Shown here: piece by piece, positions 1 through 64,000 of the stretch
Numbering within the stretch: position 1 is the first letter of the stretch
Layout of the letters: the number at the start of each line of letters is the position of its first letter
NCBI GenBank assembly: GCA_002269645.1
Contig: NIVC01002844.1
Span: 1 to 64,000, forward strand
Length of the DNA stretch: 64,000 nt
Reading direction: 5' to 3'
Source: Macrostomum lignano
Taxonomy: Eukaryota
Program-made: the position numbers and the translations under genes
Notes under the pieces: model-generated
Database searches by the model: none
Told to the model about the DNA's origin: nothing
Seen by the model: only the letters and a program-made list of their open reading frames with translations

Positions 1-690
1 CCAGCTGGTGTTCATGGTGACCGAGCTGGGGGTCATCAATCCAGAAAGTGGGCCCAGCAGCTCCAGGGGGAGCAGTCGGTCCTGCTGTTTTATGCCGAGG
101 TTCCGCCTCAAAGGAATGAAGAAATCTGCGAAACTCGGTCGCTGTTTCTCATAGTTTATGGCGTTGGAGATTTGCCTGTGTGTTGTGCACCTTATTCTGG
201 CCTCCTACTGCTATCACTTCTTCAAGAAGCAGCGGGTCTGGCTGTCACTGCTGATGCTGTCTCTTCTGAGGCTCAGGAGACACCTGGAGCTACGGCCGAG
301 GCGGGTAAGCAGGCTGGCAGCGGTGAGGCGGACAATGAGTCAGAAGACAAAAATACGCCAGCCAATCAGGAGGAAGATGAGTCAGCGGACAAGATGACGC
401 CAGCCAATCAGGAGGATGATGAGTCAGCGGACAAGACGACGCCAGCCAATCAGGAGGATGATGAGTCAGCGGACAAGACGACGCCAGCCAATCAGGAGGA
501 TGATGAGTCAGCGGACAAGACGACGCCAGCCAATCAGGAGGATGATGAGTCAGCGGACAAGACGACGCCAGCCAATCAGGAGGATGATGAGTCAGCGGAC
601 AAGACGACGCCAGCCAATCAGGAGGATGATGAGTCAGCGGACAAGACAACGCCAGCCAATCAGGAGGATGAGTCAAGCTACCCCAAATGA
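1..690 (+). CDS. Partial (5'-truncated) multi-pass membrane protein with acidic repetitive C-terminal tail; apparent compensating indels
   Basis: Frame 1 is open from 1 to 690. A hydrophobic helix (MALEICLCVVHLILASYCYHFFKK) is in frame 2 at 158-232, flanked by apparent +1/-1 indels. It is followed by an acidic TPANQEDDESADKT repeat tail. The layout resembles the C-terminal half of the gene at 2023-2624. Confidence 0.4.
   Translation, partial: PAGVHGDRAGGHQSRKWAQQLQGEQSVLLFYAEVPPQRNEEICETRSLFLIVYGVGDLPVCCAPYSGLLLLSLLQEAAGLAVTADAVSSEAQETPGATAEAGKQAGSGEADNESEDKNTPANQEEDESADKMTPANQEDDESADKTTPANQEDDESADKTTPANQEDDESADKTTPANQEDDESADKTTPANQEDDESADKTTPANQEDDESADKTTPANQEDESSYPK
355..672 (+). repeat. 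42-bp coding minisatellite (~7.5 copies)
   Basis: Unit acgccagccaatcaggaggatgatgagtcagcggacaagacg repeated nearly perfectly and in frame (14 aa). Confidence 0.95.
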
Positions 691-1235
691 GCACAAGCAG
701 TCTGTCGCTGACTTTTAATAGCAAATTCGGCAATTTTTATTTTGTTTTTTCCTAAGCACAAATTTTAGCTATGCTATTAGACACAATACTGAAAACTAAT
801 TTCTTCAAATTATTCAGCACATCTAGTAGCCACTATTGATAGCACAACGTTTTAGTCGCAAAACTAGCTTACATATTTTATAAATGCTAAGGCTTTAAAT
901 AACTTTATTTTGTATTAATTCTGAGCCTTTTATGCAAAAGTCACATTAGAAACGCTTAAACCGCATGTTAATGGAAAGTACAGCTTAGCTACCAAAATTT
1001 TTCAATGCATAGCACTATTTGAAATTTTTTACTCTCGAAAGGTTATTAGAAATTTTATATCTCTACCGTACAAAAATCGCTAATGTTATCAATTAAGAAT
1101 ATTATCAACATTAGGAATTTTTAAGCGAATATTTCAAGACCACTGAATTATCCGATTTTACCTACGGTACCAGTTTCAATAGTCCATGACCAGAAGTGCT
1201 CAGAGTTGGTAGTCCCCAGAGTAGAGTAAAGCTTG

Positions 1236-1962
1236 CAGAGTCGAGAGTCAGGATCCCCAGAGTCAGGACCCCCAGAGTCAGGAGTCCCCAGAGTCAGGAC
1301 CCCCAGAGTCAGGAGTCCCCAGAGTCAGGAGTCCCCAGAGTCAGGATCCCCAGAGTCAGGACCCCCAGAGTCAGGAGTCCCCAGAGTCAGGAGTCCCTCA
1401 GAGTCAGGAGTCCCTCAGAGTCAGGAGTCCCCAGAGTCAGGAGTCCCCAGAGTCAAGAGTCGAGAGTCAGGAGTCCCCAGAGTCAAGAGTCGAGAGTCAG
1501 GAGTCTCCAGAGTCAGGAGTCCCAGAGTCAAGAGTCGAGAGTCAGGAGTCTCCAGAGTCAGGAGTCCCAGAGTCAAGAGTCGAGAGTCAGGAGTCCCAGA
1601 GTCAAGAGTCGAGAGTCAGGAGTCTCCAGAGTCAGGAGTCCCCAGAGTCAAGAGTCGAGAGTCAGGAGTCTCCAGAGTCAGGAGTCCCCAGAGTCAAGAG
1701 TCGAGAGTCAGGAGTCTCCAGAGTCAAGAGTCGAGAGTCAGGAGTCTCCAGAGTCAGGAGTCCCCAGAGTCAGGAGTCCCAGAGTCAGGAGTCCCCAGAG
1801 TCAAGAGTCGAGAGTCAGGAGTCTCCAGAGTCAGGAGTCCCCAAAGTCAGGAGTCCCCAGAGTCAGGAGTCAGGAGTCCCTCAGAATTAGGAGTCCCTCA
1901 GAGCTAGGAGTCCCTCAGAGTTAGGTGTCAAGAATCAGGAATAGCGAGAGTCAGGAGTCGAG
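1236..1962. repeat. Degenerate minisatellite built on cagagtcaggagtcccc (~17 bp)
   Basis: Continuous variants of gagtcaggagtccccagagtcaagagtcga. The ORFs 1196-1924 and 1233-1907 are just its translation. Confidence 0.92.
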
Positions 1963-2022
1963 TTGAGCACATGTCTTTCTCAAGCTGTTTTATTCATAAA
2001 CATTTGCAGCATCGGCAAGCCG

Positions 2023-2624
2023 ATGGCCCGAGCCACCAAGATACCGGTTGCCGCGGAGTCGTTGACCGGAGGATTCCTAGCTGCAATCGGGATTCTGGGC
2101 ACCGGCGCCATCCTGGTACTGCTGGTGCCCAAGGGAATCAGTGGAACCTCGCTGGGCCTGGTCTGCCTCTGCCTGGTGCTGGGAGTCTTCAGCACCGTCT
2201 GCGGCTGCCTGTCGTTCCCGCTGTGCCGCAGCGACTACGCCAGGCTGGGCTGGTACCCGCGCTCACCCTGGCCAGCGGCCTCCTGGCCACCTGTTGCTTC
2301 TGCCTGTCCGGGGCTGGCATTGTGGCGGTCATGTTCGACTGGGTTCTGTGCGATCAGTCGATTCGCGAGCTGGGCAAGGACTGCGGCTTCCCCTTCATTC
2401 TGCTGGGCAGCTTTCTGCTGTTTGAGCTCGTCTTCAGCCTGGTGCACATGGCCGCGCAGCTGGCCGTGCTGTTCAGGATCGTCAAGCACTCGGCCTGCCC
2501 TGGTGAGGCGGGCGCCGGTCAGGAGGCCGACAAAGAGGAAGACGGCAAGGAAGATGACGGAGCGGACTTGGATCAAGATGAAGGCGAGGCTGATGAAGCG
2601 TGCAGCGAGGCCGGCTCGTCTTAG
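2023..2624 (+). CDS. Four-transmembrane (tetraspan/MS4A-like topology) protein with acidic tail; one frameshift near 2248
   Basis: ATG at 2023 follows an acceptor-like catttgcag. TM1-2 (GGFLAAIGILGTGAILVLLV; LGLVCLCLVLGVFSTVCGCL) are in one frame and TM3-4 (LVPALTLASGLLATCCFCLSGAGIVAVMF; FILLGSFLLFELVFSLVHMAAQLAVLF) in another. Adding one G to ctgggctgg joins them. Acidic tail EEDGKEDDGADLDQDEGEADE. Confidence 0.6.
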
Positions 2625-4271
2625 GAAATCTTAGCAGAGAAACACCTCTAGACCCTTGAAGATACTTTGTTTTTCGTATATTGAAAATCTGTCAATTTCC
2701 TGTTGCAATCGTCAGTGATATTTATCAAAAGCTGGCTTCTGTTTCACCTTTGCTTTTCTTCTTTCTGGTAGCGTTAAAACTTTTTGAGGAGGGAAAGAAG
2801 AGAGTTAGTCAAAAGGCCTCGTGTAGTGCATGTAGACAGTGCATGTAAACTACATGTAGTGCATTAGAAATGTAAGTGCAGCCAAGAGCCAACAGAAAGC
2901 TGAGGAAATTCATGCTTGACGTCAGAGTCAGGCATTGAGCCCGGCAGCGCGAGGGAAGATGTTGAAGCGTTTTGCGGGGGCAGCGACAACTCTTTACTCA
3001 CTGAAGAGGCGGGTGATTAAACAAAGGATTAGGCCTTCTTTCATCTGAGATGCTGGGGTTTCAAGTCAGGCAAAAAATGTTTTGCCAATGCTTGACTGTC
3101 AATCGATGGAGTGGAAAATTTTGAAAAGCCAATAGCCTGGTCTCCATGGCTACCACGGCGGGAGAAGGAGAAGAGGGCGGGGCCAGAAACCAGAAGCTGT
3201 CGTATTGTTGGTTGAGTTGGTTGTGTTGACTGCATTGTTGGTTGAGAGGCATTATTTTCAGGAAATTTCTGCTTCTCTCAATCCCTCATAGTTTTGTGCA
3301 AGATGCAGGCAGACCTGCTCCTCGAACTGTGAGTGTCAGTCAAGTCTTCAGTCAGGCATCCCTGTAGTGTGTGTTGAAGTTACGGTTAGGCAAGATGAAT
3401 TCAGAGCAAAACACTTTTTTGTTGCGCTGACAGTTCTAGAAAAAAAAAAGAATCGAGCGATTTGTTTATATTTGCTTCATCTACGGAAATTCGGATCAGA
3501 CGCCGAACTTACAGAATTGAGTGATAAATAATTTTGAAAATAGCAGATTAGCAGAGGTTAGGAGAGTATATAAATATGAATTTTTGCCTGCGTAGAATAT
3601 TTGCCCAGCGTCTTTAATGGAAAAAGCTTGAAAACATTGCATTGTCTCAAAGAGTTGAATTTTGGCTTCCAGCCTTTTGCTTTTAGCATTCATTTCCGCG
3701 CTTCTGTTCAACCCGGAAAGTAAGCTTCAAGCCAGTGGCAGCCTCAACGCAGACGGAGAGCCAGAACAGTAAAAAACCAAAGAATAATTTTTTTAAAGTT
3801 TTGCCAAGGCGAGTACAGGTGGCGGCTTCACGATGCATTCACAAGAGAGCCTCCAGTCTTTGGCTTTCATACGCAAAGCAGCTGGTACTTTTTAGGAATG
3901 CATTGATGATAGAAGGCTTTGAGTAAGGAAAAAGCAGTGGAAAAAGTTTATGCTTAATAAGTACGAGAGAAAAAATAATCAAAGATATTTCTGTCGTAGA
4001 CAAAATATAAAATTCATGCGGTCCCGCACGCATGACCTTACCATTCCAAAATAAAGAAGCATTAAATATTTCCAACCATTAGCTGCTGGGATCCTATTGC
4101 TGAAAGAGGAAAGGTAGAACTTGCCACTTTTCTAATGCACCGCTACATTTTTTTGACCAAACACTCTCCCCAGCAGTTTAAAAATCATCCAAGCGTAATG
4201 TCTTTTATAAAAATGTTTAAGAACAGCGAAAAGTTCTTTCATGATTGACGAAAACTCCACCCCTTCCGCGT

Positions 4272-5030
4272 TTAGCCGAATGGGGACTGGCACTCGCACA
4301 GACCTTCGCTATTGCTTGGCGACATGTCGGACAGCCGTTCCCTTCCGTTATAAGCAGCGAGCAAGCCTTGTCCTCCGGAGTCGTCATTGGGCTCGCCATC
4401 GCTCCAGAGGTTGCTGCTGACGGTGTTGACGGTGTTGTTGTTGCAGCCGACCCAGTACCAGCCGCCATCAGGCTCAGCGCTGCCGGGCGCCTGAAATCCT
4501 CCTAGCCACAGAGTGTTTCTGCTCCCATGGAGTGACCTCACGTGCTTTATGTGCTCCAATTCTTCCATGCTCATCACGTCCGCCATGATCACCAGACCGC
4601 TCTCCGACTCGCATGTCGATTTTATGTCATTCCACGAGCCGCTGACCACCTTGTACTTGACTCCGCAGAAGTCGTCTCCGTATCCGGACGGACACAGCCG
4701 TCCCGCCGGCAGTCCCGGCTGCTGCCTCACGAACACCCGGCCTCGTCTCGAGCAGCCGCAGTCCCTCACAGACTTGCTGCACTTGTTGAACTCGAACAGC
4801 TGGCACGGACCGTCGGACAGGCTGTAGGCCTGGCACTGCGGTCTCAGGCCACACAGGATGGCGCAGTGCTCCACCGATGTAACTCCAGTGATGTTGCGGA
4901 CGAAGTCGCTGTTGATGCACAGGGAGCCGTTGATGGGAGTGAATCTCAGGGAGCAGGCCTGGCTGCTCAGAGCAGAGCTCAGCAGTGATAAAAAGACGAA
5001 GCAAACCAGAAGGCTGCCAATTTCATACAT
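4272..5030 (-). CDS. Secreted PAN/Apple-like + C-type lectin protein, copy A (252 aa, intronless)
   Basis: Signal peptide; HCAILCGLRPQCQAYSLSDGPCQL (PAN-like Cys core); C-type lectin features LWLGG, WYW, EPND and terminal LCEC. Confidence 0.85.
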   Translation of the reverse strand: MYEIGSLLVCFVFLSLLSSALSSQACSLRFTPINGSLCINSDFVRNITGVTSVEHCAILCGLRPQCQAYSLSDGPCQLFEFNKCSKSVRDCGCSRRGRVFVRQQPGLPAGRLCPSGYGDDFCGVKYKVVSGSWNDIKSTCESESGLVIMADVMSMEELEHIKHVRSLHGSRNTLWLGGFQAPGSAEPDGGWYWVGCNNNTVNTVSSNLWSDGEPNDDSGGQGLLAAYNGRERLSDMSPSNSEGLCECQSPFG

Positions 5031-7510
5031 GCTTGTTGCCGTGCGGCTTGTTGCTAAGAGTAAATAGACTCACTTTCTTTATGTGCGATGGTGAGCTCAG
5101 GCAGGTGAGTTGCCGTTTTGCTATTGGATGAACCAGTACTGACTCTCTTTACTTGCTGACTCAATTTTTCGTGCGTTCCATACCTTTATGGCTGCTTGGG
5201 TACCATTTAGATTGCCGTCTTTGCTTTTATAGAACAACTTATAATGATAAATTATATGATAATAATATTAATTAAATTTAATATGATATAAATATAAATT
5301 ATAGTTCCATAAATAACGTTTCAGTGGGATATTTCTCGGAGGAAATCAACCCCTTTGCCCAGTGCCAGTGGTAATGCCTTCAATTGACGTCAACTTGATG
5401 CGGGGCACAGCCGTCAGGGACCTCAGGGACTCCAACTCCAACGCCAATGCCACGAAGGTCGAAAGCGCACGAAAATGCTCTTCTGATGCTCAGAACAAAA
5501 TCCCTGCTCGGCGATCCGAACTCCGAAATTAGGTGAACGACTGACAGTGTGAAAGAGCGCGGAGGACAGCAGAAGGACCTTCGTCCGGCCTAGCCAAGCC
5601 CGCTCAACTTAAACAAAGCATTTTTTCGCAGAAGCGTTGCGGCCGACATTATTAATGCAGAAAAAATATTCTGTAAAAATAACTTCAATATTCTTGTCAA
5701 ACAGTAGTCAAACTGACTACCCTACTCTAACAGTAGGAATACCAAGCCATGTTTCCTTCCGTCAAACTACCAAGCCCTGACAGTTTCTTTGCTGCGCCGG
5801 AACGGAGCAACGCAGGCACACGAAACTCAAGAACACGGGCTAACTTTTTGTTGCGCACCTTCTCAAACAAGAATCAAGTCGCCAGCCCTCCGGACCGTCG
5901 AGATATTCGACGATTCTGCCAGAAGGTCGGATTGGATTTTTCCCATAAGCGCCAGTGTATTCAGTACACCCCTGTGCGCCAATCAGCACTGCGCCTCAGT
6001 GCAGCCTTGCCAAGCCTCCAAATTTCAACAGCACGTCGATCACATGTGTCTGCATCAGCTGTGACTTCGTTGGTCACTAGCCTTCACCCAGGCGGAGCTT
6101 CTGGACCTTCAACAGGTGGCACCAGGGGACTATGGAGACCCTGATGCGAATTTCTCTAGTTTCGCCGATCAAGCCTCGACAGTGGGCAAGCCTCAACTGC
6201 TGGACGTGCATTCACTGTACACACGGCACCGATTATTTCTATTATCAGTAAGCAGTATCGTTCATGGAGAACAGCGAGATTTTTCCTTGCACAGCGTGTG
6301 ACTGCAGCATCAAAAGCAGCAATTTTTGGACATACAGTTTTCTCCTCCTGCATCTTTCCGTCTTCTCAGGGGATGATAAAGCTTACCTGTCCATTTTAAA
6401 GAGCTTTCTAGTTGATCATTTATCATTCGCAATGCAGTATGTGGTGTGTTCAATAAGAGAGGAACATTAAATGTCATTTAATCAATCGCAGATCGATCTC
6501 TGCGAGGCGGTCGTAGTGGCAGTGCGATTGCAAAAACTGCGTCCCCTACTTGGCAGGGATCAAGTAGTCTATATGGCAAAGGTTTTCATTTTTGCTCCCC
6601 CTCCCCAGGGCATTAAACTGGAGGCAGAGCAGCTCATTGGCTGTCTCTCCCGCTTCTCAATACCTGGGTTCGATTCCGTAAAGGCCACAGTGGTTCTTAA
6701 TACACAATTACACACTAAGTCACTAGCCGAATGCGTAGTGACTTATCATGAAAATATTGAAAACAGTTAAGAATTCTTCGTAACTACAAGCGTGAATCTG
6801 GCACTTCCGCGAAATAACTTTTTTCCAAAATGCTATCAATATTTAGAGAAGCAATGCTTTCCCTAAAAAATGAAATCAGGATCGATTTGGGTGGCGTCTA
6901 AATTCGCATCGGCGCGATGCATTGAAAGTTATGATGTGGAAATGGGAAAAATCTTCACTAGTTTGCTGGGTCTCCTAAGAATACCCGACTGCCTGCTGAC
7001 GAAGACTGGGGGTTGGTCTGGCCACACAGCATGCGCTGTGGACTGCCTGCGCCTGCAGGAAGCGGGCTTCCAACGTGTGCGGGGCTTGTCTTCCCGCTTT
7101 CTATGGATTTTTCTGGCTTCTGCTCAGTCCACGGCTTCCGCTATTCGGCTTCCTGCCACTGGGTAGATGACAGAAAGATACTCAGTCAAAGTTTTTCTGG
7201 TCTACAGTACGTTTGCATGCCTGATTTGTCTGTTGAATAGAATTACAGACTTCTTAGAAGCAACTTCGCATTGTGCGGCCATGCGTCCCCGATCTGCAGT
7301 AAAATGCAGTTTGCGCAACACCAGCGTAATACGGCCAATCGAATGCAGAAGGGACAACGCGTGAAGAGGGCTGGGCTAGGCTGACCAGCCAAGAGAATAC
7401 TGCTTCAGGAAAAATTAGAAAAGTTGTTTCAGATCAAAATAGTTACATAAGAATTAACAGGGCGGTTGTACTTTGTATTGAAGTTGAAAAATGTAGCTTT
7501 TTCAGGCCAT

Positions 7511-7937
7511 GACCTACACGCATTCAATTTAGTCCAAGATATGTTTGTAAAAGTAGTGGAGCTTTTGTCTATGGTAGCAAGGGTGACACAGCAGCATTTA
7601 TTTTGGTCTCACAGGCATCAATTTGATTCATAGCGACTATGAAACCCAATCATGAGTTACAGGCTCATGACTGTGTATTTAGATAATTCCTTTTAGATGA
7701 GTAAATTTCACTGTACCAATACAAGGTGACGTCAAAAATGTAGTCTGCTCAATTATAACAAAAATAAAAAGAGCATTTTAGCATGGTCAAAAATCTACTT
7801 CGTTCACAAGCCCATGGCGTTCGTTAGAGCAAATTCTGGACCCAAGCGAATGCTTCTTGGACAAAATTAAATGCTGCTGTGCCACCTCTGCTTTACTTTG
7901 ACAACATATCTTGGATTAAATTAAATGCGTGTAGGTC
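7511..7937. mobile_element. Putative non-autonomous DNA element (MITE) with ~45-bp imperfect terminal inverted repeats
   Basis: gacctacacgcattcaatttagtccaagatatg at 7511 is the near reverse complement of catatcttggattaaattaaatgcgtgtaggtc ending 7937. Both ends are flanked by CAT (possible 3-bp TSD). Confidence 0.5.
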
Positions 7938-8820
7938 CATTAGTGCCGCTGCCAAATGACATGTCGGAATACTTGTCCCTTCCTGGGTAGGCAGCAATCA
8001 AGAAGTGCCCGTCTAGACTATTGCTTGGCTCGCCGTCGGCCCACAAGCTGCTGTCCACGGTGTTGTTGCAGCCGACCCAGTGCCAGCCCAAGGACTACTA
8101 GACTAGAACTATAACATTCCAGTGGTCCTTGCGCCAGCCAGCTGACGCGCGCGTGGAAGCCTCCCAGCCACAATGAAGTTCCACCGTCTGCTATATCGGG
8201 TCAGCCATGCTCACCAGCAGGGGCGTCGCCATGGATTTTATGGTAGGTGGAACAAAGCCAAGAACTCAAAATGTACATGTACATGACTAAATTCCTCCTA
8301 AATTTCCATTATTTTAAGGATCGTGTTGTCAGCGCTCATTTTAGCACCGCAGGCACTCATTTTAGCGCCACAGGCACTCATTTTGGCACCGCAGGCACTC
8401 ATTTTGGCGCCGCAGACATTCCTTTTAGCTACACAGGCACTCATTTTAGCGCCACAGGCACTCATTTTGGCGCCGCAGGCACTCATTTTGGCGCCGCAGA
8501 CATTCCTTTTAGCTACACAGGCACTCGTTTGGCGCTGACGGCACTCATTTTGGCGCCAGAGGCACACATTTTGCCACAGGCAAAATTATTGATTACCACA
8601 ACTAGTCACAAGGTGGGGTGGGGGGACAAAGCATTGGCATGTCCCCCATAGCTTTTAATAGAAGGGACATGTCCCCCCTGTCCCCCTCGGGTGGCGACGC
8701 GCCTGATCACCAGACCGCTCTCCGACTCGCATGTCGACTTTACAGTGTCCCACGGGCCGCTGACCACCTTGTACTTGACTCCGCACAGGTCGTCTCCGTA
8801 TCCGGGAGGACACAGCAGTC
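7938..8820 (-). pseudogene. Disrupted PAN/C-type lectin copy (lectin-domain half only), most similar to copy E
   Basis: 7938-8110 closely matches 27657-27830 (e.g. acttgtcccttcctgggtaggcagcaatcaagaa). There is a ~50-bp insertion near 8090-8150 and a hAT element at 8218-8705. Lectin sequence resumes at 8706-8820 and is then truncated. Confidence 0.85.
8218..8705. mobile_element. hAT-type non-autonomous element (488 bp) with internal ~21-bp tandem repeats
   Basis: TIRs CAGGGGCGTCGCCA / TGGCGACGCGCCTG. 8-bp TSD ctcaccag (8210-8217) / atcaccag (8706-8713); intact paralogues have a single atcaccag here. An 8-bp TSD is characteristic of hAT. Confidence 0.85.
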
Positions 8821-9118
8821 TTGCCAGCATTGCTAAACAAAATTCAACATTTTGAAGAAAAAAAGCTGTCAAAAAACCCAACGCCTCGTGTAAGTCAGTC
8901 AATATTTTGTTTAGGAGTTTGCTTTGAGAGCATTTTTTCAGCGTCAAAAAGTACAAGAACCTTCCCGCAACTCGTATATTGTCTATCACCTCACTGACTA
9001 AAAAATCAGCAATACAGTGAAACTCCACGATGTCTTTTGCATTTGTACTTCTCGCACAGTTTTCAAGAAGCATCATCATCAGCATTATTGCTTGCAGTCG
9101 GTCGAATTCCTGTTCAGT

Positions 9119-9859
9119 TCAGCTGAATGGGGAGACGCACTCACACAGACCGCGACTGCCGCTGCCCACACTCATATCGGACAGTCCGTTTCTTCCCGTA
9201 TAGGCAGCGATCAAGAACTGATTCGAATCGTCGTTGCTGGGCTCGCCGCTGCCCCACAGGCTGGCGTCCACGGTGATGTTGCAGCCGACCCAGTACCAGC
9301 CGCCATCAGGCTCCGGGCTGCCGTCCGGCTGGAAGCCTCCCAGCCACAGATTGCTACCATCACGAAGCGACTCCACGTGGCTCATCTCTGAGCTGCTCGT
9401 CACGTCCGCCATGATCACCAGACCGCTCTCCGACTCGCATGTCGATTTTATGTCGTCCCACGAACCGTTGTACTCCTTGTACTTGACTCCACAGAAGTCG
9501 TCTCCGTATCCGGGCGGACACAGCAGTCCCGCCGGCAGTCCCGGCTGCTGCCTCACGAACACCCGGCCTCGTCTCGAGCAGCCGCAGTCCCTCACAGACT
9601 TGCTGCACTTGTTGAACTCGAACAGCTCGCACGGACCGTCGGACAGGCTGAAGGCCTGGCACTGCGGCCTGTCCCAGCACAGAATGGCGCACTGCAGCTC
9701 CGAATTAATGCCCAGGAATGTTTGAACAAAGTCGCTGCTGATGCACAGGGAGCCATTGATGGGAGTGAATCCCGGAGAGCAGGACTGGCTGCTCAGAGCA
9801 GAGCTCAGCAGTGAGGCAAAGATGAGCGCGATACAGATGTTTCCGGTAGAATGCTGCAT
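9119..9859 (-). CDS. Secreted PAN/Apple-like + C-type lectin protein, copy B (246 aa)
   Basis: Start placed at MQHSTGNICIALIFASLLSSALSS (ATG 9859) by alignment to paralogues. Same Cys pattern; EPSN motif. Confidence 0.85.
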   Translation of the reverse strand: MQHSTGNICIALIFASLLSSALSSQSCSPGFTPINGSLCISSDFVQTFLGINSELQCAILCWDRPQCQAFSLSDGPCELFEFNKCSKSVRDCGCSRRGRVFVRQQPGLPAGLLCPPGYGDDFCGVKYKEYNGSWDDIKSTCESESGLVIMADVTSSSEMSHVESLRDGSNLWLGGFQPDGSPEPDGGWYWVGCNITVDASLWGSGEPSNDDSNQFLIAAYTGRNGLSDMSVGSGSRGLCECVSPFS

Positions 9860-10565
9860 TCCAGTTGCCGTTTCGGATCTGGTAGTCATTTTCGCACTTA
9901 GACTTACCTGCTTTTTAAGCAGGGCGTTCATGTGATCCGTTTTTTGCCATTGGCTGCTGCCTATCTGCTGGCAGGGGAGGATTGTGAAAGTAGTGATAGG
10001 CAATGAGTTTTTTTGAGATCAGAAGTATTGCCAAGTTTTTCGTTTTTTTTCTTTCGTTTATCTGAATAAAATGTTTTTTTTACTTTAACGAACAATGACA
10101 GCTGTCTATCTCTTTTCTTCTTGAGGAAATTGATATTTGAGAACAGGTAAAGGGCCTTGCTGCATCATCCACCCATATGCCAGTTTGCTTTTAGTGCTTT
10201 TAGCGCTAATGCAGTGAGGAAATGACAATGTCTCGGTTTTACATAAAATATCTTGTAATCTTGTAACTTCGCTGAACTGCCATGACTTGCTGAGAAAACT
10301 GCTCTATAATTTCCTTAATTGTGCCAATCATTTCGTTCTCCGTTTAGTCGCATTTAAAAGGCTGATCCTCTACCTTCAGTAGCTTTACCGTCACATCATA
10401 GTAAGAACTTGCGTGGAACGCGAATCGGGTGAGACCGCGCAGCGACATTCCCAGCCTGGTTTCACGCTATAAAATGTATTCTGCTAGTAGTGCTGGATAA
10501 ACTTTACTCCAGCACAATGGCTTGTGTTTGGGTTCCAGGAAGCTTGGCTGCCTGTAATGAATAGG

Positions 10566-11626
10566 GTAGACTTGATCCAGGCATTCACAAACCCGATCTG
10601 CTGCCAGTCACTCAGTAGACTTGATCCAGGCATTCACAAACTCGATCTGCTGCCAGTTACTCAGTAGACTTGATCCAGGCATTCACAAACTCGATCTGCT
10701 GCCAGATACTCAGTAGACTTGATCCAGGCATTCACAAACTCGATCTGCTGCCAGTCACTCAGTAGACTTGATCCAGGCATTCACAAACTCGATCTGCTGC
10801 CAGTTACTCAGTAGACTTGATCCAGGCATTCACAAACCCGATCTGCTGCCAGTCACTCAGTAGACTTGATCCAGGCATTCACAAACCCGATCTGCTGCCA
10901 GTCACTCAGTAGACTTGATCCAGGCATTCACAAACTCGATCTGCTGCCAGTCACTCAGTAGACTTGATCCAGGCATTCACAAACCCGATCTGCTGCCAGA
11001 TACTCAGTAGACTTGATCCAGGCATTCACAAACTCGATCTGCTGCCAGTCACTCAGTAGACTTGATCCAGGCATTCACAAACTCGATCTGCTGCCAGTCA
11101 CTCAGTAGACTTGATCCAGGCATTCACAAACCCGATCTGCTGCCAGATACTCAGTAGACTTCATCCAGGCATTTACAAACCCGATCTGCTGCCAGTCACT
11201 CAGTAGACTTGATCCAGGCATTCACAAACCCGATCTGCTGCCAGTTACTCAGTAGACTTGATCCAGGCATTCACAAACCCGATCTGCTGCCAGTCACTCA
11301 GTAGACTTGATCCAGGCATTCACAAACCCGATCTGCTGCCAGTCACTCAGTAGACTTGATCCAGGCATTTACAAACCCGATCTGCTGCCAGATACTCAGT
11401 AGACTTGATCCAGGCATTCACAAACTCGATCTGCTGCCAGTCATTTAATAGACTTGATCCAGGCATTCACAAACTCGATCTGCTGCCAGTCACTCAGTAG
11501 ACTTGATCCAGGCATTCACAAACTCGATCTGCTGCCAGTCATTTAATAGACTTGATCCAGGCATTCACAAACCCGATCTGCTGCCAGTCACTCAGTAGAC
11601 TTGATCCAGGCATTCACAAACCCGAT
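10566..11626. repeat. 49-bp minisatellite (~21.5 copies)
   Basis: Unit gtagacttgatccaggcattcacaaac(c/t)cgatctgctgccagtcactca, head-to-tail with no unique spacers. Confidence 0.97.
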
Positions 11627-12088
11627 TTTAAAATGGATTTGGGCTATCTCTAGACCAGGGAGTAACTGGCGGTAGTGTAAACCGGCCGTTAGTCTCGTCT
11701 TTTGACTCATTTTTATCATTTTTTACTTCTACTTAGGTATTTCCCTGTCTTCACTTCCAAAAAGCAAGTACAGCGATATACCATGCAAATATTTATTAGC
11801 ATTGCTAAACAAACAATTTAAAGTAAGAGAAAGCTGTCAAAAAGACACAACGCCACCTGCACATCAGCCAAGACTTCATTTAGAAGTTTGCCTCGAGAGT
11901 ATTTTGCAGCGTCAAAAGGTACGAGGACCCTCCCACAACCCGTATATTGTCTACCACCTCACTGACAACAAAATCAGCAATACATTGAAAAATTGCATGT
12001 TGTCTTGCGCAATGGTACTTCTTGCACAGTTTTCAAGAAGCATCATCATCAGCATTATTGCTTGCAGTCGGTCGAATTCCTGTTCAGT

Positions 12089-12829
12089 TCAGCTGAATGG
12101 GGAGACGCACTCACACAGACCGCGACTGCCGCTGCCCACACTCATATCGGACAGTCCGTTTCTTCCCGTATAGGCAGCGATCAAGAACTGATTCGAATCG
12201 TCGTTGCTGGGCTCGCCGCTGCCCCACAGGCTGGCGTCCACGGTGATGTTGCAGCCGACCCAGTACCAGCCACCATCAGGCTCCGGGCTGCCGTCCGGCT
12301 GGAAGCCTCCCAGCCACAAATTGTTACCACGACGAAGCGACTCCACGTGGCTCATCTCTGAGCTGCTCGTCACGTCTGCCATGATCACCAGACCGCTCTC
12401 CGACTCGCATGTCGATTTTATGTCGGTCCACGAGCCGCTGACCACCTTGTACTTGACTCCGCAGAAGTCGTCTCCGTATCCGGACGGACACAGCAGTCCC
12501 GCCGGCAGTCCCGGCTGCTGCCTCACGAACACCCAGCCTCGTCTCGAGCAGCCGCAGTCCCTCACAGACTTGCTGCACTTGTTGAACTCGAACAGCTGGC
12601 ACGGACCGTCGGACAGGCTGAAGGCCTGGCACTGCGACCTCAGGCCACACAGCATGGAGCAGTGCTCCACCGATGTAACTCCAGTGATGTTGCGGACGAA
12701 GTCGCTGTTGATGCACAGGGAGCCGTTGATGGGAGTGAAGCTCAGGGAGCAGGCCTGGCTGCTCAGAGCAGAGCTCAGCAGTGAGGCGAAGACGAAAGGA
12801 ACGAGAAGGTTTCTGCCAACTCACTGCAT
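12089..12829 (-). pseudogene. PAN/C-type lectin copy C, full-length but TGA at codon 3 (pseudogene, null allele or sequence error)
   Basis: ATG CAG TGA GTT GGC... at 12829-12821. The rest is an uninterrupted 244-codon paralogue (VGRNLLVPFVFASLLSSALSSQACSLSFTP...CECVSPFS). Confidence 0.75.
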
Positions 12830-13209
12830 GGCTGTTGGCGGTTTCGAGATTGCGTGAGTTCGACTCACTCTCTTTTAAAGCAAGGGACTCGCGTGATCCA
12901 GTTTTTGCTATTGGCCGCCGCTTGCGTTTTGACAGATTTGTTGGTTCACAGAATGGCAAAAAGTCTGTTTTTGCTGTAGTCAGGAAGGCATTGTTCTAGT
13001 GTAGGAAGGAACAATAGCAGCTTCTTTTCGCTGGGCTTTTTGATTGCATCCATACTACATGTGAACAGGTTCAGGGATTTGCAGGGACACGATTTTGTCG
13101 GAAGGGGGAATACTCCTAGCAGGAGCAGTAGGATATCGAAATACGTACAATAGATGCTGGCATGTAAGTCAGTTGATTTTTTCTGGGACATGCCTCAAAT
13201 GATAAACAC

Positions 13210-13515
13210 AATAATAAAATAGTAATAATAATAATATTGGATTACACTTGCTTTAATAGGCAGATGTGCAACCGACAACTCAGCCGCAGCTATTGCGCGA
13301 CGCATCTGAAGGCTGCGTTCGGCTTTGAGTCCAAGGATTCGGGGGGGGGTCGCCACACACCCTTAATTACCCCCAGCTAATGCTGACACCTATTTTACAG
13401 CTGGGTGAACTGAAGCAATGCAGAGTTAAGTGTCTTGCTCAAGGACACAAATTGCTCCCAGTGGGCCGAAAATCGAACCCCCGACCGTTCAGTCGCGATT
13501 CTGGCGCGCTCTAAT
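13210..13515 (-). mobile_element. tRNA-derived SINE with CORE/Meta-like central domain and (ATT)n tail
   Basis: Minus strand reads ...ggtcgggggttcgattttc (B box), then gtgtccttgagcaagacacttaactc...cacccagctgtaaaatagg, ending in attattattatt. Confidence 0.75.
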
Positions 13516-16500
13516 TAAGTCTACTTTCGCTCTGTAATCTTGGAAGAGATCGGGACAGATAGCTGCAGAGGTATATTACAGCTGGACTCGGCCCACATGA
13601 AAGCAAGAAGCCAGTTTGTCAATAAGTCAAGCAGGATTCCTCACAGAAATTGTCTCGCGGGGTAATAATCGCAAAAAACTTCGTGCACAGCCCCGATATC
13701 AGGATCCCGAGTCCTTGCACATGATGGAAAGGGGAATTATCTGTGCAGCATGAGGCTATTATGGTCTCTTTCCCAGCCAGCAATGCTCACACCTGCCTTT
13801 TCGGTGGGATGATTTCTCAACAGGCTTCGTCTCCTGCTTTTTCACATTGCAAGGTGCTGTGGCTAAAAAGTCTCCTAAGTCTTGTTGAGCAGACTCATTG
13901 GCGCCGAGGTCCTGGTGCCACGACAAACTCACTCGCTAAGACCCCAGTGTAACTCGGTGCTGATGGACGTTTGGTGAGGGAGTATTCTCAAGGGTTCTTG
14001 GACTCCCCCGCAAAGGTGATTTTTTCTCTTGGGGACCTGCTGCTTGGTTTCGGGTAGCGGCCTTGCCGCTCCTTTCCTGTGCTTTGCAGAAAGTCCCACC
14101 TTTTACTTCCAGCCAATGGCTTCTAGCCGAAGTCATCTACCGGCTGTAGATGTCCGGGCCGTGGACTCTGCGGCCAACCATCTGGTACCATCGAGGCCTG
14201 GGGCGAGACCCGTGTAGCAATTTTCTGAATGGTGCCTCTGACAAGACATCTACCACTTCAAATGCCAAAAGACAACTGAGCATGGCAGCTGCCGCTCGTA
14301 AAAAGCACGTCGAAGCGACGTCGAAACTATTTTCGTCTTGTCTATCGACATTGAATTTTCGACGTCGACTTTTCGTCCTTGTATGAAGTCATTCGACATC
14401 GAATTCTCGACATGCAACGTCGGCTCCCCGACATGTTTCCAATAACAATTGACGTCACTTTTTCGACGAATTTTTGCGTAGTCATTTTTGTGGCATTCTT
14501 TTGACATAAAAATCAAGAAAATGGCGCTCCTTTTCTTCCAGTTAAAATCTTCCAGCTGGGCGCGAGAAAAATGAGGGAAAAAAGGCGATAAAATCTTCCC
14601 TCGCGGCAGGGCCGACTGGAGACGGACCCGCCTGCTCCAAGGCATTGGGCATTGAGCCGGTGAGCGAAGGGCAGCAAATTCCGCCCACTGCCTTCCGACT
14701 GGTCAGAGGCCTTCTGCTGAGCAGGAGCCCATGGAAACCGGAGAACCCGACCCTCAGCTGGTGAGCGCTGAGTAGGAGGAGGGACTCAAGGTAAAATTAA
14801 GTCAAATGATGCGCCACCTGGCTACCACTTGCTGCATATTTGGTGCAAAGGATTTTGAGAACTGATCTTTCCTCGGGGACATCCGTGTTGTCCAAATCAA
14901 TAATCTTCTCCCCAATAAATCCGCGCTGGCAGCATCAGCCTACTTCCCGGGCGACGCTCCAGTAGTCTGTGACGCGCTAGTCAACCCCATTGTCCTTCGT
15001 ATATGCTAATTATTGTGAAACTATAGCCATACTTATATTTATGATACGAGGTAGGTTCTTTTCCTTTTGATAAAGTAATATTTTTAACCAAAATTTTATC
15101 AGTAACGAGCTAAATTGTTTAAAGAACTAGCAATCTGTGCTCCTCAGTAAGGGAAAGGCCTAAAATTTCAATAAACTACGAGTAGGTTCTGACTTTGTGC
15201 AGTCACTATTGTTAATCTCTTAAGGAAAATGATGTTTAAAACAAACAAGCATCTGTCCTGAAATCATGCAGATATCAGATCTCCTGAGCAATCCCCATCA
15301 GCCACAGCAGTTCAGCAATTCTCCCAATGAAACTTGACATTTCATAATCTCTCTGAGCCAAAGAAATTCAGCAATTCATCCCCTGTGAGCCTTGACATCT
15401 TAGCGTGACTATTTTTATCCATGAACTTGAGTTTAGTTCAGAACTTTTGGGACATCTATTGGCAACTTTTAGACTTTTAGAAATATGTTCTATGGTTGTC
15501 CATATCTGTCCGTTGATTAGTTAGTACTGTACTGGAGGCCTGCCGTTCCTACATGAGATAATAGGCCAAAAAATCGATACGCGCTTGGCGGGTCAGCGAC
15601 AGCCGCTTCGCATTAAATAAACGCCACCCAAGCCGTGGGCACGTGACCTAGGCCCGGCCCATCAGCCCCCACCCGCACCAACGCACAAGATCCACGCTCC
15701 ACTGGTTTAGCACCCAACCAAGCTACGCCCGGCCGGACCAAACAACAGACATATTCAACGCTGCATATAAGCCTTGCAGAACCGAACCTGGGAAGTTTGC
15801 CAGACGCGGCAGCTACCGCTCCACTAATCACCCCAGTAGCGAGGATTTGATGGTGCAGTCGCATTGGAAAACTATGCGAGTTAGAAGAGCGGGCAGAGCC
15901 CAGAATTTAGACTGGAGCCGGGAATAAAGCAAAAGAGAGCCGTTCGCATCTAATGATGGCAGGTGAGCCGGCGAGAGGGAGGAAAGCGCAGAGCAGAGCT
16001 GCCTTCGTTGCTGCACTGGAGTAGCAAATTTGATGATGGAGTAGCAAAGCCTCCACTTGTGAGCTGGCATACGAAGCTGTTGGCTGGCAAACTGCCGCAA
16101 GTGCATCAGTAATTTATAATACAGAAACTTGAGAATGCATGGCACAAGAGCCAATTTTAACAAAGGATTTGCGAGGCAGAACGACACACCACAATCCGCT
16201 ATGCACCACCCGCGTTCATTCCGAGACTCCTGCGGATGGGAAAAAAGTTTTGAGTGGCCCCATAGGAAGGCTGTCCTCAACAGCTGAGAGATGCAGAAAT
16301 TTAGTTTGCTCCGTTGCTATGGCGGAAAGAAGGCAAGAAAAGCTAATTGGTGTGGTGTACAGGTGCTTTGAATCCGCTTACAGCAAGCAGCAAAGTTTCC
16401 TTGATAGCTAAATATTGACTATACTGTGTGTTAGCCAATGGCTCATGAAAAAATTCATACTTTCGCTGACAAAATGATTTCCAAGGACATATTAAAAAGC

Positions 16501-16691
16501 CAGATTCTGAAAATATTTTCTTCACTCAAAGCAGACCGTATATGCGCATTTGTATATTTTTTAACTCAGTTCGATCCGAGCACTCATTTACAAGCATGCG
16601 TATGTGGACTCACTGACGACCACATATTTAGCAGTGCTTCACACTTCCATTGTAACAGATTTTTGCAACGGTAAAACGTGCTATGTTCAGT

Positions 16692-17429
16692 TCAGCTGAA
16701 TGGGGAGACGCACTCACACAGACCGCGACTGCCGCTGCCCACACTCATATCGGACAGTCCGTCTCTTCCCGTATAGGCAGCGATCAAGAACTGCTTCGAA
16801 TCGTGGTTACTTGGCTCGCCACTGCCCCACAGGCTGGCGCCCACAGTGTTGTTGCAGCCGACCCAGTACCAGCCGCCATCAGGCTCCGGGCTGCCGTCCG
16901 GCTGGAAGCCTCCGAGCCACAAATTGTTACCACGACGAAGCGACTCCACGTGGCTCATCTCTGAGCTGCTCGTCACGTCCGCCATGATCACCAGACCGCT
17001 CTCCGACTCGCATGTCGATTTTATGTCGTCCCACGAGCCGCTGACCTCCTTGTACTTGACTCCGCACAGCTCGTCTCCGTATCCGGACGGACACAGCAGT
17101 CCCGCCGGCAGTCCCGGCTGCTGCCTCACGAACACCCAGCCTCGTCTCGAGCAGCCGCAGTCCCTCACAGACTTGCTGCACTTGTTGAACTCGAACAGCT
17201 GGCACGGACCGTCGGACAGGCTGAAGGCCTGGCACTGCGGCCTGTCCCAGCACAGAATGGCGCACTGCAGCTCCGAATTAATGCCCAGGTATGTTTGAAC
17301 AAAGTCGCTGTTGATGCACAGGGAGCCGTTGATGGGAGTGAATCTCGGAGAGCAGGACTGGCTACTTAGAGCAGAGCTCAGCAGTGAGGCAAAGACGAAG
17401 GCAGTTTTGAGGCACTCAAGATGATGCAT
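16692..17429 (-). CDS. Secreted PAN/Apple-like + C-type lectin protein, copy D (245 aa)
   Basis: Intact ORF with signal peptide MHHLECLKTAFVFASLLSSALSS; same architecture; EPSN motif. Confidence 0.87.
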   Translation of the reverse strand: MHHLECLKTAFVFASLLSSALSSQSCSPRFTPINGSLCINSDFVQTYLGINSELQCAILCWDRPQCQAFSLSDGPCQLFEFNKCSKSVRDCGCSRRGWVFVRQQPGLPAGLLCPSGYGDELCGVKYKEVSGSWDDIKSTCESESGLVIMADVTSSSEMSHVESLRRGNNLWLGGFQPDGSPEPDGGWYWVGCNNTVGASLWGSGEPSNHDSKQFLIAAYTGRDGLSDMSVGSGSRGLCECVSPFS

Positions 17430-18240
17430 GGCTGTTGCAGCTGCCTGGCTTAGCTGCGCATTCGCTTTTTGTTCAGGTAATACAGCTTCTTCCTGTTGCC
17501 ATTGGTAGTCGCCGTGTCCAATAGTTGCTTGCCGAGATAGCGAAGGTAAAGTTCTGTGAAGGCAAAATGCTTCAATTGTTTAGGGAAAAGTTTTTTCTTC
17601 CAGGATCCGACGTCGCTATGCTTTTTACTTGACGAGCATTACAAATACGAGTGTAATGCCATAAGTCGCATAATTCAATGTTAAAATTATTTTTGTGCTA
17701 ACTTCTCACAAAAAGGCCACATGTCTTCTGAAATCTTCTGCCGTTTTCAATCATTTAAAAGTAAATAGTTTTTGCCTTCGTGTTGGTCTATCCAATGTTG
17801 GTATCTACTACCGTTCTCGACATTTTTGTGCTTACGGACAAAGTTTTTTTAGTGGTGAAATATGCAGTATTCTGGTTTTAGTATTCTGTTCTGTTATCCA
17901 TTCTGTTACTATGGTCTTCGATTGATCGATAATGGAGCAAAAGTAACTTTAGGGCGTGCAGCAGCAGAAAGCAATAGGACATTTCAGGCGAAGGGAAATG
18001 CAGTCAACTCTGCACAGACACAGAGCTGTGCACTTAATTGCTTGCGTCTTCATTTGGCAGCAGATCCAGGTCCTCCTCTTTTTCATCTTCGCCTCTTCGC
18101 CCTCGTCCGCTGTGAGCCAGCCTTCCTCCTCCTCTAGTATCCGGATCAAACTGCACTTGAGCCGTAGCCACGACAAACACTGTTCGACACAGTGTTAATT
18201 ACAGTGTAACAGTATAAAGTGTAAAACAGTGCTGCGCACT

Positions 18241-18450
18241 CTGCACTGGCCTTCCCGGTCCCCAGACATGAATCCTATCGATCATGTCTGGGACTTTCTA
18301 AAACACAGTATTCGAAAAGAGAGTCCACCACAGAATGTTGCGGAGCTGCGTCATGCCATTGAAAACGCTTGGCAGCAGCATCCGAGGGGATCCCACACGC
18401 AATAATAAGCATCGCGAATCTAACTGCATATTGCATAAAAAATAAACTGT
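18241..18450 (+). mobile_element. Tc1/mariner transposase C-terminal relic
   Basis: Translates as LHWPSRSPDMNPIDHVWDFLKHSIRK...VAELRHAIENAW, the Tc1-family WPxxSPDLNPIE-x-x-W signature. Confidence 0.85.
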
Positions 18451-18689
18451 TATGATTTTGTGCGAATGACGGTTATTATTCTGATTCAATCAACTTTCCC
18501 TTCCTCACGGCGGCTTAGTTGCGTAACTTGAGGGTTGAATTGTGATTGAGAAGTTGTCGCAATAAGTGATAAAATTTTCATCTCGCTTGGAGGGTGGAAC
18601 TTTTGATTGTAGCTGAGTATACTTAAGTCTATCCTCAAAAATAGGCTCCCGAGTTTTTTGTTGGGTGCAGGAGGGCATTTAAGGGCGCG

Positions 18690-20005
18690 CTTCAAGGCCA
18701 TGTCGCGAATGAACGCCACGCCGCCGGCCGAATCCGAGGCAAAGGCGTCAGCCAGCAGGCAGTCGAAGAAACGCCGTGCGGGCCTGCCCCCGCCGGTAGG
18801 GTGCCTGCAGCGTTAGCAGCAGCACCTCCTGCACCGGCTCTGGGCAGTACGACCAGGCGCGGATGATTTCGCCTGTCAGCTGGAGTCGCCGACGGCGCAA
18901 CAAGTCGCTTGGACGGACCAGGCCGACGCGGCGATACAAAGCCGCGTTGGTCACTCGCTCGTAGCCGATCTTGAAGGCAGCGCAGCAGGCCAGCTTGTGC
19001 CGCGTCAACTTTCTGCTCGAGCGACTCCGTCAGCGTCCCGGTCTTGGCGTTGTACAGCAGGGCGGTCTCGATCACCGTCCAGAACAACGCCACCCTCTGG
19101 CGCTTAGGTAAGGCCTTGGACTGCAGGACTGCCCTCACAGAACAAAAGGCAGCCCAGGCAAGCCTGCGGCGACGCCGCAAATCCTCGCGGACGCCAGGAA
19201 TTAGACCGCCGAGGTAGACGAACTGCTGACAACTCGGAAGCTCTGTCGCCTGTCCTAAAAATCGCAGCCTCGATGTCATCCGGTACGCAGAGCATGACGG
19301 TCTTATGCGAGTTGACCACCAGGCCGACACTCTCCGCGACAGTAACTAAGCTTGTTAAATTGTCGCTGGGCTCCCTCGACAGTTCAGGACAGCAGGGCGA
19401 GATCGTCGGCGTAGCCAAGCACGCTGAGCTACCTTTCCGGTTGACGTTGACCCACGCGTCGCCGCAACAGAAAGCCGTCGTCGTTGGTAAGTCCGCAGCA
19501 CCCATTCAAGAACCAGAACGAAGCGAAAGCTTATCTCCTTGAAGCACCTCGGAGGATGTCTCAAAGAAGTCCGATAGGCCGTCCGGTGTTGAGACAGCAG
19601 CTTTCGTATCACAGTACTCGCCTGATGGCGGAAATCAGCTGCTCTGGCAGGTTGTACGCACGGAGCACCTTTGGGAGCACAGACCTGACGACCGAGTCGA
19701 ATGCCTTCTTGAAATCTATGAAGATAACAATCAGGATCGACTGGCATATCCGTGCTTCCTCGATGACTCGCCGAAGAGTCAGGATCTGCGTCACCGTGGC
19801 GCGATAGGGCCAGAAGCCGTTCTGCTCAGGACGCAGGTACGGATCCAGCATGGGCTACAACCGCAATAACAGCAAGACTGAAGGCAGATACCTCGATGCT
19901 CGTCAAGCCTCGTGGTGCCCGGCTTCTTAGGAACTGCGACGATGTGCGCCGTGATCCATTTGTTGGGTGCCTCCTCACCGAAGAGCACGCGAGACAGAGA
20001 TTCTT
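18690..20005 (-). mobile_element. Decayed, 5'-truncated non-LTR retrotransposon (RTE-like RT)
   Basis: Frameshifted RT motifs: IVAVPKKPG, EQNGF, IFIDFKKAFDSV, VLQGD, GYADD. C-terminal ALLYNAKT...VTNAALYRR...RRRRLQLTGEIIR is typical of RTE-clade ORFs. Confidence 0.85.
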
Positions 20006-20685
20006 CTGTTTTCGCTGTGGCTTGGACTCTCAGAGATATTTCAGGAGTCAAATAAAGGATAAGTTGGTTGCTGTTTAAATTTACAGTCATTTGACTTTTG
20101 GTTTATAATATCTTAGCTCTCCTGAATTAGGCAAAAACAGCGCTTTTAAGGTTTTGTGACCAGTTGAAGTCTTACTATTCCATTCGTCAAAATTAATGGA
20201 TCTTGTCGGATAGAAAAAAATGAGAACTAATGAGAGTTTTATAATTAGCTCATTTTTTTAATCAAGCTTCTCAAGCTGGGAGAAAGTAAAGCCACGACTG
20301 AGACGAAGATAATAGGATCCAAGCTGATCAAGAGAAGGAATGGGACTGAGAGGAATACCTAACCTCGTATTAATGCCAAAAGTGAATTCCACTTTTCATT
20401 TGGAAAAGCAGAGGACACTTAAAGCAGTCCGACAGTCTGGCTGCTTTTAGCTTTTTAGGCAACTAAAGAGCAAGCTTCTTTAGAAAATAGTTCTGAATAA
20501 TGGAAAAAATTAAAGGGTTTAAAACAAGGTACCATCAAAGCAGGGTGTGACGATATTAGATGTACATTATTTCACAACTGGCAAGTGCATTACTCAAAGT
20601 GTATTTAAACTCACTTCGAACAGACAGCTTCATCTTTACAGCTCAGCTGCTTTTAAATAGTAATGTCCATTGCAAAGGAAAGATA

Positions 20686-23600
20686 ATGAACTTTGACGAG
20701 TCTGACAACCTCAAGAAACAACGCGAGATCCGGGAAACGGCTGAAATGATGAAAAAAATCGTAAGTTTTTTGTTTGTTGGTTTGAAATTCATCTATCTCC
20801 TGTATGTTAGATCAGCAGTCGTGAAACTTTCATTGTTGTTTCACATATCCAATAAGCAAATTAATGTTTTAATGAGTTTTAAAACTCTAAACTTGCCCAG
20901 GGTGCTCAAAGACGTTTTCGCAGTTTTGATCGACTCAGCGCAAAACTCAGGTTGTTTCTTGATTCTGTGGATCTGATCAGAAGTGAAGAAGGCGAGCAGC
21001 TGAAGTCCGAGCTGTTCGAGGTCGTGGTTGTCGGCGACCAGTCGGACGGAAAATCCACCCTTCTTGAGGCCATCACTGGTGTCCAGCTGCCAAAAGGAAC
21101 AGGAATTTGCACCCGCTGCCCAATTCGCTTGATTATTCGAGAAGCTGAGACTGAGTCTGCCTCGATTCAGTAAGTCTTGGCTGTCTGATCGCTTTGGGAA
21201 CTGTGATCTCGAAAACCTTATCTCAAAACCAATAGAAAAATTTGAAAGTGAAATTCCTTTTAAGTTTAAGCTCTCCAATCGTAATAGATATGTTCAAAAA
21301 AATGAATTAGCTATTAGATGCTTAGCAAACCACGGGTCCAACTTGTGTAGTATTTTTGTGACGCTGCTTTATATATTATTTTGCTTTCCTACTTTAAAGG
21401 ATCAACGAACAACCATCTAGAGAGGTTTCGGACCTCTCTAAACTCGAATCGGAACTTCAAAGGGCTCAGGATGACGTAGTCGCCGGAAGAAAGACCTCGA
21501 CAAAACCGATCACCGTTAAAGTAAATGGCCCACTGCTTCCTAATATTTCTGTTGTTGATCTTCCGGGAATAAACAGGTGAGATTTGAGCAAAAGTCTGTG
21601 GAACCTTTGCCAGTTTAATTAAGTTCGTGATATTCTGAAAAGTTGATTTTGTGTAAGGCCAACTTGGAGCTAGATCTGGTTTGTAGACATTGCCACAATT
21701 ATCACAATTTCGCTTTTAGAGAAACAGGTGACCGTGAGCAAGAGACAGTCGAGCTCATTAAGAAATGGATCACCCCACAGGAAACAATTGTTATTGTCAT
21801 AGCGAAGGCAACTAACGATATCGCTGCTTCAAAGGGCTACCAGTTGGCGCAGGAGGTGGACCCCGATAATAAAAGGACGTTTTTGGTGATTACGAACTGT
21901 GATGGATCCCTCGAGAATAAAGAGACTGATATTCAAAAGCTATTTAGTGAGAAGAAAAAGAAATTGTTCGCTGTCAAGTGCTTTCGCAGCACGGCCGATA
22001 CTACTGCTACTAGCCGAGAGGAACTCATGAATCACGAGGCGCAGTTCTTTGCCCAACATAAATTGTTCAAGCACTATTCACAAAATACCGGAACAGCACA
22101 GCTTATCCAGTCTCTGGAGGCTTTGTTGTGCAAAAAAATCGAACCACATCAGCAGAAAATTTTGCGCCACGCACGGGTGAGTACAATGATTTTGTATTTA
22201 CAATGATTTGGAACTTTATGCATACTTTTGAAATGTTGCATACACTCTTGCACTAATTGTACACAAATTATTTGCCAGAGAAGAGTGCGAGAACTTGAAA
22301 AGGAGTTGGAAGACCTCAAAACTGGGGAAAGCAAGTTCATGGACTGCGTTGATGAGTGCGTCTTTGATATTCGCACAGAGATCAGAGACCAAGTGACCGG
22401 CTCAGATGAGTCTGAATACCGAGACAACAAGCTCTATCAGAAATGCCGTGATGAATGGATGAACGCAGGCACCATGATGCGGGAAGAGTCGGCTAATTTC
22501 AAGAAAGACTGTAAGTTATGATGAAAAGTTTTTTCATTTTTTCTTTAGTTCGACTCTGACTCATTATTTTAGGAGTGGGAAGAGGAAAGGATGAGGCCTA
22601 GTTTATCTCCTAAGAATTCTAGGACTTCCTGAAGCAAGCCATGTGGCATCCAACATCGGCAGTGTTCTACCGTCCTCAGGCCACTATTTCCGAAAGAGTA
22701 TCGGAAATAGTAGTCAAGGAGAACTTGAAGAGCCCTCAGAAAGGCTACTCATTCTTGGAAGCTGTAGGGTTGTAATCGACACTGCATGCAGCGCCGGCAG
22801 CGACAGACGACCTAACAGATACGTCGCCGACAACCACTGAAACCGGGATGTCCAGTAGTTCAGATGTTCTAGCTGTCAACGCTTGATCAGAAAAATCAGA
22901 TGTATTCAAAACATGGTATCCATAGTAATTTAGGTGCCTTCTGTTGAAGAAGCCGACGGCGTCCGGTTGATGACTAAATGCTTGAGAGACTAGTTGAGAT
23001 GTCAAGCAGTTAAGATTTTTCGATTTCGAGGCTCCAGTGACATCAGAGAAATTTGCAAAAGGATGTCCATAGCCACCTGTTGCCATCTTTTGAGTGACGT
23101 GATTGCTCATTGGACTAGTTAAGGATGACCAGCAGTTGAGGTTTGCTCACTATTGAGGCTTGATCAGCGAAGTAGAATCAAGTCCTAGAATCAAGTGCTG
23201 ATGAAATTAGAAGGCTTCGAAGGGCCACTCTGAGGCGCAGTGCTGATTGGCGCACAGGCGTTGTACTGAATAGCATTAGTGTTTATGTAAACGCTAAAAC
23301 CGTTCTGACGGGATCATTGAATCTCTCGACGGTCCAGAGTCCTAGTGACTTGATTTTTGTTTGAGGTGCGCAAAAAACTTGCAGGCAACTTCGTGTGGCT
23401 GCGTTGCTCCGTTGCGCAGCAAAAACACCCCTTGGTATAAGAAGGATAGAAAAAGGCTACTGTTTCCTTGTAGAGCCTTGTTTTTTACTTTAATGTACAA
23501 GTGCATCTACGAGTATACGTGTGTGCGTTAATTTGTGTATTCGTGTACTTTTTTGTTAGCAGAAGTCTCCCGCAGATAACTCGTATTCAAACGAAGTTTT

Positions 23601-25695
23601 CTTCCCTTGCGTACCACAACTTCTATGCCTGCTATAAGTATGAGCAAGTTTCAGCCTTCTACCATCTACATGTACTTACGTTGTAGTCCACTACAAGTAC
23701 GAGTATTACACACGCTTCAGTGTTATTTCGCTTGTACCCGTAATCGATGTTAAAACCTCGTAGTCCTCATCGTCGTGCATCCTCCATTGTAACGATACAA
23801 TATGGTACAATCTTGGTACAATATGGGTTGTCAGATTCAGTGCATTCGTGTTTTTTATTCTTGCAGTACTGTCGACCATCAGAAAAGAGTGCGAAGCTCA
23901 AAGAGGCCGACAACTGGAACAGTTGCCAAACAACAGCCCGGTCTTGGAGCGAATCATCGGCAGATTGATTGAATCATTCAAGACTCTTGTCGGAGACACT
24001 ACTCAGGCCACGCAGAGTTATGTGCATGAAGAGCTCGTCAAAATAGTCAGGAATAACCTGCAGAAGAAACCTCTGCTGAGGGGTCTGCAACAGCTGGAAG
24101 AAATTCTAACTGATGGTTGTAAAAATCAAATGGATAAGCTTAAGGAAAAAGCGCACCGGAAAGTGCTGGAAATTCTAGACATGCAGAAAGTCATCTTCCT
24201 CAACAACCCAAAGATAGATGATCTGTTCAGGTATGTGTTTACATTAAATTTTTACACTTCTTTCATCCTTAATATCTTTATTTGAGTTCATTAATCATTT
24301 TCAGGGCGAGCTGCCTATTTTGATTAATATTTCATAAATTGGGTTCAAATAGCAAAGTTGAAAATTTAAGCGAAGGTTTCACTGTATAATGTACGAGCGT
24401 CGATTAGGTTTATGCTTTCTAGGTACGCTCGTATACGGATTCAAGTGTTTTTATTCTTGAGTCAGACTGGTGCCGAGCAAATCAAATTGTGTTTGTGAAA
24501 CTGGATGGGAAGTTATAATGTAATCCTACATGTATGCTTAGACATAATGAAATTTAAGCTTTGAAAAAAATCCGTTCAAACCACTGGGACCAATACGCCT
24601 CCGTATCCTGCTATATAAACCTAATTAGCACCTGTTTAAACCCAAAAGAAGACACAAGAGCAGCAGCATTAGCACGAAAGGGGATGCGCGGAAGCAACCC
24701 CATAAAAGCAGCAGCTCAAATTAAAAGTTTGTTTGGCATCACGAATGCAAACAGCGATGCAAGAAAATTGGAAAAATACGCGTCGTAAAACTTGAAAGAA
24801 AAACATTTTTTGAGCTCACGCAGGCAGCGAAAAAACGCAGAGTCAACTGAGCGAGACGCCAATAAAAGGGGCGACGGCGCAGAGGCTAAAGCCCATGCCA
24901 CCAGGCCACTACCCCACGCACGCAGAGCCAAGAACACCCCCCCCCCCACATAGCAAAGCGAGAGAGAACGTACGCAAAGCGACACGCAAGACAGGGCAGA
25001 AGAGAGGGATTTGAAACTGGTTATTGTCATTGACTAGTCAAGACCAGTCACAAACCAACATATTGTATTTCAACAATTTATCTATTTAATTAGCTGGTAT
25101 TTTGTTCCGCAATCACTACCAACTTGAATTTTCCAGCAAAATGGCTCACGAGAAAGACGAGCAAGCTGCTGAACATGCTCCTGAAAAAAAAGCAAAATCT
25201 TTGCTGCAAATCATTGAAGACTGCGCCAAAGACTGGCTTGAAACAAGTGATTCAGCTGGTTCAGGCGCAGTTCAGGCTGCTCTGGTTGGGATCATGTCGA
25301 AATTAGGGCTCCACCCGCCGATATCGCAACTGCTTGTCATCGCCGCGTTGAATTTCTTGCCTTGGTGGTTCTCACAGCCGGAATCAAAGGATCAAAGCTT
25401 CGACCACAAGGACGATGAGCACCGGCTGGTGTGCCTCACCTACGTGTACATAGAATTGGTCTGCGATCGAACGGCCGACGCGGTGCCGATGGCCATCATT
25501 CACTTCTTTAATAAAAGGCTGGCGGCGGACGTCTGCAAGCTCATTCCGCATCCTAAGTGGGAAGATTTAAAGAACCTTAGCACCTGTGCCCAGCAACAGC
25601 AGAAGATAGAATCTGCTTCTGACAGCCTGAGGCGTTGGAAGGACATTGTCGCACAGTTGTGCAGCCCAACATCTGATGAGACGTCAGCAGTTTAA
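20686..25695 (+). CDS. Mx-like dynamin-superfamily GTPase, 7 exons, ~710 aa
   Basis: Exons 20686-20760, 20901-21169, 21400-21576, 21720-22176, 22279-22510, 23867-24230, 25137-25695. All introns are GT-AG with consistent phases (2133 nt total). Motifs: G1 VVVVGDQSDGKS, LPKGTGICTRCP, G3 DLPG, G4-position TNCD, stalk QRGRQL (cf. Mx YRGREL), GED-like YIELVCDRTADAVPMAIIHFF. Confidence 0.88.
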
Positions 25696-26072
25696 ATCGT
25701 GGTATTTCGTCGGTATTGATTTCTATATTAGTTTGTGGCGCTAGGGTGTTAATGTTAAAGACAATTTTTTTTCAAATAGTTTAAACATCCTATTAAAATT
25801 TCATTCATGTCATTAAAACTTTGAACGTTTTGTGAAGTTTTTACCAGCAAAGCATCGCAAAGTTCACTGAGGCTATCATTATAGTTTCGTCAATGGTATT
25901 CACTTAGCTATATTGAAACGAAGCAATGATATCCTCGATCGGGTATCAGTTAACTTTAGTTCTAATTTTAGGACTAAATCACCCTTCAAACTTCATACGA
26001 TCGGAGACTTAAAGTGTCTTCAGGCTTCGATGATATGAAATTTCAATGGTTTTCGAGTACTATGCTTTAGAT

Positions 26073-26240
26073 CGGGGTCCCCAAACCACTGGCGGCAGAG
26101 GCTGTAGCAGAGTACGTCCTTTGCAGGCTTGAATGCCATCATATATCAGTAGTTACCAAGACAAAAATGACTCCAAAATTAGAAACAGAAGCTGCGGGCC
26201 GCGCAGAAATGGCCTTTAGGCCGCAGGTTGGGGATCCCTG
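26073..26240. mobile_element. hAT (Charlie-like) MITE, 168 bp
   Basis: Ends cggggtccccaaacc / ggttggggatccctg. Perfect 8-bp TSD ctttagat at 26065-26072 and 26241-26248. Confidence 0.85.
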
Positions 26241-26251
26241 CTTTAGATAAT

Positions 26252-26367
26252 GGGGTCGTACTATAAAGCTGTCGTAGCGTAAGTTCGATCGTACGTCGGA
26301 ACTTTTACACTGCGGAGATAGGAGCTAAGAACGATCTTATCTTACGATGGCTTTATAGAACGGGCTC
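26252..26367. mobile_element. Small inverted-repeat element (possible PIF/Harbinger-type MITE)
   Basis: ggggtcgtactataaagctgtcgta ... tacgatggctttatagaacgggctc form ~25-bp imperfect inverted repeats. TSD not clear. Confidence 0.45.
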
Positions 26368-27625
26368 AAAAAGTTTCAGGCTTGGGGTCTTGGGAAAAAG
26401 AGCCCAGAAACCAACCGCGTTTAAGAACGCTCATTATTTATGAAAAAATTGCGTCTGCTTTACAATTTTTAAAACAAAGAGTACGTTCATGCGATTTTAC
26501 TGTATAATTTTACAACCATCTACTGCAGACATACAGACATTAATAATAATATATTAATATCAGACATACAATTATGCAAACTTATACACGCTTTTTCAGA
26601 AGCTAGTAACTTGTTGTTTAATCTTATACAGCCATCTCTATTCAGGTGAGCTCGAACTTGATGCGGGCTTTGTATATTTATCTTATTTATAATCTTTAGT
26701 TTGCTTGTATTTGGTTGAATTATGCCTTCTGCCGCGGTGCACTTGCGTTCACCCGACGCTGCACCTACCCTCACGTCTGCGTCAAGCCCCTTTCCTCTGA
26801 ACTTTTAATTAAAGCGATTTATTTCTGATGTGTAGGCAGTGTTTCAACCAGCCGACTCAACTTTTTTTATTTCTTGTATCGTTTCTTGTAGGCTTTCTCT
26901 GTGTTAATTTTTTGGTAGAAAGTATAGGATATTTAGGTGAAACCCTTTTGAATAATAAATGATATTCATAATCCTAATTATATTCCGTGATCCTTTGAAT
27001 AAGAAATATATACTGTGCGATAAATTAGTTTTTTATATTTTATAAGCTCGTAAAACAATATATTTTGTTCGCTGCAATTTATCTTTATCATAAACCCATC
27101 GCATGGACATATGACTAACTACCGGTACTTATCTACACTTTATATTACATGTAAGACTATGTTGATCCTTCATTCTTAATCCTGATTTGACACATGTACG
27201 TCGTATCAAACTATCAGTGTCCTGATAGTCTCCTGAAAGACTACATGAAACTCAGAAAAAGAAAGTTTTCATTCTTCTTTGCACGCATCTTTGTTAAAAT
27301 CAGTTCGAAAAATGGCAGTTCAATCGGTTTAGCTCTTCGACAAAATTAAAACTGAAAATCCTTTATATTTAGGCGCCCATGGCTAATTAGATACGGCTTA
27401 GCAGTAGGATTCCTGTAGTAACTGCTTCAGTAAGCGCTTTAACTGTGGCCCTTGGTCACAAGATGCGTTTAAGATTAAGATATATCACAACCACAGATCA
27501 ACAGAGCGCCGCTTATGCAGAAATTAGTTGGAAAACGCCATTGTCTTTCTAACGTGGTCGGAAAAGTTTGCAAAGCTTCATCCAGACTTATGCAACAGTA
27601 GAGTCCAAGCTTTTCGTCTCTGCAT

Positions 27626-28372
27626 TCAGTTGAACGGCGACTGGCACTCGCAAAGTCCATGAGTGCCGCTGCCCAGAGACATGTCGGACAACTTGTCCCT
27701 TCCTGGGTAGGCAGCAATCAAGAACTGCCCGTCAAGACCATTATTTGGCTCGCCCTCGGCCCACAGGCTGCTGTCCACAGTGTTGTTGCAGCCGACCCAG
27801 TGCCAGCCGCCTGCCGGCTCCGCGCTGCCGGGAACCTGGAAGCCTCCCAGCCACAATGAAGTTCCATCCGTTCGAAGCGACCGCACCGAGTTTACGTGCG
27901 CCATCTCTGCTATGCTTGTCACGTCCGCCATGATCACCAGACCGCTCTCCGACTCGCATGTCGATTTTATGACGTCCCACGAGCCGCTGACCACCTTGTA
28001 CTTGACTCCACACAGGTCGTCTCCGTATCCGGGCGGACACAGCAGTCCCGCCGGCAGTCCCGGCTGCTGCCTCACGAACACCCGGCCTCGTCTCGAGCAG
28101 CCGCAGTCCCTCACAGACTTGCTGCACTTGTTGAACTCGAACAGCTGGCACGGACCGTCGGACAGGCTGAAGGCCTGGCACTGCGGCCTCAGGCCACACA
28201 GGATGGCGCAGTGCTGCTCCGAAGTCACGCTTGGGAATTTTCGCACAAAGTCGCTGTTGATGCAGAGGGAGCCGTCAGTAGGAGAGAATCGAGTTTTGCA
28301 GAGCTCACTGCTGACTGACAAAGTTGCACAGGCAGAGACGATGCTCAACGTAAGGCTGTAGGCGACCTGCAT
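27626..28372 (-). CDS. Secreted PAN/Apple-like + C-type lectin protein, copy E (248 aa)
   Basis: Intact ORF with a divergent signal peptide, the shared core and an EPNN motif. Confidence 0.87.
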   Translation of the reverse strand: MQVAYSLTLSIVSACATLSVSSELCKTRFSPTDGSLCINSDFVRKFPSVTSEQHCAILCGLRPQCQAFSLSDGPCQLFEFNKCSKSVRDCGCSRRGRVFVRQQPGLPAGLLCPPGYGDDLCGVKYKVVSGSWDVIKSTCESESGLVIMADVTSIAEMAHVNSVRSLRTDGTSLWLGGFQVPGSAEPAGGWHWVGCNNTVDSSLWAEGEPNNGLDGQFLIAAYPGRDKLSDMSLGSGTHGLCECQSPFN

Positions 28373-28908
28373 GGCGAGGTTGAACTGAGCAGGGAGAACT
28401 GGCCAGCTCCAATGCTTTTTGGTGTTGATAACGTCTCTGCAGATGCTTTTGTTTCTTTGTTGTCGTCGTAATGAACAACTTACAGTAATGAACTCTGACA
28501 GCTGCTTTTGAACGCTTCAAAATTATCATTGTTTCCGAAATTTCTGCGTGCCTGCTGCCATGTCAGCTTGTCCCAATAGTTGAATGAATCAAATTTTTGA
28601 CAGTTAAATGGACGACTCTAATCAAATCAAGTCTGCCGTGAGTTCAATTGAAGCATTCAAAGGAAATTCGATTGATTTGCAGTGGCAGGAGTTAACTTGT
28701 ACTTTTTAACTTGTAGTCCAGGATCCGGTGGAGCAAGAACTCAGGCAGCTGGCTTTAGTTTGAGTTGGTATGCATTTGGTCATTATTGTTGCTGAACTTT
28801 ACGCTTAACGAGGTCGCGTAATGAGATTTATATCTCTGTAGAGTATCATTCATTCATGAAATACTACTGTAAGTAGAGTAATGCAAACACGCGCAGAAAA
28901 ACCTAAAC

Positions 28909-29050
28909 GATGAATCATGTTTCTATTTATAATAAAAAGATGAATCATGTTGCTATTTATAATAAAAAGATGAATCATGTTGCTATTTATAATAAAAAGA
29001 TGAATCATGTTGCTATTTATAATAAAAAGATGAATCATGTTGCTATTTAT
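28909..29050. repeat. 30-bp AT-rich tandem repeat (~4.7 copies)
   Basis: Unit atgaatcatgttgctatttataataaaaag. Confidence 0.92.
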
Positions 29051-30844
29051 GTTTCGCAAAATTTGTGTATAAATAAAAGCAAAAAATCCGAGCTGAAATC
29101 TCGGAGCTCGGAGCAGACTTGAGAACAACCAAGAACTACGAGGCTACATCTCTGAGAGAAGTAGATACCGTTCGGTATTCCTTTGTTGGAGTCTTTGTTA
29201 TTTGATTACTGAGCTTTGTTACTTCCGGCCGTACTTTTCAGTTGATTTCTATTGAGTTGTTGACTTTGAGGCCTCCCTATTCATGAGGGATTGGATAGGA
29301 TCTGCGGACCGATTCCGACACCCTAAGACGATTATCGATTGATTGATTTTGGCACCCTAGAGTAACCGATAGGGGCACACGACTCTGATTCCGTTATTTC
29401 TAGAAGAAGACGCCCTCTTGGAGGACCTCGTTATTGTTACAGAGTGCACTTTGTTATTACGGCGCATCTCTGATTTTGATTACTGATTTTGAAGAATACA
29501 TTGACTTCAACAGATTGAATTGTTACGATCACTAAAGTGCTCTCATACTCGGCCGCCTTCAGAATCCAAGAAACACCGGAGAAGACTACATTGAGGAGAC
29601 GAGCTCTACGGACCTGCCCGACAAAGAAGAGGAGCCCGCAATAGTAAGTGATCACTAAATTCTGTTCCCAGACTAGCGGTCTGGAAGTGGGAATTTTTTT
29701 AGTGACTGCTCACCACTCTTAAACTCTTCATTTCTTTGTATCTGTAAAGTACACCTAATCTGCGTACGTGGAAAGCAGTGGCACCGGCTGTAGATACATT
29801 TCGACAACAACTCCTGCAGGTGAAGCGGCCTGCAAGCTGGAGCCGATGACGTAACTGGTCGCTGAGTGATTTTGCAAATAACTGTGCTGCAGGTTGCTGC
29901 TGTTCGAGCGAGTTAGACACGCGTCTGCCTACCCAAGTAAATTCCTCTGACTTGTAGCTACACTCGTTCCTATCGAAAGTAGTGAGCTGTGAAAAATTGA
30001 TTTGATGTGAAATTAATCCATTTTGATAGCTGTTTGCTAGCGGAACTCTTTTAGGAATCATAGTATCGTATCGAAATGTGGCTGTAGTGTGGGTTGTTGA
30101 GGTGCAGGGGGTAGCTGGCTGGCCAAGGTTGAGTTGGGTTCGGTCAGGGGATGCAAGCTGTGTTCCCTGAGCCGCCACATTGTTATCATGCCGGTACTGC
30201 TATTACTGACATTTTTCATAAAAGAAGGCATTTCCTATATACTAAAAATGTGATGTCTATATATATATATATGTGATAGATTAGAGAAAAAATGGCTGGA
30301 CCGATTTTGTTCGAACTTGCGCTGTTCGATCAGAAATTTTCCCGTGACGGTACATGCATCATGGCTAAGAAATTTCTCGATGCTAAAGGCATTAAATATT
30401 CGAAAAACATGCTGTTTTGCAAAGGTCAAGCAAACTTTTTGACTTGAAATGCATTGTAAGAATGCTAGAGAAAAAACTGACTGGTTGAATTCTGACTCTG
30501 AAATAGATTGCATCATAACTGAATTGTAACTCCGACTTGAATTGAAAATGCAGTGTGGAAGCGTAGCACCAGACTTGATTTAAATTGCGTAACCATATTG
30601 TTAACTGATACTGACTGACTGAGAAACTGATTATGTCATAACTGCTTCGTGTGATTTACTCTATGCTTGGATTTAAAAGTGTTGAGTTATATAAGTGCAA
30701 AAGTTGATGTTATCAAAACGATGAGAGCTAGCCTAAAGGTGAACAAACTGAACTGCTAAATGCAGTGACGATGGTTTGAATTTTCATAGAGTATAATTTT
30801 TTTAATTAAAGCTTTTCAACGTCAGGAAAACTAAAAGACTTTTT

Positions 30845-31930
30845 AAAAAGAAGCGTCATGTAAAAATCATAGAAGCGTCATTTACAAAATCATAGAAGCA
30901 TCATTTAAAAAATCATAGAAGCGTCATGTAAAAAATCATAGAAGCGTCATGTAGACAATCATAGAAGCGTCATTTAAAAAATCATAGAAGCGTCATATAA
31001 AAATCATAGATGCGTCATTTAAAAAATCGTAGAAGCGTCATGTAAACAATCATAGAAGCGTCATGTAAAAAATCATAGAAGCGTCATGTAAACAATCATA
31101 GAAGCGTCATTTAAAAAATCATAGAAGCGTCATGTAAACAATCATAGAAGCGTCATGTAAAAAATCATAGAAGCGTCATGTAAACAATCATAGAAGCGTC
31201 ATTTAAAAAATCATAGAAGCGTCATGTAAACAATCATAGAAGCGTCATGTAAACAATCATAGAAGCGTCATGTAAAAAATCGTAGAAGCGTCATGTAAAA
31301 AATCTTAGAAGCGTCATTTAAAAAATCATAGAAGCGTCATATAAAAATCATAGATGCGTCATTTAAAAAATCGTAGAAGCGTCATATAAAAATCATAGAT
31401 GCGTCATTTAAAAAATCGTAGAAGCGTCATGTAAACAATCATAGAAGCGTCATGTAAAAAATCGTAGAAGCGTCATGTAAAAAATCTTAGAAGCGTCATG
31501 TAAACAATCATAGAAGCGTCATGTAAACAATCATAGAAGCGTCATGTAAACAATCATAGAAGCGTCATGTAAACAATCATAGAAGCGTCATTTAAACAAT
31601 CATAGAAGCGTCATTAAAAAATAATAGAAGCGTCATTTAAAAAATCATAAAAGAGTCATGTAAACAATCATAGAAGCGTCATGTAAACAATCATAGAAGC
31701 GTCATTTAAAAAATCATAGAAGCGTCATATAAAAATCATAGATGCGTCATTTAAAAAATCATAGAAGCGTCATTAAAAAATCATAAAAGCGTCATTTAAA
31801 AATCATAGAAGCGTCATATAAAAATCGTAGAAGCGTCATGTAAAAATCATAGAAGCGTCAAGAAAAAATCATAGAAGCCTCATTTAAAAACTAATGAAAG
31901 TGTCATTTAAAAAATTAAGAAGCGTCACGG
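30845..31930. repeat. 23-bp AT-rich minisatellite (~45 copies)
   Basis: Unit gcgtcatgtaaacaatcatagaa and variants. Confidence 0.95.
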
Positions 31931-32748
31931 TAGAATAAAAGAAACGTCATGTCAGACATGAAGGGTTCATGTAAAAATTAAATGCAATTATAATGCTGTG
32001 CTGGGGAGAAAAACTGAGACGTAAAGGCTCTCAGAGAATAACTGAGATTACGGGGGGGGGGGGGTTTCTGAGATGTCAAAGCAAAAGTCAGAAGCTACTT
32101 CAAAGTTCATGTCACGGGGGGGGGGCGCTGATAGAAGAAGAGTCATGTAAAAAATAAAAGTAGCACTATGTATACATAAAATAAAAGTCATGTCGAAGTT
32201 AAAAGATTCATTTGGGAATTGCTACGATGTCAAAGCTTGGTGGAAATCGTTATAGTGCTGTTATTCTTAAAGAAGGAATCACTAAAATGTCAAGGCTTAG
32301 GGGAGAAGAATTGCTGAGATTTCAAGGCTTTAGGTTGGCTTAAAGTTAGGTTTAGGTCAGGTGTGGGTTGAGGGTTATATTTTATCGGGTTTCAAGGTTA
32401 ACAGGGGATTTTTTAGATTTCAAGGTTTATGGGGGCCATTGCTGACATGTCAAGGCTTACGGGGGAATAGCTGAGATGTCAAGGCTCACGGGGGTATAAA
32501 TGAGATTTCAAGGCTAAAGTCAGAAGCTACATGTAGTTTATTGAAAACTTTTTATTACATTATTTGATGCCTCCTCAGGGGAGGGATCGCTGATAAAAAA
32601 GCGTAATGTAAAAAATAAAAGAAGCTTCATGTCGAAGTTAAGAGATTCGTTTGGGAATCCCTACGATGTTGAGGCTTGCAGGGAATCGCTATAATGCTGT
32701 AGTAGTGCTATAATGACTCTTAGAGAGAATTACTGAAATTTCAATGCT

Positions 32749-32810
32749 TTAGGGTTAGGTTAGGGTTAGGGTTAGGGTTAGGGTTAGGGTTAGGCTAGGG
32801 TTAGGGTTAG
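32749..32810 (+). repeat. Interstitial telomeric repeat (TTAGGG)n, ~10 units
   Basis: ttagggttaggttagggttagggttagggttagggttagggttaggctagggttagggttag. Confidence 0.9.
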
Positions 32811-33894
32811 AAGGTTGACAGATATTTTTAGATTTCCAAGGCTTATTGGGGGCATTGCTGAGATGTCAAGGGGGGAAGTTGATATGTTAAAGCTTGTGGG
32901 GGGGGATAACTGACATGTCAAGGCTTACAAGGTTTGACAGAAGATTTTTTAAGATTTCAAGGATACATGTAGCTTATTAAAAAAACGTGTATTGCATTTC
33001 TTTGGCTCCCCAACGGGGGGCGTAGATTGCTAGTTTTATCACTAATTTTCTTTGTCGTAAAGTACCAAATACAGTACCAAAAAAGTCCTGCAAATGACGG
33101 AAAGACCAAGTCAAGCTTTTGGAGCATAATGGACGTTATGAGGCAAATACTTGGTATCGAATACAGCCACGAAAATTTGAGTAAGGAAAACTGGTAGAAA
33201 ATGAGCGTCAGAAAAGCTAGTCAGAACATCTGTAACATACACAGTCTAAGAGTAACTGGGTAGTGTTGCCATGACAACAAGAACCAGAAGCCCGATATAT
33301 TGGATAGGTTGCAGAAGCCGAGACCCAACTGTGAAGCGACTGCTTCACTAGCTAAATAGAATGAAATGCTTGATAAAGAGAAAGTGGTAATTTCCATTAT
33401 ACGAGCTAAAACAGTTATAATGGAAAATAATTGTTATACTTTTAATATACAAGAAACCAGATAACTTGTAAACATTGAATACCGGCCTTGCTTACTGATC
33501 ATTTTTGTCTGTTTTCTTGTTTTTTTTTAATGAAAACGGTTGGCAACCATTTGTAAAAAATAACCCGCTCTGGGACACGGGATTCTAGATGCAAATCTGC
33601 TAGGTAGGAGAGATGCTCAAGAGTAGCCCAAGCGTCAAGCGTACCAGCGCTCATATGCTGTGCGCTGAAAAGCAACAAAATTAAATAATGCAAAAGCAAG
33701 CCTGACTCCATGCAAGCATTTCCAGTGCAAAACAAAATCGGAATAAACTGGTAGCCTTCTCTACGTTTAATTACTCTGACTTCACATAATTTAAACATAA
33801 ATTCACATAAAGCTCGCTTGATTGAGAGTCAGCGAGTTGCTGGCCACTGATCCAATGACTAAAAATCGTAATCCGAAATCTAAATTTCTCCTGC

Positions 33895-34626
33895 TCAGTG
33901 AAACGGCGACAGGCACTCGCAGAGACCGTATTTGGCGAACGAATAGTCAGTGAGTCCGCTCTTTTTGGTATAGACAGCGAGCAAGTTCTGCCCATCACCG
34001 CCATCGTTTGGCTCACCACCGGCCCAAAGGCTCGGGTCCAAAGGGATGTTGCAGCCGACCCAGTACCAGCCGCCATCAGGCTCCGCGCTGCCGGCCGTCT
34101 GGAAGCCTCCCAGCCACAGATCGTTACTAGGACGAAGCGACTCCACGTGGCTCATCTCTGAGCTGCTCGTCACATCCGCCATGATCACCAGACCGCTCTC
34201 CGACTCGCATGTCGATTTTATGACGCCCCACGAGCCGCTGACCACCTTGTACTTGACTCCACAGAAGTCGTCTCCGTATCCGGGCGGACACAGCAGTCCC
34301 GCCGGCAGTCCCGGTTGCTGCCTCACGAACACCCGGCCTCGTCTCGAGCAGCCGCAGTCCCTCACAGACTTGCTGCACTTGTTGAACTCGAACAGCTGGC
34401 ACGGACCGTCGGACAGGCTGAAGGCCTGGCACTGCGGCCTCAGGCCACACAGGAAGGAGCAGTGCTCCACCGATGTAACTCCAATGACATTGTGGACGAA
34501 TTCGCTATTGATACACAGGGAGCCGTTGATGGGAGTGAATCTCAGGGAGCAGGTCTGGCTGCTCAGAGCAGAGCTCAGCAGTGAGGCAAAGACGAAGGCA
34601 GTCTTGAGGCACTCAAGATGATGCAT
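33895..34626 (-). CDS. Secreted PAN/Apple-like + C-type lectin protein, copy F (243 aa)
   Basis: Start placed at MHHLECLK (ATG 34626), the same leader as copy D. EPND motif; distinct C-terminal loop sequence. Confidence 0.87.
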   Translation of the reverse strand: MHHLECLKTAFVFASLLSSALSSQTCSLRFTPINGSLCINSEFVHNVIGVTSVEHCSFLCGLRPQCQAFSLSDGPCQLFEFNKCSKSVRDCGCSRRGRVFVRQQPGLPAGLLCPPGYGDDFCGVKYKVVSGSWGVIKSTCESESGLVIMADVTSSSEMSHVESLRPSNDLWLGGFQTAGSAEPDGGWYWVGCNIPLDPSLWAGGEPNDGGDGQNLLAVYTKKSGLTDYSFAKYGLCECLSPFH

Positions 34627-36078
34627 GGCTGCAGCAGGAGCTGCTTTCGCTGCAGCTTGATTGAGCTGATGTACTTTATATACATTGAGCTTTCTGGTGA
34701 GGGATGCCATTGGCTTGCAGGGCCAGAGTATTTTTAGAAGTGGCAGTACTGTATTGCAGAAATATTCTCTAGAACAATATTGTCCGTCAAATACGAGTAG
34801 TTTTAACATTTCGAGCTTCACAAACCTTTCTCAAAGTTTTTTATCAAAAGGTCGGTTCACGACGGAGCTGTGAATTTTGTGAGCAATTTTCACGCTGTAA
34901 AAATTATGTTTTAGAGGTTTAAAAAGCTTTAAAAATTAATATTTTCGGATTAGTGATCCATTTTAATCGTTAAAACCTTTGAAAATTTGAATATGATTAT
35001 GAAGAACTTAATGAGTAACTGAGACTCAGGCTAAGAGTTGCCATGCCAACTGAAAATTTCGGCTTTTTTTAAAAGATCGGGAGTTAAGAAATTTAGTCAA
35101 AAATAGCAGGTTACGAGCAGAAAGAAGCATCATTCATCTCATTGTTTGATTTGCAAGCGACTTGCTTGCCGAGTTTTTACCCCCAGCTCAGCAGCTGACT
35201 GGCTCCAGAAGAGACTTCCTTCCCCTGCAGCAGCCTTTGCCCACGCGTTAAAAAACTTCAACAATGCAGCACATGCGGCAGCAAAAACTGAAGCGGCTGC
35301 TATTGCAGGCATATTGATATTTTTAGCGTTTCTCCAATCAAAAGTGCGGCTAAGGCTTCTTACTACAGAGGTACTATGACGAAATTTTGCTTGATTCGCC
35401 ATTCAATCCAGCTATTTGTGGGAGAGCGTGCAGTACCAGCTTCCATAATGCTTGTATCATTTTCTCATGAGCTTCCATCATCTAATTTCATGGCTCTGCA
35501 TGGCTCGTACAGTCTTAAACAAGCACAAGATTCGATAGAAAATGAGCCGCTGTATGCACCAGGGAATATATTAGTTTTTGCAAAGTTATTGCAAAAAAGA
35601 ATAGAACCAATATCAGTAGCGGCTACTCCAAGCTCAAAGTTACTGGCGTTGGCTCTGGCTATAAAATTACTTAAAGAAAAGAGAATCACGTCTGCTCATA
35701 ATTTTTTTAAAATTATGATCGAGATTGAGACTGAGATCGATTTCATATTCTGCACGGAAATGTTTGCATTCTAATTTCTATATTAGTCATTGTCAGTGCA
35801 GTGATGAATTACAGAATTTTAATTCATTTGATTTTTCTGGTAGAAACTGCAAGCAGAAATCATGAACAAATTTCTTACTCAGCGTTACTCAGCGTTGAAT
35901 CAGTGAGTGGGAACGACTCCAGAGTAGCTCTAGCCTCTAGGCGGCAAGTTTCACGGTACGTGCCAAAACCTACTGACGAAAATGCTTGCCAATCATGGAA
36001 ACGTAGCTTTGCAGCAGAGTTGCACGAAAAGTTTACTTAAAAACTCACTGAGCGAGCATTTTCAACTCGAGCGCGGTG

Positions 36079-36245
36079 AGATAAGCTGGGATTTAACTGA
36101 TAACGCTCCATATTCAAAGAAACAATTATCTGTATTTTAGCGACGTGCAACAATGGGCCTTAGATCAGAGCTTCAGCGCGGCTCGCATGTCAAGTTCCCA
36201 TGGTGGCTGCGTGACCGTACCGCCCACCGCCGCTGCTGATATAAG
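36079..36245 (+). promoter_or_regulatory. Putative protease promoter: two WGATAA sites and a TATA-like box
   Basis: agataa 36079-36084, tgataa 36098-36103, and tataag 36240-36245, about 80 bp upstream of the ATG at 36320. Confidence 0.45.
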
Positions 36246-36319
36246 GCTGCTGGGTTAAGCAGCAACCCGGGATAAGAACCTTCTCTCCTGAATTCTGTCC
36301 TACCAGCGAGCCCGAAGTC

Positions 36320-37231
36320 ATGAAGTTCCTAGTGCTCTTCGCCTGCTTGAGCGTCGCGAACGCCTACGACAGGCTCATCATCGACGGTGTGGAGGCCAGC
36401 ACTGGCCAGCACCCGGACCTTGTCAGCCTTCAGCGCAACGGCAACCACTTCTGTGGCGGCACCCTGTACGACAAGAGGACCGTTGTCACCGCTGCTCACT
36501 GCTTCTATGGCAACAGCGGCACCTTCGGACTGGCTGTTGTGGCCGGCGAGAATGACCTGACTCTGTCCAACAGCGCCAACAGGCGCTCCTACCGCGTCAG
36601 CCGCGTCATCATCCACCCGGACTACCGCAGCTCCTACCACTACGTCCAGGGCGATGACATCGCCATCCTGAAGCTGAGCTCCGATGCCGACCTCGGTACG
36701 GCCACCATCAAGGCCGGTGATTTCGAGGACGCTGTAAGCCAACCTCGGATGCGCTTATTTTTCCTTCTGTACTTTAGCATTGCGCAAAACAATAACAATA
36801 ACAACAATAACAAAATAATGAGGAAGCTAGCAGTGTCTGATGAAACTCACAAACACCTCCTCTAGGGTGTGGACATCCCGCCGGCGGGAAGCAGCTGCAA
36901 GGTGGCCGGCTGGGGCGCTATCGACCCGTCCGGCAGGTACGCCCACACCCGCAAGATGATCGGCGGTGTGTCCTCCATCACCAACAATGACTGCGCCCGC
37001 GTCTTCAACCGCGTGCTGGGCAACACCAAGCAGGTGTGCGCTGGCGGCGGCACCACCACCAACGCCTGCCGTGGCGACTCCGGCGGCCCGCTGTACTGCA
37101 CCTACAATGGCAAGACCAGGCAGGTCGGTATCGTGTCCTATGGACGCGTGCCCTGCGGCCAGGTCGGAATCCCCACCGTGTACACCCGCGTGGCCACCTA
37201 CAGGCGCTTCATCGACCAGTACTCTGGCTAA
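36320..37231 (+). CDS. Secreted S1A (chymotrypsin-fold) serine protease, 2 exons (36320-36733, 36866-37231), 259 aa
   Basis: Signal peptide, mature N-terminus IIDG, catalytic motifs TAAHC / DDIAILKL / GDSGGP, and a phase-0 GT-AG intron. Confidence 0.95.
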
Positions 37232-37267
37232 GCCCAGTCTCGTCTCTGGCAACAGTTTGCAAACAGA

Positions 37268-37273
37268 AATAAA
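37268..37273 (+). promoter_or_regulatory. Polyadenylation signal of the protease gene
   Basis: AATAAA 37 bp after the stop codon. Confidence 0.6.
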
Positions 37274-38022
37274 AATTTGACGAGGTGCTTTTCAACATTG
37301 AAAAACATGGGAAACAACGAAGCGATGATTCTACATATTTATTGTTTTTGCTCTGTTTTAATTTAACTTCTAAGCTCATCAAATGCGAACTGGCAACAGG
37401 CGAGAATTCACACCAAGGCAACGAGTAAAATTGGTGCTAGTGAAAAATAAGAAAAACTATATGAGTGCTTAAAGTTTTTAGCATACTGACTTAAGAATAA
37501 CGAAATGAGACAATTAGTTTCTTCTTTTAGAAATTTTCTCACTGCTACGTCTGGCGCATTGAAGCAGAGAGAGGAGAGAGAATCAATAACAACTCACTGT
37601 CCAGACAGTCTCCAATGGACGGCATTGGTTAGTCCCGGCAGAAATTTGATGCCGAAAAGACAGGGTCGGAGGTGCTTCTGACAGGGCGTGAGCGCGGCCA
37701 CCCAGTACCCACCCTCCCGCAAAATGGATTTGCTTTTTTTGCTATTCAGCCTTACTAAGACATTCCAGCGATGAGTTTAATTCATTTCAGCCAGAAATTC
37801 ATTGGGGTGGCGCAGGAGCCGAGTACAGAATCCACAGTTGTGCACTGGGGCGGGGGGTTGCACCGTGCCGAGTATTTTTGAGAGAAAAGCAAGGGCGTTT
37901 GTTTACCCAAACTGCCCGCTCGCGAATTTCGGCTTTTTTCTCTCTCACTATACGCCTATAAGCTAACAAGCTTGACATTGCACAGAGGAAAGGCAGCAAG
38001 TAGAGCAGCGGAGTCTACCATC

Positions 38023-39162
38023 ATGACATCCTCAATCCTGACTTCCAGTCAAAGCGGGATCATCGGCGGAGGCGGTGGGAAGGTGCTGAAGACGAGGGTC
38101 CAAATCCTTGGCCGCTACTTGCTCGAGCCGGGCGAGGAGCTGAGCTCCCAGCTGGCAGCGCAGCTGGCCCACAAAGCCAAGTCCGGCCGGGCGCGACTGC
38201 GGACTCAGCTAAAGCTGTTCAAGACTGGCATTCGACTCGGCGAGGCCGGCGTGTTCAATAGCATGCCGGTGGAGTTTATCGAATTCCGCAGACTGTCGGA
38301 CCTGGTATCGCCTGCGCAGCACCCCTCTGTGCTGGTCCTTGGCGTCAAGGACTACCAACAGCGCTGCGCCACTGTAATGCAGTTCAAAGACGATGTGTGC
38401 CTTCGGGTGGTGGTTGACGTCATCAACCGGCACCGGCGACTGCTGGACGAAGACGTGGCGCGAATGTCCGACCTGCACAGCGTCAGCTCCACGATGCGAG
38501 GAAGTGCCGCTGCCGGTAACAGAGAAGGACAGCCGATGAGAAGCAGCGGCAAGCGTGGAGACGGAAATTGGCGTCTGGTTGGCTCAGAGCCGAGAGAAGT
38601 CGCCTCTTCCACCGCTTCCAATTCAATGCTGGATGATGACTATGCCATAATCAGGTCACGAATGAGGGCTTCAGTGGAGACAGAGACAGCGAATAGCGAG
38701 GAAGCGGTGCCGGTTCAGCAGCGCTATGAGCAGTGGCAGCTGCCCCACGCTTCACAGGACGCCTCGCATCATCAGCAGCATCAGCAGCGCTACCAGAAAA
38801 AAACAGCTCAGCCTCACCCTCCTCATCAACAGGTGCTTCGCTACCAACAGCAGCGTCGAGAAATCGTCTCCGTGAACGAAAGCATGGACTTTGACGAGGT
38901 GGAGACGGCGGCGATATTTGAAACGCCGGACGGACCGCCGACGCTGCTAAACGAGCTGTGCCTGCGCGGGGCATCGAGCATCAGCACCGGCAACCTCGAA
39001 AATGGCAACCATCGAAGCAGCGCCGCTCGAATGTCGCAGCTGCCGCCGGAATTCGTGGCCCGAGCCCGGGTCGACCGGGTGGCTTCATCGGTGTCGAGCA
39101 GCAGCGGAGGCCGACCAGCGTCTGCTGCCTGGGCACCGCTGGATGATCGGCTGGAAGAATGA
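38023..39162 (+). CDS. Single-exon protein with a ~120-aa globular N-terminal domain (possibly PH/PTB-like) and a long low-complexity tail
   Basis: Long GC-rich ORF (ATG 38023). The strand/helix pattern RVQILGRYLL...QLKLFKTGIRL...IEFRRLSDLV...VLVLGVK...TVMQFKDDVCLRVVVDVINRHR resembles PTB/PH folds. The remainder is S/Q-rich. Confidence 0.6.
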   Translation: MTSSILTSSQSGIIGGGGGKVLKTRVQILGRYLLEPGEELSSQLAAQLAHKAKSGRARLRTQLKLFKTGIRLGEAGVFNSMPVEFIEFRRLSDLVSPAQHPSVLVLGVKDYQQRCATVMQFKDDVCLRVVVDVINRHRRLLDEDVARMSDLHSVSSTMRGSAAAGNREGQPMRSSGKRGDGNWRLVGSEPREVASSTASNSMLDDDYAIIRSRMRASVETETANSEEAVPVQQRYEQWQLPHASQDASHHQQHQQRYQKKTAQPHPPHQQVLRYQQQRREIVSVNESMDFDEVETAAIFETPDGPPTLLNELCLRGASSISTGNLENGNHRSSAARMSQLPPEFVARARVDRVASSVSSSSGGRPASAAWAPLDDRLEE

Positions 39163-39805
39163 CTTACCTGCCCATCTACGGACTCCATTAGAATGTAAAG
39201 CTGTGACAGCCTTGGACTCGGCATTAATTTTGCACCGCCTCACAGTTGGAATCGCTTGGGCACTTTTTTAACTTGGATCGTCCCCAGGCATGCTTTTGCC
39301 TCATCTATGGAGGAGCAGACTTTTTACTCTGTGCACCCAATTGCCTATTCACGCCAACGATGCGCTCATGACAACAAATCTAGCATTGTCTCATGCGTCT
39401 ATCCTACTTTCAGTAGCAAAAAAGTAGTTTCCTGATATGACTAACTAAACAATAAGTTATATTACTACGAGTAACTTTGTGTAAAGTCCGTAAAGTGACA
39501 GATAGAATGCCAAGATAAGTGATCCAGCGTAATATACTGCGGCAGTTTAAAATATTTAATTAATTATGGCTGATTTGTTAACTCTGTAAATAAGCTGCTA
39601 AATAGCAAGTCATGGTACGAAACTTATTAAGTTTGGTTATTTATATCTTCGTGAGAGTATAAATGTGCCAAGGACATGTGCTGTAGTGTTAATGTAGTCA
39701 GATAGTCTTGCTAATGCGCAGTGATAGCAAATGGTGACTATGAATCACAGAGTTTGAAGGCACAGCTATGAGTATGCACAAATCTCAAGCCCTCGGCCCC
39801 TGTAG

Positions 39806-42270
39806 TTAAACCTTCTCTGGTATGACAATGTCCGCTCCATCATCTGCATTCCGCTTCTCCAGCACCGAGTGGTAGATGTTGTACGCACAGCACACTGCAA
39901 CGGAGGCGACAGCAATGACCAGGATCACCAGCAGTGTTATGACGGCAGCCTCGTCAAAGTAGCTGCAGGCCCAGTTAGTGACCCTGCCGTTGGTGTAGCA
40001 GTCTCCTGGGCGAATCTCGCCGACCTTGGTGAATCCCATTGTCCTCGGTCGCTGCTGTAGAAGGCACAGTTGATAATTATAAACTCAAGTTATCTTCTGG
40101 AAGCACGAAGCTGCTTAGAACTAGGCAGGCTCGAAGACATTGAAACTTGCGACTAAGAGCACTCACCCTGCTTGAAATATCAGTTGAGCCGAGAGTTCGA
40201 TGCAGAGAAAAATATTTTTTCGGTAAGCCAGGCAGTTACAATTCTGAGATCTGACCCTACGAGTATTTGCATGCGCTCTGCTTGGGGAAAGCGGCTGACC
40301 GACTCGAGTGCGCATTGGGGACTGCTGGACAACTGCAGTTCCTTTAATGTGCGAAGGAGACGGAAAATTCAGCAGGGCGCTCGGCTGCTATCGATTGACT
40401 TCGCTGTGAAATTCGATCAATACGTAGACTGGCTGGCCAGCTCTCACGAGTTCAATGGAAGAAGAATGCTCAAGCTGCTCTACTCGTAGAGCGCTGCTTA
40501 TCGGGTCAGACAGACATTCAGCCGGACGTTGATAATCTGAGATTCGCACTTCAAACTTTCTCCTTTGTAGCACTTGCCTACATTATTAAGCATTCTGTCG
40601 CGTGTATTTCTGTAATATTGCCGCCACTGTGATAATATAGTGAATGAGTATTCGGGCAATTCAATGTAAAGGATTTTAATCTGTGAAGGTTAATTAGAGC
40701 AGCATCTTTTCGAAAGTGAATAATCCACTTATAATTTCTGATGACAAAGATTTAAAGTGAGTTTTTCAGAGGCTAAAAACTAAACGTGCGAACCTCTCAC
40801 CTCGCTATACTTGATGAAATTCATTGATAAAAGTGCTCCTAAGATTATCGTGAGAGACGAGCGTACGAATAGGTTTTATTTAAAGAAATTTTTACTCGGT
40901 TCGTTTGATAAACTCCGTGTGACAATTTCTCTGAATAGTGAAATAGGACGCAATGTTTTGTCAGAATTAACAAGCAGTCCGCAGTCACAGCATTCCTTTG
41001 TGACAGTTCAAAAAAAATCGCCCCATCTGCAGCATTAGCGACCGGCGCTCGGGTCGAAGCCCCAGCAGACCAGCGGCCCAACGTAGGTGTGCGACCACTC
41101 CGTGGCATCGCCGGTGTCGCCCACCCAGACCTCATTCACAGGCAGGTTGGTCTTGTCGTAGATCGTGCCTTCGTCAAAGATGTTCTCAACGCGCTCGTTT
41201 CTGTCGCAGTTGCAGGTGGCCTGCACCACCGTGTCCACGCCTTCCACGTTCGTGGTGAGGGTGCCACAGCTTCCGGTGGCGTGGCACGCACAGACGCTTT
41301 GGTAGCGCAGACTGTAGGGCTGAGCCCACCCAAGCATCTGCTGCCAACGGTAGTTCACCCACCAGGTAGCCTTGAGTAGGTTTCGTCAAGGTCTTTGGCT
41401 TATTCGATTGTTTTCCTGGTTTTACACTACGTGATTTGATGAATTAAAGAAACATCGCCAGAGTTTTTATCCCTTGAAATCCTCATTTTTTCTTGTACAT
41501 TTACCTAGCAATTGTCACGAAAGCAGAATTCACGACGCCAAGACAAAGGCGTTGACTCAACTTACCTGCAGGTAGACGTTGTTCTGATAGTGAATACCGG
41601 CGTCGTGACACGTGTAGCGCACGAACTGTGAGCAGTTGAGCGACAGCTGGGCCAAGCTGTTCAGCTGCTGAGCGGTGGCGCCGCCCTGGTAATCGATGTG
41701 GATGTGGATGCTGCCGCCTGGCTCGGAGCCGTGCGCGTAGATGCCCGGCAGCGACATGTTCGTTGCTGAAAGTGGGGTTCTCTGTCGTTTTCGTTCACGC
41801 TGGAGCTGACCAAGTGCGGTGATCCAAGAAACAATAAGTATAGAAGCAAATAACTTGGAGCAACTCTCACTGTTCACGATGGAGTAGCCGAATGCATCAG
41901 AACCGGAGAGTCGACAGAAGACGCTGAACGGCTTAATCGGGCCGCTGGGTCCGTCCGGATCGATGGTGGTCGTCATGTCGTAATCGAAACCGGAATTTTT
42001 CAGGTCCTGGCAGCTGCGTACTGTGTGAGGAAGTTGAGGGGAAGTTTTTGCCGAAAGCGATTCGCATTTTGCTGCGAAAAACTTCGAACAAACCTGCGAT
42101 GCATTCGACGCCTGCGTTGCACTCGCCGGACTCGCTGTTGCTGCCGACGCAGTCGATGGTGAGGTCACCGTAGGCGGTCATGTTGCACCGCCTGGTGCGG
42201 ACGCGCACTCCGCCGGCGCAGGTCTGGGAGCAGTGGCCCCACGCCTGCCAGGACAGCCACTCGCCAGGTA
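39806..42270 (-). CDS. TSP1 + Caspr/neurexin-IV-type fibrinogen-like domain protein, possibly type-I membrane; 5' end not found
   Basis: Phase-consistent exons 42270-42094 (TSP1: WLSWQAWGHCSQTCAGGVRVRTRRC), 42020-41871 (RSCQDLK...IDPDGPSGPIKPFSVFC), 41765-41566 (CSQFVRYTC) and 41370-~41042 (CNCD...DEGTI...LPV...GDTG...GPLVCWG). A candidate TM exon lies at 40054-39806 (AVITLLVILVIAVASVAVCCAY); its splice link is uncertain. Confidence 0.75.
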
Positions 42271-43394
42271 CTGCGGGCATGCATTGGGTTCGTGCCGGGT
42301 GCACTCGAGAGTTCTATTGTGAGTAGCCTTTCTCAAGAGTACGAGCATGCTACTTATGGGCAACAAAGCCTACGCTCCCTGCATGATTAGGTTACAAAGC
42401 GCTGCACCCAATGAAAGTAAAATTATCAAAATTTATAACAATAACAACGTATAAATTTGACACGCGAGAGATTGCAAGATTAGGAAGCAAACTTGTCAAA
42501 TATCAAGACAGAGATAAATGAAATTGGCGATTGCCGGCTTATCGAAATCCTGAGTTCCTCTCCGAGTGCTGCTGTGTCAATTCAATGCAGCCGGCTGTCA
42601 GCTCACGTAGCAACCTATCCGGTGAGTCCTTATCTAGCTCAATCCTTATATGAGTTCTTACCCGACGAACTGGTGCCTAATTAAGTATTTTATTGCCCGA
42701 CTTTAGAGAGTCAACTGGATGGTCCGACAAAGCACGTTTGATCAAAGATTGCTCAATTATTTACAACATAAGCCACGCATCAGCGATTTTGCTAAATTTT
42801 TAATTTGCCCTCTTCGGAACTGCATGGCCAATGCTGAGAATGCCTTTCCTTTTCAGTTGAAGGCATGTCTAAGAATTTCGCGAATTAAAAAAAATTAAGA
42901 GGCAATTACAGCTGTCAATAAAAAACTAATTTCAGAGAAACAAGAAAGACTTGAAACAGGATCGGACTGTTTGTTTCCACGAAACCATGGGAACGACGAG
43001 TTTGCCTAGATGAGTGCATTGAGATGCAGCGCTGGGAAACAATTTTATCCAAATATACTAGATTCATAAAGGAACAAACAAAAACTACACTTGCGAGTAT
43101 TTACAACTTTGGCTTGGGCTTATTGAAACAAAAAAATATGAAAATGAAACGTTCACTGAAAAACTATATGAAATACAACTGGCATGGGTAACATGCTGTG
43201 CATGCTAAGTTATAAGAATGCATGGTAACCTTCAAATTCCAGATCCCAGATCAAATGCAATCTTTGATTTTGTGATGATTTTTTCGCAAAGTTCGCAGTT
43301 TATTGTTTCCAGGAATGCGACCTAAAAATTTACACGATCTTTGAGTTTTACTTTCAAGGCACTCACAAACGACCGTTTTTCTAAACTCTCTGTA

Positions 43395-45959
43395 GTGAAG
43401 AGACCTCATGCTCAACGCTCAACAGTTTCTTCCCCAAATCTCCGACTCAGCAGGGCCCGCCTGACCACACCGTGGGAGGGCAAGGCCTAGCGAAGTCTAT
43501 CATCACCAAAAAACGCATTACTATAGAGCGGCAAGGTCCTTCAACTCGTTCAAGGCGCCTGGGCCCGACAGCATCTACCCAGCGTTCTTGCACGAGGCGG
43601 TGAAAAACCACCGCTTCATGGACCTCCGAGCTTGTGTGGAGCTGGGCTATTTACCAGTTGCGTGGAGAGAGGCCCGGGTGGTCTTTATCCCCAAGCCTGG
43701 AAAGAGCGACTATCAATCGGTGAAGGCCTTCAGGCCAATCAGCCTCACCTCCTTCTACCTTAAGCTCCTCGAACGGCTGGTGCTTTGGTGCCTACTCTCG
43801 GTCGAGCTGAAGCGCTTTCCACTTTCACAGAACCAGCACGCCTTCCGCGCGGGCAGGTCTACCGAGAGTGCCCTTCATATCATCATTGACTTCCTGGAGA
43901 GGGCCGTTCTTAGCAGCGGCTTTGCCCTCGCTTTTCCTGGACATTGAGGGGGCCTTCGACAACGTCATCTTCGAGGCCTTTTGCAGAGCCCTGGAATCCA
44001 GGGCCACACACCCTCACCTCGTCCGGTGGAGCATGTTCATGATCCGGAACCGCACTGTCGTGGCCCACCTGAACGGCAGCTCTCTTTCGGCGCCTGTCCA
44101 AAAAGGGGCCCCCAGGGCGGGGTCCTCAACCCCGTTCTCTGGAACATGGTCATGGGTGAGTTGCTTTGCAATGATCTTCATGACCCCATTCTCAAAGTGG
44201 ACTACGCCGATGATGTGACCGCGATCTGCGCGGGCCCCTCGGTTGATACCATCAGAGATCTTCTGCAGAGCTTTCTCGGACGAGCGGAGCGTTGGGCAAA
44301 CCAATGTGGCCTCAGGCTCTCAGAGTCGAAAACCACAGCGGTCATGTTTACCAACAAACTGCTCTGGACCATTAAGCCCCTCACCCCTCTATGGAAAAGA
44401 CATTGCGATGGAGAAGCAGGTCCGCTGGCTGGGCCTCATTCTGGACCACAGGCTTAACTGGACTCCGCGCATTCAAACTAAAGCTAAAAAAGCCCTGGCT
44501 GTCCTGGCTCAGATCAAGCGCGCCGTGGGCACCACCTGGGGGCTCACCCCCAGGAAGCTGTGGTGGATTTACACTGCCATTATCCGCCCCTCGATCAGTT
44601 ACGCCAGCCTCGTGTGGGCCAGCGGTCTGAGCGTCATGAGCAACCTCGAAGCTCTCTACAAAATCCAGGGCAGAGCCTGCCGCATGACTATGGGCGCTCC
44701 ACCCTCTGCTCTTTTTCAGGGCATGAATGCCTTCCTCTGTGCCCGTCCTCTGGATATTTATATCAAAGGAGAGGCGGCGAAGAGCACCCAGCGTCTTCTA
44801 GATGCTGGGTGGCCTTCAAGAAAGTGCGGGCTTTCAAAAAGCGGTCGCTTATCCCACACTCTGACCTCTGCTTTAAGACTCGAGCAATGTGGCGGGCTCA
44901 ACATCCTCACGGACTCGATCCCAGCCACCCTTCTCCTGAGCCAAAGGTATAAGGTCACTATTCAGCCTCGAAACGAGGCGAGTGACAGCTGGAGCGATTC
45001 TGAAGTCCACTGTTACACTGACGGCTCTATGAGGCATGGTCTTTCAGGCTTCGGAGCTTGCGGCTTCTTCAAGGGAGAAGTGTTGTGGAGCTACTCCCAG
45101 CACACTGGGCTCAACTCCAGTGTTTTTCAGAGCGAGGTGCTTGCCATCAGCTCCTGCGCGGCAGAGCTGCGCAGAAGGCAGCTCAGCGGTCGGAAATTTA
45201 TTTTTCATTCTGACAGCCAAGCAGCCCTTCGGGCCCTCTGCCGCTGCACCACCAGCTCCAGGTCCGTCCTGGAATGCAACACCCAGCTCAAGGGGCTTGC
45301 GCGCTAGGCAACCAGGTAGAGCTCAGGTGGATCCCGGGCCACGCCGGCTTCCTTGGCAACGAGCGCGCCGACATGCTGGCCAAGGCTGGCTCCGCCGACG
45401 CGCTGCTAGGGCCGGGACCGGGGGCCCCCATCCCCCGCCTCGATGATCAACTCCCGTGTTAAGCGCTGGGCTGATTCCGAGTATCTCCGCAGGTGGCGCG
45501 ACACCCGGAATTGCAGGCAATCCCGTGATGCCGTCCCCTGGCCCTCCCCCCTCCTGCGTAGAGCCCTCCTCAGGCTCAACCGCAGAGACCTCAGAGCAGT
45601 GAGCATGGCCCTCTCCGGGCATTGCTGCTTCTCTCGCCACCGCTTCCTTCAGGGCCAAATACCTGAGTAGCGGTGCCCTTTCTGCCGCTCAGGCAGTGAA
45701 AACGCCGAGCACTTTATCTGCCACTGCCTGGTTTTCACAGGGCCAGGCTCACTCACCTCTCTCCTCCAGGTACACGGGACGAGCTGATTTCTTCCCCACC
45801 GATGGTGAGGAGGACCGCGCTGCAGGCGAGACCGACGGGTCCCCCTGAGCGACATCGCTTCGATGGAAGTCTGGTCGCCAGGGGCTAGCGGAATGGGTGG
45901 TCCCCTCCGCCTCCTCGCTGCATCCGCCGGACGCCCCCTGCAGCTAAGTCAAGTAAGTC
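43395..45959 (+). mobile_element. Decayed 5'-truncated non-LTR retrotransposon with RT, RNase H and C-terminal CCHC (LOA/I-group like)
   Basis: APGPDSIYPA, WREARVVFIPKPGK, FRPISLTS, FLDIEGAFDNV, PQGGVL, YADD; RNase H YTDGS, SVFQSEVLAI, SDSQAAL, WIPGH...GNERAD; C-terminal CPFC...EHFICHC; short taag-type tail. Several frameshifts and stops. Confidence 0.9.
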
Positions 45960-46593
45960 GGTTGAGTTTTACTTCCTGTTATACTAACAGTGGTCCTTGT
46001 GAGAGGGTTACATGTTATATACCTAGAATTTTGAGGTCCACTGCCCTAAAAAACCCCTTATCGAGATTAGCTTATTGTAGAGATTAAGAGAGGTACTGAT
46101 GCTTTGGTTACCATCCATTTCTGAAGTTTTCCAAATTTTAGATTCTATTAACATGTTGATTTTCAAAACCCTGCAGGTACTTTGTATTTTTTATTTGTCA
46201 TACAAGACGTAATTTTATTGTGGAACCGAATTTAAACAAATCGTAAGTTTGTTTAGCATGACACATCTAATTACTCAACAAATTTGTATTGCATTTGTAA
46301 CATTAGTAGCGAAAAAAGATTTACTATAGTGGATTACAAATCTTTTATTTTGGTCGGTACGCTTAGTAAGCAGCACAATTTAAAACTGCTTTTCTGAGAA
46401 ATGACGAGTTAAATGAGCAGATTTTATTGCAATTTAACTGTGATAACTAAACTGTATTTTTGTTGTACCCTTTTATTTTATGGAGTGTGATTGTACAATA
46501 AAATGTAAGAAGCAATATAAAGTGTAGCTAATTGTACGTATTTTATTGTTGTTGTTTTTGTCAAGCCATAGACTAGTCTAGGTTGGTAAGAAT

Positions 46594-49500
46594 ATGTCAG
46601 CTGAAAGTGGTGAAACTAACTCCGTCGCAGCTGTTTCTTTTCAAGATGAGCTTGTACGTTTGCAAAATGAGCTGGACAATGCAATTAATGAAAAGATTCA
46701 AGCAGCTCAGCATGGTCTTGCTCTTTTAGAGGAAAACTGTCATTTGAAACATTCATTAGAAGAGTCTGAGAGCAATGCAGAAACCCTCAAGCATGAGTTA
46801 GACATGGCAAAAAAGGTTTGTTACTATGACTTTACATGCAGAATAATAATTTTTTTAAATAAATTATTGAAGTCTTTTTATGTATGAGGTTTTTATCCTT
46901 TATATTAATAAGCTTAGACTTTGTCTTAGTTATATAGATTGCTTTATGACCATGAATTTGAGTCTACTTATCCAACCATTGATATTGTATACATTGTAGA
47001 CTTTTTTCTGGCTAAAAAGATGAAAAAAGATTACTGGTTTTTTAATATTAAACTTATATTTAAAATGGTTATCTCTTAGAAGATTAATTCTTAAAATATA
47101 AAAATAGGCTATGCTTATTTAGTTGGCACTAATCAAATGAGTTTGCAATTACTATTATTTAGCTGGCAGTCCTAACTCGATTCATTGCCAAGTGTCAATC
47201 AAATAAGCTTATTACTATTTAGCTAGTAGTCCTATCTATTGCTAGTAAAGGGTTCTAATCACTTTGTCTATTATCAACTTATTTATTTATTTATTTATTT
47301 GCCAAAATATTTACAAATAAGCTTGTCTACCATTAAACTTGTCTGCTACCAACTTGTCAACCAATGGTATTTAATTAGTAGTAATGGGCACCATTAAATT
47401 TATTTTTAGCGCCATTACTTAGCACTGTCACAATACTGATTAAAGAAAAAAATAGTGATTGCTAATAGCATGTGCTATTTCTACTTGAAATTCAGCACAA
47501 TTAGCACCACTAATTTTGAAATGTGATAATTAATAAATATATTTAATATGAACTGCCATTTCACACATTTATGTTTTTGCACATTTTTAACTCACATGTT
47601 TTAAATGGATAAGCTAATATTGCTATTGCTTATAAATTGTTTTTATTAGCAATCTTAATAAAAAATCCTCAAGCTGCTAAACTGTCAAAGCAATAGTTGG
47701 TAGAAAGAATTCCTAAATGACAATGCTATTTGCCTTGAAAAATGTCAAGGGCCATTGCTACTAGGCCATGGCTTTCTTATAAACAAGAAGGAAGGCAAGA
47801 TTATCAGCTTGAAATGGTAGTACGGGATTTCTAAACACTAACATCACCCTGTTGATAGCCAGTCGCTTTGCATCTCATTGCTTAGAATGTCAACTAAGTT
47901 GAATGTTGGATTCATTGATTAAATGATTAAATTAAATTAAATGAATCAACAACTTTTCGCCAATGAAATGAAAATAATAACATCTTTAAAAAGTCAATGT
48001 CAAAAACAAGATTAATTGCTGATAACACAAAGCAAAAAAGATATTCAAATTTTATTTTGCATTGCTAAGAAAATTAAAAACATATTTACATAATCTTTAA
48101 CTTATTAATCAAAGAGAGTCTCATTTTAAGTATTTAATAGTCATTAACCCTCTAGTTTTTTTAGCAAAAAATGAATTTTGCGCAATTAGTGATTTTGTAC
48201 AATTAGTGACTAGCAATAGGATAGGATTGCTGGCTAAATAATGACAAGCTTATTTGACTAGTGCTGGCTAAGTAGGAGTGAGCTTATTTGACCAATGCCA
48301 GCAAAATAATTTTTTGTTGGCTAAATAAGCATTGCCATAAAATATGGCAATAGAAATATTGTTATTGTTTCTTGTTATAAAATAGACCTAGAAAGAAATT
48401 ATAAAAAAACTGCAATATTACTAAAGGCATATTAGGCCTAATAATATAAAACATATTTTCTAAAATAAAAAACAAGATATATTATTGGTTTAAGCCAAGG
48501 GCAAAGTTAAAAATCAAGTAGATTTTATTGAGTTTTGGTATATTGACATGATTTATCAAAATATATATTTATTTTTAGCCTAATATGATTATTTATTAGG
48601 TAATATTAAGAAATTTTAAGACTTTATTGTTAATTTTTAATTTATATATAGTTTTGGTCATTATTTTTATTATAATATTGCATAAAATTTTTGCCACTAA
48701 GCCCCTAAAGGTGTATTAACTTTTGCAACTAATTCTGATAGCTACTAGTCAAAAGTTTTAATCTTAAATATATTGAAATAAAATGACCATTAACTTTATA
48801 TGATCCTTAGCTCCATATAGTTCCTGTATAGCCACATCAGTTTCCCATAGTCACAGCAGTTTCCCATATCTACAGCAGTTTCCCATAGTCACATCAGTTT
48901 CCGATAGCCACAGCAGTTTCCCATAGCCACAGCAGTTTCCCATAGCCACAGCAGTTTCCCATATACATAGCAGTTTCCCATATCTACAGCAGTTTCCCAT
49001 AGCCACAGCAGTTTCCCATATCTACAGCAGTTTTCCATAGTCACAGCAGTTTTCCCATAGCTACAGCAGTTTCCCATATCCATAGCAGTTTCCCATATCT
49101 ACAGCAGTTTTCATAGCCACAGCAGTTTCTCATAGCCACAGCAGTTTCCCACAGCTACAGCAGTTTCCCACAGCTACAGCAGTTTCCCATATCTACAGCA
49201 GTTTCCCATAGTCACATCAGTTTCCCATAGCCATAGCAGTTTCCCATATCTACAGCAGTTTCCCATAGTCACATCAGTTTCCGATAGCCACAGCAGTTTC
49301 CCATAGCCACAGCAGTTTCCCATAGCCACAGCAGTTTCCCATAGCCACAGCAGTTTCCCATATCCATAGCAGTTTCCCATATCTACAGCAGTTTCCCATA
49401 GCCACAGCAGTTTTCATAGCCACAGCAGTTTCCCATATCCATAGCAGTTTCCCATATCTACAGCAGTTTCCCATAGCCACAGCAGTTTTCATAGCCACAG

Positions 49501-52500
49501 CAGTTTCCATAGCCACAGCAGTTTCCATAGCCACAGCAGTTTTCATAGCCACAGCAGTTTCCATAGCCACAGCAGTTTCCCATAGCTACAGCAGTTTCCC
49601 ATATCTACAGCAGTTTCCCATATCTACAGCAGTTTCCCATAGCCACAGCAGTTTTCATAGCCACAGCAGTTTCCCATATCCATAGCAGTTTCTCATAGCC
49701 ACAGCAGTTTCCCACAGCTACAGCAGTTTCCCACAGCTACAGCAGTTTCCCATAGCCACAGCAGTTTCCATAGCCATAGCAGTTTCCATAGCCACAGCAG
49801 TTTCCCATAGCTACAGCAGTTTCCCATATCTACAGCAGTTTTCCATAGTCACAGCAGTTTCCCATAGCTACAGCAGTTTCCCATATCCATAGCAGTTTCC
49901 CATATCTACAGCAGTTTCCCATAGCCACAGCAGTTTCTCATAGCCACAGCAGTTTCCCACAGCTACAGCAGTTTCCCACAGCTACAGCAGTTTCCCATAG
50001 CTACAGCAGTTTCCCATAGCTACAGCAATTTCCCACAGCTACAGCAGTTTCCCATAGCCACTGCAGTTTCCCATAGCCACTGCAGTTTCCCATAGCTACA
50101 GCAGTTTCCCATAGCTACAGCAATTTCCCACAGCTACAGCAGTTTCCCATAGCCACAGCAGTTTCCCATAGCTACAGCAGTTTCCCATAGCTACAGCAGT
50201 TTCCCATAGCTACAGCAATTTCCATAGCCACAGCAGTTTCCCATAGCTACAGCAATTTCCCACAGCTACAGCAGTTTCCCATAGCCACAGCAGTTTCCAT
50301 AGCCACAGCAGTTTCCATAGCCACAGCAGTTTCCCATAGCCACAGCAGTTTCCCATAGCCACAGCAGTTTCCCATAGCCACAGCAGTTTCCATAGCCACA
50401 GCAGTTTCCCATAGCCACAGCAGTTTCCCACCACAACTCCACTCGCAGGCCCTGCAGGCGGTCAGCGCGCAGCAGCGGCGCCAGGCGCAGGACGGCGAGG
50501 CCGGTGAGGAGACGCTGCTGAGCGAGTCGGCCAGCCGGGAGGGCGCCCTGCAGCTGCGCATCGGCGATTTGGAGGCTGAGCTGCGCGCCCTCTCCGTGGA
50601 CCAGGAGCGCCGCTTCGCCGACATGGATCGGCTGGCCGAGGAGGCGGCCTCGCTGGCCGAGACGGTGCGCTCTCTGGAGGCTGAGAAGCGCTCGCTGCGA
50701 TCGGAGGTGAGAATGAGATCTTTAAGCACAGTTTGCCTGCTGAGGCTTTTGGGTAAACTACCTGGTAATTCTGGAAATCACATTATAGTTCAAGGAGCCA
50801 GTCGTGTGAAAGCTCTGGAAATCACATTGTAGTTCAGGGAGTAAGTCGTGTAAAAGCTCTAGAAATCACATTGTAGTTCAGGGAGTAAGTCGTGTGAAAG
50901 CTCTGGAAATCACATTGTAGTTCAGGGATTCAGTCGTGTGAAAGCTCTAGAAATCAGTGATCACAAAGCCTATAAATGATTGATATTGTATGGTCTGCTA
51001 ATAAATCTACGACATATTACTTAAGTTTTTTAACCGAAGCAGTGTGCAATGCACTTTAGTGGGGTAATAACAGTAGATATCTATTGATTCAATCAGTCAT
51101 TTATTGCCACTGCCGGCAGAGCACAGAGGCAAATTTATTGATAGAAAAAATCAGGCAGAATATGAAGCTGAGTGTGCGGGATGAGGCGGTGGCTGTCGGG
51201 GCAGTGCTGCCTCTATCTGATTATCCTCTGCTGGGTGTGAGCATTGAGTTTACTCACCGCTGTCGCAAACTTATGGGAGCTGTGATCTATGCGCTAATAT
51301 TAATTTAGGCTTAAATAGACTTGCGGATGGTAGCTGAATGTATGCGCTGGTCTAATGTGTATCTGTTTGCTCTGTCTAGCTGTTACAAGAGTCTCATGAA
51401 CCCCCTCAGTTGTCTCATGAGTCTCATGAACCGCCCAAATCTGTCACAAGAGTCTCATGAACCCCCTCAGTTGTCTCAAGAGTCTCATGAACCGCCCAAA
51501 TCTGTCACAAGAGTCTCATGAACCGCCCTTAGTTGTCACAAGAGTGTCTTGAACCGCCCAAATCTGTCACAAGAGTCTCATGAACCGCCCACCACTGTCA
51601 CAAGAGTGTCTTGAACCGCCCAAATCTGTCACAAGAGTCTCATGAACCGCCCAAATCTGTCACAAGAGTCTCATGAACCGCCCAAATCTGTCACAAGAGT
51701 CTCATGAACCGCCCTTAGTTGTCACAAGAGTCTCATGAACCGCCCAAATCTGTCACAAGAGTCTCATGAACCGCCCTTAGTTGTCACAAGAGTGTCTTGA
51801 ACCGCCCAAATCTGTCACAAGAGTCTCATAAACCGCCCTCAGTTGTCACAAGAGTCTCATGAACCGCCCTCAGTTGTCACAAGAGTCTCATGAACCGCCC
51901 ACCACTGTCACAAGTGTCTCATGAACCGCCCACCAGTGTCACAAGAGTCTCATGAACCGCCCACCAGTGTCACAAGAGTCTCATGAACCGCCCTCAGTTG
52001 TCACAAGAGTCTCATGAACCGCCCAAATCTGTCACAAGAGTCTCATGAACCGCCCTCAGCTGTCACAAGAGTCTCATGAACCGCCCAAATCTGTCACAAG
52101 AGTCTCATGAACCGCCCAAATCTGTCACAAGAGTCTCATGAACCGCCCAAATCTGTCACAAGAGTCTCATGAACCGCCCTCAGTTGTCACAAGAGTCTCA
52201 TGAACCGCCCAAATCTGTCACAAGAGTCTCATGAACCGCCCAAATCTGTCACAAGAGTCTCATGAACTGCCTTCAGCGGTCACAGTTGCCATACCTGGCT
52301 GAACTCTGCACCCGCAGGTCAAGGAGCTGAAATCGCGGGAGGCCCGCCAGCTGGCCGACCACGCCGAGCTGGCTGACGAGAACATGGCGCTGGAACGGAA
52401 GCTGCTGGAGGCGCAGCGGTCGCAGCTGGACTACGAGTTGGTCAAACACGAGCGGCGGCGGCTGCTCGAGGAGACGGAGATCCTGTCCGGCCAGCTGGAG

Positions 52501-55500
52501 GAGCTCGCCCGACTGCGCGCGGTGTCCGACAAGAACCTGGAGGAGGCCCAGGATGCGCTGCAGGCGGAGCGGGAGGCCAAGCACTCGCTGCGGCGGGAGC
52601 TGGACACCCGGCTGAGTGCCGACAGTCTGCAGCAGTTCAGCACTAGCGTGCAGCGAGACTTGGCGTCTACAAATGCCAATAGTGAGCTAATATTGATGGT
52701 TTGACAGTTCTTGAATGGCTGTGGCCGTAGCTGATCCAGTGCTGGCATTAGCCAATCCAAGGCTGGCAGTAGCCAGTAGGCTTAGCTGATCCAGTGCTGG
52801 CATTAGCCAATCCAAGGTTGGCAGTAGCGGGTAGTCTTAGCTGATCCAGTGCTGGCATTAGCCAATCCAAGGTTGGCAGTAGCGGGTAGCCTTAGCTGAT
52901 CCAGTGCTGGCATTAGCCAATCCAAGGTTGGCAGTAGCGGGTAGCCTTAGCTGATCCAGTGCTGGCATTAGCCAATCCAAGTTTGGCAGTAGCGGGTAGC
53001 CTTAGCTGATCCAGTGCTGGCATTAGCCAATCCAAGGTTGGCAGTAGCGGGTAGCCTTAGCTGATCTAGTGCTGGCATTAACCTCAAGTGCCGCGCCTCC
53101 TGTCATCCCGCAGGCCACGATCTGTACAGCGAGCTGGCGGGGCAGCTGCGCGAGCGCGAGTCGGAACGAGAAGCGGCTCGCCGTCGGGCCGAAGAGGCGG
53201 AGGCGACCGTTGAGAGGCTGCGCCGTGAACTGCAGACAAGCCGCTTCGAGCACGACCAGGTGAGATGGATGTGGATGGGTGGGAGTTGATGCAGAGCTGG
53301 CACCTGGTGATCTCTGCAGTGAAGGTGTGGGTGAGAATCGATGCAGAGCTGGCACCTGGTGATCTCTGCAGTGAAGGTGTGGGTGAGAGTTGATGCACAG
53401 CTGGCACCTGGTGATCTCTGCAGTGAAGGTGTGGGTGAGAGTTAATGCACAGCTGGCACCTGGTGATCTCTGCAGTGAATGTGTGGGTGAGAGTTGATGC
53501 ACAGCTGGCACCTGGTGATCTCTGCAGTGAAGGTGTGGGTGAGAGTCGATGCAGAGCTGGCACCTGGTGATCTCTGCAGTGAAGGTGTGGGTGAGAGTCG
53601 ATGCAGAGCTGGCACCTGGTGATCTCTGCAGTGAAGGTGTGGGTGAGAGTTGATGCAGAGCTGGCACCTGGTGATCTCTGCAGTGAAGGTGTGGGTGAGA
53701 GTTGATGCACAGCTGGCACCTGGTGATCTCTGCAGTGAAGGTGTGGGTGAGAGTTGATGCAGAGCTGGCACCTGGTGATCTCTGCAGTGAAGGTGTGGGT
53801 GAGAGTTGATGCACAGCTGGCACCTGGTGATCTCTGCAGTGAAGGTGTGGGTGAGAGTTGATGCACAGCTGGCACCTGGTGATCTCTGCAGTGAAGGTGT
53901 ATTTTGAAGTAATAACCTGCTTGCATCTCTTCACAGCCATTTGCTGCTGTGTGAGGCAGCAGTTATTTCGAGTTCTCATAGCTTTATTGACCATAGCTTT
54001 CCAAGTTGGAAGGGCATGTTGCAAACGAATTGACCCAACAAACCGCATTAAATCTGGCAGGCGCTGGACCAGCTGCGGGTGGCCGCCAAGCTCGGGCAAG
54101 CCGACTCTGATGCGGCTGCCACAGCTGCTGCCGCTGCCGCCGCGGCCGCTGCCTCCCACGGGCCTCCGGGCGGCCCGGCCGACCTGATGAGCCAGTCGGT
54201 GTCCGAGCTGTCCGAATTTCGCGGGCCGGATGAGGCACCGGTGAAGCGGTGAGTTGTGGTCTTTGTTTCATTGACTGCTTGGCATTGACCCCCTGTCATC
54301 TGCATCCCTTACCTTTGACTGAGGTAATGTCTTGCCCATCTGATCTCATCCTATGATCTCATCATATGATCTCACCCTGTGATCGCACCCTATGATCTCA
54401 TCCTATGATCTCACTCTGTGATCTCTCCCTGATCTCACCTGTGTTCTCATCCTATGATCTCACCCAGTGATCTATCCCTATGATCTCACCCTATCATCTC
54501 ATCCTGAGGTCTTGTCCTTGATCGTATATTACTTTGTAATCCCACGATATCAGCTGACTTTGCCCAAGCTCTCATTCCATTCAGAATTCGGGCAGCGCCT
54601 CTCCCATCGCTATTATTAACGCCACACGCCGTCTTGCAGGTGCGAAACGCCAGACACGGAAGGGTAAAAGAGATTCGCCTTTGCTTGATTCCATTCAATC
54701 ATATCCAATATTACCGTGTACTGTTGCAAAATCAATGCATTTATTTGATGATAACAAGGGCTTTTGCCAGCTGAAATGATGCATAACTGTGATATTTATT
54801 AGCTCAATCTGCACCTTCATCAACGAATTAACTGATAGCATTTTGCACTACTTGAGTGATAGCAGACACTAACTGTACCAGTGTACAAAACTAATCACTG
54901 ATTCCACTAGCCAATCCATGATGACTGACTGAGATAACCTCAGCTGTAACCGCTGCATTCAATATCTGTATCGCCCGTACATTTTGCTGGCAATGTTTAC
55001 TAGGAGGTTTCTCATTCGTTTTCCTCGACTGGCAATGAACCTGGTTCTCAGATTGGCTGTCTGCATTATTTCCTCCGATTGGGGTGGTATAACTATGTTC
55101 CTTTGTAAACTTTGTGCGCATTGTTACAATTGATTTACGATCAGTTCTGTGCAATCAGAGGCATATTGACCATGCTCTACAGATCTGCAGTCACTTCAAT
55201 CTGATCTGCAGTCACTCCAATCTGATCTGCACCCACTTCAATTTGATCTGCAGTCACTTCAATCTGATCTGCAGTCACTTCAATCTGATCTGCAGTCACT
55301 TCAATCTGATCTGCAGTCACTTCAATCTGATCTGCAGCCACTTCAATCTGATCTGCAGTCAGTTCAATCTGATCTGCAGTCACTTCAATCTGATCTGCAG
55401 TCACTTCAATCTGATCTGCAGCCACTTCAATCTGATCTGCAGCCACTTCAATCTGATCTACAAGAACTTCAATATTGATTTCCACAGATTCCAATCAATC

Positions 55501-56745
55501 CAATCTTACAGAATCGACTTGATCAGTTTGAGATGGCGCTTCTCAATCGTTGCCATGCCAGGCTTAGTGCCCCGCCCCCACCCAACAACCACCAGCTACG
55601 CCTCCCTGGAGCACAAGTACCTGGTGGCGCTGCGCCAGATCGCCGCGCTACAGCGCGATCTCAACCGCATGCGCAGCGCCCAGGAGCTTCAGCAGCGGCC
55701 GGACGACGCCGCCCGGCTGGTGGCCGCCCAGGCCGACCTCGAGCTGGTCAACTCCCACCTGCGTGCCCAGCTGGAGGAGACCAACGCTTCGGTTGCCACG
55801 GCAACGGAACGATGCGGCCGCACCGTGGCCGAGCTGCGCTTGGCGCTGGCCGAGTTTGGCGCCCTCTACCTGCAGCTGTGCCAGCGCGCCGGTCAGGAGC
55901 CGCAGCGCCGGCTTGCCGACCTCATCGAGTCCCGCGGCGGCAGCGGAGGCACTGGAAACGGCTCGGTTGCCATGGAGACGGCGTTGGACGAGCTGGCCAG
56001 CCAAGCCGACTGCCTGCGGCTGCTTCGCCGCCACCTCGCCGACGTAGCCGCAGCCGCGCCCTCTGCCGCCTCAACGACGGAGGCGGCGGCAGCCAGCGCG
56101 GCTGAACAGCGCGAGGAGGCGGCGCGCCTTCGGGCGCTGATGAACACGAAGCGGGAACAGATCGCCACGCTGCGCTCGGTGCTGAAGACCAACAAGGCCA
56201 CGGCGGAGTCGGCGCTGGCCAACCTCAAGCAGAAATACCAGAACGAGAAGCAGGTGGTCAGCGAGACCATGCTGCGCCTGCGCTCCGAGCTCAAGTCACT
56301 GAAGGACGACGCTGCCGGATTCGCCAACCTGCGCAACATGTTCGGCCAGCGCTGCGAGGAGTACGTCACCCAGATCGACGAGATGCAGCGCCAGCTGCAG
56401 GCGGCAGACGAAGAGAGGAAGACGCTGAACTCGCTGCTCCGCATGGCCATCCAGCAGAAGCTGACGCTCACCCAGCGCCTTGAAGAGATGGAGATGGACA
56501 ACGAGCGGCTGCGTCGGTTGCCTCCGGTTGGCGTCGTGACGCCTGGCGCCGGTGGCGGCATCGCCGAAGTGAACAGCAGCTCGGCGTCGGGGCGGAGTTC
56601 GCAGCCGCTGCCTCCGTTGCCGGCCTCAGCGCAGGCGCAGCAGCCGGGAGCGGGTGGCGGCAATCCGCAGCAGCGGCAGGGAGCGTCACGCACGTCGCCC
56701 GGATCCAAGGTAGCCAACCAGGTGGCGAGTGGGGTTGTCACGTGA
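46594..56745 (+). CDS. BicD: Bicaudal-D dynein adaptor, at least 6 exons
   Basis: Exons 46594-46815 (CC1 box [11 protein letters not shown]), 50449-50706, 52318-52681, 53114-53259 (DLYSEL), 54061-54248 and ~55512-56745. The last exon carries the conserved CC3 [30 protein letters not shown]...[22 protein letters not shown]. The exon 6 acceptor is uncertain. Confidence 0.93.
48828..50430. repeat. ~19-bp minisatellite in BicD intron 1
   Basis: Unit gccacagcagtttcccata (18-20 bp variants), ending 18 bp before the exon 2 acceptor. Confidence 0.97.
50771..50957. repeat. 44-bp tandem repeat (~4 copies), BicD intron 2
   Basis: Unit ctggaaatcacattgtagttcagggagtaagtcgtgtgaaagct. Confidence 0.9.
51385..52270. 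repeat. 31-bp minisatellite (~28 copies), BicD intron 2
   Basis: Unit caagagtctcatgaaccgcccaaatctgtca. Confidence 0.97.
52728..53080. repeat. 55-bp minisatellite (~6 copies), BicD intron 3
   Basis: Unit tagctgatccagtgctggcattagccaatccaaggttggcagtagcgggtagcct. Confidence 0.95.
53283..53900. repeat. 52-bp minisatellite (~12 copies), BicD intron 4
   Basis: Unit gagttgatgcagagctggcacctggtgatctctgcagtgaaggtgtgggtga. Confidence 0.97.
54340..54505. repeat. Degenerate ~13-bp repeat, BicD intron 5
   Basis: Variants of atgatctcaccct. Confidence 0.8.
55180..55470. repeat. 21-bp minisatellite (~13 copies), BicD intron 5
   Basis: Unit atctgatctgcagtcacttca; it accounts for the SHFNLIC repeats in ORF 55114. 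Confidence 0.95.
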
Positions 56746-57544
56746 CTGCTCCCAGCCAATAGTTACTGGCGTTGCTAGTATACCGTTTCCCGTTCAGTTT
56801 TAGCAAGCTAGCATTCCCCAGTCGAGAGAGCTCCAGACCGCCAGTGGATGCTAAAAGTAGGCAATGTAGCCGCAATCGGAATTGAATGGGAAGTAAGTTT
56901 CTGCGCATTGTATTACTAGCAATAATTAAGTAGTGTTGTAAGGGTTTGATGAGGCAGCGCAAATAACAGTATAATTCAGCAGTGCAACTGAAAACGCGAC
57001 AGCTCCGGTATATTCCTCTTGACTTGGAAAAATGGCTGCAGCCATACTCTTATATGCATGCGCCTTTGAGCCATAGACAGCAATAATGACTACTTTTATT
57101 AGTAGAGCACGCGCATCTACACAACAAGTTGTAAGCAGTAAGTTGTAGCTTAGCTGTTGCTGATGCTGTCCTTGAAAGCATTGAATAAGATTTACTAAAA
57201 ACATTTCTAATTATTATTTTTTCTACTTACTTGTGCGATTGCACGACCACTCAGTGCCGGCCCATCGCACATTGCATAAATATGAGTTCCTTTCTGTTGT
57301 GCTGCCTGGTTTACCCGCCTCGCCTCCCCGCCTTTTCTCTTGGCGCCCCGCTACTTGCAGTGCATCAGGTGGCGCCTTCGTCGGCTTAGCAGCGTGTTTG
57401 TTTGAGCAGCTGCGAGTTGCCTGTACCGGTATTGTATTTGCTTGCTCAGGTTGTGGCCTGGGGTCGCTTTTCTCCTCTGGTGTTTTTGCTTTTTGAGGCT
57501 CGCGAGTCTTCCTTGTTGAAGTTTCCTGTCCTCCCTGTCGTATC

Positions 57545-58105
57545 TCTTCGCATCCTCTCCTAATCTCCTCTCCTAACCCCCTCATAATCCCCTTCTAATC
57601 CCCCCTTCTCACACCCTCCTAATCCCCTCTCCTAACCCCCTCCCATTGTCCCCTTCTCCTAATCCCCTTCTAATCCTCCTCATCCCTCTCCTAATTCCCT
57701 CTCGTAATCCTATCTCCTCGTTCCCTCTCCTCATGCCCTCCCCTAATCCTCTCCTTATCCCCTCTCTTAATATTATCCTAATCCCCTCTCATAATCCTAT
57801 CCTAATCCTCTTCTAATCCGCCTCATCCCTCTCCTAATCCCCTCTCCTAATCCCCTTCTAATCATCTTCATCTCTCTCCTAATCCCCCTATTCGAATCCC
57901 CTCTCCTAATCCCCCTATTCTAATCCCTTGTCCTAATCCCCTTCTCATCTCCCTCCTAATCATCCTCCCAATCCCCCTATTCTAATCTCTCTCCCAATCC
58001 CTCTCCTCCTCATCCCCCTCCTAATCCCCTCTGCTAATCCTCTCTTCTCACCCCTCTTAATCCCCTCTGCATTCCCCTTTTGTAATCCCCTCGTCTAATC
58101 CCCTC
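57545..58105. repeat. C/T-rich degenerate repeat (ctaatcccctct-like)
   Basis: Continuous variants of cctaatcccctctc. Confidence 0.85.
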
Positions 58106-58168
58106 ACTCATCAGAATAAGCTTCCTTATTTCCATGTCCAGGCTTTGTCCGCTCCCAGTTTTCTCCAG

Positions 58169-58468
58169 CCCCCTAAGCGCGCATCTTCCCAAACGCCTCG
58201 CCGTTCGCAGCAGCCGACCCACTCGCGGTCGCTGGAGGCCGCCTCCGACTCGGACTGCAGCGACGACTACGGGGACGCTGATGATTCTGATGGCGCCACG
58301 GACGGCGCCGGCGCCGCCTCAGGCTGGCCGGTGGCGCTTCGAGAGAGCGCCCGGCTCAAGCGGGCCGCCAGCCTCTACGCTTCGTTCTCCAGGGTAGCCA
58401 GCGCTGCTGAGCTTAGCAACCAATTTATTAATATTCCGCACTCTGAATTTATAATTTCTATTCTCTAA
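58169..58468 (+). CDS. Candidate downstream exon, possibly an alternative BicD C-terminus
   Basis: GC-rich coding-like island after the acceptor ttttctccag. Its phase 0 matches the donor aag|gtagcc at 56709/56710 in BicD exon 6. Encodes PPKRASSQTPRR...SDSDCSDDYGDADD... Confidence 0.4.
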   Translation, partial: PPKRASSQTPRRSQQPTHSRSLEAASDSDCSDDYGDADDSDGATDGAGAASGWPVALRESARLKRAASLYASFSRVASAAELSNQFINIPHSEFIISIL

Positions 58469-59141
58469 CGATATTTCTATTTACAAACTGTTTGGGCACC
58501 ACTCGGTTAACTTATACTCTGCTCTTGACACCGATGGCACCCGCACTGTAGACTCGCTAAACAATGCTTTAATCTGTGCCTGTCTGAATGAAAAATCTTT
58601 TATAATCCGGGCGTTTGATCGCTTCCTGACGGGAGCTGTTCATGAATTTTTACAAGGCACTAGCTTGTTAACCGCTGCTTCACAATCCATCATTTTGCGC
58701 TCCAACTCTGCAGCCTTGACTCCTCCGCCACCGCGTTTCAGAGGTTCAACCGCTGGAGTCGCCGGGAGGACAATGACTGACACCACCTGGCAGCACCTGG
58801 CCTCGATCTGCCCAGTTTTCACCGCATGTTCTACTAATCTCTACTCTGCAATGTCATATCGATACTACTGACTCATCGAACTAAGTAGTAGTAAGTGCAA
58901 TTCCTAGCTGCAGTTCAGCGGCCGCAATGGGTCAATTAAAGCCCAGAGGCTGCAGGCATTTTTGCCGTGTTTAAAGCAATGACTTTGTCTTGTAACTTGA
59001 TTTTTTAGTCCAACTGTGTGCTGTTCTGCATTAGAAACATTTTTAATTAACCGTCTGCATCCTCCTGTGCAGATGCTGGCTGGACAGCTTCCAGCCTCAG
59101 AAAGCATTGATTTTAGCTGAGGAACAGCTGAGATCCCCTGC

Positions 59142-59555
59142 CCTTCAGTGACCTGCTGCTAATCATTCAGTGAGCTGCTCATCCTTCAGTGAGCGGCTGC
59201 TGATTTTTCAGTGAGCTGCTCATCCTTCAGTGAGCGGCTGCTAATCTTTCAGTGAGCTGCTGCTGATCCTTCAGTGAGCTGCTGCTGATCCTTCAGTGAG
59301 CTGCTGATCCTTCAGTGAGCTGCTGCTGATCCTTCAGTGAGCTGCTGATCCTTCAGTGAGCTGCTGCTGATCCTTCAGTGAGCTGCTGATCCTTCAGTGA
59401 GCTGCTGCTGATCCTTCAGTGAGCTGCTGATCCTTCAGTGAGCTGCTGCTGATCCTTCAGTGAGCTGCTCATCCTTCAGTGAGCTGCTCATCCTTCAGTG
59501 AGCTGCTCATCCTTCAGTGAGCTGCTCATCCTTCAGTGAGCTGCTGATCCTTCAG
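59142..59555. repeat. 19-22-bp minisatellite
   Basis: Unit gagctgct(gct)gatccttcagt. Confidence 0.95.
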
Positions 59556-59974
59556 TTATAAAAACGCTAACATGCGGGAATATCCAGCTAAGCTAGTGAG
59601 TACCGCGCAGCGAGCTCATTAGTGGTTTTTGGTGCCTGTGATGCCTGCAACTGCTGTTTTTTCTTTCTCCATACTAATAATATCATCTAATTGCTATTAT
59701 CGATATTGCTATAGTGTTTCCGCTTTCGCATTTCCCTTGTTTTGCCTTCACGGACCAGATCAAAACTTCTGTGTTGTATGCGGTTTTTAATACTCGGCTC
59801 TTCCTTCAATGCAAGCCCCAAGTGCGCTGCTCTCAAGTATTCTCTGCAATACACAGCTTTTGAGTTCAATATAGATGCTGATTTGTACACACAGTGCAAG
59901 CCGTCGTTACCCAAGCTCGTCTACTTTGCTGACAGTTTTTCATTCATTTTTGTTTAATCCGAGCCTTTCTGCGA

Positions 59975-60506
59975 AATGCCTGTTGCCCAGCTTCATCTGC
60001 GAGTGCAAGGTGTTTATCCACCCGAATGCCTGTTATCTCTGCCGAGTGCGGGGTGTTTATCCACCCGAATGCCTGTTATCTCTGCCGAGTGCGGGGTGTT
60101 TATCCACCCGAATGCCTGTTATCTCTGCCGAGTGCGGGGTGTTTATCCACCCGAATGCCTGTTATCTCTGCCGAGTGCGGAGTGTTTGTCCACCCGAATG
60201 CCTGTTATCTCTGCCGAGTGCGGGGTGTTTATCCACCCGAATGCCTGTTATCTCTGCCGAGTGCGGGGTGTTTATCCACCCGAATGCCTGTTATCTCTGC
60301 CGAGTGCGGGGTGTTTATCCACCCGAATGCCTGTTATCTCTGCCGAGTGCGGGGTGTTTATCCACCCGAATGCCTGTTATCTCTGCCGGGTGCGGAGTGT
60401 TTGTCCACCCGAATGCCTGTTATCTCTGCCGAGTGCGGAGTGTTTGTCCACCCGAATGCCTGTTATCTCTGCCGAGTGCGGAGTGTTTGTCCACCCGAAT
60501 GCCTGT
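59975..60506. repeat. 43-bp minisatellite (~12 copies)
   Basis: Unit gaatgcctgttatctctgccgagtgcggggtgtttatccaccc. Confidence 0.96.
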
Positions 60507-61230
60507 AGCCCAGCTGCATCTCCGCTCCGCATGCGCAGTTGCCCATATTGATAATGCTGATGGCAGATCCTCATTCAGATTGTTTATCTCTCTCCGCTCG
60601 TGTTGCTTCTCGAATCTCCGCTAAGCTCTTCCGTGCTTTTTTTAAATGCTCTGATTTTTCACACATTTTAGCATTAACAACAAATATATTCGTATAATAT
60701 ATACTATACTCATTTTACTGCTAATACTGCTTGGCTCTTTATACCTGCAGACTTTGCGTGTGCTGAACTGGTGAGCTGATCTGCTTTAATCTTCACTGAT
60801 GGGCTGTGGGTGACGGACCTCACCAATAACGCGTCTACTTCATTTAAGTACAAAGAAAGTTGCATAGCAGGAGTTAGTAAATTCATAATTATTGTATATA
60901 TTTGTATTGGAAATACAGGTGCAATTCAATCTACTAATGAATTAATTCATCTAGGGAGTACACATGGTAATAACTTTGGTGAGCGACTGCAGCTGTACAG
61001 GCAGAACTTCGGTGGGACAGTCGGGCATTTACAAACAGGAGCAGCTGATTGACATTGAACTCACAAAATCTTTTGCTTATTATTGAATAGCTCTGGCTGT
61101 CGGGGCCTCTGAACACGACTATCCTGCAGTGAGAAAACTGTTGCCAATGCAACCAGAGTCTAGCATTAAACGGCTCTGAATATGTGCTTTTTACTAATAT
61201 CTTGATGTGGAACTGCCCTCTAGGGTGAAC

Positions 61231-61900
61231 GGGCAAGGTCTCTAAATATGAAGCTGGCCTCCAAGGGGCGGGCAAGATCTCTAGATGTGAAGCTGGCCTC
61301 CAAGGGGCGGGCAAGGTCTCTAGATGTGAAGCTGGCCTCCAAGGGGCGGGCAAACGGGGGGCCGTAGCCCAGCGGTAGCGCAGCTGCTCTGGTGTGCCAG
61401 CGACCCAGGCTCAATTCCAAGTGCAGTCACATTAATTTGGGGCTGAATTGGAATCTCGGCTTGGCTCTGCTCGTGCAATTAACGGTCTTGAGAGCCAACC
61501 CCCCCCCCAAGGCGCAGTGAAGTGTACATGCCTAACGATAAAATAAAGTTAGGGCCGCTGTACACTCCTGTGTGAGTGTGTGCCTGCGTACGTATCCGCG
61601 CGCTTGTGTGCCTGCTAAGGGGAGTCGGCGGAATGGGCAGTAATGCTTCTCGCCGGTTGTGTGCCTATGTCGCTTAAAGTGCGCCAGGGTGCACACAACC
61701 CCCTGCCTCTAATAAAAAAAGGGGCGGGCAAGGTCTCTAGATGTGAAGCTGGCCTCCAAGGGGCGGGAAAGATCTCTAGATGTGGACGCTCTCCTCCAAG
61801 GGGCGGGAAAGATCTCTAGATGTGAAGCTGACCTCCAAGAGGCGGGCAAGGTCTCTAGATGTGAAGCTGGCCTCCAAGGTCTCTAGATGTGGACGCTGGC
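61231..61900. repeat. 39-bp tandem repeat interrupted by a SINE
   Basis: Unit aagctggcctccaaggggcgggcaaggtctctagatgtg on both sides of 61354-61718. Confidence 0.9.
61354..61718 (+). mobile_element. tRNA-derived SINE with A-rich tail and 13-bp TSD
   Basis: Head ggggccgtagcccagcggtagcg (A box) ... ggctcaattcc (degenerate B box). Tail aataaaaaaa. Flanking duplication aaggggcgggcaa at 61341-61353 and 61719-61731. Confidence 0.8.
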
Positions 61901-63990
61901 CTCGACCACCGCGCTGCCGCAGTCGAATGTGGACGTGACGGCACCGACGGACGCGAAGGAGTCCGGCGTCACTGCGGCAAGTGGCGGCCTTCGCTTAGGC
62001 CGGCTCAGCCTCAAGCAGCTGTGGCGGCCTGTCGAGGGACTCGGGCCGGTCGCCGCCTGTCCGGCTGAGGTACTCGCTTCCCGGAGCTCGTCGACGCCTT
62101 CGCTTTGAGTTACCCTGGCCAGGCTGTCCGGCCGACGCCGCCGCCGCCACAGCCCGTGTCGCTGCAGGAGAAGCCGTAGCCGGCCAGCCGCCGAGCCTGA
62201 AGTTTTTCGGTCATACAGGGTGAAGTCAGGTGAACCCGGAGCCACATGGCTGAGCAACCTGGAGAAGCACGCGGTCCCCGCTTTATCCAGTTGCTACACA
62301 AACTCTTGGGCTCCGAAGCCAGCTTGACAAAGTGCAGCACAGGGACAACTAAAACTACCGGCACGCGAAACAAGCCAAATCATGGTGAAAAAGTTGGGGG
62401 CTCGTTTGAAAGCAGTTCTATGGCCGTTCCAACTACAACTCTGCAGTCTAAAGAGGTGTGAGGCCAAATAAAACGCCCTCAACTCTTGTGCGACTGGAAA
62501 ATGTCGAGAAAGTGCAGCGTCTTTAACTGCAGATCAAACTATAACTCAGAAGAAAGCCGAACAAAAATATTAGCTCTTCCTTGAGATGCACGAGAACGGG
62601 AGCGTTGGAGACAAACCCTAACAAATATTTTTGAGGTAAGAAGGATGTTAGTTCTAAGCGATCATACGCTGGTATTGCGTGGATGGCAGTATGAGTCGTC
62701 GGCTAACGAGTGTTTATTTTAAAGGCCTGGTAAAGCGCTCAACGAAGGTTGCACCTGCGCCGACTACATCGCACGACAGAAAGCTACGCAAACTGGGAGG
62801 CCAGTGAATTTGCGGTATAGTTTTTAGCATTCTGTCTTTGGAGTTTCAAATTTTCCAATCCGAAATCTTTCATATCTAGCTGCTCCTCATCTGGGTTCCT
62901 CCTAAAATTCGTTCTGTTTAGTCCTGATTTTCTGTGTTCTATTCTACGAGTACGAGTTGCCTTGTACTTTTGTACACACACTATTTCATGCTTTTAAACT
63001 TTTTTTTCTCTTGTGCTTATCTCACATGCTTAAATAAATGTAATTTTCGCTTAGTACCCCAGTTTTTCCTATACAGTATACAGGTCCCCGTATAAGTTCC
63101 TCCTCAAATAAGTTATGTTTAGTTCCGTTCCACAATATATACGCCATGCTAAGTTTAATCCTTTTCTTCGTGAATATCTTGCGTGTCTAATTGTATGTCA
63201 TTTTGCTCTGTACGGCCGTTTTTTAGTACTCAAAAAAACATATTTAAAACTGAATAAAAAAACTTTAAGACAACTTACTGAGCCTTTTAAAGCAAAACTA
63301 ATACTGTGGCCTTAGTCTTTTCAGCAGCTAAGCTAAGCATTTAATGCATGCAAAATCGGGCGCCCATAGACTCAAACGAGCCCCCAGCTTTTTTCGCCAT
63401 GATTTGGCTTGTTTCGCGTCCCGGTAGTTTAATTTGTCCGTGAGTGCAGCACGAATCACCGCAGAACTTGGCAACTTGCGCTAGCTGGGTCAATGTTTTT
63501 GTGTGTTAGTCATTGGCTTGGTTTGGTTAGTGATTTGTATTTTCGCTTTGCGACAATTAGAGCGGTAAAATAGTTTTGCAGTGCTTCGCGGCGTGACATG
63601 ATGGATTAGTAATTAGCACCAGATTAGAGATCCACTCTGTTCCTTTAATGACTAAATTAGAAATCCATTATGTTCCTCCGATGACTAAATTAGCAATCCA
63701 TTATGTTCATTGACTGTTCACCTGCAGTTTAAGACCGATCGCATCAAACCCTCCTCTATTTTATAACCCTATCAGGCGACTTTAGCAGTCACGTGACTGC
63801 TGGTCTTCTCCAAAACTTACGGGTTGCAGAGCGCCTCCCTCCAGACTCGACCGTCTCTCGACTGTCCCGGATGGCGAGTTGATAAAGATGCGGGGTCTCC
63901 GGGGTGAAAAGATGGGCTGGGGACCTGCTAGTCCGGGATTTGCGGGAAGAACGCACTGGGAATCAGGTTCTGAGTTCTCTTCCAGCCGAC
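61900..63990 (-). CDS. Candidate exons of an unidentified low-complexity protein (~63990-63821 and 62293-~61900)
   Basis: Two GC-rich open segments: ...ERRSSLEGGALQP|gtaag and tgtgtag|QLDKAGTACFSRLLSHVAPGSPDF..., both phase 0. No recognisable domain. Confidence 0.3.
62338..63442 (+). mobile_element. Non-autonomous P/Galileo-superfamily element with THAP relic, ~85-bp TIRs and 7-bp TSD
   Basis: Left cacagggacaactaaaactaccggcacgcgaaacaagccaaatcatggtgaaaaagttgggggctcgtttg matches the reverse complement of 63372-63442. TSD agtgcag at 62331-62337 and 63443-63449. At 62501 the sequence reads MSRKCSVFNCRSNYNS...LP*DARERERW, a THAP-like C-x4-C...P...W pattern. Confidence 0.8.
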
Positions 63991-64000
63991 TCTAAGCTTT

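Follow-up and report, generated by a model that had tools for sequence, protein, structure and literature searches.

Interlocus gene conversion within tandem arrays is expected to leave a mosaic of conflicting histories along the affected genes (bioRxiv 10.1101/2025.10.29.685298; PMC3728101), and mosaic tandem paralogues have been described for HMA4 in Arabidopsis halleri (bioRxiv 10.1101/2025.10.29.685298), GOT1 in Tigriopus (PMC3728101) and the RPP8 NLR genes (bioRxiv 10.1101/694240); rates and tract lengths of gene conversion have been reviewed elsewhere (PMC3924818). The locus analyzed here, an array of lectin genes in a stretch of 64,000 nucleotides of Macrostomum lignano DNA (hereafter, the window), resembles these three systems in its non-reciprocal patches between tandem paralogues, its homogenized stretches beside persistent islands of divergence, its new mixes of old variants and its tracts of tens to a few hundred bp. 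In contrast to them, it consists of intronless flatworm genes for PAN plus C-type lectin proteins whose homology is restricted to the coding sequence, and it displays an extreme contrast in synonymous divergence (dS of ~0.03 versus ~1 within 750 bp).

The sea urchin Sp185/333 (SpTransformer) genes (PMC5103432, PMC1988830) are likewise small, clustered genes for secreted proteins with block mosaics, and gene conversion and recombination are explanations that have been offered for them; however, their protein family is unrelated, their mosaics consist in the presence or absence of 'elements' that demand large alignment gaps, whereas the copies described here are collinear, and short tandem repeats and segmental duplications border the sea urchin genes, whereas we found no gene-flanking repeats at this locus. 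The FREPs of Biomphalaria glabrata (PMC3313920, PMC12074976) also constitute an invertebrate multigene family of lectin-type recognition proteins whose diversity has been proposed to stem in part from gene conversion, but they combine IgSF and fibrinogen domains rather than PAN and CTLD, and the somatic claim made for them derives from variants sequenced in individuals, whereas our material is one germline sequence. A single acceptor served by defective donors, as in Ig pseudogene conversion or FREP-like schemes, does not describe the present array either, five of its seven copies being intact.

Within positions 4272-34626 the window holds six minus-strand, single-exon lectin genes (A–F, ~245 aa) and one decayed fragment (psi), arranged in tandem and head-to-tail (Table 1). 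Each of the six encodes a signal peptide followed by a PAN/Apple domain and a C-type lectin domain; they lie 2-10 kb apart, every one in unique and mutually unalignable flanks, and their alignment is collinear, broken just by two indels of 12 nt and a handful of codon size. Five of the six genes are intact, the only defective members being psi and copy C, which carries an in-frame TGA at codon 3 (12821-12823) and is probably a pseudogene or leaderless; a rescue of its frame by a tiny intron or a spliced-leader AUG was rejected by reasoning from the sequence, as the frame does not fit. Copy B has further in-frame ATGs upstream of the homologous one, and the truncated psi abuts its 3' flank. Except between B and C, similarity among copies reaches no farther than ~11 bp from the ATG on one side and the stop codon on the other, and CCAAT and TATA-like motifs, conserved at fixed distances and present as promoter-like motifs for each intact copy, indicate that the flanks are homologous but old. 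TRF reported five tandem arrays in 3-36 kb, none of which frames the genes, and neither gene-flanking repeats nor recombination signals nor marks at the module borders were found there.

Table 1. Positions in the window of the lectin gene copies, their modules and the exchanged tracts.
Feature	Position	Strand	Description
Copy A	4272..5030	-	Intact, single-exon, 252 aa; EPN motif; own leader and C-module types; N-module common to C
psi	7935..8829	-	Seventh copy, decayed, E-like; without first ~320 nt
psi, E-like C-module fragments	8141-8187 and 7935-8088	-	91% identical to E
Tandem repeat interrupting psi	8335-8573		21/84-bp repeat
psi, core fragment	8700-8829	-	
Copy B	9119..9859	-	Intact, 246 aa from homologous ATG; EPS motif
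B=C tract	12024..12271	-	248 bp, 0 mismatches; B counterpart 9054-9301
Copy C	12089..12829	-	Starts ATG CAG TGA; EPS motif; B-like flanks, A-like interior
A-type tract inside C	12427..12808	-	Alignment columns 22-403; A counterpart 4631-5012
Copy D	16692..17429	-	Intact, 245 aa; EPS motif
Homogenized 268-bp core, in D	16973..17240	-	A 4574-4841, B 9400-9667, C 12370-12637, E 27919-28186, F 34170-34437
D/F leader tract	17368..17440	-	1 mismatch in 62 coding bp; a further 11 similar bp upstream of ATG; F counterpart 34565-34637
Copy E	27626..28372	-	Intact, 248 aa; EPN motif
Copy F	33895..34626	-	Intact, 243 aa from homologous ATG; EPN motif; leader D type
Copy F, C-module part 2	33895-34047	-	Unique
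Copy F, C-module part 1	34048-34169	-	BCD-like, 8/122 differences
Copy F, N-module	34438-34554	-	A/C-like, 11/117 differences

The proteins score 15.5-19.8 bits with Pfam Lectin_C, under its cut-off of 22.6, and reach only E = 0.05-0.1 with PAN_3 and PAN_4, again under the cut-offs; a profile of the family matches codakine (E = 2.2e-5) and selectins (~1e-4) in the PDB, as well as the PAN domain of Eimeria MIC5 (1hky, E = 9.5e-4). An AF2 model of copy D from a 26-sequence alignment (pLDDT 90.4, pTM 0.83), which replaced one from a first 10-sequence alignment (pLDDT 42), displays the two helices, two sheets and long-loop region of the CTLD fold and, over residues 30-102, five strands and one helix; Foldseek against the PDB returns langerin, CEL-I, codakine, DC-SIGN and mincle (E 2e-7 to 5e-6, TM (target) 0.7-0.79). 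The family shares with langerin, DC-SIGN, CEL-I and codakine (PDB 5g6u, 1wmy, 2vuv) the fold and the WLGG motif (equivalent to WIGL), and A, E and F carry EPN at the predicted canonical Ca/sugar site, where the alignment with codakine and L-selectin also places their EPN; unlike those lectins, the family has a putative PAN/Apple domain fused N-terminally, EPS in place of EPN in copies B, C and D, a WND position that is not conserved and reads LSD/LTD (xSD/xTD), and a Lectin_C score below the cut-off. UniProt annotation places named relatives in M. lignano, under 'C-type lectin domain-containing' and, for the protein model P0012, 'Apple domain-containing'. The genes are thereby predicted to represent a secreted PAN/Apple plus C-type lectin family, expanded in this species, in an array that appears old; an immune role is assumed. 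When A, D, F and P0001 were compared with public collections for exact sequence matches, none appeared, and the literature on Macrostomum lectins yielded just large adhesion proteins and the unrelated 'Mlig-tuf2' with its weak CLECT match.

A preliminary description of this DNA had proposed that different modules of the genes give conflicting relationships, and separate segment trees do disagree: neighbor joining recovers BD|ACF in the N-module and BCD|AEF in the C-module, with 100% bootstrap each. Every one of the 32 sites in favor of AC|BD falls before alignment column 403, and 38 of the 39 in favor of BCD|A fall after column 467, a spatial split of two conflicting patterns (32/0 versus 1/38) with Fisher p = 2e-19. 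The PHI test gave z = -10 to -14 with 0 of 2000 permutations as extreme, the ILD test counted 37 extra steps, where permutations averaged 3.4 and never exceeded 11 (p < 1/2000), and run-length permutation singled out the longest identical runs, of 88 polymorphic sites between B and C and 32 between A and C (both p < 1/5000); our PHI, GENECONV, 3SEQ and ILD tests are home-made analogues of the reference programs. The mosaic pattern is real and far beyond chance. A 3SEQ-like triplet scan flagged dozens of combinations, a number partly inflated by lineage-specific rate differences, above all those of E and its leader, and only the extremes were used (C from A and B, D from F and B). GENECONV-like runs in columns 46-73 were set aside, for they reflect changes private to E, and a Hudson-Kaplan Rm of 36 was rejected as a count of events since recurrent mutation at dS of ~1 breaks the infinite-sites assumption.

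All peptide markers quoted in the preliminary description were found on the minus strand where it had placed them, and most of its mosaic assignments agree closely with our measurements. Copy C, reported to join about 118 bp of an A-type N-module to about 190 bp of a B-type C-module, with one mismatch in each, matches A over 126 bp with 1 mismatch (columns 46-171) and B over 183 bp to the stop codon with none, a tract that continues into 65 bp of 3' flank; copy C differs from A at only 8 positions across columns 46-403, versus 33 mismatches with B within the 117 bp of the N-module (columns 76-192). The 248-bp tract common to B and C would be the youngest product of conversion, and it sits in an older duplication, the B-C 3' flank beyond it being only ~80% identical. 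Copy D does combine a leader of F type (about 60 bp with one mismatch had been claimed) with an N-module of B type (4/117 differences) and with the GWVF and RRGNNLW markers of C, to which it is identical over columns 194-362; its core and the first part of its C-module are of C type, and the second part is of B/C type (9/159 differences). Copy B, in turn, has its N-module in common with D and its C-module with C and D, and copy E shows the greatest divergence in the leader and both variable modules, while its core differs from the others by 5-10 of 268 positions. The A/C-like N-module of copy F stands, whereas its supposedly unique C-module is unique only over the last ~155 bp, the first ~135 bp being BCD-like. 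Counted by type, the leaders number about 5, the N-modules 3 and the C-modules 3-4, and they recur in varied combinations. The blocks exchanged in the key events differ by 27-38% and each bear a small number of private differences (4/117, 3/72, 9/159). They are not whole domains: breaks lie within the PAN domain (~aa 64/65) and within the lectin domain (~aa 153). The preliminary description was right that leaders, N-modules and C-modules have been newly combined, but the units are not leader, PAN and lectin domains.

Between the variable modules lies the 268-bp core, which covers the latter half of the PAN domain together with the linker and some 40 aa at the start of the lectin domain, and in which dS is 0.02-0.07 in all pairs, versus 0.5-1.8 in the flanking modules of the same ~750-bp genes. 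GC3 peaks in this core (0.81-0.84 versus 0.66-0.79), which is compatible with GC-biased conversion. Among distant relatives the core is the most conserved part at the protein level; in one of them, L001, conserved core residues are specified by a different codon in 40% of cases, and hence no deep nucleotide-level constraint accounts for the core identity. The same free synonymous divergence weakens the idea that the core is kept by a nucleotide-level element or by an antisense gene, and the antisense ORFs look like a putative by-product of GC3-rich codons. Averaged over the variable modules, dN/dS is 0.3-0.5, so that there is no gene-wide sign of diversifying selection.

We consider it quite probable, reading these sequences, that the best account is an old tandem array evolving by birth-and-death together with recurrent interlocus (ectopic) gene conversion in the germline. 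Conversion would hold the core and a 30-bp signal-peptide 'hinge' near-identical in all copies, and these identical stretches would then supply the homology for copying whole divergent blocks between paralogues, possibly by double-strand gap repair or SDSA with end points inside the identical stretches and presumably in the germline. With flanks diverged beyond recognition, conversion tracts cannot leave the coding sequence, and the outcome would be a patchwork of a few old module types in different combinations, in which such reuse pairs EPS-type (B, C, D) or EPN-type (A, E, F) C-modules with different N-modules. Incongruence along the alignment, a patch bounded by a different history and synonymous homogenization, the marks of gene conversion, are all present in this single genome sequence. 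The pattern matches the expected outcome of ordinary gene conversion among tandem duplicates and reveals no new mechanism. The D-F leader tract is without recognizable upstream homology to anchor conversion, and it could alternatively be a relic of common ancestry in a gene whose remainder was overwritten.

The preliminary description had left segmental gene conversion and unequal crossover side by side; segmental exchange is upheld, and the flanks of copy C favor conversion. These are B-like on both sides (z = 10 at 5', z = 88 at 3') around an A-like interior, a non-reciprocal patch that a single crossover cannot yield, and the opposite of a hybrid whose flanks should match different parents. 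Hence, although a head-to-tail tandem array with a truncated copy at the 3' flank of B, a typical by-product of unequal exchange, fits hybrid genes that formed and duplicated through reciprocal, unequal crossing-over, we regard this origin as unlikely. It would have to leave the core alike only through strong purifying selection; the protein-level conservation of the core speaks for this, yet amino-acid purifying selection cannot explain its dS beside that of its neighbors, nor are its synonymous codons constrained in L001. On the side of conversion, too, D and B are 95.5% identical over the coding sequence, but the flanks of D are without similarity to those of B or any other copy. Some hybrid copies could still stem from unequal crossover with later turnover of their flanks. 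The genomes of Macrostomum are rich in repeats and difficult to assemble, and a chimeric consensus of near-identical paralogues, arising in assembly or polishing, might simulate exchange, as mis-mapped polishing reads can create perfect patches like that between B and C and the six proteins lack an exact match in public collections; with all six copies resolved in their own flanks, swapped blocks too divergent for short reads to mis-map, and private differences of the kind expected of real, ageing tracts, we find this quite improbable. Convergence or regionally heterogeneous mutation with zero exchange has a negligible probability: rates do vary, the leader and modules being far more variable than the core, but synonymous identity over 126-248 bp where other lineages are so divergent effectively refutes it, and no single tree survives the PHI and ILD permutations.

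The proposed mix-and-match diversification system, whether dedicated or somatic, finds no support, given the dN/dS values and the lack of recombination signals or gene-flanking repeats in the region surveyed. Programmed, high-rate shuffling, possibly somatic or in neoblasts, with the defective C and psi as donors after the manner of snail FREPs and chicken Ig pseudogene conversion, would fit the combinatorial reuse of few module types, the presence in the two defective copies of types used elsewhere, and another M. lignano array, contained in the fused protein model P0012, which repeats the pattern at the protein level (core 99% identical, ends 62-78%). We hold it to be extremely doubtful, however, because intact genes with promoter-like motifs of their own are not one acceptor with a donor array, and because the differences accumulated in the shared tracts imply that events were, with one exception, rare and old. 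A germline module library, in which the homogeneity of identical 'hinge' blocks would serve to let divergent recognition modules, those of C and psi included, pass from one expressed gene to another with appreciable frequency, and in which neoblast exchanges could give individual-specific, even heritable, lectin repertoires, is very improbable; a related, putative variant, cDNA-templated conversion, would explain why homology ends with the transcribed or coding unit.

The array offers a clean, compact case of concerted evolution and module reshuffling within one gene, in which one moved block carries the EPN/EPS position of the C-type lectin. To our knowledge, the immune or recognition repertoire of this flatworm lineage is almost unknown, and the array documents an uncharacterized, expanded PAN plus C-type lectin family in a regenerative model lineage. 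Annotators and phylogeneticists who place this family on a single tree will be misled.

The mosaic of lectin copies in this window is real and far beyond chance. Six collinear, single-exon frames of 243-252 codons each (A to F) lie on the minus strand between 4272 and 34626, uninterrupted save for a stop at codon 3 of copy C, together with a decayed, 5'-truncated seventh copy, psi; no further lectin copy was found in the 36-64 kb part of the window. When the copies are placed in a codon alignment of 765 columns and compared by segment, namely leader (columns 1-75), N-module (76-192), core (193-460) and parts 1 (461-594) and 2 (595-765) of the C-module, their relationships change along the gene. 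In the leader, D and F differ at 3/72 positions and every other pair at about 20/72 or more; in the N-module, A pairs with C and B with D (4/117 each), F stands at 11/117 from A and C, and the groups are about 30/117 apart. The core is uniform, with 5-13/268 differences in every pair and no distant pairs. Part 1 of the C-module unites B, C and D (2-5/122), with F at 8/122 from these three and A and E at 30-38, and in part 2 B and C do not differ at all (0/159), D differs at 9/159, and A, E and F differ at 44-61 from all others. A sliding nearest-neighbour painting yielded the same switches.

These comparisons bear out the preliminary description in its claim that the modules give conflicting relationships, since neighbour joining gives 100% bootstrap support to B and D against A, C and F in the N-module and 100% to B, C and D against A, E and F in the C-module. 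The peptide markers that it quoted were all located where expected, and the shared stretches that it reported were recovered as 126 bp with one mismatch (A and C, N-module), 183 bp with zero mismatches (B and C, C-module) and 62 bp with one mismatch (D and F, leader). Formal tests for recombination concur: PHI gave z = -10 to -14, with 0/2000 permutations equally low; a parsimony ILD test that evaluated all 105 topologies found 37 extra steps, compared with 3.4 on average and at most 11 for random partitions; and the longest identical runs of polymorphic sites were 88 for B-C and 32 for A-C (p < 1/5000 each). Sites supporting AC against BD all lie at or before column 403 (32/32), those supporting BCD against A(E/F) at or after column 467 with one exception (38/39), a spatial separation with Fisher p = 2e-19. 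The Rm count and numerous 'significant' triplets were set aside, being inflated by saturation and rate heterogeneity.

Features of the lectin array and its surroundings (coordinates in the window)
Feature	Position	Strand	Remark
Copy A	4272-5030	-	reading frame
Copy B	9119-9859	-	reading frame
Copy C	12089-12829	-	reading frame with stop at codon 3
Copy D	16692-17429	-	reading frame
Copy E	27626-28372	-	reading frame
Copy F	33895-34626	-	reading frame
Seventh copy psi	8700-8829, 8141-8187, 7935-8088	-	decayed, 5'-truncated; in pieces
21/84-bp tandem repeat	8335-8573		inserted in psi
Tract of 248 bp identical between B and C	9054-9301 (B), 12024-12271 (C)		
Tandem array, 49 bp x 21.7 copies	10566-11626		between B and C
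Tandem array, 23 bp x 47 copies	30849-31927		between E and F
Tandem array, 30 bp x 4.9 copies	28905-29050		between E and F
Further satellites	48.8-50.4, 51.4-52.3, 53.3-53.9, 60.0-60.5 kb		
Dynamin-family GTPase fragments	21643-25695	+	between D and E; Pfam Dynamin_N, Dynamin_M, E about 1e-7
Reverse-transcriptase/retroelement-like ORF remnants	18692-20090	-	by look of translations only; Pfam search, zero matches
Reverse-transcriptase/retroelement-like ORF remnants	43981-45307	+	by look of translations only
Signal-peptide ORF, trypsin-like serine-protease N-terminus (IIDGVEA...TAAHC)	36320-36865	+	just downstream of lectin array
Antisense open frames, examples	12204-12857, 27780-28361, 34046-34621	+	over lectin copies

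An assembly artefact, which would make the mosaics a product of the contig rather than of the genome, is unlikely, given that the copies are located in unique flanks and that the swapped blocks differ by 27-38%. The reading put forward in the preliminary description, a domain-wise shuffling of leader, PAN and lectin modules, holds as far as segmental exchange or gene conversion between copies is concerned, but its blocks do not match the exchanged segments: the N-module covers no more than the N-terminal half of PAN, the core runs from the C-terminal half of PAN through the linker into the lectin domain (its initial ~40 residues), and the C-module is the remainder of the lectin domain, including the long-loop and EPN/EPS region. 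No repeats or signals were found at the module borders where these were looked for. In the variable modules dN/dS averages 0.3-0.5, which gives no sign of gene-wide diversifying selection, and five of the genes are intact, each with promoter-like motifs of its own, a layout that is not one of acceptor plus donors.

An old array subject to non-reciprocal interlocus gene conversion is the reading favoured by four observations. The copies cease to resemble one another at the stop codon and no more than about 11 bp from the ATG; B and C alone are alike in their flanks, over some 290 bp 3' of the gene and weakly 5' of it. The otherwise unalignable 5' flanks retain, at constant distances, a CCAAT box GCCAATRGCAAAA ~85-95 bp upstream of each ATG and a TATA-like motif (TTAAAAAG / ATAAAG) at about -50 (e.g. 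9905-9960, 12875-12930), so the flanks are homologous, though very old; a short CAACAGCC motif also stands immediately 5' of the ATG. Within the same set of genes, dS is 0.02-0.07 for the core but 0.5-1.8 for the modules. Constraint at the nucleotide level does not account for the core identity, because L001, a distant relative for which DNA is available, has other codons at 40% of the conserved core residues. GC3 reaches its maximum in the core, as would fit GC-biased conversion. In copy C an A-like interior (about columns 22-403) lies between a 5' and a 3' flank that both resemble B (z = 10 and z = 88), which marks a patch rather than the product of a crossover. The 248-bp tract that C shares with B belongs to a duplication in which the rest of the 3' flank shows only about 80% identity, so this conversion is recent. 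Copy D matches B at 95.5% identity across the coding sequence with zero shared flank, and has thus been overwritten almost entirely, its F-type leader excepted. The break points lie in two stretches that do not vary between copies, namely the core and the SLLSSALSSQ block (columns 46-75), and it is in such stretches that homology-dependent gap repair would put its end points.

There is ample precedent for mosaic divergence of tandem paralogues through interlocus gene conversion (bioRxiv 10.1101/2025.10.29.685298; PMC3728101; PMC3924818), and the lectin array is probably an instance of this type of process in another family. The sea-urchin Sp185/333 genes (PMC5103432) and the snail FREPs (PMC3313920) are looser analogies, as their defining features, where tested, were absent from the array. 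A closer likeness comes from A0A1I8H3Z5 (P0012), an M. lignano protein of 3072 aa that is a fused or mis-predicted model taking in three or more tandem copies from a sister subfamily: two copies inside it agree at 99% of residues across the core, but at 78% across the N-module and 62% across the C-module. This second array repeats, at the protein level, the pattern of conserved core and variable ends seen in A-F, so such behaviour may hold throughout the family.

Psi is E-like, with a C-module 91% identical to that of E, and is interrupted by a tandem repeat; its extent (7935-8829, minus strand) begins exactly at the end of the B-C 3'-flank homology. Copy C opens with ATG CAG TGA (12821-12829, minus strand) and is otherwise intact in frame; since no in-frame ATG was found between this stop and the PAN domain, the copy has probably become a pseudogene or is otherwise defective.

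Lectin-copy matches stay under the Pfam cut-offs, whereas the family profile matches C-type lectin domains of known structure (codakine 2vuv, E = 2e-5; selectins too) and one PAN/Apple domain (Eimeria MIC5 1hky, E = 9.5e-4). An AlphaFold model of D, built from a family alignment of 26 sequences (pLDDT 90.4, pTM 0.83), has a hydrophobic leader of low confidence (residues 1-24), a PAN/Apple-like region of five strands and one helix (30-102) and a C-terminal half that superposes on the carbohydrate-recognition domains of langerin, CEL-I, codakine, DC-SIGN and mincle (E 2e-7 to 5e-6, TM 0.7-0.79). The predicted architecture is accordingly signal peptide, PAN/Apple, CTLD. By sequence alignment, A, E and F carry EPN at the canonical sugar/Ca position and B, C and D carry EPS; an immune role of the array is only assumed. 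An exact-sequence look-up found none of the window's lectin proteins in public protein collections; the closest database relatives are all from Macrostomum lignano and named just 'C-type lectin domain-containing' or 'Apple domain-containing', the best being A0A1I8HTM9 (69% identity overall, core identical). The 17-residue string WLGGFQPDGSPEPDGGW of B, C and D recurs exactly in two bacterial PEP-CTERM lectin-domain proteins (P0005 and P0010), probably through ascertainment of a widespread CTLD motif by word-indexed search, yet still striking between bacteria and a flatworm.

Long antisense and alternative-frame open frames of up to 217 aa overlie every lectin copy; they are conserved because the underlying DNA is, and probably arise as a side effect of GC3-rich codons.

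Follow-up and report, generated by a model that had tools for sequence, protein, structure and literature searches.

A tandem array of single-exon genes probably encoding secreted PAN/Apple and C-type lectin domain proteins in Macrostomum lignano

Introduction

The fold of C-type lectin domains (CTLDs) can serve without any role in Ca2+-dependent sugar binding, as it does in snake-venom snaclecs, antifreeze CTLDs and components of matrix or eggshell. Among PAN/Apple domains, those of MIC4 and SML-2 bind galactose. Lectin families may expand in tandem, as in the clec clusters of C. elegans and the FREPs of snails; further cases in invertebrates are the CTL expansions of bivalves (PMC10140915) and the Rlecs of prawns (PMC7536079).

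Here we analysed a 64-kb window of the Macrostomum lignano genome. We consider it likely that it carries a tandem array of single-exon genes for secreted proteins which combine a PAN/Apple domain with a long-form CTLD, and that this array evolves by duplication and gene conversion. The domain content is in itself nothing new, because relatives are already automatically named in UniProt (as 'C-type lectin domain-containing' or 'Apple domain-containing'). What is new is the confinement of homology to the coding sequence (CDS), the mosaic nature of the copies and a CCAATRGCA box upstream of five of them.

Results

Organization of the array

The seven co-oriented copies of the original prediction were all found at their positions (which were the low-coordinate, i.e. 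stop-codon, ends); they extend from 4272 to 34626 and are all encoded by the minus strand (Table 1); tblastn detected no eighth copy elsewhere in the window. Only five of them (A, B, D, E and F) are intact genes, however, since the third codon of copy C is a stop and another copy is a fragment. The intact copies run from an ATG through a hydrophobic N-terminus to a stop codon as one uninterrupted open reading frame (ORF) each, i.e. they are intronless, as had been proposed; longer ORFs reaching 10003 (copy B) and 34821 (copy F) are read-through of the 5' leader. Protein identity among the copies is 70–89%, and all 15 cysteines of the mature protein are conserved. A BicD ORF near the array matches M. 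lignano proteins with 100% identity.

Table 1. Positions of the array copies and associated features in the window
Feature	Position	Strand	Remarks
Copy A	4272..5030	-	intact CDS in one exon, 252 aa; signal peptide, PAN/Apple and CTLD (EPN...LSD)
Core, copy A	4707-4838	-
Box, copy A	5119..5127	-	CCAATAGCA; 97 nt upstream of ATG
Pseudogene, 3' piece	7935..8187	-	frameshifted C-terminal part of an E-like CTLD (91% identity with E 27655-27808)
Minisatellite	8335..8573	.	21/84-bp; within insertion splitting the pseudogene
Pseudogene, 5' piece	8615..8833	-	CTLD start ('LLCPPGYGDDLCGVKYK...GLVI'); PAN half missing
Copy B	9119..9859	-	intact CDS, 246 aa; EPS...LSD
Core, copy B	9533-9664	-
Box, copy B	9945..9953	-	CCAATGGCA; at -94
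Copy C	12089..12829	-	ATG 12827-12829; TGA 12821-12823 (codon 3); frame open otherwise
Core, copy C	12503-12634	-
Box, copy C	12906..12914	-	CCAATAGCA; TTAAAAG and GTGAGTC downstream of box
Copy D	16692..17429	-	intact CDS, 245 aa; EPS...LSD
Signal peptide, copy D	17361-17429	-	residues 1-23
PAN/Apple, copy D	17124-17354	-	residues ~26-102
Pro/Gly linker, copy D			residues 103-111 (nine residues)
CTLD, copy D	16695-17096	-	residues 112-245
Core, copy D	17106..17237	-	near-invariant, 132 nt; encodes 'QCQAFSLSDGPCQLFEFNKCSKSVRDCGCSRRGRVFVRQQPGLP'
Box, copy D	17497..17505	-	CCAATGGCA; at -76
Copy E	27626..28372	-	intact CDS, 248 aa; EPN...LSD; ends most divergent of array; no CCAATRGCA box
Core, copy E	28052-28183	-
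Copy F	33895..34626	-	intact CDS, 243 aa; EPN...LTD
Core, copy F	34303-34434	-
Box, copy F	34705..34713	-	CCAATGGCA; at -87; TATAAAG at -54

M. lignano is a hidden polyploid, and copies B, C and D are 93–95.5% identical in their CDS, as would be the case if haplotypes or homeologues of one locus had been stacked in tandem by the assembly. However, homology between copies ends at the CDS borders, even for B and D (95.5% identical); the flanks directly outside are unrelated, and the copies are therefore not haplotype duplicates. Moreover, a dynamin-family gene, fragments of repeats and satellites of different kinds lie between them, and the ends of A, E and F differ by 25–45% from those of the others. 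An assembly artefact is thus scarcely credible.

Copy C starts with ATG-CAG-TGA and hence has no usable start that a signal peptide would follow; it is probably a young pseudogene. It is chimeric, with an A-like 5' half and a B-like 3' half that continues into ~300 bp of B-like 3' flank. The other broken copy consists of two frameshifted E-like pieces without the PAN half, separated by a minisatellite-bearing insertion. It is truncated where the 3' flank common to B and C ends (8826-9121 matches 11798-12091), and it has diverged from E by ~9%, to a similar degree in its core and its 3' part.

The N-terminal module

When a profile of the N-terminal module was compared with 177,635 PDB sequences, only apicomplexan PAN/Apple lectins were matched: Eimeria MIC5 (E = 2.5e-4), Toxoplasma MIC4 (0.01) and, far below significance, Sarcocystis SML-2 (5.1). 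Against 1.84 billion representatives, the profile matched multi-PAN proteins outside the family with E values of 1e-13 to 1e-4. Those examined score against Pfam PAN_1 at 1e-13 to 1e-74, bar two with weaker scores (P0021, PAN_2 1.7e-4; P0024, PAN_1 7.8e-6). The module itself stays below the Pfam gathering thresholds (PAN_3, 13.9 versus 21.1 bits; PAN_4, 13.2 versus 27; PAN_1, 10.6 versus 21.4).

The PAN cysteine core around one helix is present (C-x3-C ... C-x-A-F ... C-x-L-F ... terminal C), and C56, C60, C66, C76 and C91/93, invariant in all family members, align to cysteines of MIC5 and MIC4. In the AlphaFold model, residues 30–102 form a strand-strand-helix-strand-strand-strand arrangement (pLDDT 84–94 over 31–80), the output of Foldseek with the whole model being dominated by the CTLD. 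Sequence comparison thus supports a divergent PAN/Apple domain, the assignment originally made. The cysteine motif described at that time holds for C-x3-C-x5-C-x-A-[FY] and for C-x-L, but the spacing before the latter is x6 and not x5. What had been taken for a separate cysteine linker actually belongs to the PAN/Apple domain, whose C-terminal part it forms, with the last conserved cysteine and the last strand.

The C-type lectin module and its candidate sugar site

A profile of the C-terminal module gave 23 matches in the PDB, all of them CTLDs (best E = 2.6e-5). The AlphaFold model (pLDDT 84.2, pTM 0.74) predicts a two-domain fold with confidence, and Foldseek found 356 PDB matches to it at E ≤ 1e-3. 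The best 50 of these 356 are all C-type lectin or lectin-like domains and, with few exceptions, carbohydrate-recognition domains; where the target has a single domain, the TM score (target) is ~0.65–0.80 and the rmsd 2.3–4.1 Å (mostly <3 Å), the top matches being SIGN-R1, CEL-I, langerin, CD23 and codakine (0.72–0.80). Pfam Lectin_C (PF00059) is not reached at its gathering threshold (best, 19.8 bits for copy A versus 22.6), and copies E and F have no match to it at E ≤ 1. These data support the assignment of the module as a long-form CTLD.

The long-form cysteine pair (C113, C122), C1 (C140) and C4 (C238/C240) are present, and the canonical C2 and C3, which form the C2-C3 disulfide, are absent from the array copies; judging from the sequence, C192 and the second cysteine of 'CEC' may stand in for them. 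EPN, originally presented as a CTLD hallmark of the copies, occurs in A, E and F, but B, C and D carry EPS and relatives QPD. The WND position reads L-[S/T/N]-D across the family and L-S/T-D in the array. Of the five canonical Ca2+/sugar ligand positions, two are substituted in all array copies: Q replaces the E that follows EPN/EPS, and S/T the N of WND. Given these two substitutions and the lost disulfide, classical Ca2+-dependent sugar binding is not assured.

The CTLD fold could accordingly be used for another purpose, in a protein-binding or structural secreted component whose main binding module is the PAN domain. Besides the two substitutions, this would be in line with the loss of the C2-C3 disulfide in the face of relatives that keep cysteines at both positions (P0014, 'YAC...NDC', and P0016), with the occurrence of snaclecs and a struthiocalcin among the profile and fold matches and with the sub-threshold Lectin_C scores. 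Yet EPN, EPS and QPD alternate across the family exactly as they do in sugar-binding CTLDs, the same EPS...Q...LDD layout is found in TC14, whose binding of galactose is proven, and the best fold matches are carbohydrate-recognition domains. We therefore regard a non-sugar role as rather unlikely.

A near-invariant core in mosaic copies

Nucleotide diversity among the copies drops to 0–0.02 in a 132-nt core, which in copy D lies within a wider low-diversity tract (16992-17252), whereas the copy ends diverge by 25–45%. Accordingly, dS is 0.05–0.11 in the core versus 0.15–2.0 and 0.03–1.2 at the two ends. A profile of diversity along the CDS showed that the tract boundaries are common to all six copies. 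Nearest neighbours differ from segment to segment of the CDS, and three of the copies (C, D and F) are chimeras; for example, the 5' end of D, from -11 to codon 22, matches F, and the remainder of D is B-like. Run-length tests were significant for seven copy pairs (P ≤ 2e-4), as was a PHI-like test (P = 0.0005), and 50% of informative site pairs failed the four-gamete test.

Could the core be near-invariant because selection acts on the nucleotides themselves, for example to preserve an overlapping frame, a target of small RNAs or an element for splicing or regulation? The shared boundaries would fit such selection, as would the divergence of the pseudogene, which is free of constraint, in the core, and the other frames of both strands are open across the tract. 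On the other hand, the overlapping ORFs are situated in GC-rich DNA (GC3 0.8), which has few stop codons, RNA structure is not in excess (z = +0.44 and −0.28) and Rfam gave no match. L001, a distant homologue, uses different codons at 39% of the conserved core residues, which argues against deep nucleotide constraint, and the mosaic ancestry and four-gamete failures show that exchange does occur. Selection of this kind is therefore improbable. The near-invariant core, divergent ends and mosaic structure of the copies, as read from this one genome, point to gene conversion instead.

Upstream boxes and selection

The motif CCAATRGCA occurs five times in the 64 kb, each time 76–97 nt upstream of an array gene. 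Copy B also has TTAAAAAG at -59 and GTAAGTC at -48; upstream of copy E, no CCAATRGCA box was found. Each gene would have a compact promoter of its own.

The original prediction had spoken of diversified recognition. No signature of selection bears this out: dN/dS is 0.1–0.9 in every region tested (overall 0.36–0.70), in no region of the array copies does it exceed 1, and the analysis revealed neither positive selection nor somatic diversification of the array.

The array might instead be mostly non-functional, a set of duplicates or retro-copies that decay without being expressed and seem intact only through youth or homogenization. Two of the seven copies are broken, the genes are intronless with homology confined to the CDS, and no protein >74% identical to any array copy was found in the public protein sets searched, including the NCBI and UniProt sets for M. 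lignano. However, dN/dS is well below 1 everywhere, the old diverged ends included, all mature cysteines have been kept and the promoter motif lies solely upstream of the copies. Poly(A) tracts and target-site duplications are lacking, and the copies are clustered and co-oriented, unlike dispersed retro-copies. We give little credence, therefore, to a dead array.

Relatives

All named relatives are from M. lignano, all automatically named, in agreement with the lineage-specific family that had been proposed. They are 43–74% identical to the array copies and comprise (i) short secreted PAN-CTLD proteins (UniProt A0A1I8HTM9, here P0001; A0A1I8J208; A0A1I8H311; A0A1I8GDI5), (ii) membrane forms with the order TM-TSP1x3-PAN-CTLD (PAA49823/PAA50463, here P0046/P0017) and (iii) a CUB-...-PAN-CTLD protein (A0A1I8IYN7). 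Several are labelled 'Apple domain-containing' in UniProt. Like the array copies, they have the PAN domain, the 'CSKSVRDCGCSRRGR' junction and the 'LCPxGYG..CGVKYK' CTLD cassette ending in 'CECxSPF'. The core of P0001 is identical to that of the array at the protein level, and the TSP1 relative resembles the array in having the cassette in one exon and in being tandemly repeated. The array subfamily differs from these relatives, some of which keep QPD or EPN...LND, by the loss of the C2-C3 cysteines and by Q/S substitutions in the Ca2+ site. A literature search found no paper describing the array family, and no published study of its M. lignano PAN-CTLD relatives was found.

Discussion

Our data indicate that the array evolves by duplication and that its copies have then repeatedly undergone gene conversion or unequal exchange with one another. 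Exchange keeps the central 130–270 nt (second PAN half, domain junction and CTLD start) near-identical, while the first PAN half and the ligand-loop half of the CTLD stay 25–45% divergent and are reassorted between copies. Each intact gene would yield a protein of ~24 kDa with a signal peptide, a PAN/Apple domain that has additional disulfides, a Pro/Gly linker of nine residues and a long-form CTLD. Such secreted lectins would bind glycans via the primary site of the CTLD, with EPN in A, E and F or, as in TC14, EPS in B, C and D. The PAN domain may add another surface for binding carbohydrate or protein, or may bring about oligomerization (the number of mature cysteines, 15, is odd), and the differing CTLD loops may give the copies different ligand preferences. 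A role in immunity (microbe recognition), in mucus or gut secretion or in reproduction is conceivable.

For the N-terminal module, the closest known systems are the apicomplexan micronemal lectins (Eimeria tenella MIC5, 1hky; Toxoplasma MIC4, 4a5v; Sarcocystis SML-2, 2yil), the sole solved structures matched by its profile, which share with it the helix-Cys / C-x-A-F / C-x-L-F core. Sequence identity is low, however, and these proteins have several tandem apple domains, no CTLD and a role in parasite invasion.

The best CTLD matches outside Macrostomum are bacterial PEP-CTERM-anchored proteins from metagenomes (P0005, P0010 and others), a ranking that the word index of the search may bias. They have the run 'WLGGFQPDGSPEPDGGW' in common with copies B, C and D, and hhalign gave a probability of 97.8% with 35% identity over 110 columns; they differ from the array proteins in having a bacterial sorting signal and neither PAN domain nor long-form N-terminal cysteine pair. 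Soluble single-CTLD lectins of invertebrates (tunicate TC14, 1byf/1tlg; sea-cucumber CEL-I; bivalve codakine) are secreted and similar to the array in fold and size of the CTLD. The galactose-binding TC14 aligns as EPS...Q...LDD with the EPS/EPN ... Q ... L-x-D of the array, but these lectins lack a PAN domain and keep the C2-C3 disulfide, and identity is ~20%.

No combination of PAN and CTLD was found in the tandemly expanded lectin families, and the word 'apple' is absent from the bivalve study (PMC10140915). The bivalve CTL, Rlec, clec and FREP families differ in having expression and challenge data. Like them, the array is a tandem multigene family specific to its lineage, with putative secreted lectins whose ligand-binding regions vary; it is real but, as lineage-specific lectin expansions go, fairly ordinary.

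Organization of the array

Seven related elements in the same orientation had been predicted. A listing of open reading frames and tblastn with copy D located all seven on the minus strand within 4272–34626, and neither search revealed an eighth copy elsewhere in the 64-kb window. The predicted coordinates and motifs were right, except that the spacing in the cysteine motif is x6, not x5, and that EPN occurs in three copies only. Each of copies A, B, D, E and F is an intact frame that begins with an ATG, encodes a hydrophobic N-terminus and ends at a stop codon. The array proteins are 70–89% identical in pairwise comparisons, and each has 15 cysteines after the signal peptide, an odd number which hints at a free Cys.

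As judged from its reading frame, copy C is left without start and signal peptide and probably became a pseudogene recently. The pieces of the other, E-like pseudogene are separated by an insertion containing a 21/84-bp minisatellite. Copies B and C have a common 3' flank of ~300 bp (8826–9121 matching 11798–12091; BLASTN). Since the 5' truncation of the pseudogene (8833) coincides with the end of this flank, the B/C duplication probably destroyed it.

Array copies and other features of the window
Feature	Position	Strand	Description
ORF	172–690	+	Hydrophobic N-terminus, then a 42-bp repeat in eight exact copies, each coding for an acidic TPANQEDDESADKT unit
Copy A	4272–5030	-	Intact single ORF
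Pseudogene, two E-like pieces	7935–8187 and 8615–8833	-	Frameshifts; N-terminal half absent
Copy B	9119–9859	-	Intact single ORF
Satellite arrays (among others)	10566–11626, 30849–31927, 48828–50430, 51380–52271, 53276–53900		Long minisatellites/satellites
Copy C	12089–12829	-	ATG-CAG-TGA; frame open thereafter to the end
Copy D	16692–17429	-	Intact single ORF
ORF	18692–19747	-	Candidate non-LTR retrotransposon reverse transcriptase/RNase H fragment
Dynamin-family GTPase gene	20560–25700 (e.g. 21643–22206)	+	Multi-exon
Copy E	27626–28372	-	Intact single ORF
Copy F	33895–34626	-	Intact single ORF
Trypsin-like serine protease	36320–36865	+	First exon; secreted; Pfam Trypsin E = 1e-22
ORF	37972–39162	+	396 aa; weak, sub-threshold match to 'Trematode PH-like domain' (PF25356, E = 3e-4)
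ORF	44243–45307	+	Candidate non-LTR retrotransposon reverse transcriptase/RNase H fragment
21-bp satellite	55182–55473		ORF upstream of the Bicaudal-D exon runs into it
Bicaudal-D	55540–56745	+	C-terminal exon

The dynamin-family gene (Dynamin_N and Dynamin_M over the Pfam threshold) occupies the opposite strand of the D–E interval within the array, and the protease exon lies directly beyond copy F. Long satellite arrays are unusually abundant (periods of 19–55 bp, up to 85 copies), several yield long spurious ORFs, and two fall between array copies, B–C and E–F. The retrotransposon candidates were recognized by eye, with no Pfam match at E ≤ 0.01. The ORF at 172–690 is a candidate gene for a secreted protein made of acidic repeats. 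The Bicaudal-D ORF (55900–56745) shows 100% identity to two UniProt entries for M. lignano, one of them under the name 'Kazrin', and this match assigns the window to the species; repeats shared with the M. lignano contigs L002–L004 were too weak for such an assignment.

Domain identity and predicted structure

For the array proteins, Lectin_C and every PAN model of Pfam remained under the gathering threshold, and the domain assignment rests on profiles built from family members. These profiles support the predicted combination of a PAN/Apple domain with a C-type lectin domain, the latter (the CTLD) also being supported by structural modelling. The profile of the N-terminal module (residues ~24–112) matched 3 of 177,635 PDB sequences, all of them apicomplexan PAN/Apple lectins (Eimeria MIC5, E = 2.5e-4; Toxoplasma MIC4, E = 0.01; Sarcocystis SML-2, non-significant). 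Among 1.84 billion representatives, its matches beyond the family were multi-PAN proteins (E from 1e-13 to 1e-4); those examined match PAN_1 in Pfam at E from 1e-13 to 1e-74, except for two whose PAN matches are weaker. The 'Cys linker', originally taken as a separate module, is instead the end of the apple domain, because residues 96–102 form a strand in the model and the MIC4 alignment extends through 'RDCGCSRRGRV'.

The CTLD profile gave 23 PDB matches at E < 0.01, all of which are CTLDs (including selectins, codakine, mosquito GCTLs, mincle, TC14 and CEL-I). An AlphaFold2 model reached a pLDDT of 84.2 and a pTM of 0.74 with an alignment of 20 sequences, i.e. nine sequences, the relatives P0016 and P0017, and nine CTLD matches of bacterial or metagenomic origin; with the first nine alone the pLDDT was 39. 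It shows a signal-peptide helix, an N-domain of the order strand-strand-helix-strand-strand-strand, and the CTLD. With the whole model, Foldseek reported 356 matches in the PDB at E ≤ 1e-3, of which the best are carbohydrate-recognition domains (SIGN-R1, CEL-I, langerin, CD23 and codakine; target TM 0.72–0.80, rmsd ~2.4–3 Å).

Relatives of the array proteins

Single-sequence and family-profile searches of 5.8 billion clustered proteins found no match to an array copy above 74% identity, the nearest being P0001 (A0A1I8HTM9), 74% identical to E. Exact look-ups of D (proteins and public assemblies) and of P0001 (public assemblies) gave no match, and it appears that the array copies are missing from public M. 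lignano protein sets. All named relatives are M. lignano entries with automatic names ('C-type lectin domain-containing protein' or 'Apple domain-containing protein'); two more, P0004 (L001) and P0016, came from Logan read assemblies.

The PAN-to-CTLD cassette is also carried by larger M. lignano proteins: the membrane-anchored P0046 (PAA49823; TM-TSP1x3-PAN-CTLD, with a canonical EPN...LND site), the CUB-containing P0031 (A0A1I8IYN7) and the 3072-aa P0012, which has four modules. In the genomic locus of the TSP1 relative (L002; M. lignano NIVC01003630.1) the cassette is one exon and the gene is itself tandemly repeated (2408–3111 and 13661–14667). In some copies at this locus the CTLD can be read only with a change of frame, and this accounts for the difference between the 377-aa (P0017) and 486-aa (P0046) products; these changes are either real frameshifts or assembly indels.

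Literature searches on proteins combining PAN with a CTLD, on lectins of Macrostomum and on seminal-fluid lectins yielded nothing on the array family. The M. lignano adhesion proteins ap1 and ap2 do contain a CTLD, but are giant multidomain proteins unrelated to the array; transcript sequences of one study encode a different, CTLD-plus-Ig protein.

Sequence exchange and the invariant core

When the copies were compared with 2.5-kb flanks (BLASTN), homology was limited to the coding sequence, from about codon 10 to ~10 nt beyond the stop, and this holds for B and D despite their 95.5% identity. Nucleotide diversity is 0.25–0.5 at the 5' end of the coding sequence, 0–0.02 at codons 66–110, below 0.1 up to codon 150 and 0.25–0.35 across the loop half of the CTLD. 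Correspondingly, dS is 0.05–0.11 in the core (a near-invariant 132-nt tract), 0.15–2.0 in the N part and 0.03–1.2 in the C part.

The copies are mosaics. The nearest neighbour of C is A in the 5' half and B in the 3' half; between -11 and codon 22, D equals F, whereafter it is B-like; F is A/C-like at codons 41–60, has an E-like core (1.5% different) and is B/C/D-like at codons 157–174. Run-length permutation tests were significant in seven pairs (P ≤ 2e-4), as was a PHI-like test (P = 0.0005), and half of the informative site pairs failed the four-gamete test. Three cassette types can be distinguished in the N-terminal half of PAN (A/C/F, B/D and E) and four in the CTLD loops (A; B/C/D; E; F), the A/C/F type being paired with three distinct loop types.

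Several causes of core invariance were considered. The pseudogene is ~9% diverged from E in its core and 3' part alike, so the mutation rate of the core is not intrinsically low. Neither excess RNA structure nor an Rfam match was found, and both explanations were rejected. The distant homologue L001 has differing codons at 39% of conserved core residues. At the protein level, the domain-junction sequence CSKSVRDCGCSRRGR is nearly invariant, with 1–2 substitutions even in relatives that are ~45% identical. The best reading is that two forces jointly explain the core: strong protein-level constraint would act at the junction, and ongoing gene conversion among functional copies would homogenize it. 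GC3 is mildly raised in the core (0.80–0.84 versus 0.64–0.79), which is compatible with biased gene conversion, albeit not diagnostic of it. We think it quite improbable that the core is a maintained recombination platform, reassorting cassettes of the PAN N-terminal half and the CTLD ligand loops into a germline combinatorial diversity of recognition, conceivably between individuals or somatically.

Selection and upstream elements

Pairwise dN/dS is 0.36–0.70 overall and 0.1–0.9 per sub-region, and exceeds 1 in no region. Values below 1 throughout indicate that selection is purifying, if somewhat relaxed at the ends, and they give no sign of diversifying selection. Likewise, no positive selection was seen on the CTLD loops or the N-terminal half of PAN (pairwise Nei–Gojobori; six recombining sequences are too few for site models).

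Counted over both strands of the whole window, there are exactly five CCAATRGCA motifs (1.3 expected by chance), one each for A, B, C, D and F at 76–97 nt upstream of the ATG; copy E has none. Downstream of it, B, C and F have a TATA-like TTAAAAG/TATAAAG at about -55. From their sequence and placement, these boxes look like parts of a shared, compact promoter, which is absent from E. At about -45, a GTRAGTC heptamer is present in A (5071–5077), B (9901–9907) and C (12862–12868), all on the minus strand. It resembles the 5' splice-donor consensus, in A a pyrimidine tract and AG come next, and it might be linked to a leader intron or to trans-splicing.

Putative sugar site and possible function

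The array encodes secreted-type, two-domain, disulfide-rich proteins, and the typical ligands of both folds are carbohydrates or proteins. The primary Ca2+/sugar site carries the tripeptide EPN in several relatives as well as in A, E and F, whereas B, C and D have EPS and the relatives P0013, P0014 and P0025 have QPD; a switch between EPN and QPD is the classical signature of mannose-type versus galactose-type binding. The 'WND' position reads L-[S/T/N]-D across the family. The array copies have Gln at the usual Ca2+-ligating Glu position and Ser/Thr at the Asn position, and lack the C2-C3 cysteines, which P0014 retains. As these features speak against a classical site, glycan binding is plausible at most. 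The best single-sequence PDB match, the galactose-binding tunicate lectin TC14, has a layout (EPS...Q...LDD) like that of the putative array site.

The products would be soluble lectins in which loop differences (EPN versus EPS, loop indels) could confer different specificities, and the PAN domain may provide a second binding site or mediate oligomerization. They may serve in immune recognition, in gut or mucus secretion, or in reproduction; a comparison for the last is the Drosophila seminal lectin Acp29AB, which PMC6953679 cites.

The best CTLD matches outside Macrostomum are bacterial PEP-CTERM-anchored proteins from metagenomes, of the type of P0005 and P0010 (hhalign 97.8%, 35% identity over 110 columns). 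The run WLGGFQPDGSPEPDGGW (D 16902–16952, with equivalents in B and C) is identical in these two; this could reflect membership of one CTLD subclass, ancient transfer, or a bias that word-indexed searching brings.

Significance and comparison with other lectin families

The array is a clear case of partial concerted evolution and a compact natural example of it, with a homogenized core, divergent reassorting ends and an excluded pseudogene usable as a neutral yardstick. Macrostomum lignano is a flatworm model with transgenesis and RNAi, so that array function is directly testable. If the copies bind different glycans, they would offer a way into the innate recognition or secretion biology of flatworms, about which, to our knowledge, very little is known. 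The PAN/Apple-CTLD fusion is a previously uncharacterized domain combination among invertebrate lectins. Tandem lectin expansion is common in invertebrate genomes, and the array is a lineage-specific PAN-CTLD variant of this very common phenomenon.

What the first reader, a model, noticed from the sequence alone, without database searches (positions are those of the whole stretch)
20686..25695. Intact Mx-like GTPase in an invertebrate, nested inside the lectin array
Seen: a complete 7-exon ORF with consistent splice phases. Established: GDQSxGKS, LPxGxGIxTRCP and RGR[E/Q]L, with no PH or proline-rich domain, are closer to Mx antiviral GTPases than to classical dynamin (GGQSAGKS) or Drp1. Inference: a fast-evolving Mx-like restriction factor in a lineage without a known interferon system.
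Basis: partly seen in the sequence, partly recalled or inferred. Interest (0 to 1): 0.7.

Follow-up and report, generated by a model that had tools for sequence, protein, structure and literature searches.

The report
Divergent flatworm Mx-like GTPase gene
This is an intact gene of the flatworm Macrostomum lignano, already annotated from transcript data, that encodes a large GTPase of the Mx (antiviral dynamin-like) branch; Mx genes were already published for this species, so it is mainly one more, unusually divergent, family member.

Summary
Seven GT-AG exons (20686-25695, + strand) give a 710-aa ORF that is 100% identical to UniRef A0A1I8JFR4 and NCBI PAA54901.1 of Macrostomum lignano. That annotation was built from RNA-seq.

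The protein has a dynamin G domain, a stalk and a GED-like C-terminus, and no PH domain or proline-rich tail. It scores far better against Mx than against other dynamin-family clades:
- PDB phmmer: MxA 145 bits, dynamin 99-105, Drp1 81.
- Clade HMMs: Mx 178 bits, Dyn 101, Drp1 96, Opa1 84.

Trees exclude Dyn/Drp1 (bootstrap 100; RELL below 0.01). They favour, without significance, a position inside spiralian Mx (RELL about 0.85).

Invertebrate Mx is not new. Langley et al. 2025 (PNAS) reported "at least six" M. lignano Mx proteins. This gene belongs to a second, more divergent M. lignano group that is absent from their supplementary files.

All M. lignano Mx-like proteins lack the G4 lysine (TNCD here). 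This gene also carries a hydrophobic helix-Pro-Pro-helix in the L4-loop position.

The flanking C-type-lectin-like array is real. Antiviral function, inducibility and fast evolution remain untested.

The parts
20686..25695 (+). Complete coding region of the Mx-like GTPase gene (7 exons, 710 aa; = PAA54901.1 / A0A1I8JFR4)
20686..20760 (+). Exon 1 (ATG; aa 1-25)
   Evidence: donor GTAAGT
20901..21169 (+). Exon 2 (N-terminal BSE helix, G1 GDQSDGKS at 21033-21056, switch I LPKGTGICTRCP at 21087-21122)
21400..21576 (+). Exon 3 (177 nt; G3 DLPG at 21557-21568). The paralogue gene for P0055 has an exon of the same size and phase
21720..22176 (+). Exon 4 (rest of the G domain; G4 TNCD at 21892-21903, which lacks the usual lysine; VKCFRS at 21973-21990)
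22279..22510 (+). Exon 5 (BSE helix 2 and first stalk helix)
23867..24230 (+). Exon 6 (stalk; Mx-type RGRQL motif at 23902-23916)
25137..25695 (+). Exon 7 (enlarged L4-equivalent loop, GED-like helix at 25405-25527, last BSE helix at 25579-25662, stop TAA)
25258..25374 (+). Hydrophobic helix-Pro-Pro-helix (aa 566-604, GSGAVQAALVGIMSKLGLHPPISQLLVIAALNFLPWWFS) in the position of Mx loop L4, the dynamin PH domain and the Drp1 B-insert
   Evidence: low pLDDT, two short helices; maximum Kyte-Doolittle 1.69 over 15 aa, 1.46 over 19 aa; alignment
16692..17429 (-). Nearest upstream member of the flanking PAN-like + C-type-lectin-like gene array (context, not part of the gene)
27626..28372 (-). Nearest downstream member of the same lectin-like array (context)

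Best explanation
Shown:
- The locus is an intact gene of Macrostomum lignano whose public model was built from RNA-seq.
- It encodes a 710-aa dynamin-superfamily GTPase of the Mx branch.
- It belongs to a divergent subgroup that is, among named records, specific to M. lignano: this gene, its 96% paralogue P0002, and P0055, P0208 and P0057. A relative (P0056) occurs in one unidentified transcriptome.
- The predicted architecture is an N-terminal BSE helix, a G domain, a helical stalk, an enlarged L4-equivalent loop, a GED-like helix and a last BSE helix.

Inferred mechanism:
- Like other Mx and dynamin proteins, it binds GTP through intact G1-G3 motifs and the G4 aspartate.
- It dimerises through the G domains and self-assembles through the stalk into rings or filaments.
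- It uses the L4-equivalent loop at the stalk tip to engage its target.
- Here that loop carries a hydrophobic helix-Pro-Pro-helix, so this paralogue most likely acts on a membrane surface rather than free in the cytosol.

By homology, by the expansion of the gene family, and by its position among lectin-like genes, the most likely role is innate defence against viruses or other intracellular parasites. It would be regulated by something other than interferon.
For: Gene and transcript:
- The splice model is identical to the NCBI and UniProt models.
- The NCBI annotation of this assembly is a filtered, genome-guided RNA-seq transcriptome (PMC5730564).

Mx rather than other dynamin-superfamily clades:
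- PDB phmmer: MxA 144.8 bits and MxB 142.7, against dynamin 99-105, Vps1 90, Drp1 81 and OPA1 70. The Mx alignment runs on into the stalk, to residue 443.
- Exhaustive HMMER: after the M. lignano paralogues, the named top hits checked are mostly vertebrate Mx1/Mx2-like and chiton 'Mx3-like' proteins, with a hemichordate, an oomycete and a green alga among them.
- Clade HMMs: Mx 178 bits, the six published M. lignano Mx 148, Dyn 101, Drp1 96, Opa1 84.
- Shared signatures with Mx: GDQS, TRCP, VKC and RGRxL, where Dyn and Drp1 have G(G/S/T)QS, TRRP and V(V/M)N in the G motifs. For the RGRxL site only the match to MxA was seen.
- NJ: Dyn+Drp1 form a clade that excludes this protein, bootstrap 100.
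- ML on the G domain: RELL 0.54 + 0.31 for Mx-affiliated topologies, 0.005 for Dyn/Drp1.
- ML on the full length: nested among spiralian Mx, RELL 0.50 + 0.35, against 0.14 for outside.

Architecture:
- AF2 mean pLDDT is 79.7, with a G domain and long helices.
- Foldseek matches MxB, dynamin and Drp1 over the full length.

A real family:
- Five introns have the same phases as in the P0055 gene, and one exon is 177 nt in both.
- A divergent-type and a canonical-type transcript both occur in run SRR30276804.

Gene turnover of Mx as a sign of antiviral use is argued in PMC11789081.
Against: - No functional, expression-level or induction data exist for this gene.
- The placement inside Mx is favoured but not significant: dlnL 4.6-5.7 with SE 5.5-9.4 on the G domain, and 10.3 +/- 10.6 on the full length.
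- The plain NJ G-domain tree leaves the group unresolved at the base (27%).
- The G4 lysine is replaced (TNCD), so GTP affinity may be altered.
- Pfam finds no GED in this protein.
- The hydrophobic segment is modelled at low confidence (pLDDT below 50). Its 19-residue Kyte-Doolittle maximum of 1.46 is below what I take as the usual transmembrane cut-off (about 1.6, from my own knowledge).
- The fold search does not separate Mx from dynamin or Drp1.
Confidence: 0.6

Rival explanations
1. It is a lineage-specific membrane-remodelling dynamin-like protein with a cellular housekeeping or tissue-specific role, such as shaping an organelle or secretory granule, and has no part in immunity. The hydrophobic hairpin would anchor it to that membrane.
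For: - Most dynamin-superfamily proteins remodel membranes, and whether all Mx-like lineages are antiviral is open (PMC11789081).
- The L4-equivalent loop carries a hydrophobic helix-Pro-Pro-helix that is fully conserved between the two 96% paralogues.
Against: - It groups with Mx rather than with the membrane-remodelling clades.
- The family is expanded and divergent within one species, which fits turnover better than a fixed cellular job.
- The hairpin is absent from the other members of the divergent group.
Confidence: 0.25
2. It is a GTPase-impaired duplicate on its way to decay, or a non-catalytic partner or regulator of other Mx proteins, because the G4 lysine is lost.
For: - G4 reads TNCD instead of TKxD.
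- The lysine is present in 200 of 235 aligned dynamin-superfamily proteins.
Against: - The ORF is intact over seven exons, and the public gene model was built from RNA-seq.
- G1, the switch I threonine, G3 and the G4 aspartate are all kept.
- The lysine is missing from every M. lignano Mx-like protein, including the six published ones (TCPD/TFPD). It is therefore an old, tolerated lineage trait rather than recent decay.
- The 96% paralogue is also listed as an uninterrupted protein.
Confidence: 0.12
3. It is the flatworm orthologue of classical dynamin, Drp1/Vps1 or OPA1, misread as Mx-like.
For: - The Pfam domains are shared by all these families.
- The fold search gives dynamin and Drp1 E-values equal to those of MxB.
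Against: - M. lignano has its own Dyn (PAA64382 and others) and Drp1 (PAA85687), which cluster with their orthologues at bootstrap 100 and exclude this protein.
- Clade HMM scores are 77-94 bits lower than for Mx.
- ML RELL is 0.005.
- Pfam finds no PH domain, and I see no proline-rich tail or N-terminal presequence in the sequence.
Confidence: 0.01

Closest known systems
Vertebrate MxA/Mx1 and MxB/Mx2 (interferon-induced antiviral GTPases)
   Same: - Best sequence matches among solved structures.
- Same G-BSE-stalk-GED layout with no PH domain or proline-rich tail.
- Shared GDQSxGKS, (V/C)TRCP, VKC and RGRxL signatures.
- A variable loop in the L4 position.
   Different: - Only about 30% identity.
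- G4 is TNCD, not TKPD.
- The L4-equivalent is about 95 residues instead of about 40 (my estimate) and contains a hydrophobic helix-Pro-Pro-helix.
- The host has no interferon system (Mx predates interferon).
- Antiviral activity is untested.
The six Macrostomum lignano Mx proteins of Langley et al. 2025 (PAA92268, PAA69582, PAA74204, PAA76532, PAA83069, PAA94353)
   Same: - Same species and same Mx branch.
- Same loss of the G4 lysine (TCPD/TFPD there, TNCD/THCD here).
- ML slightly prefers them, or the chiton Mx, as sister group.
   Different: - No closer in sequence than vertebrate Mx (120-133 bits against 147).
- They form a separate clade.
- This gene and its group are absent from that paper's supplementary files.
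Other invertebrate Mx (abalone Haliotis, chiton 'Mx3-like', Owenia, Saccoglossus)
   Same: Spiralian and deuterostome Mx clade. In full-length trees the divergent group nests next to the chiton and M. lignano Mx proteins (bootstrap 76).
   Different: - Those keep TK(P/M)D or TRPD in G4 and carry shorter loops.
- Abalone Mx is reported to be inducible by poly(I:C) (my own knowledge, not checked here). Nothing comparable is known for this gene.
Wider Mx-like lineages (bdelloid rotifer / Bradysia 'Mx-like', plant and algal DRP4-type, oomycete proteins)
   Same: Comparable bit scores in the two sequence searches (127-161 bits). They share the P-loop, and all but the alga (TRVP) share TRCP.
   Different: Their position relative to animal Mx was not resolved in my tree. 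They keep the G4 lysine.
Classical dynamin and Drp1
   Same: Same superfamily fold and probably the same assembly principle.
   Different: - No PH domain, proline-rich tail or Drp1-type B-insert.
- Different signature residues.
- Excluded by the trees.

Membership tests
Dynamin superfamily (large GTPases) | Dynamin-type G domain with G1 (GxxxxGKS), the switch I threonine, G3 (DxxG) and G4 ((N/T)KxD) | tested here: met
   Pfam Dynamin_N scores 6.3e-39. GDQSDGKS, T96 and DLPG are present. G4 keeps the threonine and aspartate but has Asn in place of Lys (TNCD).
Dynamin superfamily (large GTPases) | Middle/stalk region and a C-terminal GED that folds back as a bundle-signalling element | tested here: met
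   Pfam Dynamin_M scores 2.1e-19. AF2 gives long stalk helices and C-terminal helices at 615-655 and 673-700. The GED consensus (Y..I...R..D.VP.AI..F) aligns with Mx, Dyn and Drp1. Foldseek gives full-length matches at E 1e-23 to 1e-20. Pfam GED itself does not hit this protein, only paralogue P0055, and weakly.
Mx clade | Phylogenetic placement with Mx proteins, apart from Dyn, Drp1, Opa1 and Mfn | tested here: inconclusive
   Excluded from Dyn+Drp1 (bootstrap 100; RELL 0.005). Mx-affiliated topologies have RELL 0.85 on the G domain, and nested-in-Mx topologies 0.86 on the full length. The likelihood differences are within about 1 SE, and the NJ G-domain position is unresolved. Clade HMM scores favour Mx by 77 bits or more. 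Mfn was not included.
Mx clade | Mx-type signature residues (GDQSxGKS, VTRCP, VKCR, YRGRELPGF) | tested here: met
   GDQSDGKS, CTRCP, VKCFR and QRGRQLEQL are present. Dyn and Drp1 differ at the three G-motif sites shown. GDQS is also shared with Opa1.
Mx clade | No PH domain, no proline-rich domain, no Fzo domain, no transmembrane domain and no mitochondrial presequence | tested here: met
   No such Pfam hits. By my reading the N-terminus is a charged helix. The only hydrophobic stretch (566-604) has a 19-residue Kyte-Doolittle maximum of 1.46, below what I take as the usual transmembrane cut-off of about 1.6.
Mx clade | Antiviral activity and induction by infection or innate signalling | not testable with these tools
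   No expression or challenge data were found. The gene name is absent from the searchable literature.
Classical dynamin | PH domain between the stalk helices and a C-terminal proline-rich domain | tested here: not met
   No PH hit. The protein ends 10 residues after the last BSE helix.
Drp1/Vps1 | Orthology to Drp1 (G(S/T)QSSGKS, VTRRP, B-insert) | tested here: not met
   M. lignano Drp1 is PAA85687, which sits in a clade that excludes this protein. The Drp1 HMM gives 96 bits against 178 for Mx.
C-type lectin-like domain proteins (the flanking array, context only) | CTLD sequence profile | tested here: inconclusive
   Pfam Lectin_C hits four of six copies below threshold (15.5-19.8 bits; cut-off 22.6). 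A profile of the six hits L-selectin (7e-5) and otherwise almost only C-type lectins in the PDB; the one exception is a weak PAN-type hit. WLGGF, GGWYWVGC and GEPN-type motifs are present.

The most novel reading that the evidence does not exclude
This gene would represent a second, previously unlisted lineage of flatworm Mx proteins that has been rebuilt for work on membranes. The target-recognition loop L4 is replaced by a membrane-inserting hydrophobic hairpin. The guanine-contacting G4 lysine is lost, as in all M. lignano Mx-like proteins, which implies altered nucleotide handling. The gene also sits inside a secreted-lectin array, as part of an interferon-independent innate-defence locus.
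Probability: 0.2. Interest if true: 0.55.

Novelty: new member of a known kind. Interest (0 to 1): 0.3.

Why it matters
- It adds to published evidence that Mx-type GTPases predate interferon.
- It shows that the M. lignano repertoire is larger and more diverse than the 'at least six' reported. At least four more clusters at 50% identity form a separate divergent group.
- M. lignano can be made transgenic (PMC5730564) and is said to be amenable to RNAi (my own knowledge). Its Mx-like genes could therefore be used to test what Mx proteins do in an animal without interferon.
- The same genes could show whether the G4 lysine is dispensable and whether a hydrophobic L4 replacement redirects an Mx protein to membranes.
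- As a discovery in itself it is incremental.

Tried and rejected
- My first splice coordinates were off by one base at four of the six donors (exons 2, 4, 5 and 6). I corrected them by requiring GT donors.
- A regex scan for classical CTLD motifs (WIGL, WxWxDG, WND) missed the lectin array, because the copies read WLGGF and GGWYWVGC. Reading the ORF translations found it.
- The word-indexed protein search missed both the vertebrate Mx proteins and the M. lignano paralogues. The exhaustive HMMER search was needed.
- The NJ G-domain tree alone could not place the group, probably because of long-branch attraction to the Opa1 outgroup. I therefore wrote an ML evaluator (Gonnet-derived rate matrix + 4 gamma categories) to compare fixed topologies.
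- The first ML run timed out after finishing only the first of three topologies.
- The fold search does not discriminate between Mx, dynamin and Drp1.
- No DNA could be fetched for paralogue P0002, so no dN/dS could be computed.
- Neither the gene name nor the SRA run is mentioned in any searchable paper.
- I considered horizontal transfer or a retrocopy origin and rejected both. The gene has six introns, and five have the same phases as those of a 31%-identical paralogue gene.
Full report
**What is there**

Reading 20000-26500 on the + strand gives seven exons with canonical AG/GT borders: 20686-20760, 20901-21169, 21400-21576, 21720-22176, 22279-22510, 23867-24230 and 25137-25695. They join into a 2133-nt ORF of 710 aa with no internal stop.

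The translation is identical over its whole length to UniRef A0A1I8JFR4, 'Dynamin-type G domain-containing protein' of Macrostomum lignano. It also matches NCBI PAA54901.1 (BOX15_Mlig031156g1), which merely carries 15 extra residues read from the 5' UTR and is flagged partial. The window is contig NIVC01002844.1 of assembly GCA_002269645.1, with the same coordinates.

The GenBank annotation of that assembly is a filtered, genome-guided RNA-seq transcriptome (Wudarski et al. 2017, PMC5730564). A transcript-based model therefore has exactly the junctions I derived from sequence alone. An in-frame ATG at 20560 lies upstream of the annotated transcript start, so the start codon is the only soft point.

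**Family**

Pfam gives Dynamin_N (6e-39, aa 66-233) and Dynamin_M (2e-19, aa 258-519). It finds no PH domain and no GED.

AlphaFold2, run with a 60-sequence alignment, gives mean pLDDT 79.7. The model has a G domain, long stalk helices, a low-confidence stretch at 553-613, and then helices 615-655 and 673-700. In the alignment these last two helices carry the GED consensus shared by Mx, dynamin and Drp1.

Foldseek against the PDB matches MxB, dynamin, Drp1, OPA1 and Mgm1 over the full length. MxB is nominally first (4whj_A, 2.6e-23), but dynamin and Drp1 are within one order of magnitude. The fold confirms the superfamily and says nothing about the clade.

**Mx or not**

*Sequence scores*
- phmmer against all PDB chains gives MxA 144.8 bits and MxB 142.7. 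Dictyostelium dynamin A scores 105.5, dynamin-1 99, Vps1 90, Drp1 81 and OPA1 70. The Mx alignments continue into the stalk, to residue 443, and cover the RGRQL / RGREL motif.
- An exhaustive HMMER search of 1.84 billion representatives finds, after the 96% paralogue, four clusters: P0055, P0056, P0057 and P0058. Three are M. lignano proteins and one comes from an unidentified Logan transcriptome. The next six hits checked are panda Mx1, turtle Mx2-like, chiton 'Mx3-like', a hemichordate protein, a green alga and an oomycete.
- I built clade HMMs from G-domain sequences taken from Langley et al. Dataset S02, from the PDB alignments and from named proteins returned by the searches. The window protein scores 178 bits against canonical non-flatworm Mx. 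It scores 148 against the six published M. lignano Mx proteins, 131 against the rotifer/Bradysia group, 101 against Dyn, 96 against Drp1 and 84 against Opa1. Every member of the divergent group shows the same ranking.

*Signature residues*

These agree with Mx: GDQS, TRCP and VKC, where Dyn and Drp1 have G(G/S/T)QS, TRRP and V(V/M)N.

*Trees*
- NJ on 266 G-domain columns, 300 bootstraps:
  - Dyn+Drp1 is a clade that excludes this protein, support 100.
  - Canonical animal Mx, including the six M. lignano proteins, has support 90.
  - The window protein, P0002, P0055, P0208, P0057 and P0056 form a clade, support 83.
  - The position of that clade is unresolved (27). It sits at the base next to the long Opa1 branch, which is the classic long-branch pattern.
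- To go further I derived a rate matrix from the Gonnet matrix and evaluated fixed topologies by ML with four gamma categories. On the G domain:

| Topology | lnL | RELL |
|---|---|---|
| Sister to the six M. lignano Mx, inside Mx | -11707.6 | 0.54 |
| Sister to all canonical Mx | -11708.7 | 0.31 |
| Basal | -11713.3 | 0.14 |
| With Dyn+Drp1 | -11715.5 | 0.005 |

- On 603 full-length columns with Dyn/Drp1-like proteins as outgroup:
  - The group nests among spiralian Mx (lnL -25299.3 and -25300.5; RELL 0.50 + 0.35).
  - The alternative, outside canonical Mx, has lnL -25309.6 and RELL 0.14 (dlnL 10.3 +/- 10.6).
  - NJ bootstrap is 100 for Dyn/Drp1 against the rest. It is 76 for the divergent group + chiton + M. 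lignano Mx, and 22 for 'outside'.

Membership of the Mx clade is the best-supported reading but is not statistically decisive.

**What is already known**

Langley et al. 2025 (PNAS, PMC11789081) showed that Mx predates interferon. [quoted passage not shown] Their six are PAA92268, PAA69582, PAA74204, PAA76532, PAA83069 and PAA94353.

PAA54901 appears in none of their 16 supplementary files. The same holds for the relatives PAA51889, PAA93057, PAA93058 and PAA51860. So the kind is known and published for this very species. This gene is an unlisted, more divergent member. It is about as far from the six (120-133 bits) as from vertebrate Mx (147 bits).

**The divergent group is a real family**

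- The gene for P0055 (31% identical) shows the same phases for five of the six introns (2,2,0,1,2). It also has an exon of exactly 177 nt in the same place. This argues against retrocopies or foreign DNA.
- P0055 lies on two contigs, as expected for this duplicated genome.
- A divergent-type transcript (P0056) and a canonical-type transcript (P0084, 74% identical to the PAA92268 G domain) both come from run SRR30276804. That organism is unidentified. If it is a different species, as the 74% identity suggests, the two groups coexist outside M. lignano.

**Unusual features**

1. *G4 lysine.* G4 reads TNCD. The lysine of (N/T)KxD is present in 200 of 235 aligned dynamin-superfamily proteins. It is missing from every M. 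lignano Mx-like protein: TNCD, THCD or SHCD in the divergent group, and TCPD or TFPD in the published six. G1, the switch I threonine, G3 and the G4 aspartate are kept. I read this as an old, tolerated lineage trait, possibly with altered nucleotide affinity, rather than decay. Langley et al. do not comment on it.

2. *L4-equivalent loop.* The loop between the third stalk helix and the GED helix is about 95 residues long. This is the position of loop L4 in Mx, of the PH domain in dynamin and of the B-insert in Drp1. It contains GSGAVQAALVGIMSKLGLHPPISQLLVIAALNFLPWWFS.
   - This is the most hydrophobic stretch of the protein (Kyte-Doolittle 1.69 over 15 residues and 1.46 over 19). It is modelled as two short helices at low confidence.
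   - It is identical in the 96% paralogue and absent from the other group members.
   - It is too short and too mild for a standard transmembrane helix. A leaflet-inserting hairpin is a reasonable but untested reading.

3. *Paralogue differences.* Of the 26 substitutions between this protein and its 96% paralogue, 19 lie in the G domain (aa 61-300) and none in residues 1-60 or 553-613. With only two sequences and no DNA for the second, this says nothing firm about selection.

**Surroundings**

Six paralogous ORFs and one fragment lie on the minus strand:
- 4272-5030
- 8606-9085 (fragment)
- 9119-10003
- 12089-12670
- 16692-17429
- 27626-28372
- 33895-34821

The proteins they encode are 71-91% identical to the first copy. 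Most begin with a hydrophobic, signal-peptide-like N-terminus (my reading of the translations). This is followed by a cysteine-rich PAN-like module and a C-terminal domain with WLGGF, GGWYWVGC and GEPN-type motifs.

Pfam Lectin_C hits four of the six at 15.5-19.8 bits, below its cut-off of 22.6. A profile of the six hits L-selectin (7e-5) and otherwise almost only C-type lectins in the PDB; the one exception is a weak PAN-type hit. The Mx-like gene lies in the 10-kb gap between two copies, on the opposite strand. Whether this proximity has any functional meaning is unknown.

**Mechanism and confidence**

*Shown:* the gene structure, a transcript-derived public model, superfamily membership, exclusion from Dyn/Drp1, and the best fit to Mx.

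*Inferred:*
- GTP-dependent G-domain dimerisation and stalk-mediated assembly, as in MxA and dynamin.
- Target or membrane engagement through the L4-equivalent hairpin.
- A role in interferon-independent innate defence.

Rivals are a non-immune membrane-remodelling role (0.25), a GTPase-impaired or regulatory duplicate (0.12), and a misread dynamin or Drp1 orthologue (0.01).

**Verdict**

The Mx-like call is supported. The 'fast-evolving restriction factor' reading is untested, and the novelty is largely pre-empted by Langley et al. 2025. This is a new, divergent member of a known kind. Interest is modest.

Noticed in passing
window 4272-5030, 8606-9085, 9119-10003, 12089-12670, 16692-17429, 27626-28372, 33895-34821 (all minus strand): Tandem array of paralogous single-ORF genes (71-91% identical to the first copy). 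Most encode a hydrophobic, signal-peptide-like N-terminus (my reading), a PAN-like module and a divergent C-type-lectin-like domain with GEPN/GEPS motifs. 8606-9085 is a fragment. No other gene is listed within 10 kb of the Mx-like gene in the gene table returned for this contig.
   Followed up: partly
all M. lignano Mx-like proteins; window 21892-21903 for this gene: The G4 lysine of (N/T)KxD is replaced in every M. lignano Mx-like protein: TNCD, THCD or SHCD in the divergent group, and TCPD or TFPD in the six published ones. It is present in 200 of 235 aligned dynamin-superfamily proteins. Langley et al. 2025 do not mention it.
   Followed up: partly
L002 and L005 (Logan run SRR30276804); L006 (SRR30276812): One unidentified transcriptome contains both a divergent-type Mx-like transcript (P0056, 635 aa) and a canonical-type one (P0084, 74% identical to the PAA92268 G domain). 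The two groups therefore also co-occur in this unidentified sample, probably a related flatworm. The organism could not be determined.
   Followed up: partly
window 36320-36865 (+): ORF beginning with a hydrophobic, signal-peptide-like stretch (my reading) followed by the N-terminal half of a trypsin-like serine protease (Pfam Trypsin, 1.1e-22). This is probably the first exon of a protease gene next to the lectin array.
   Followed up: no
window 43981-45307 (+) and 18692-19330 (-): 43981-44457 has a Pfam RVT_1 hit (1.2e-9) and probably belongs to a retroelement. The adjacent ORF 44243-45307 and the ORF at 18692-19330 have no Pfam family and are only guessed to be retroelement-related.
   Followed up: no
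window 55114-56745 (+): Large exon encoding the C-terminal part of a Bicaudal-D homologue (Pfam BicD, 3.6e-61).
   Followed up: no
window 172-690 (+) and 1196-1924 (+): ORFs made of short tandem peptide repeats: an acidic 'TPANQEDDESADK' repeat, and 'SPQSQESRVR'-type repeats readable in two frames. Their nature is unknown.
   Followed up: no
window 23129-23423 (intron 5) versus 5788-6203 (minus): About 300 bp of intron 5 is 75-88% identical to a segment between two lectin copies. It is probably an interspersed repeat.
   Followed up: no
window 37972-39162 (+): 396-aa ORF with a weak hit to the 'Trematode PH-like domain' (PF25356, E 3e-4, below threshold). It may be a flatworm-specific gene.
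   Followed up: no
P0002 (UniRef A0A1I8JAZ3) versus this gene, aa 476-552: The 96% paralogue's model lacks 77 residues that span the end of exon 6 and the start of exon 7. This is probably a prediction difference in the older assembly rather than biology.
   Followed up: no
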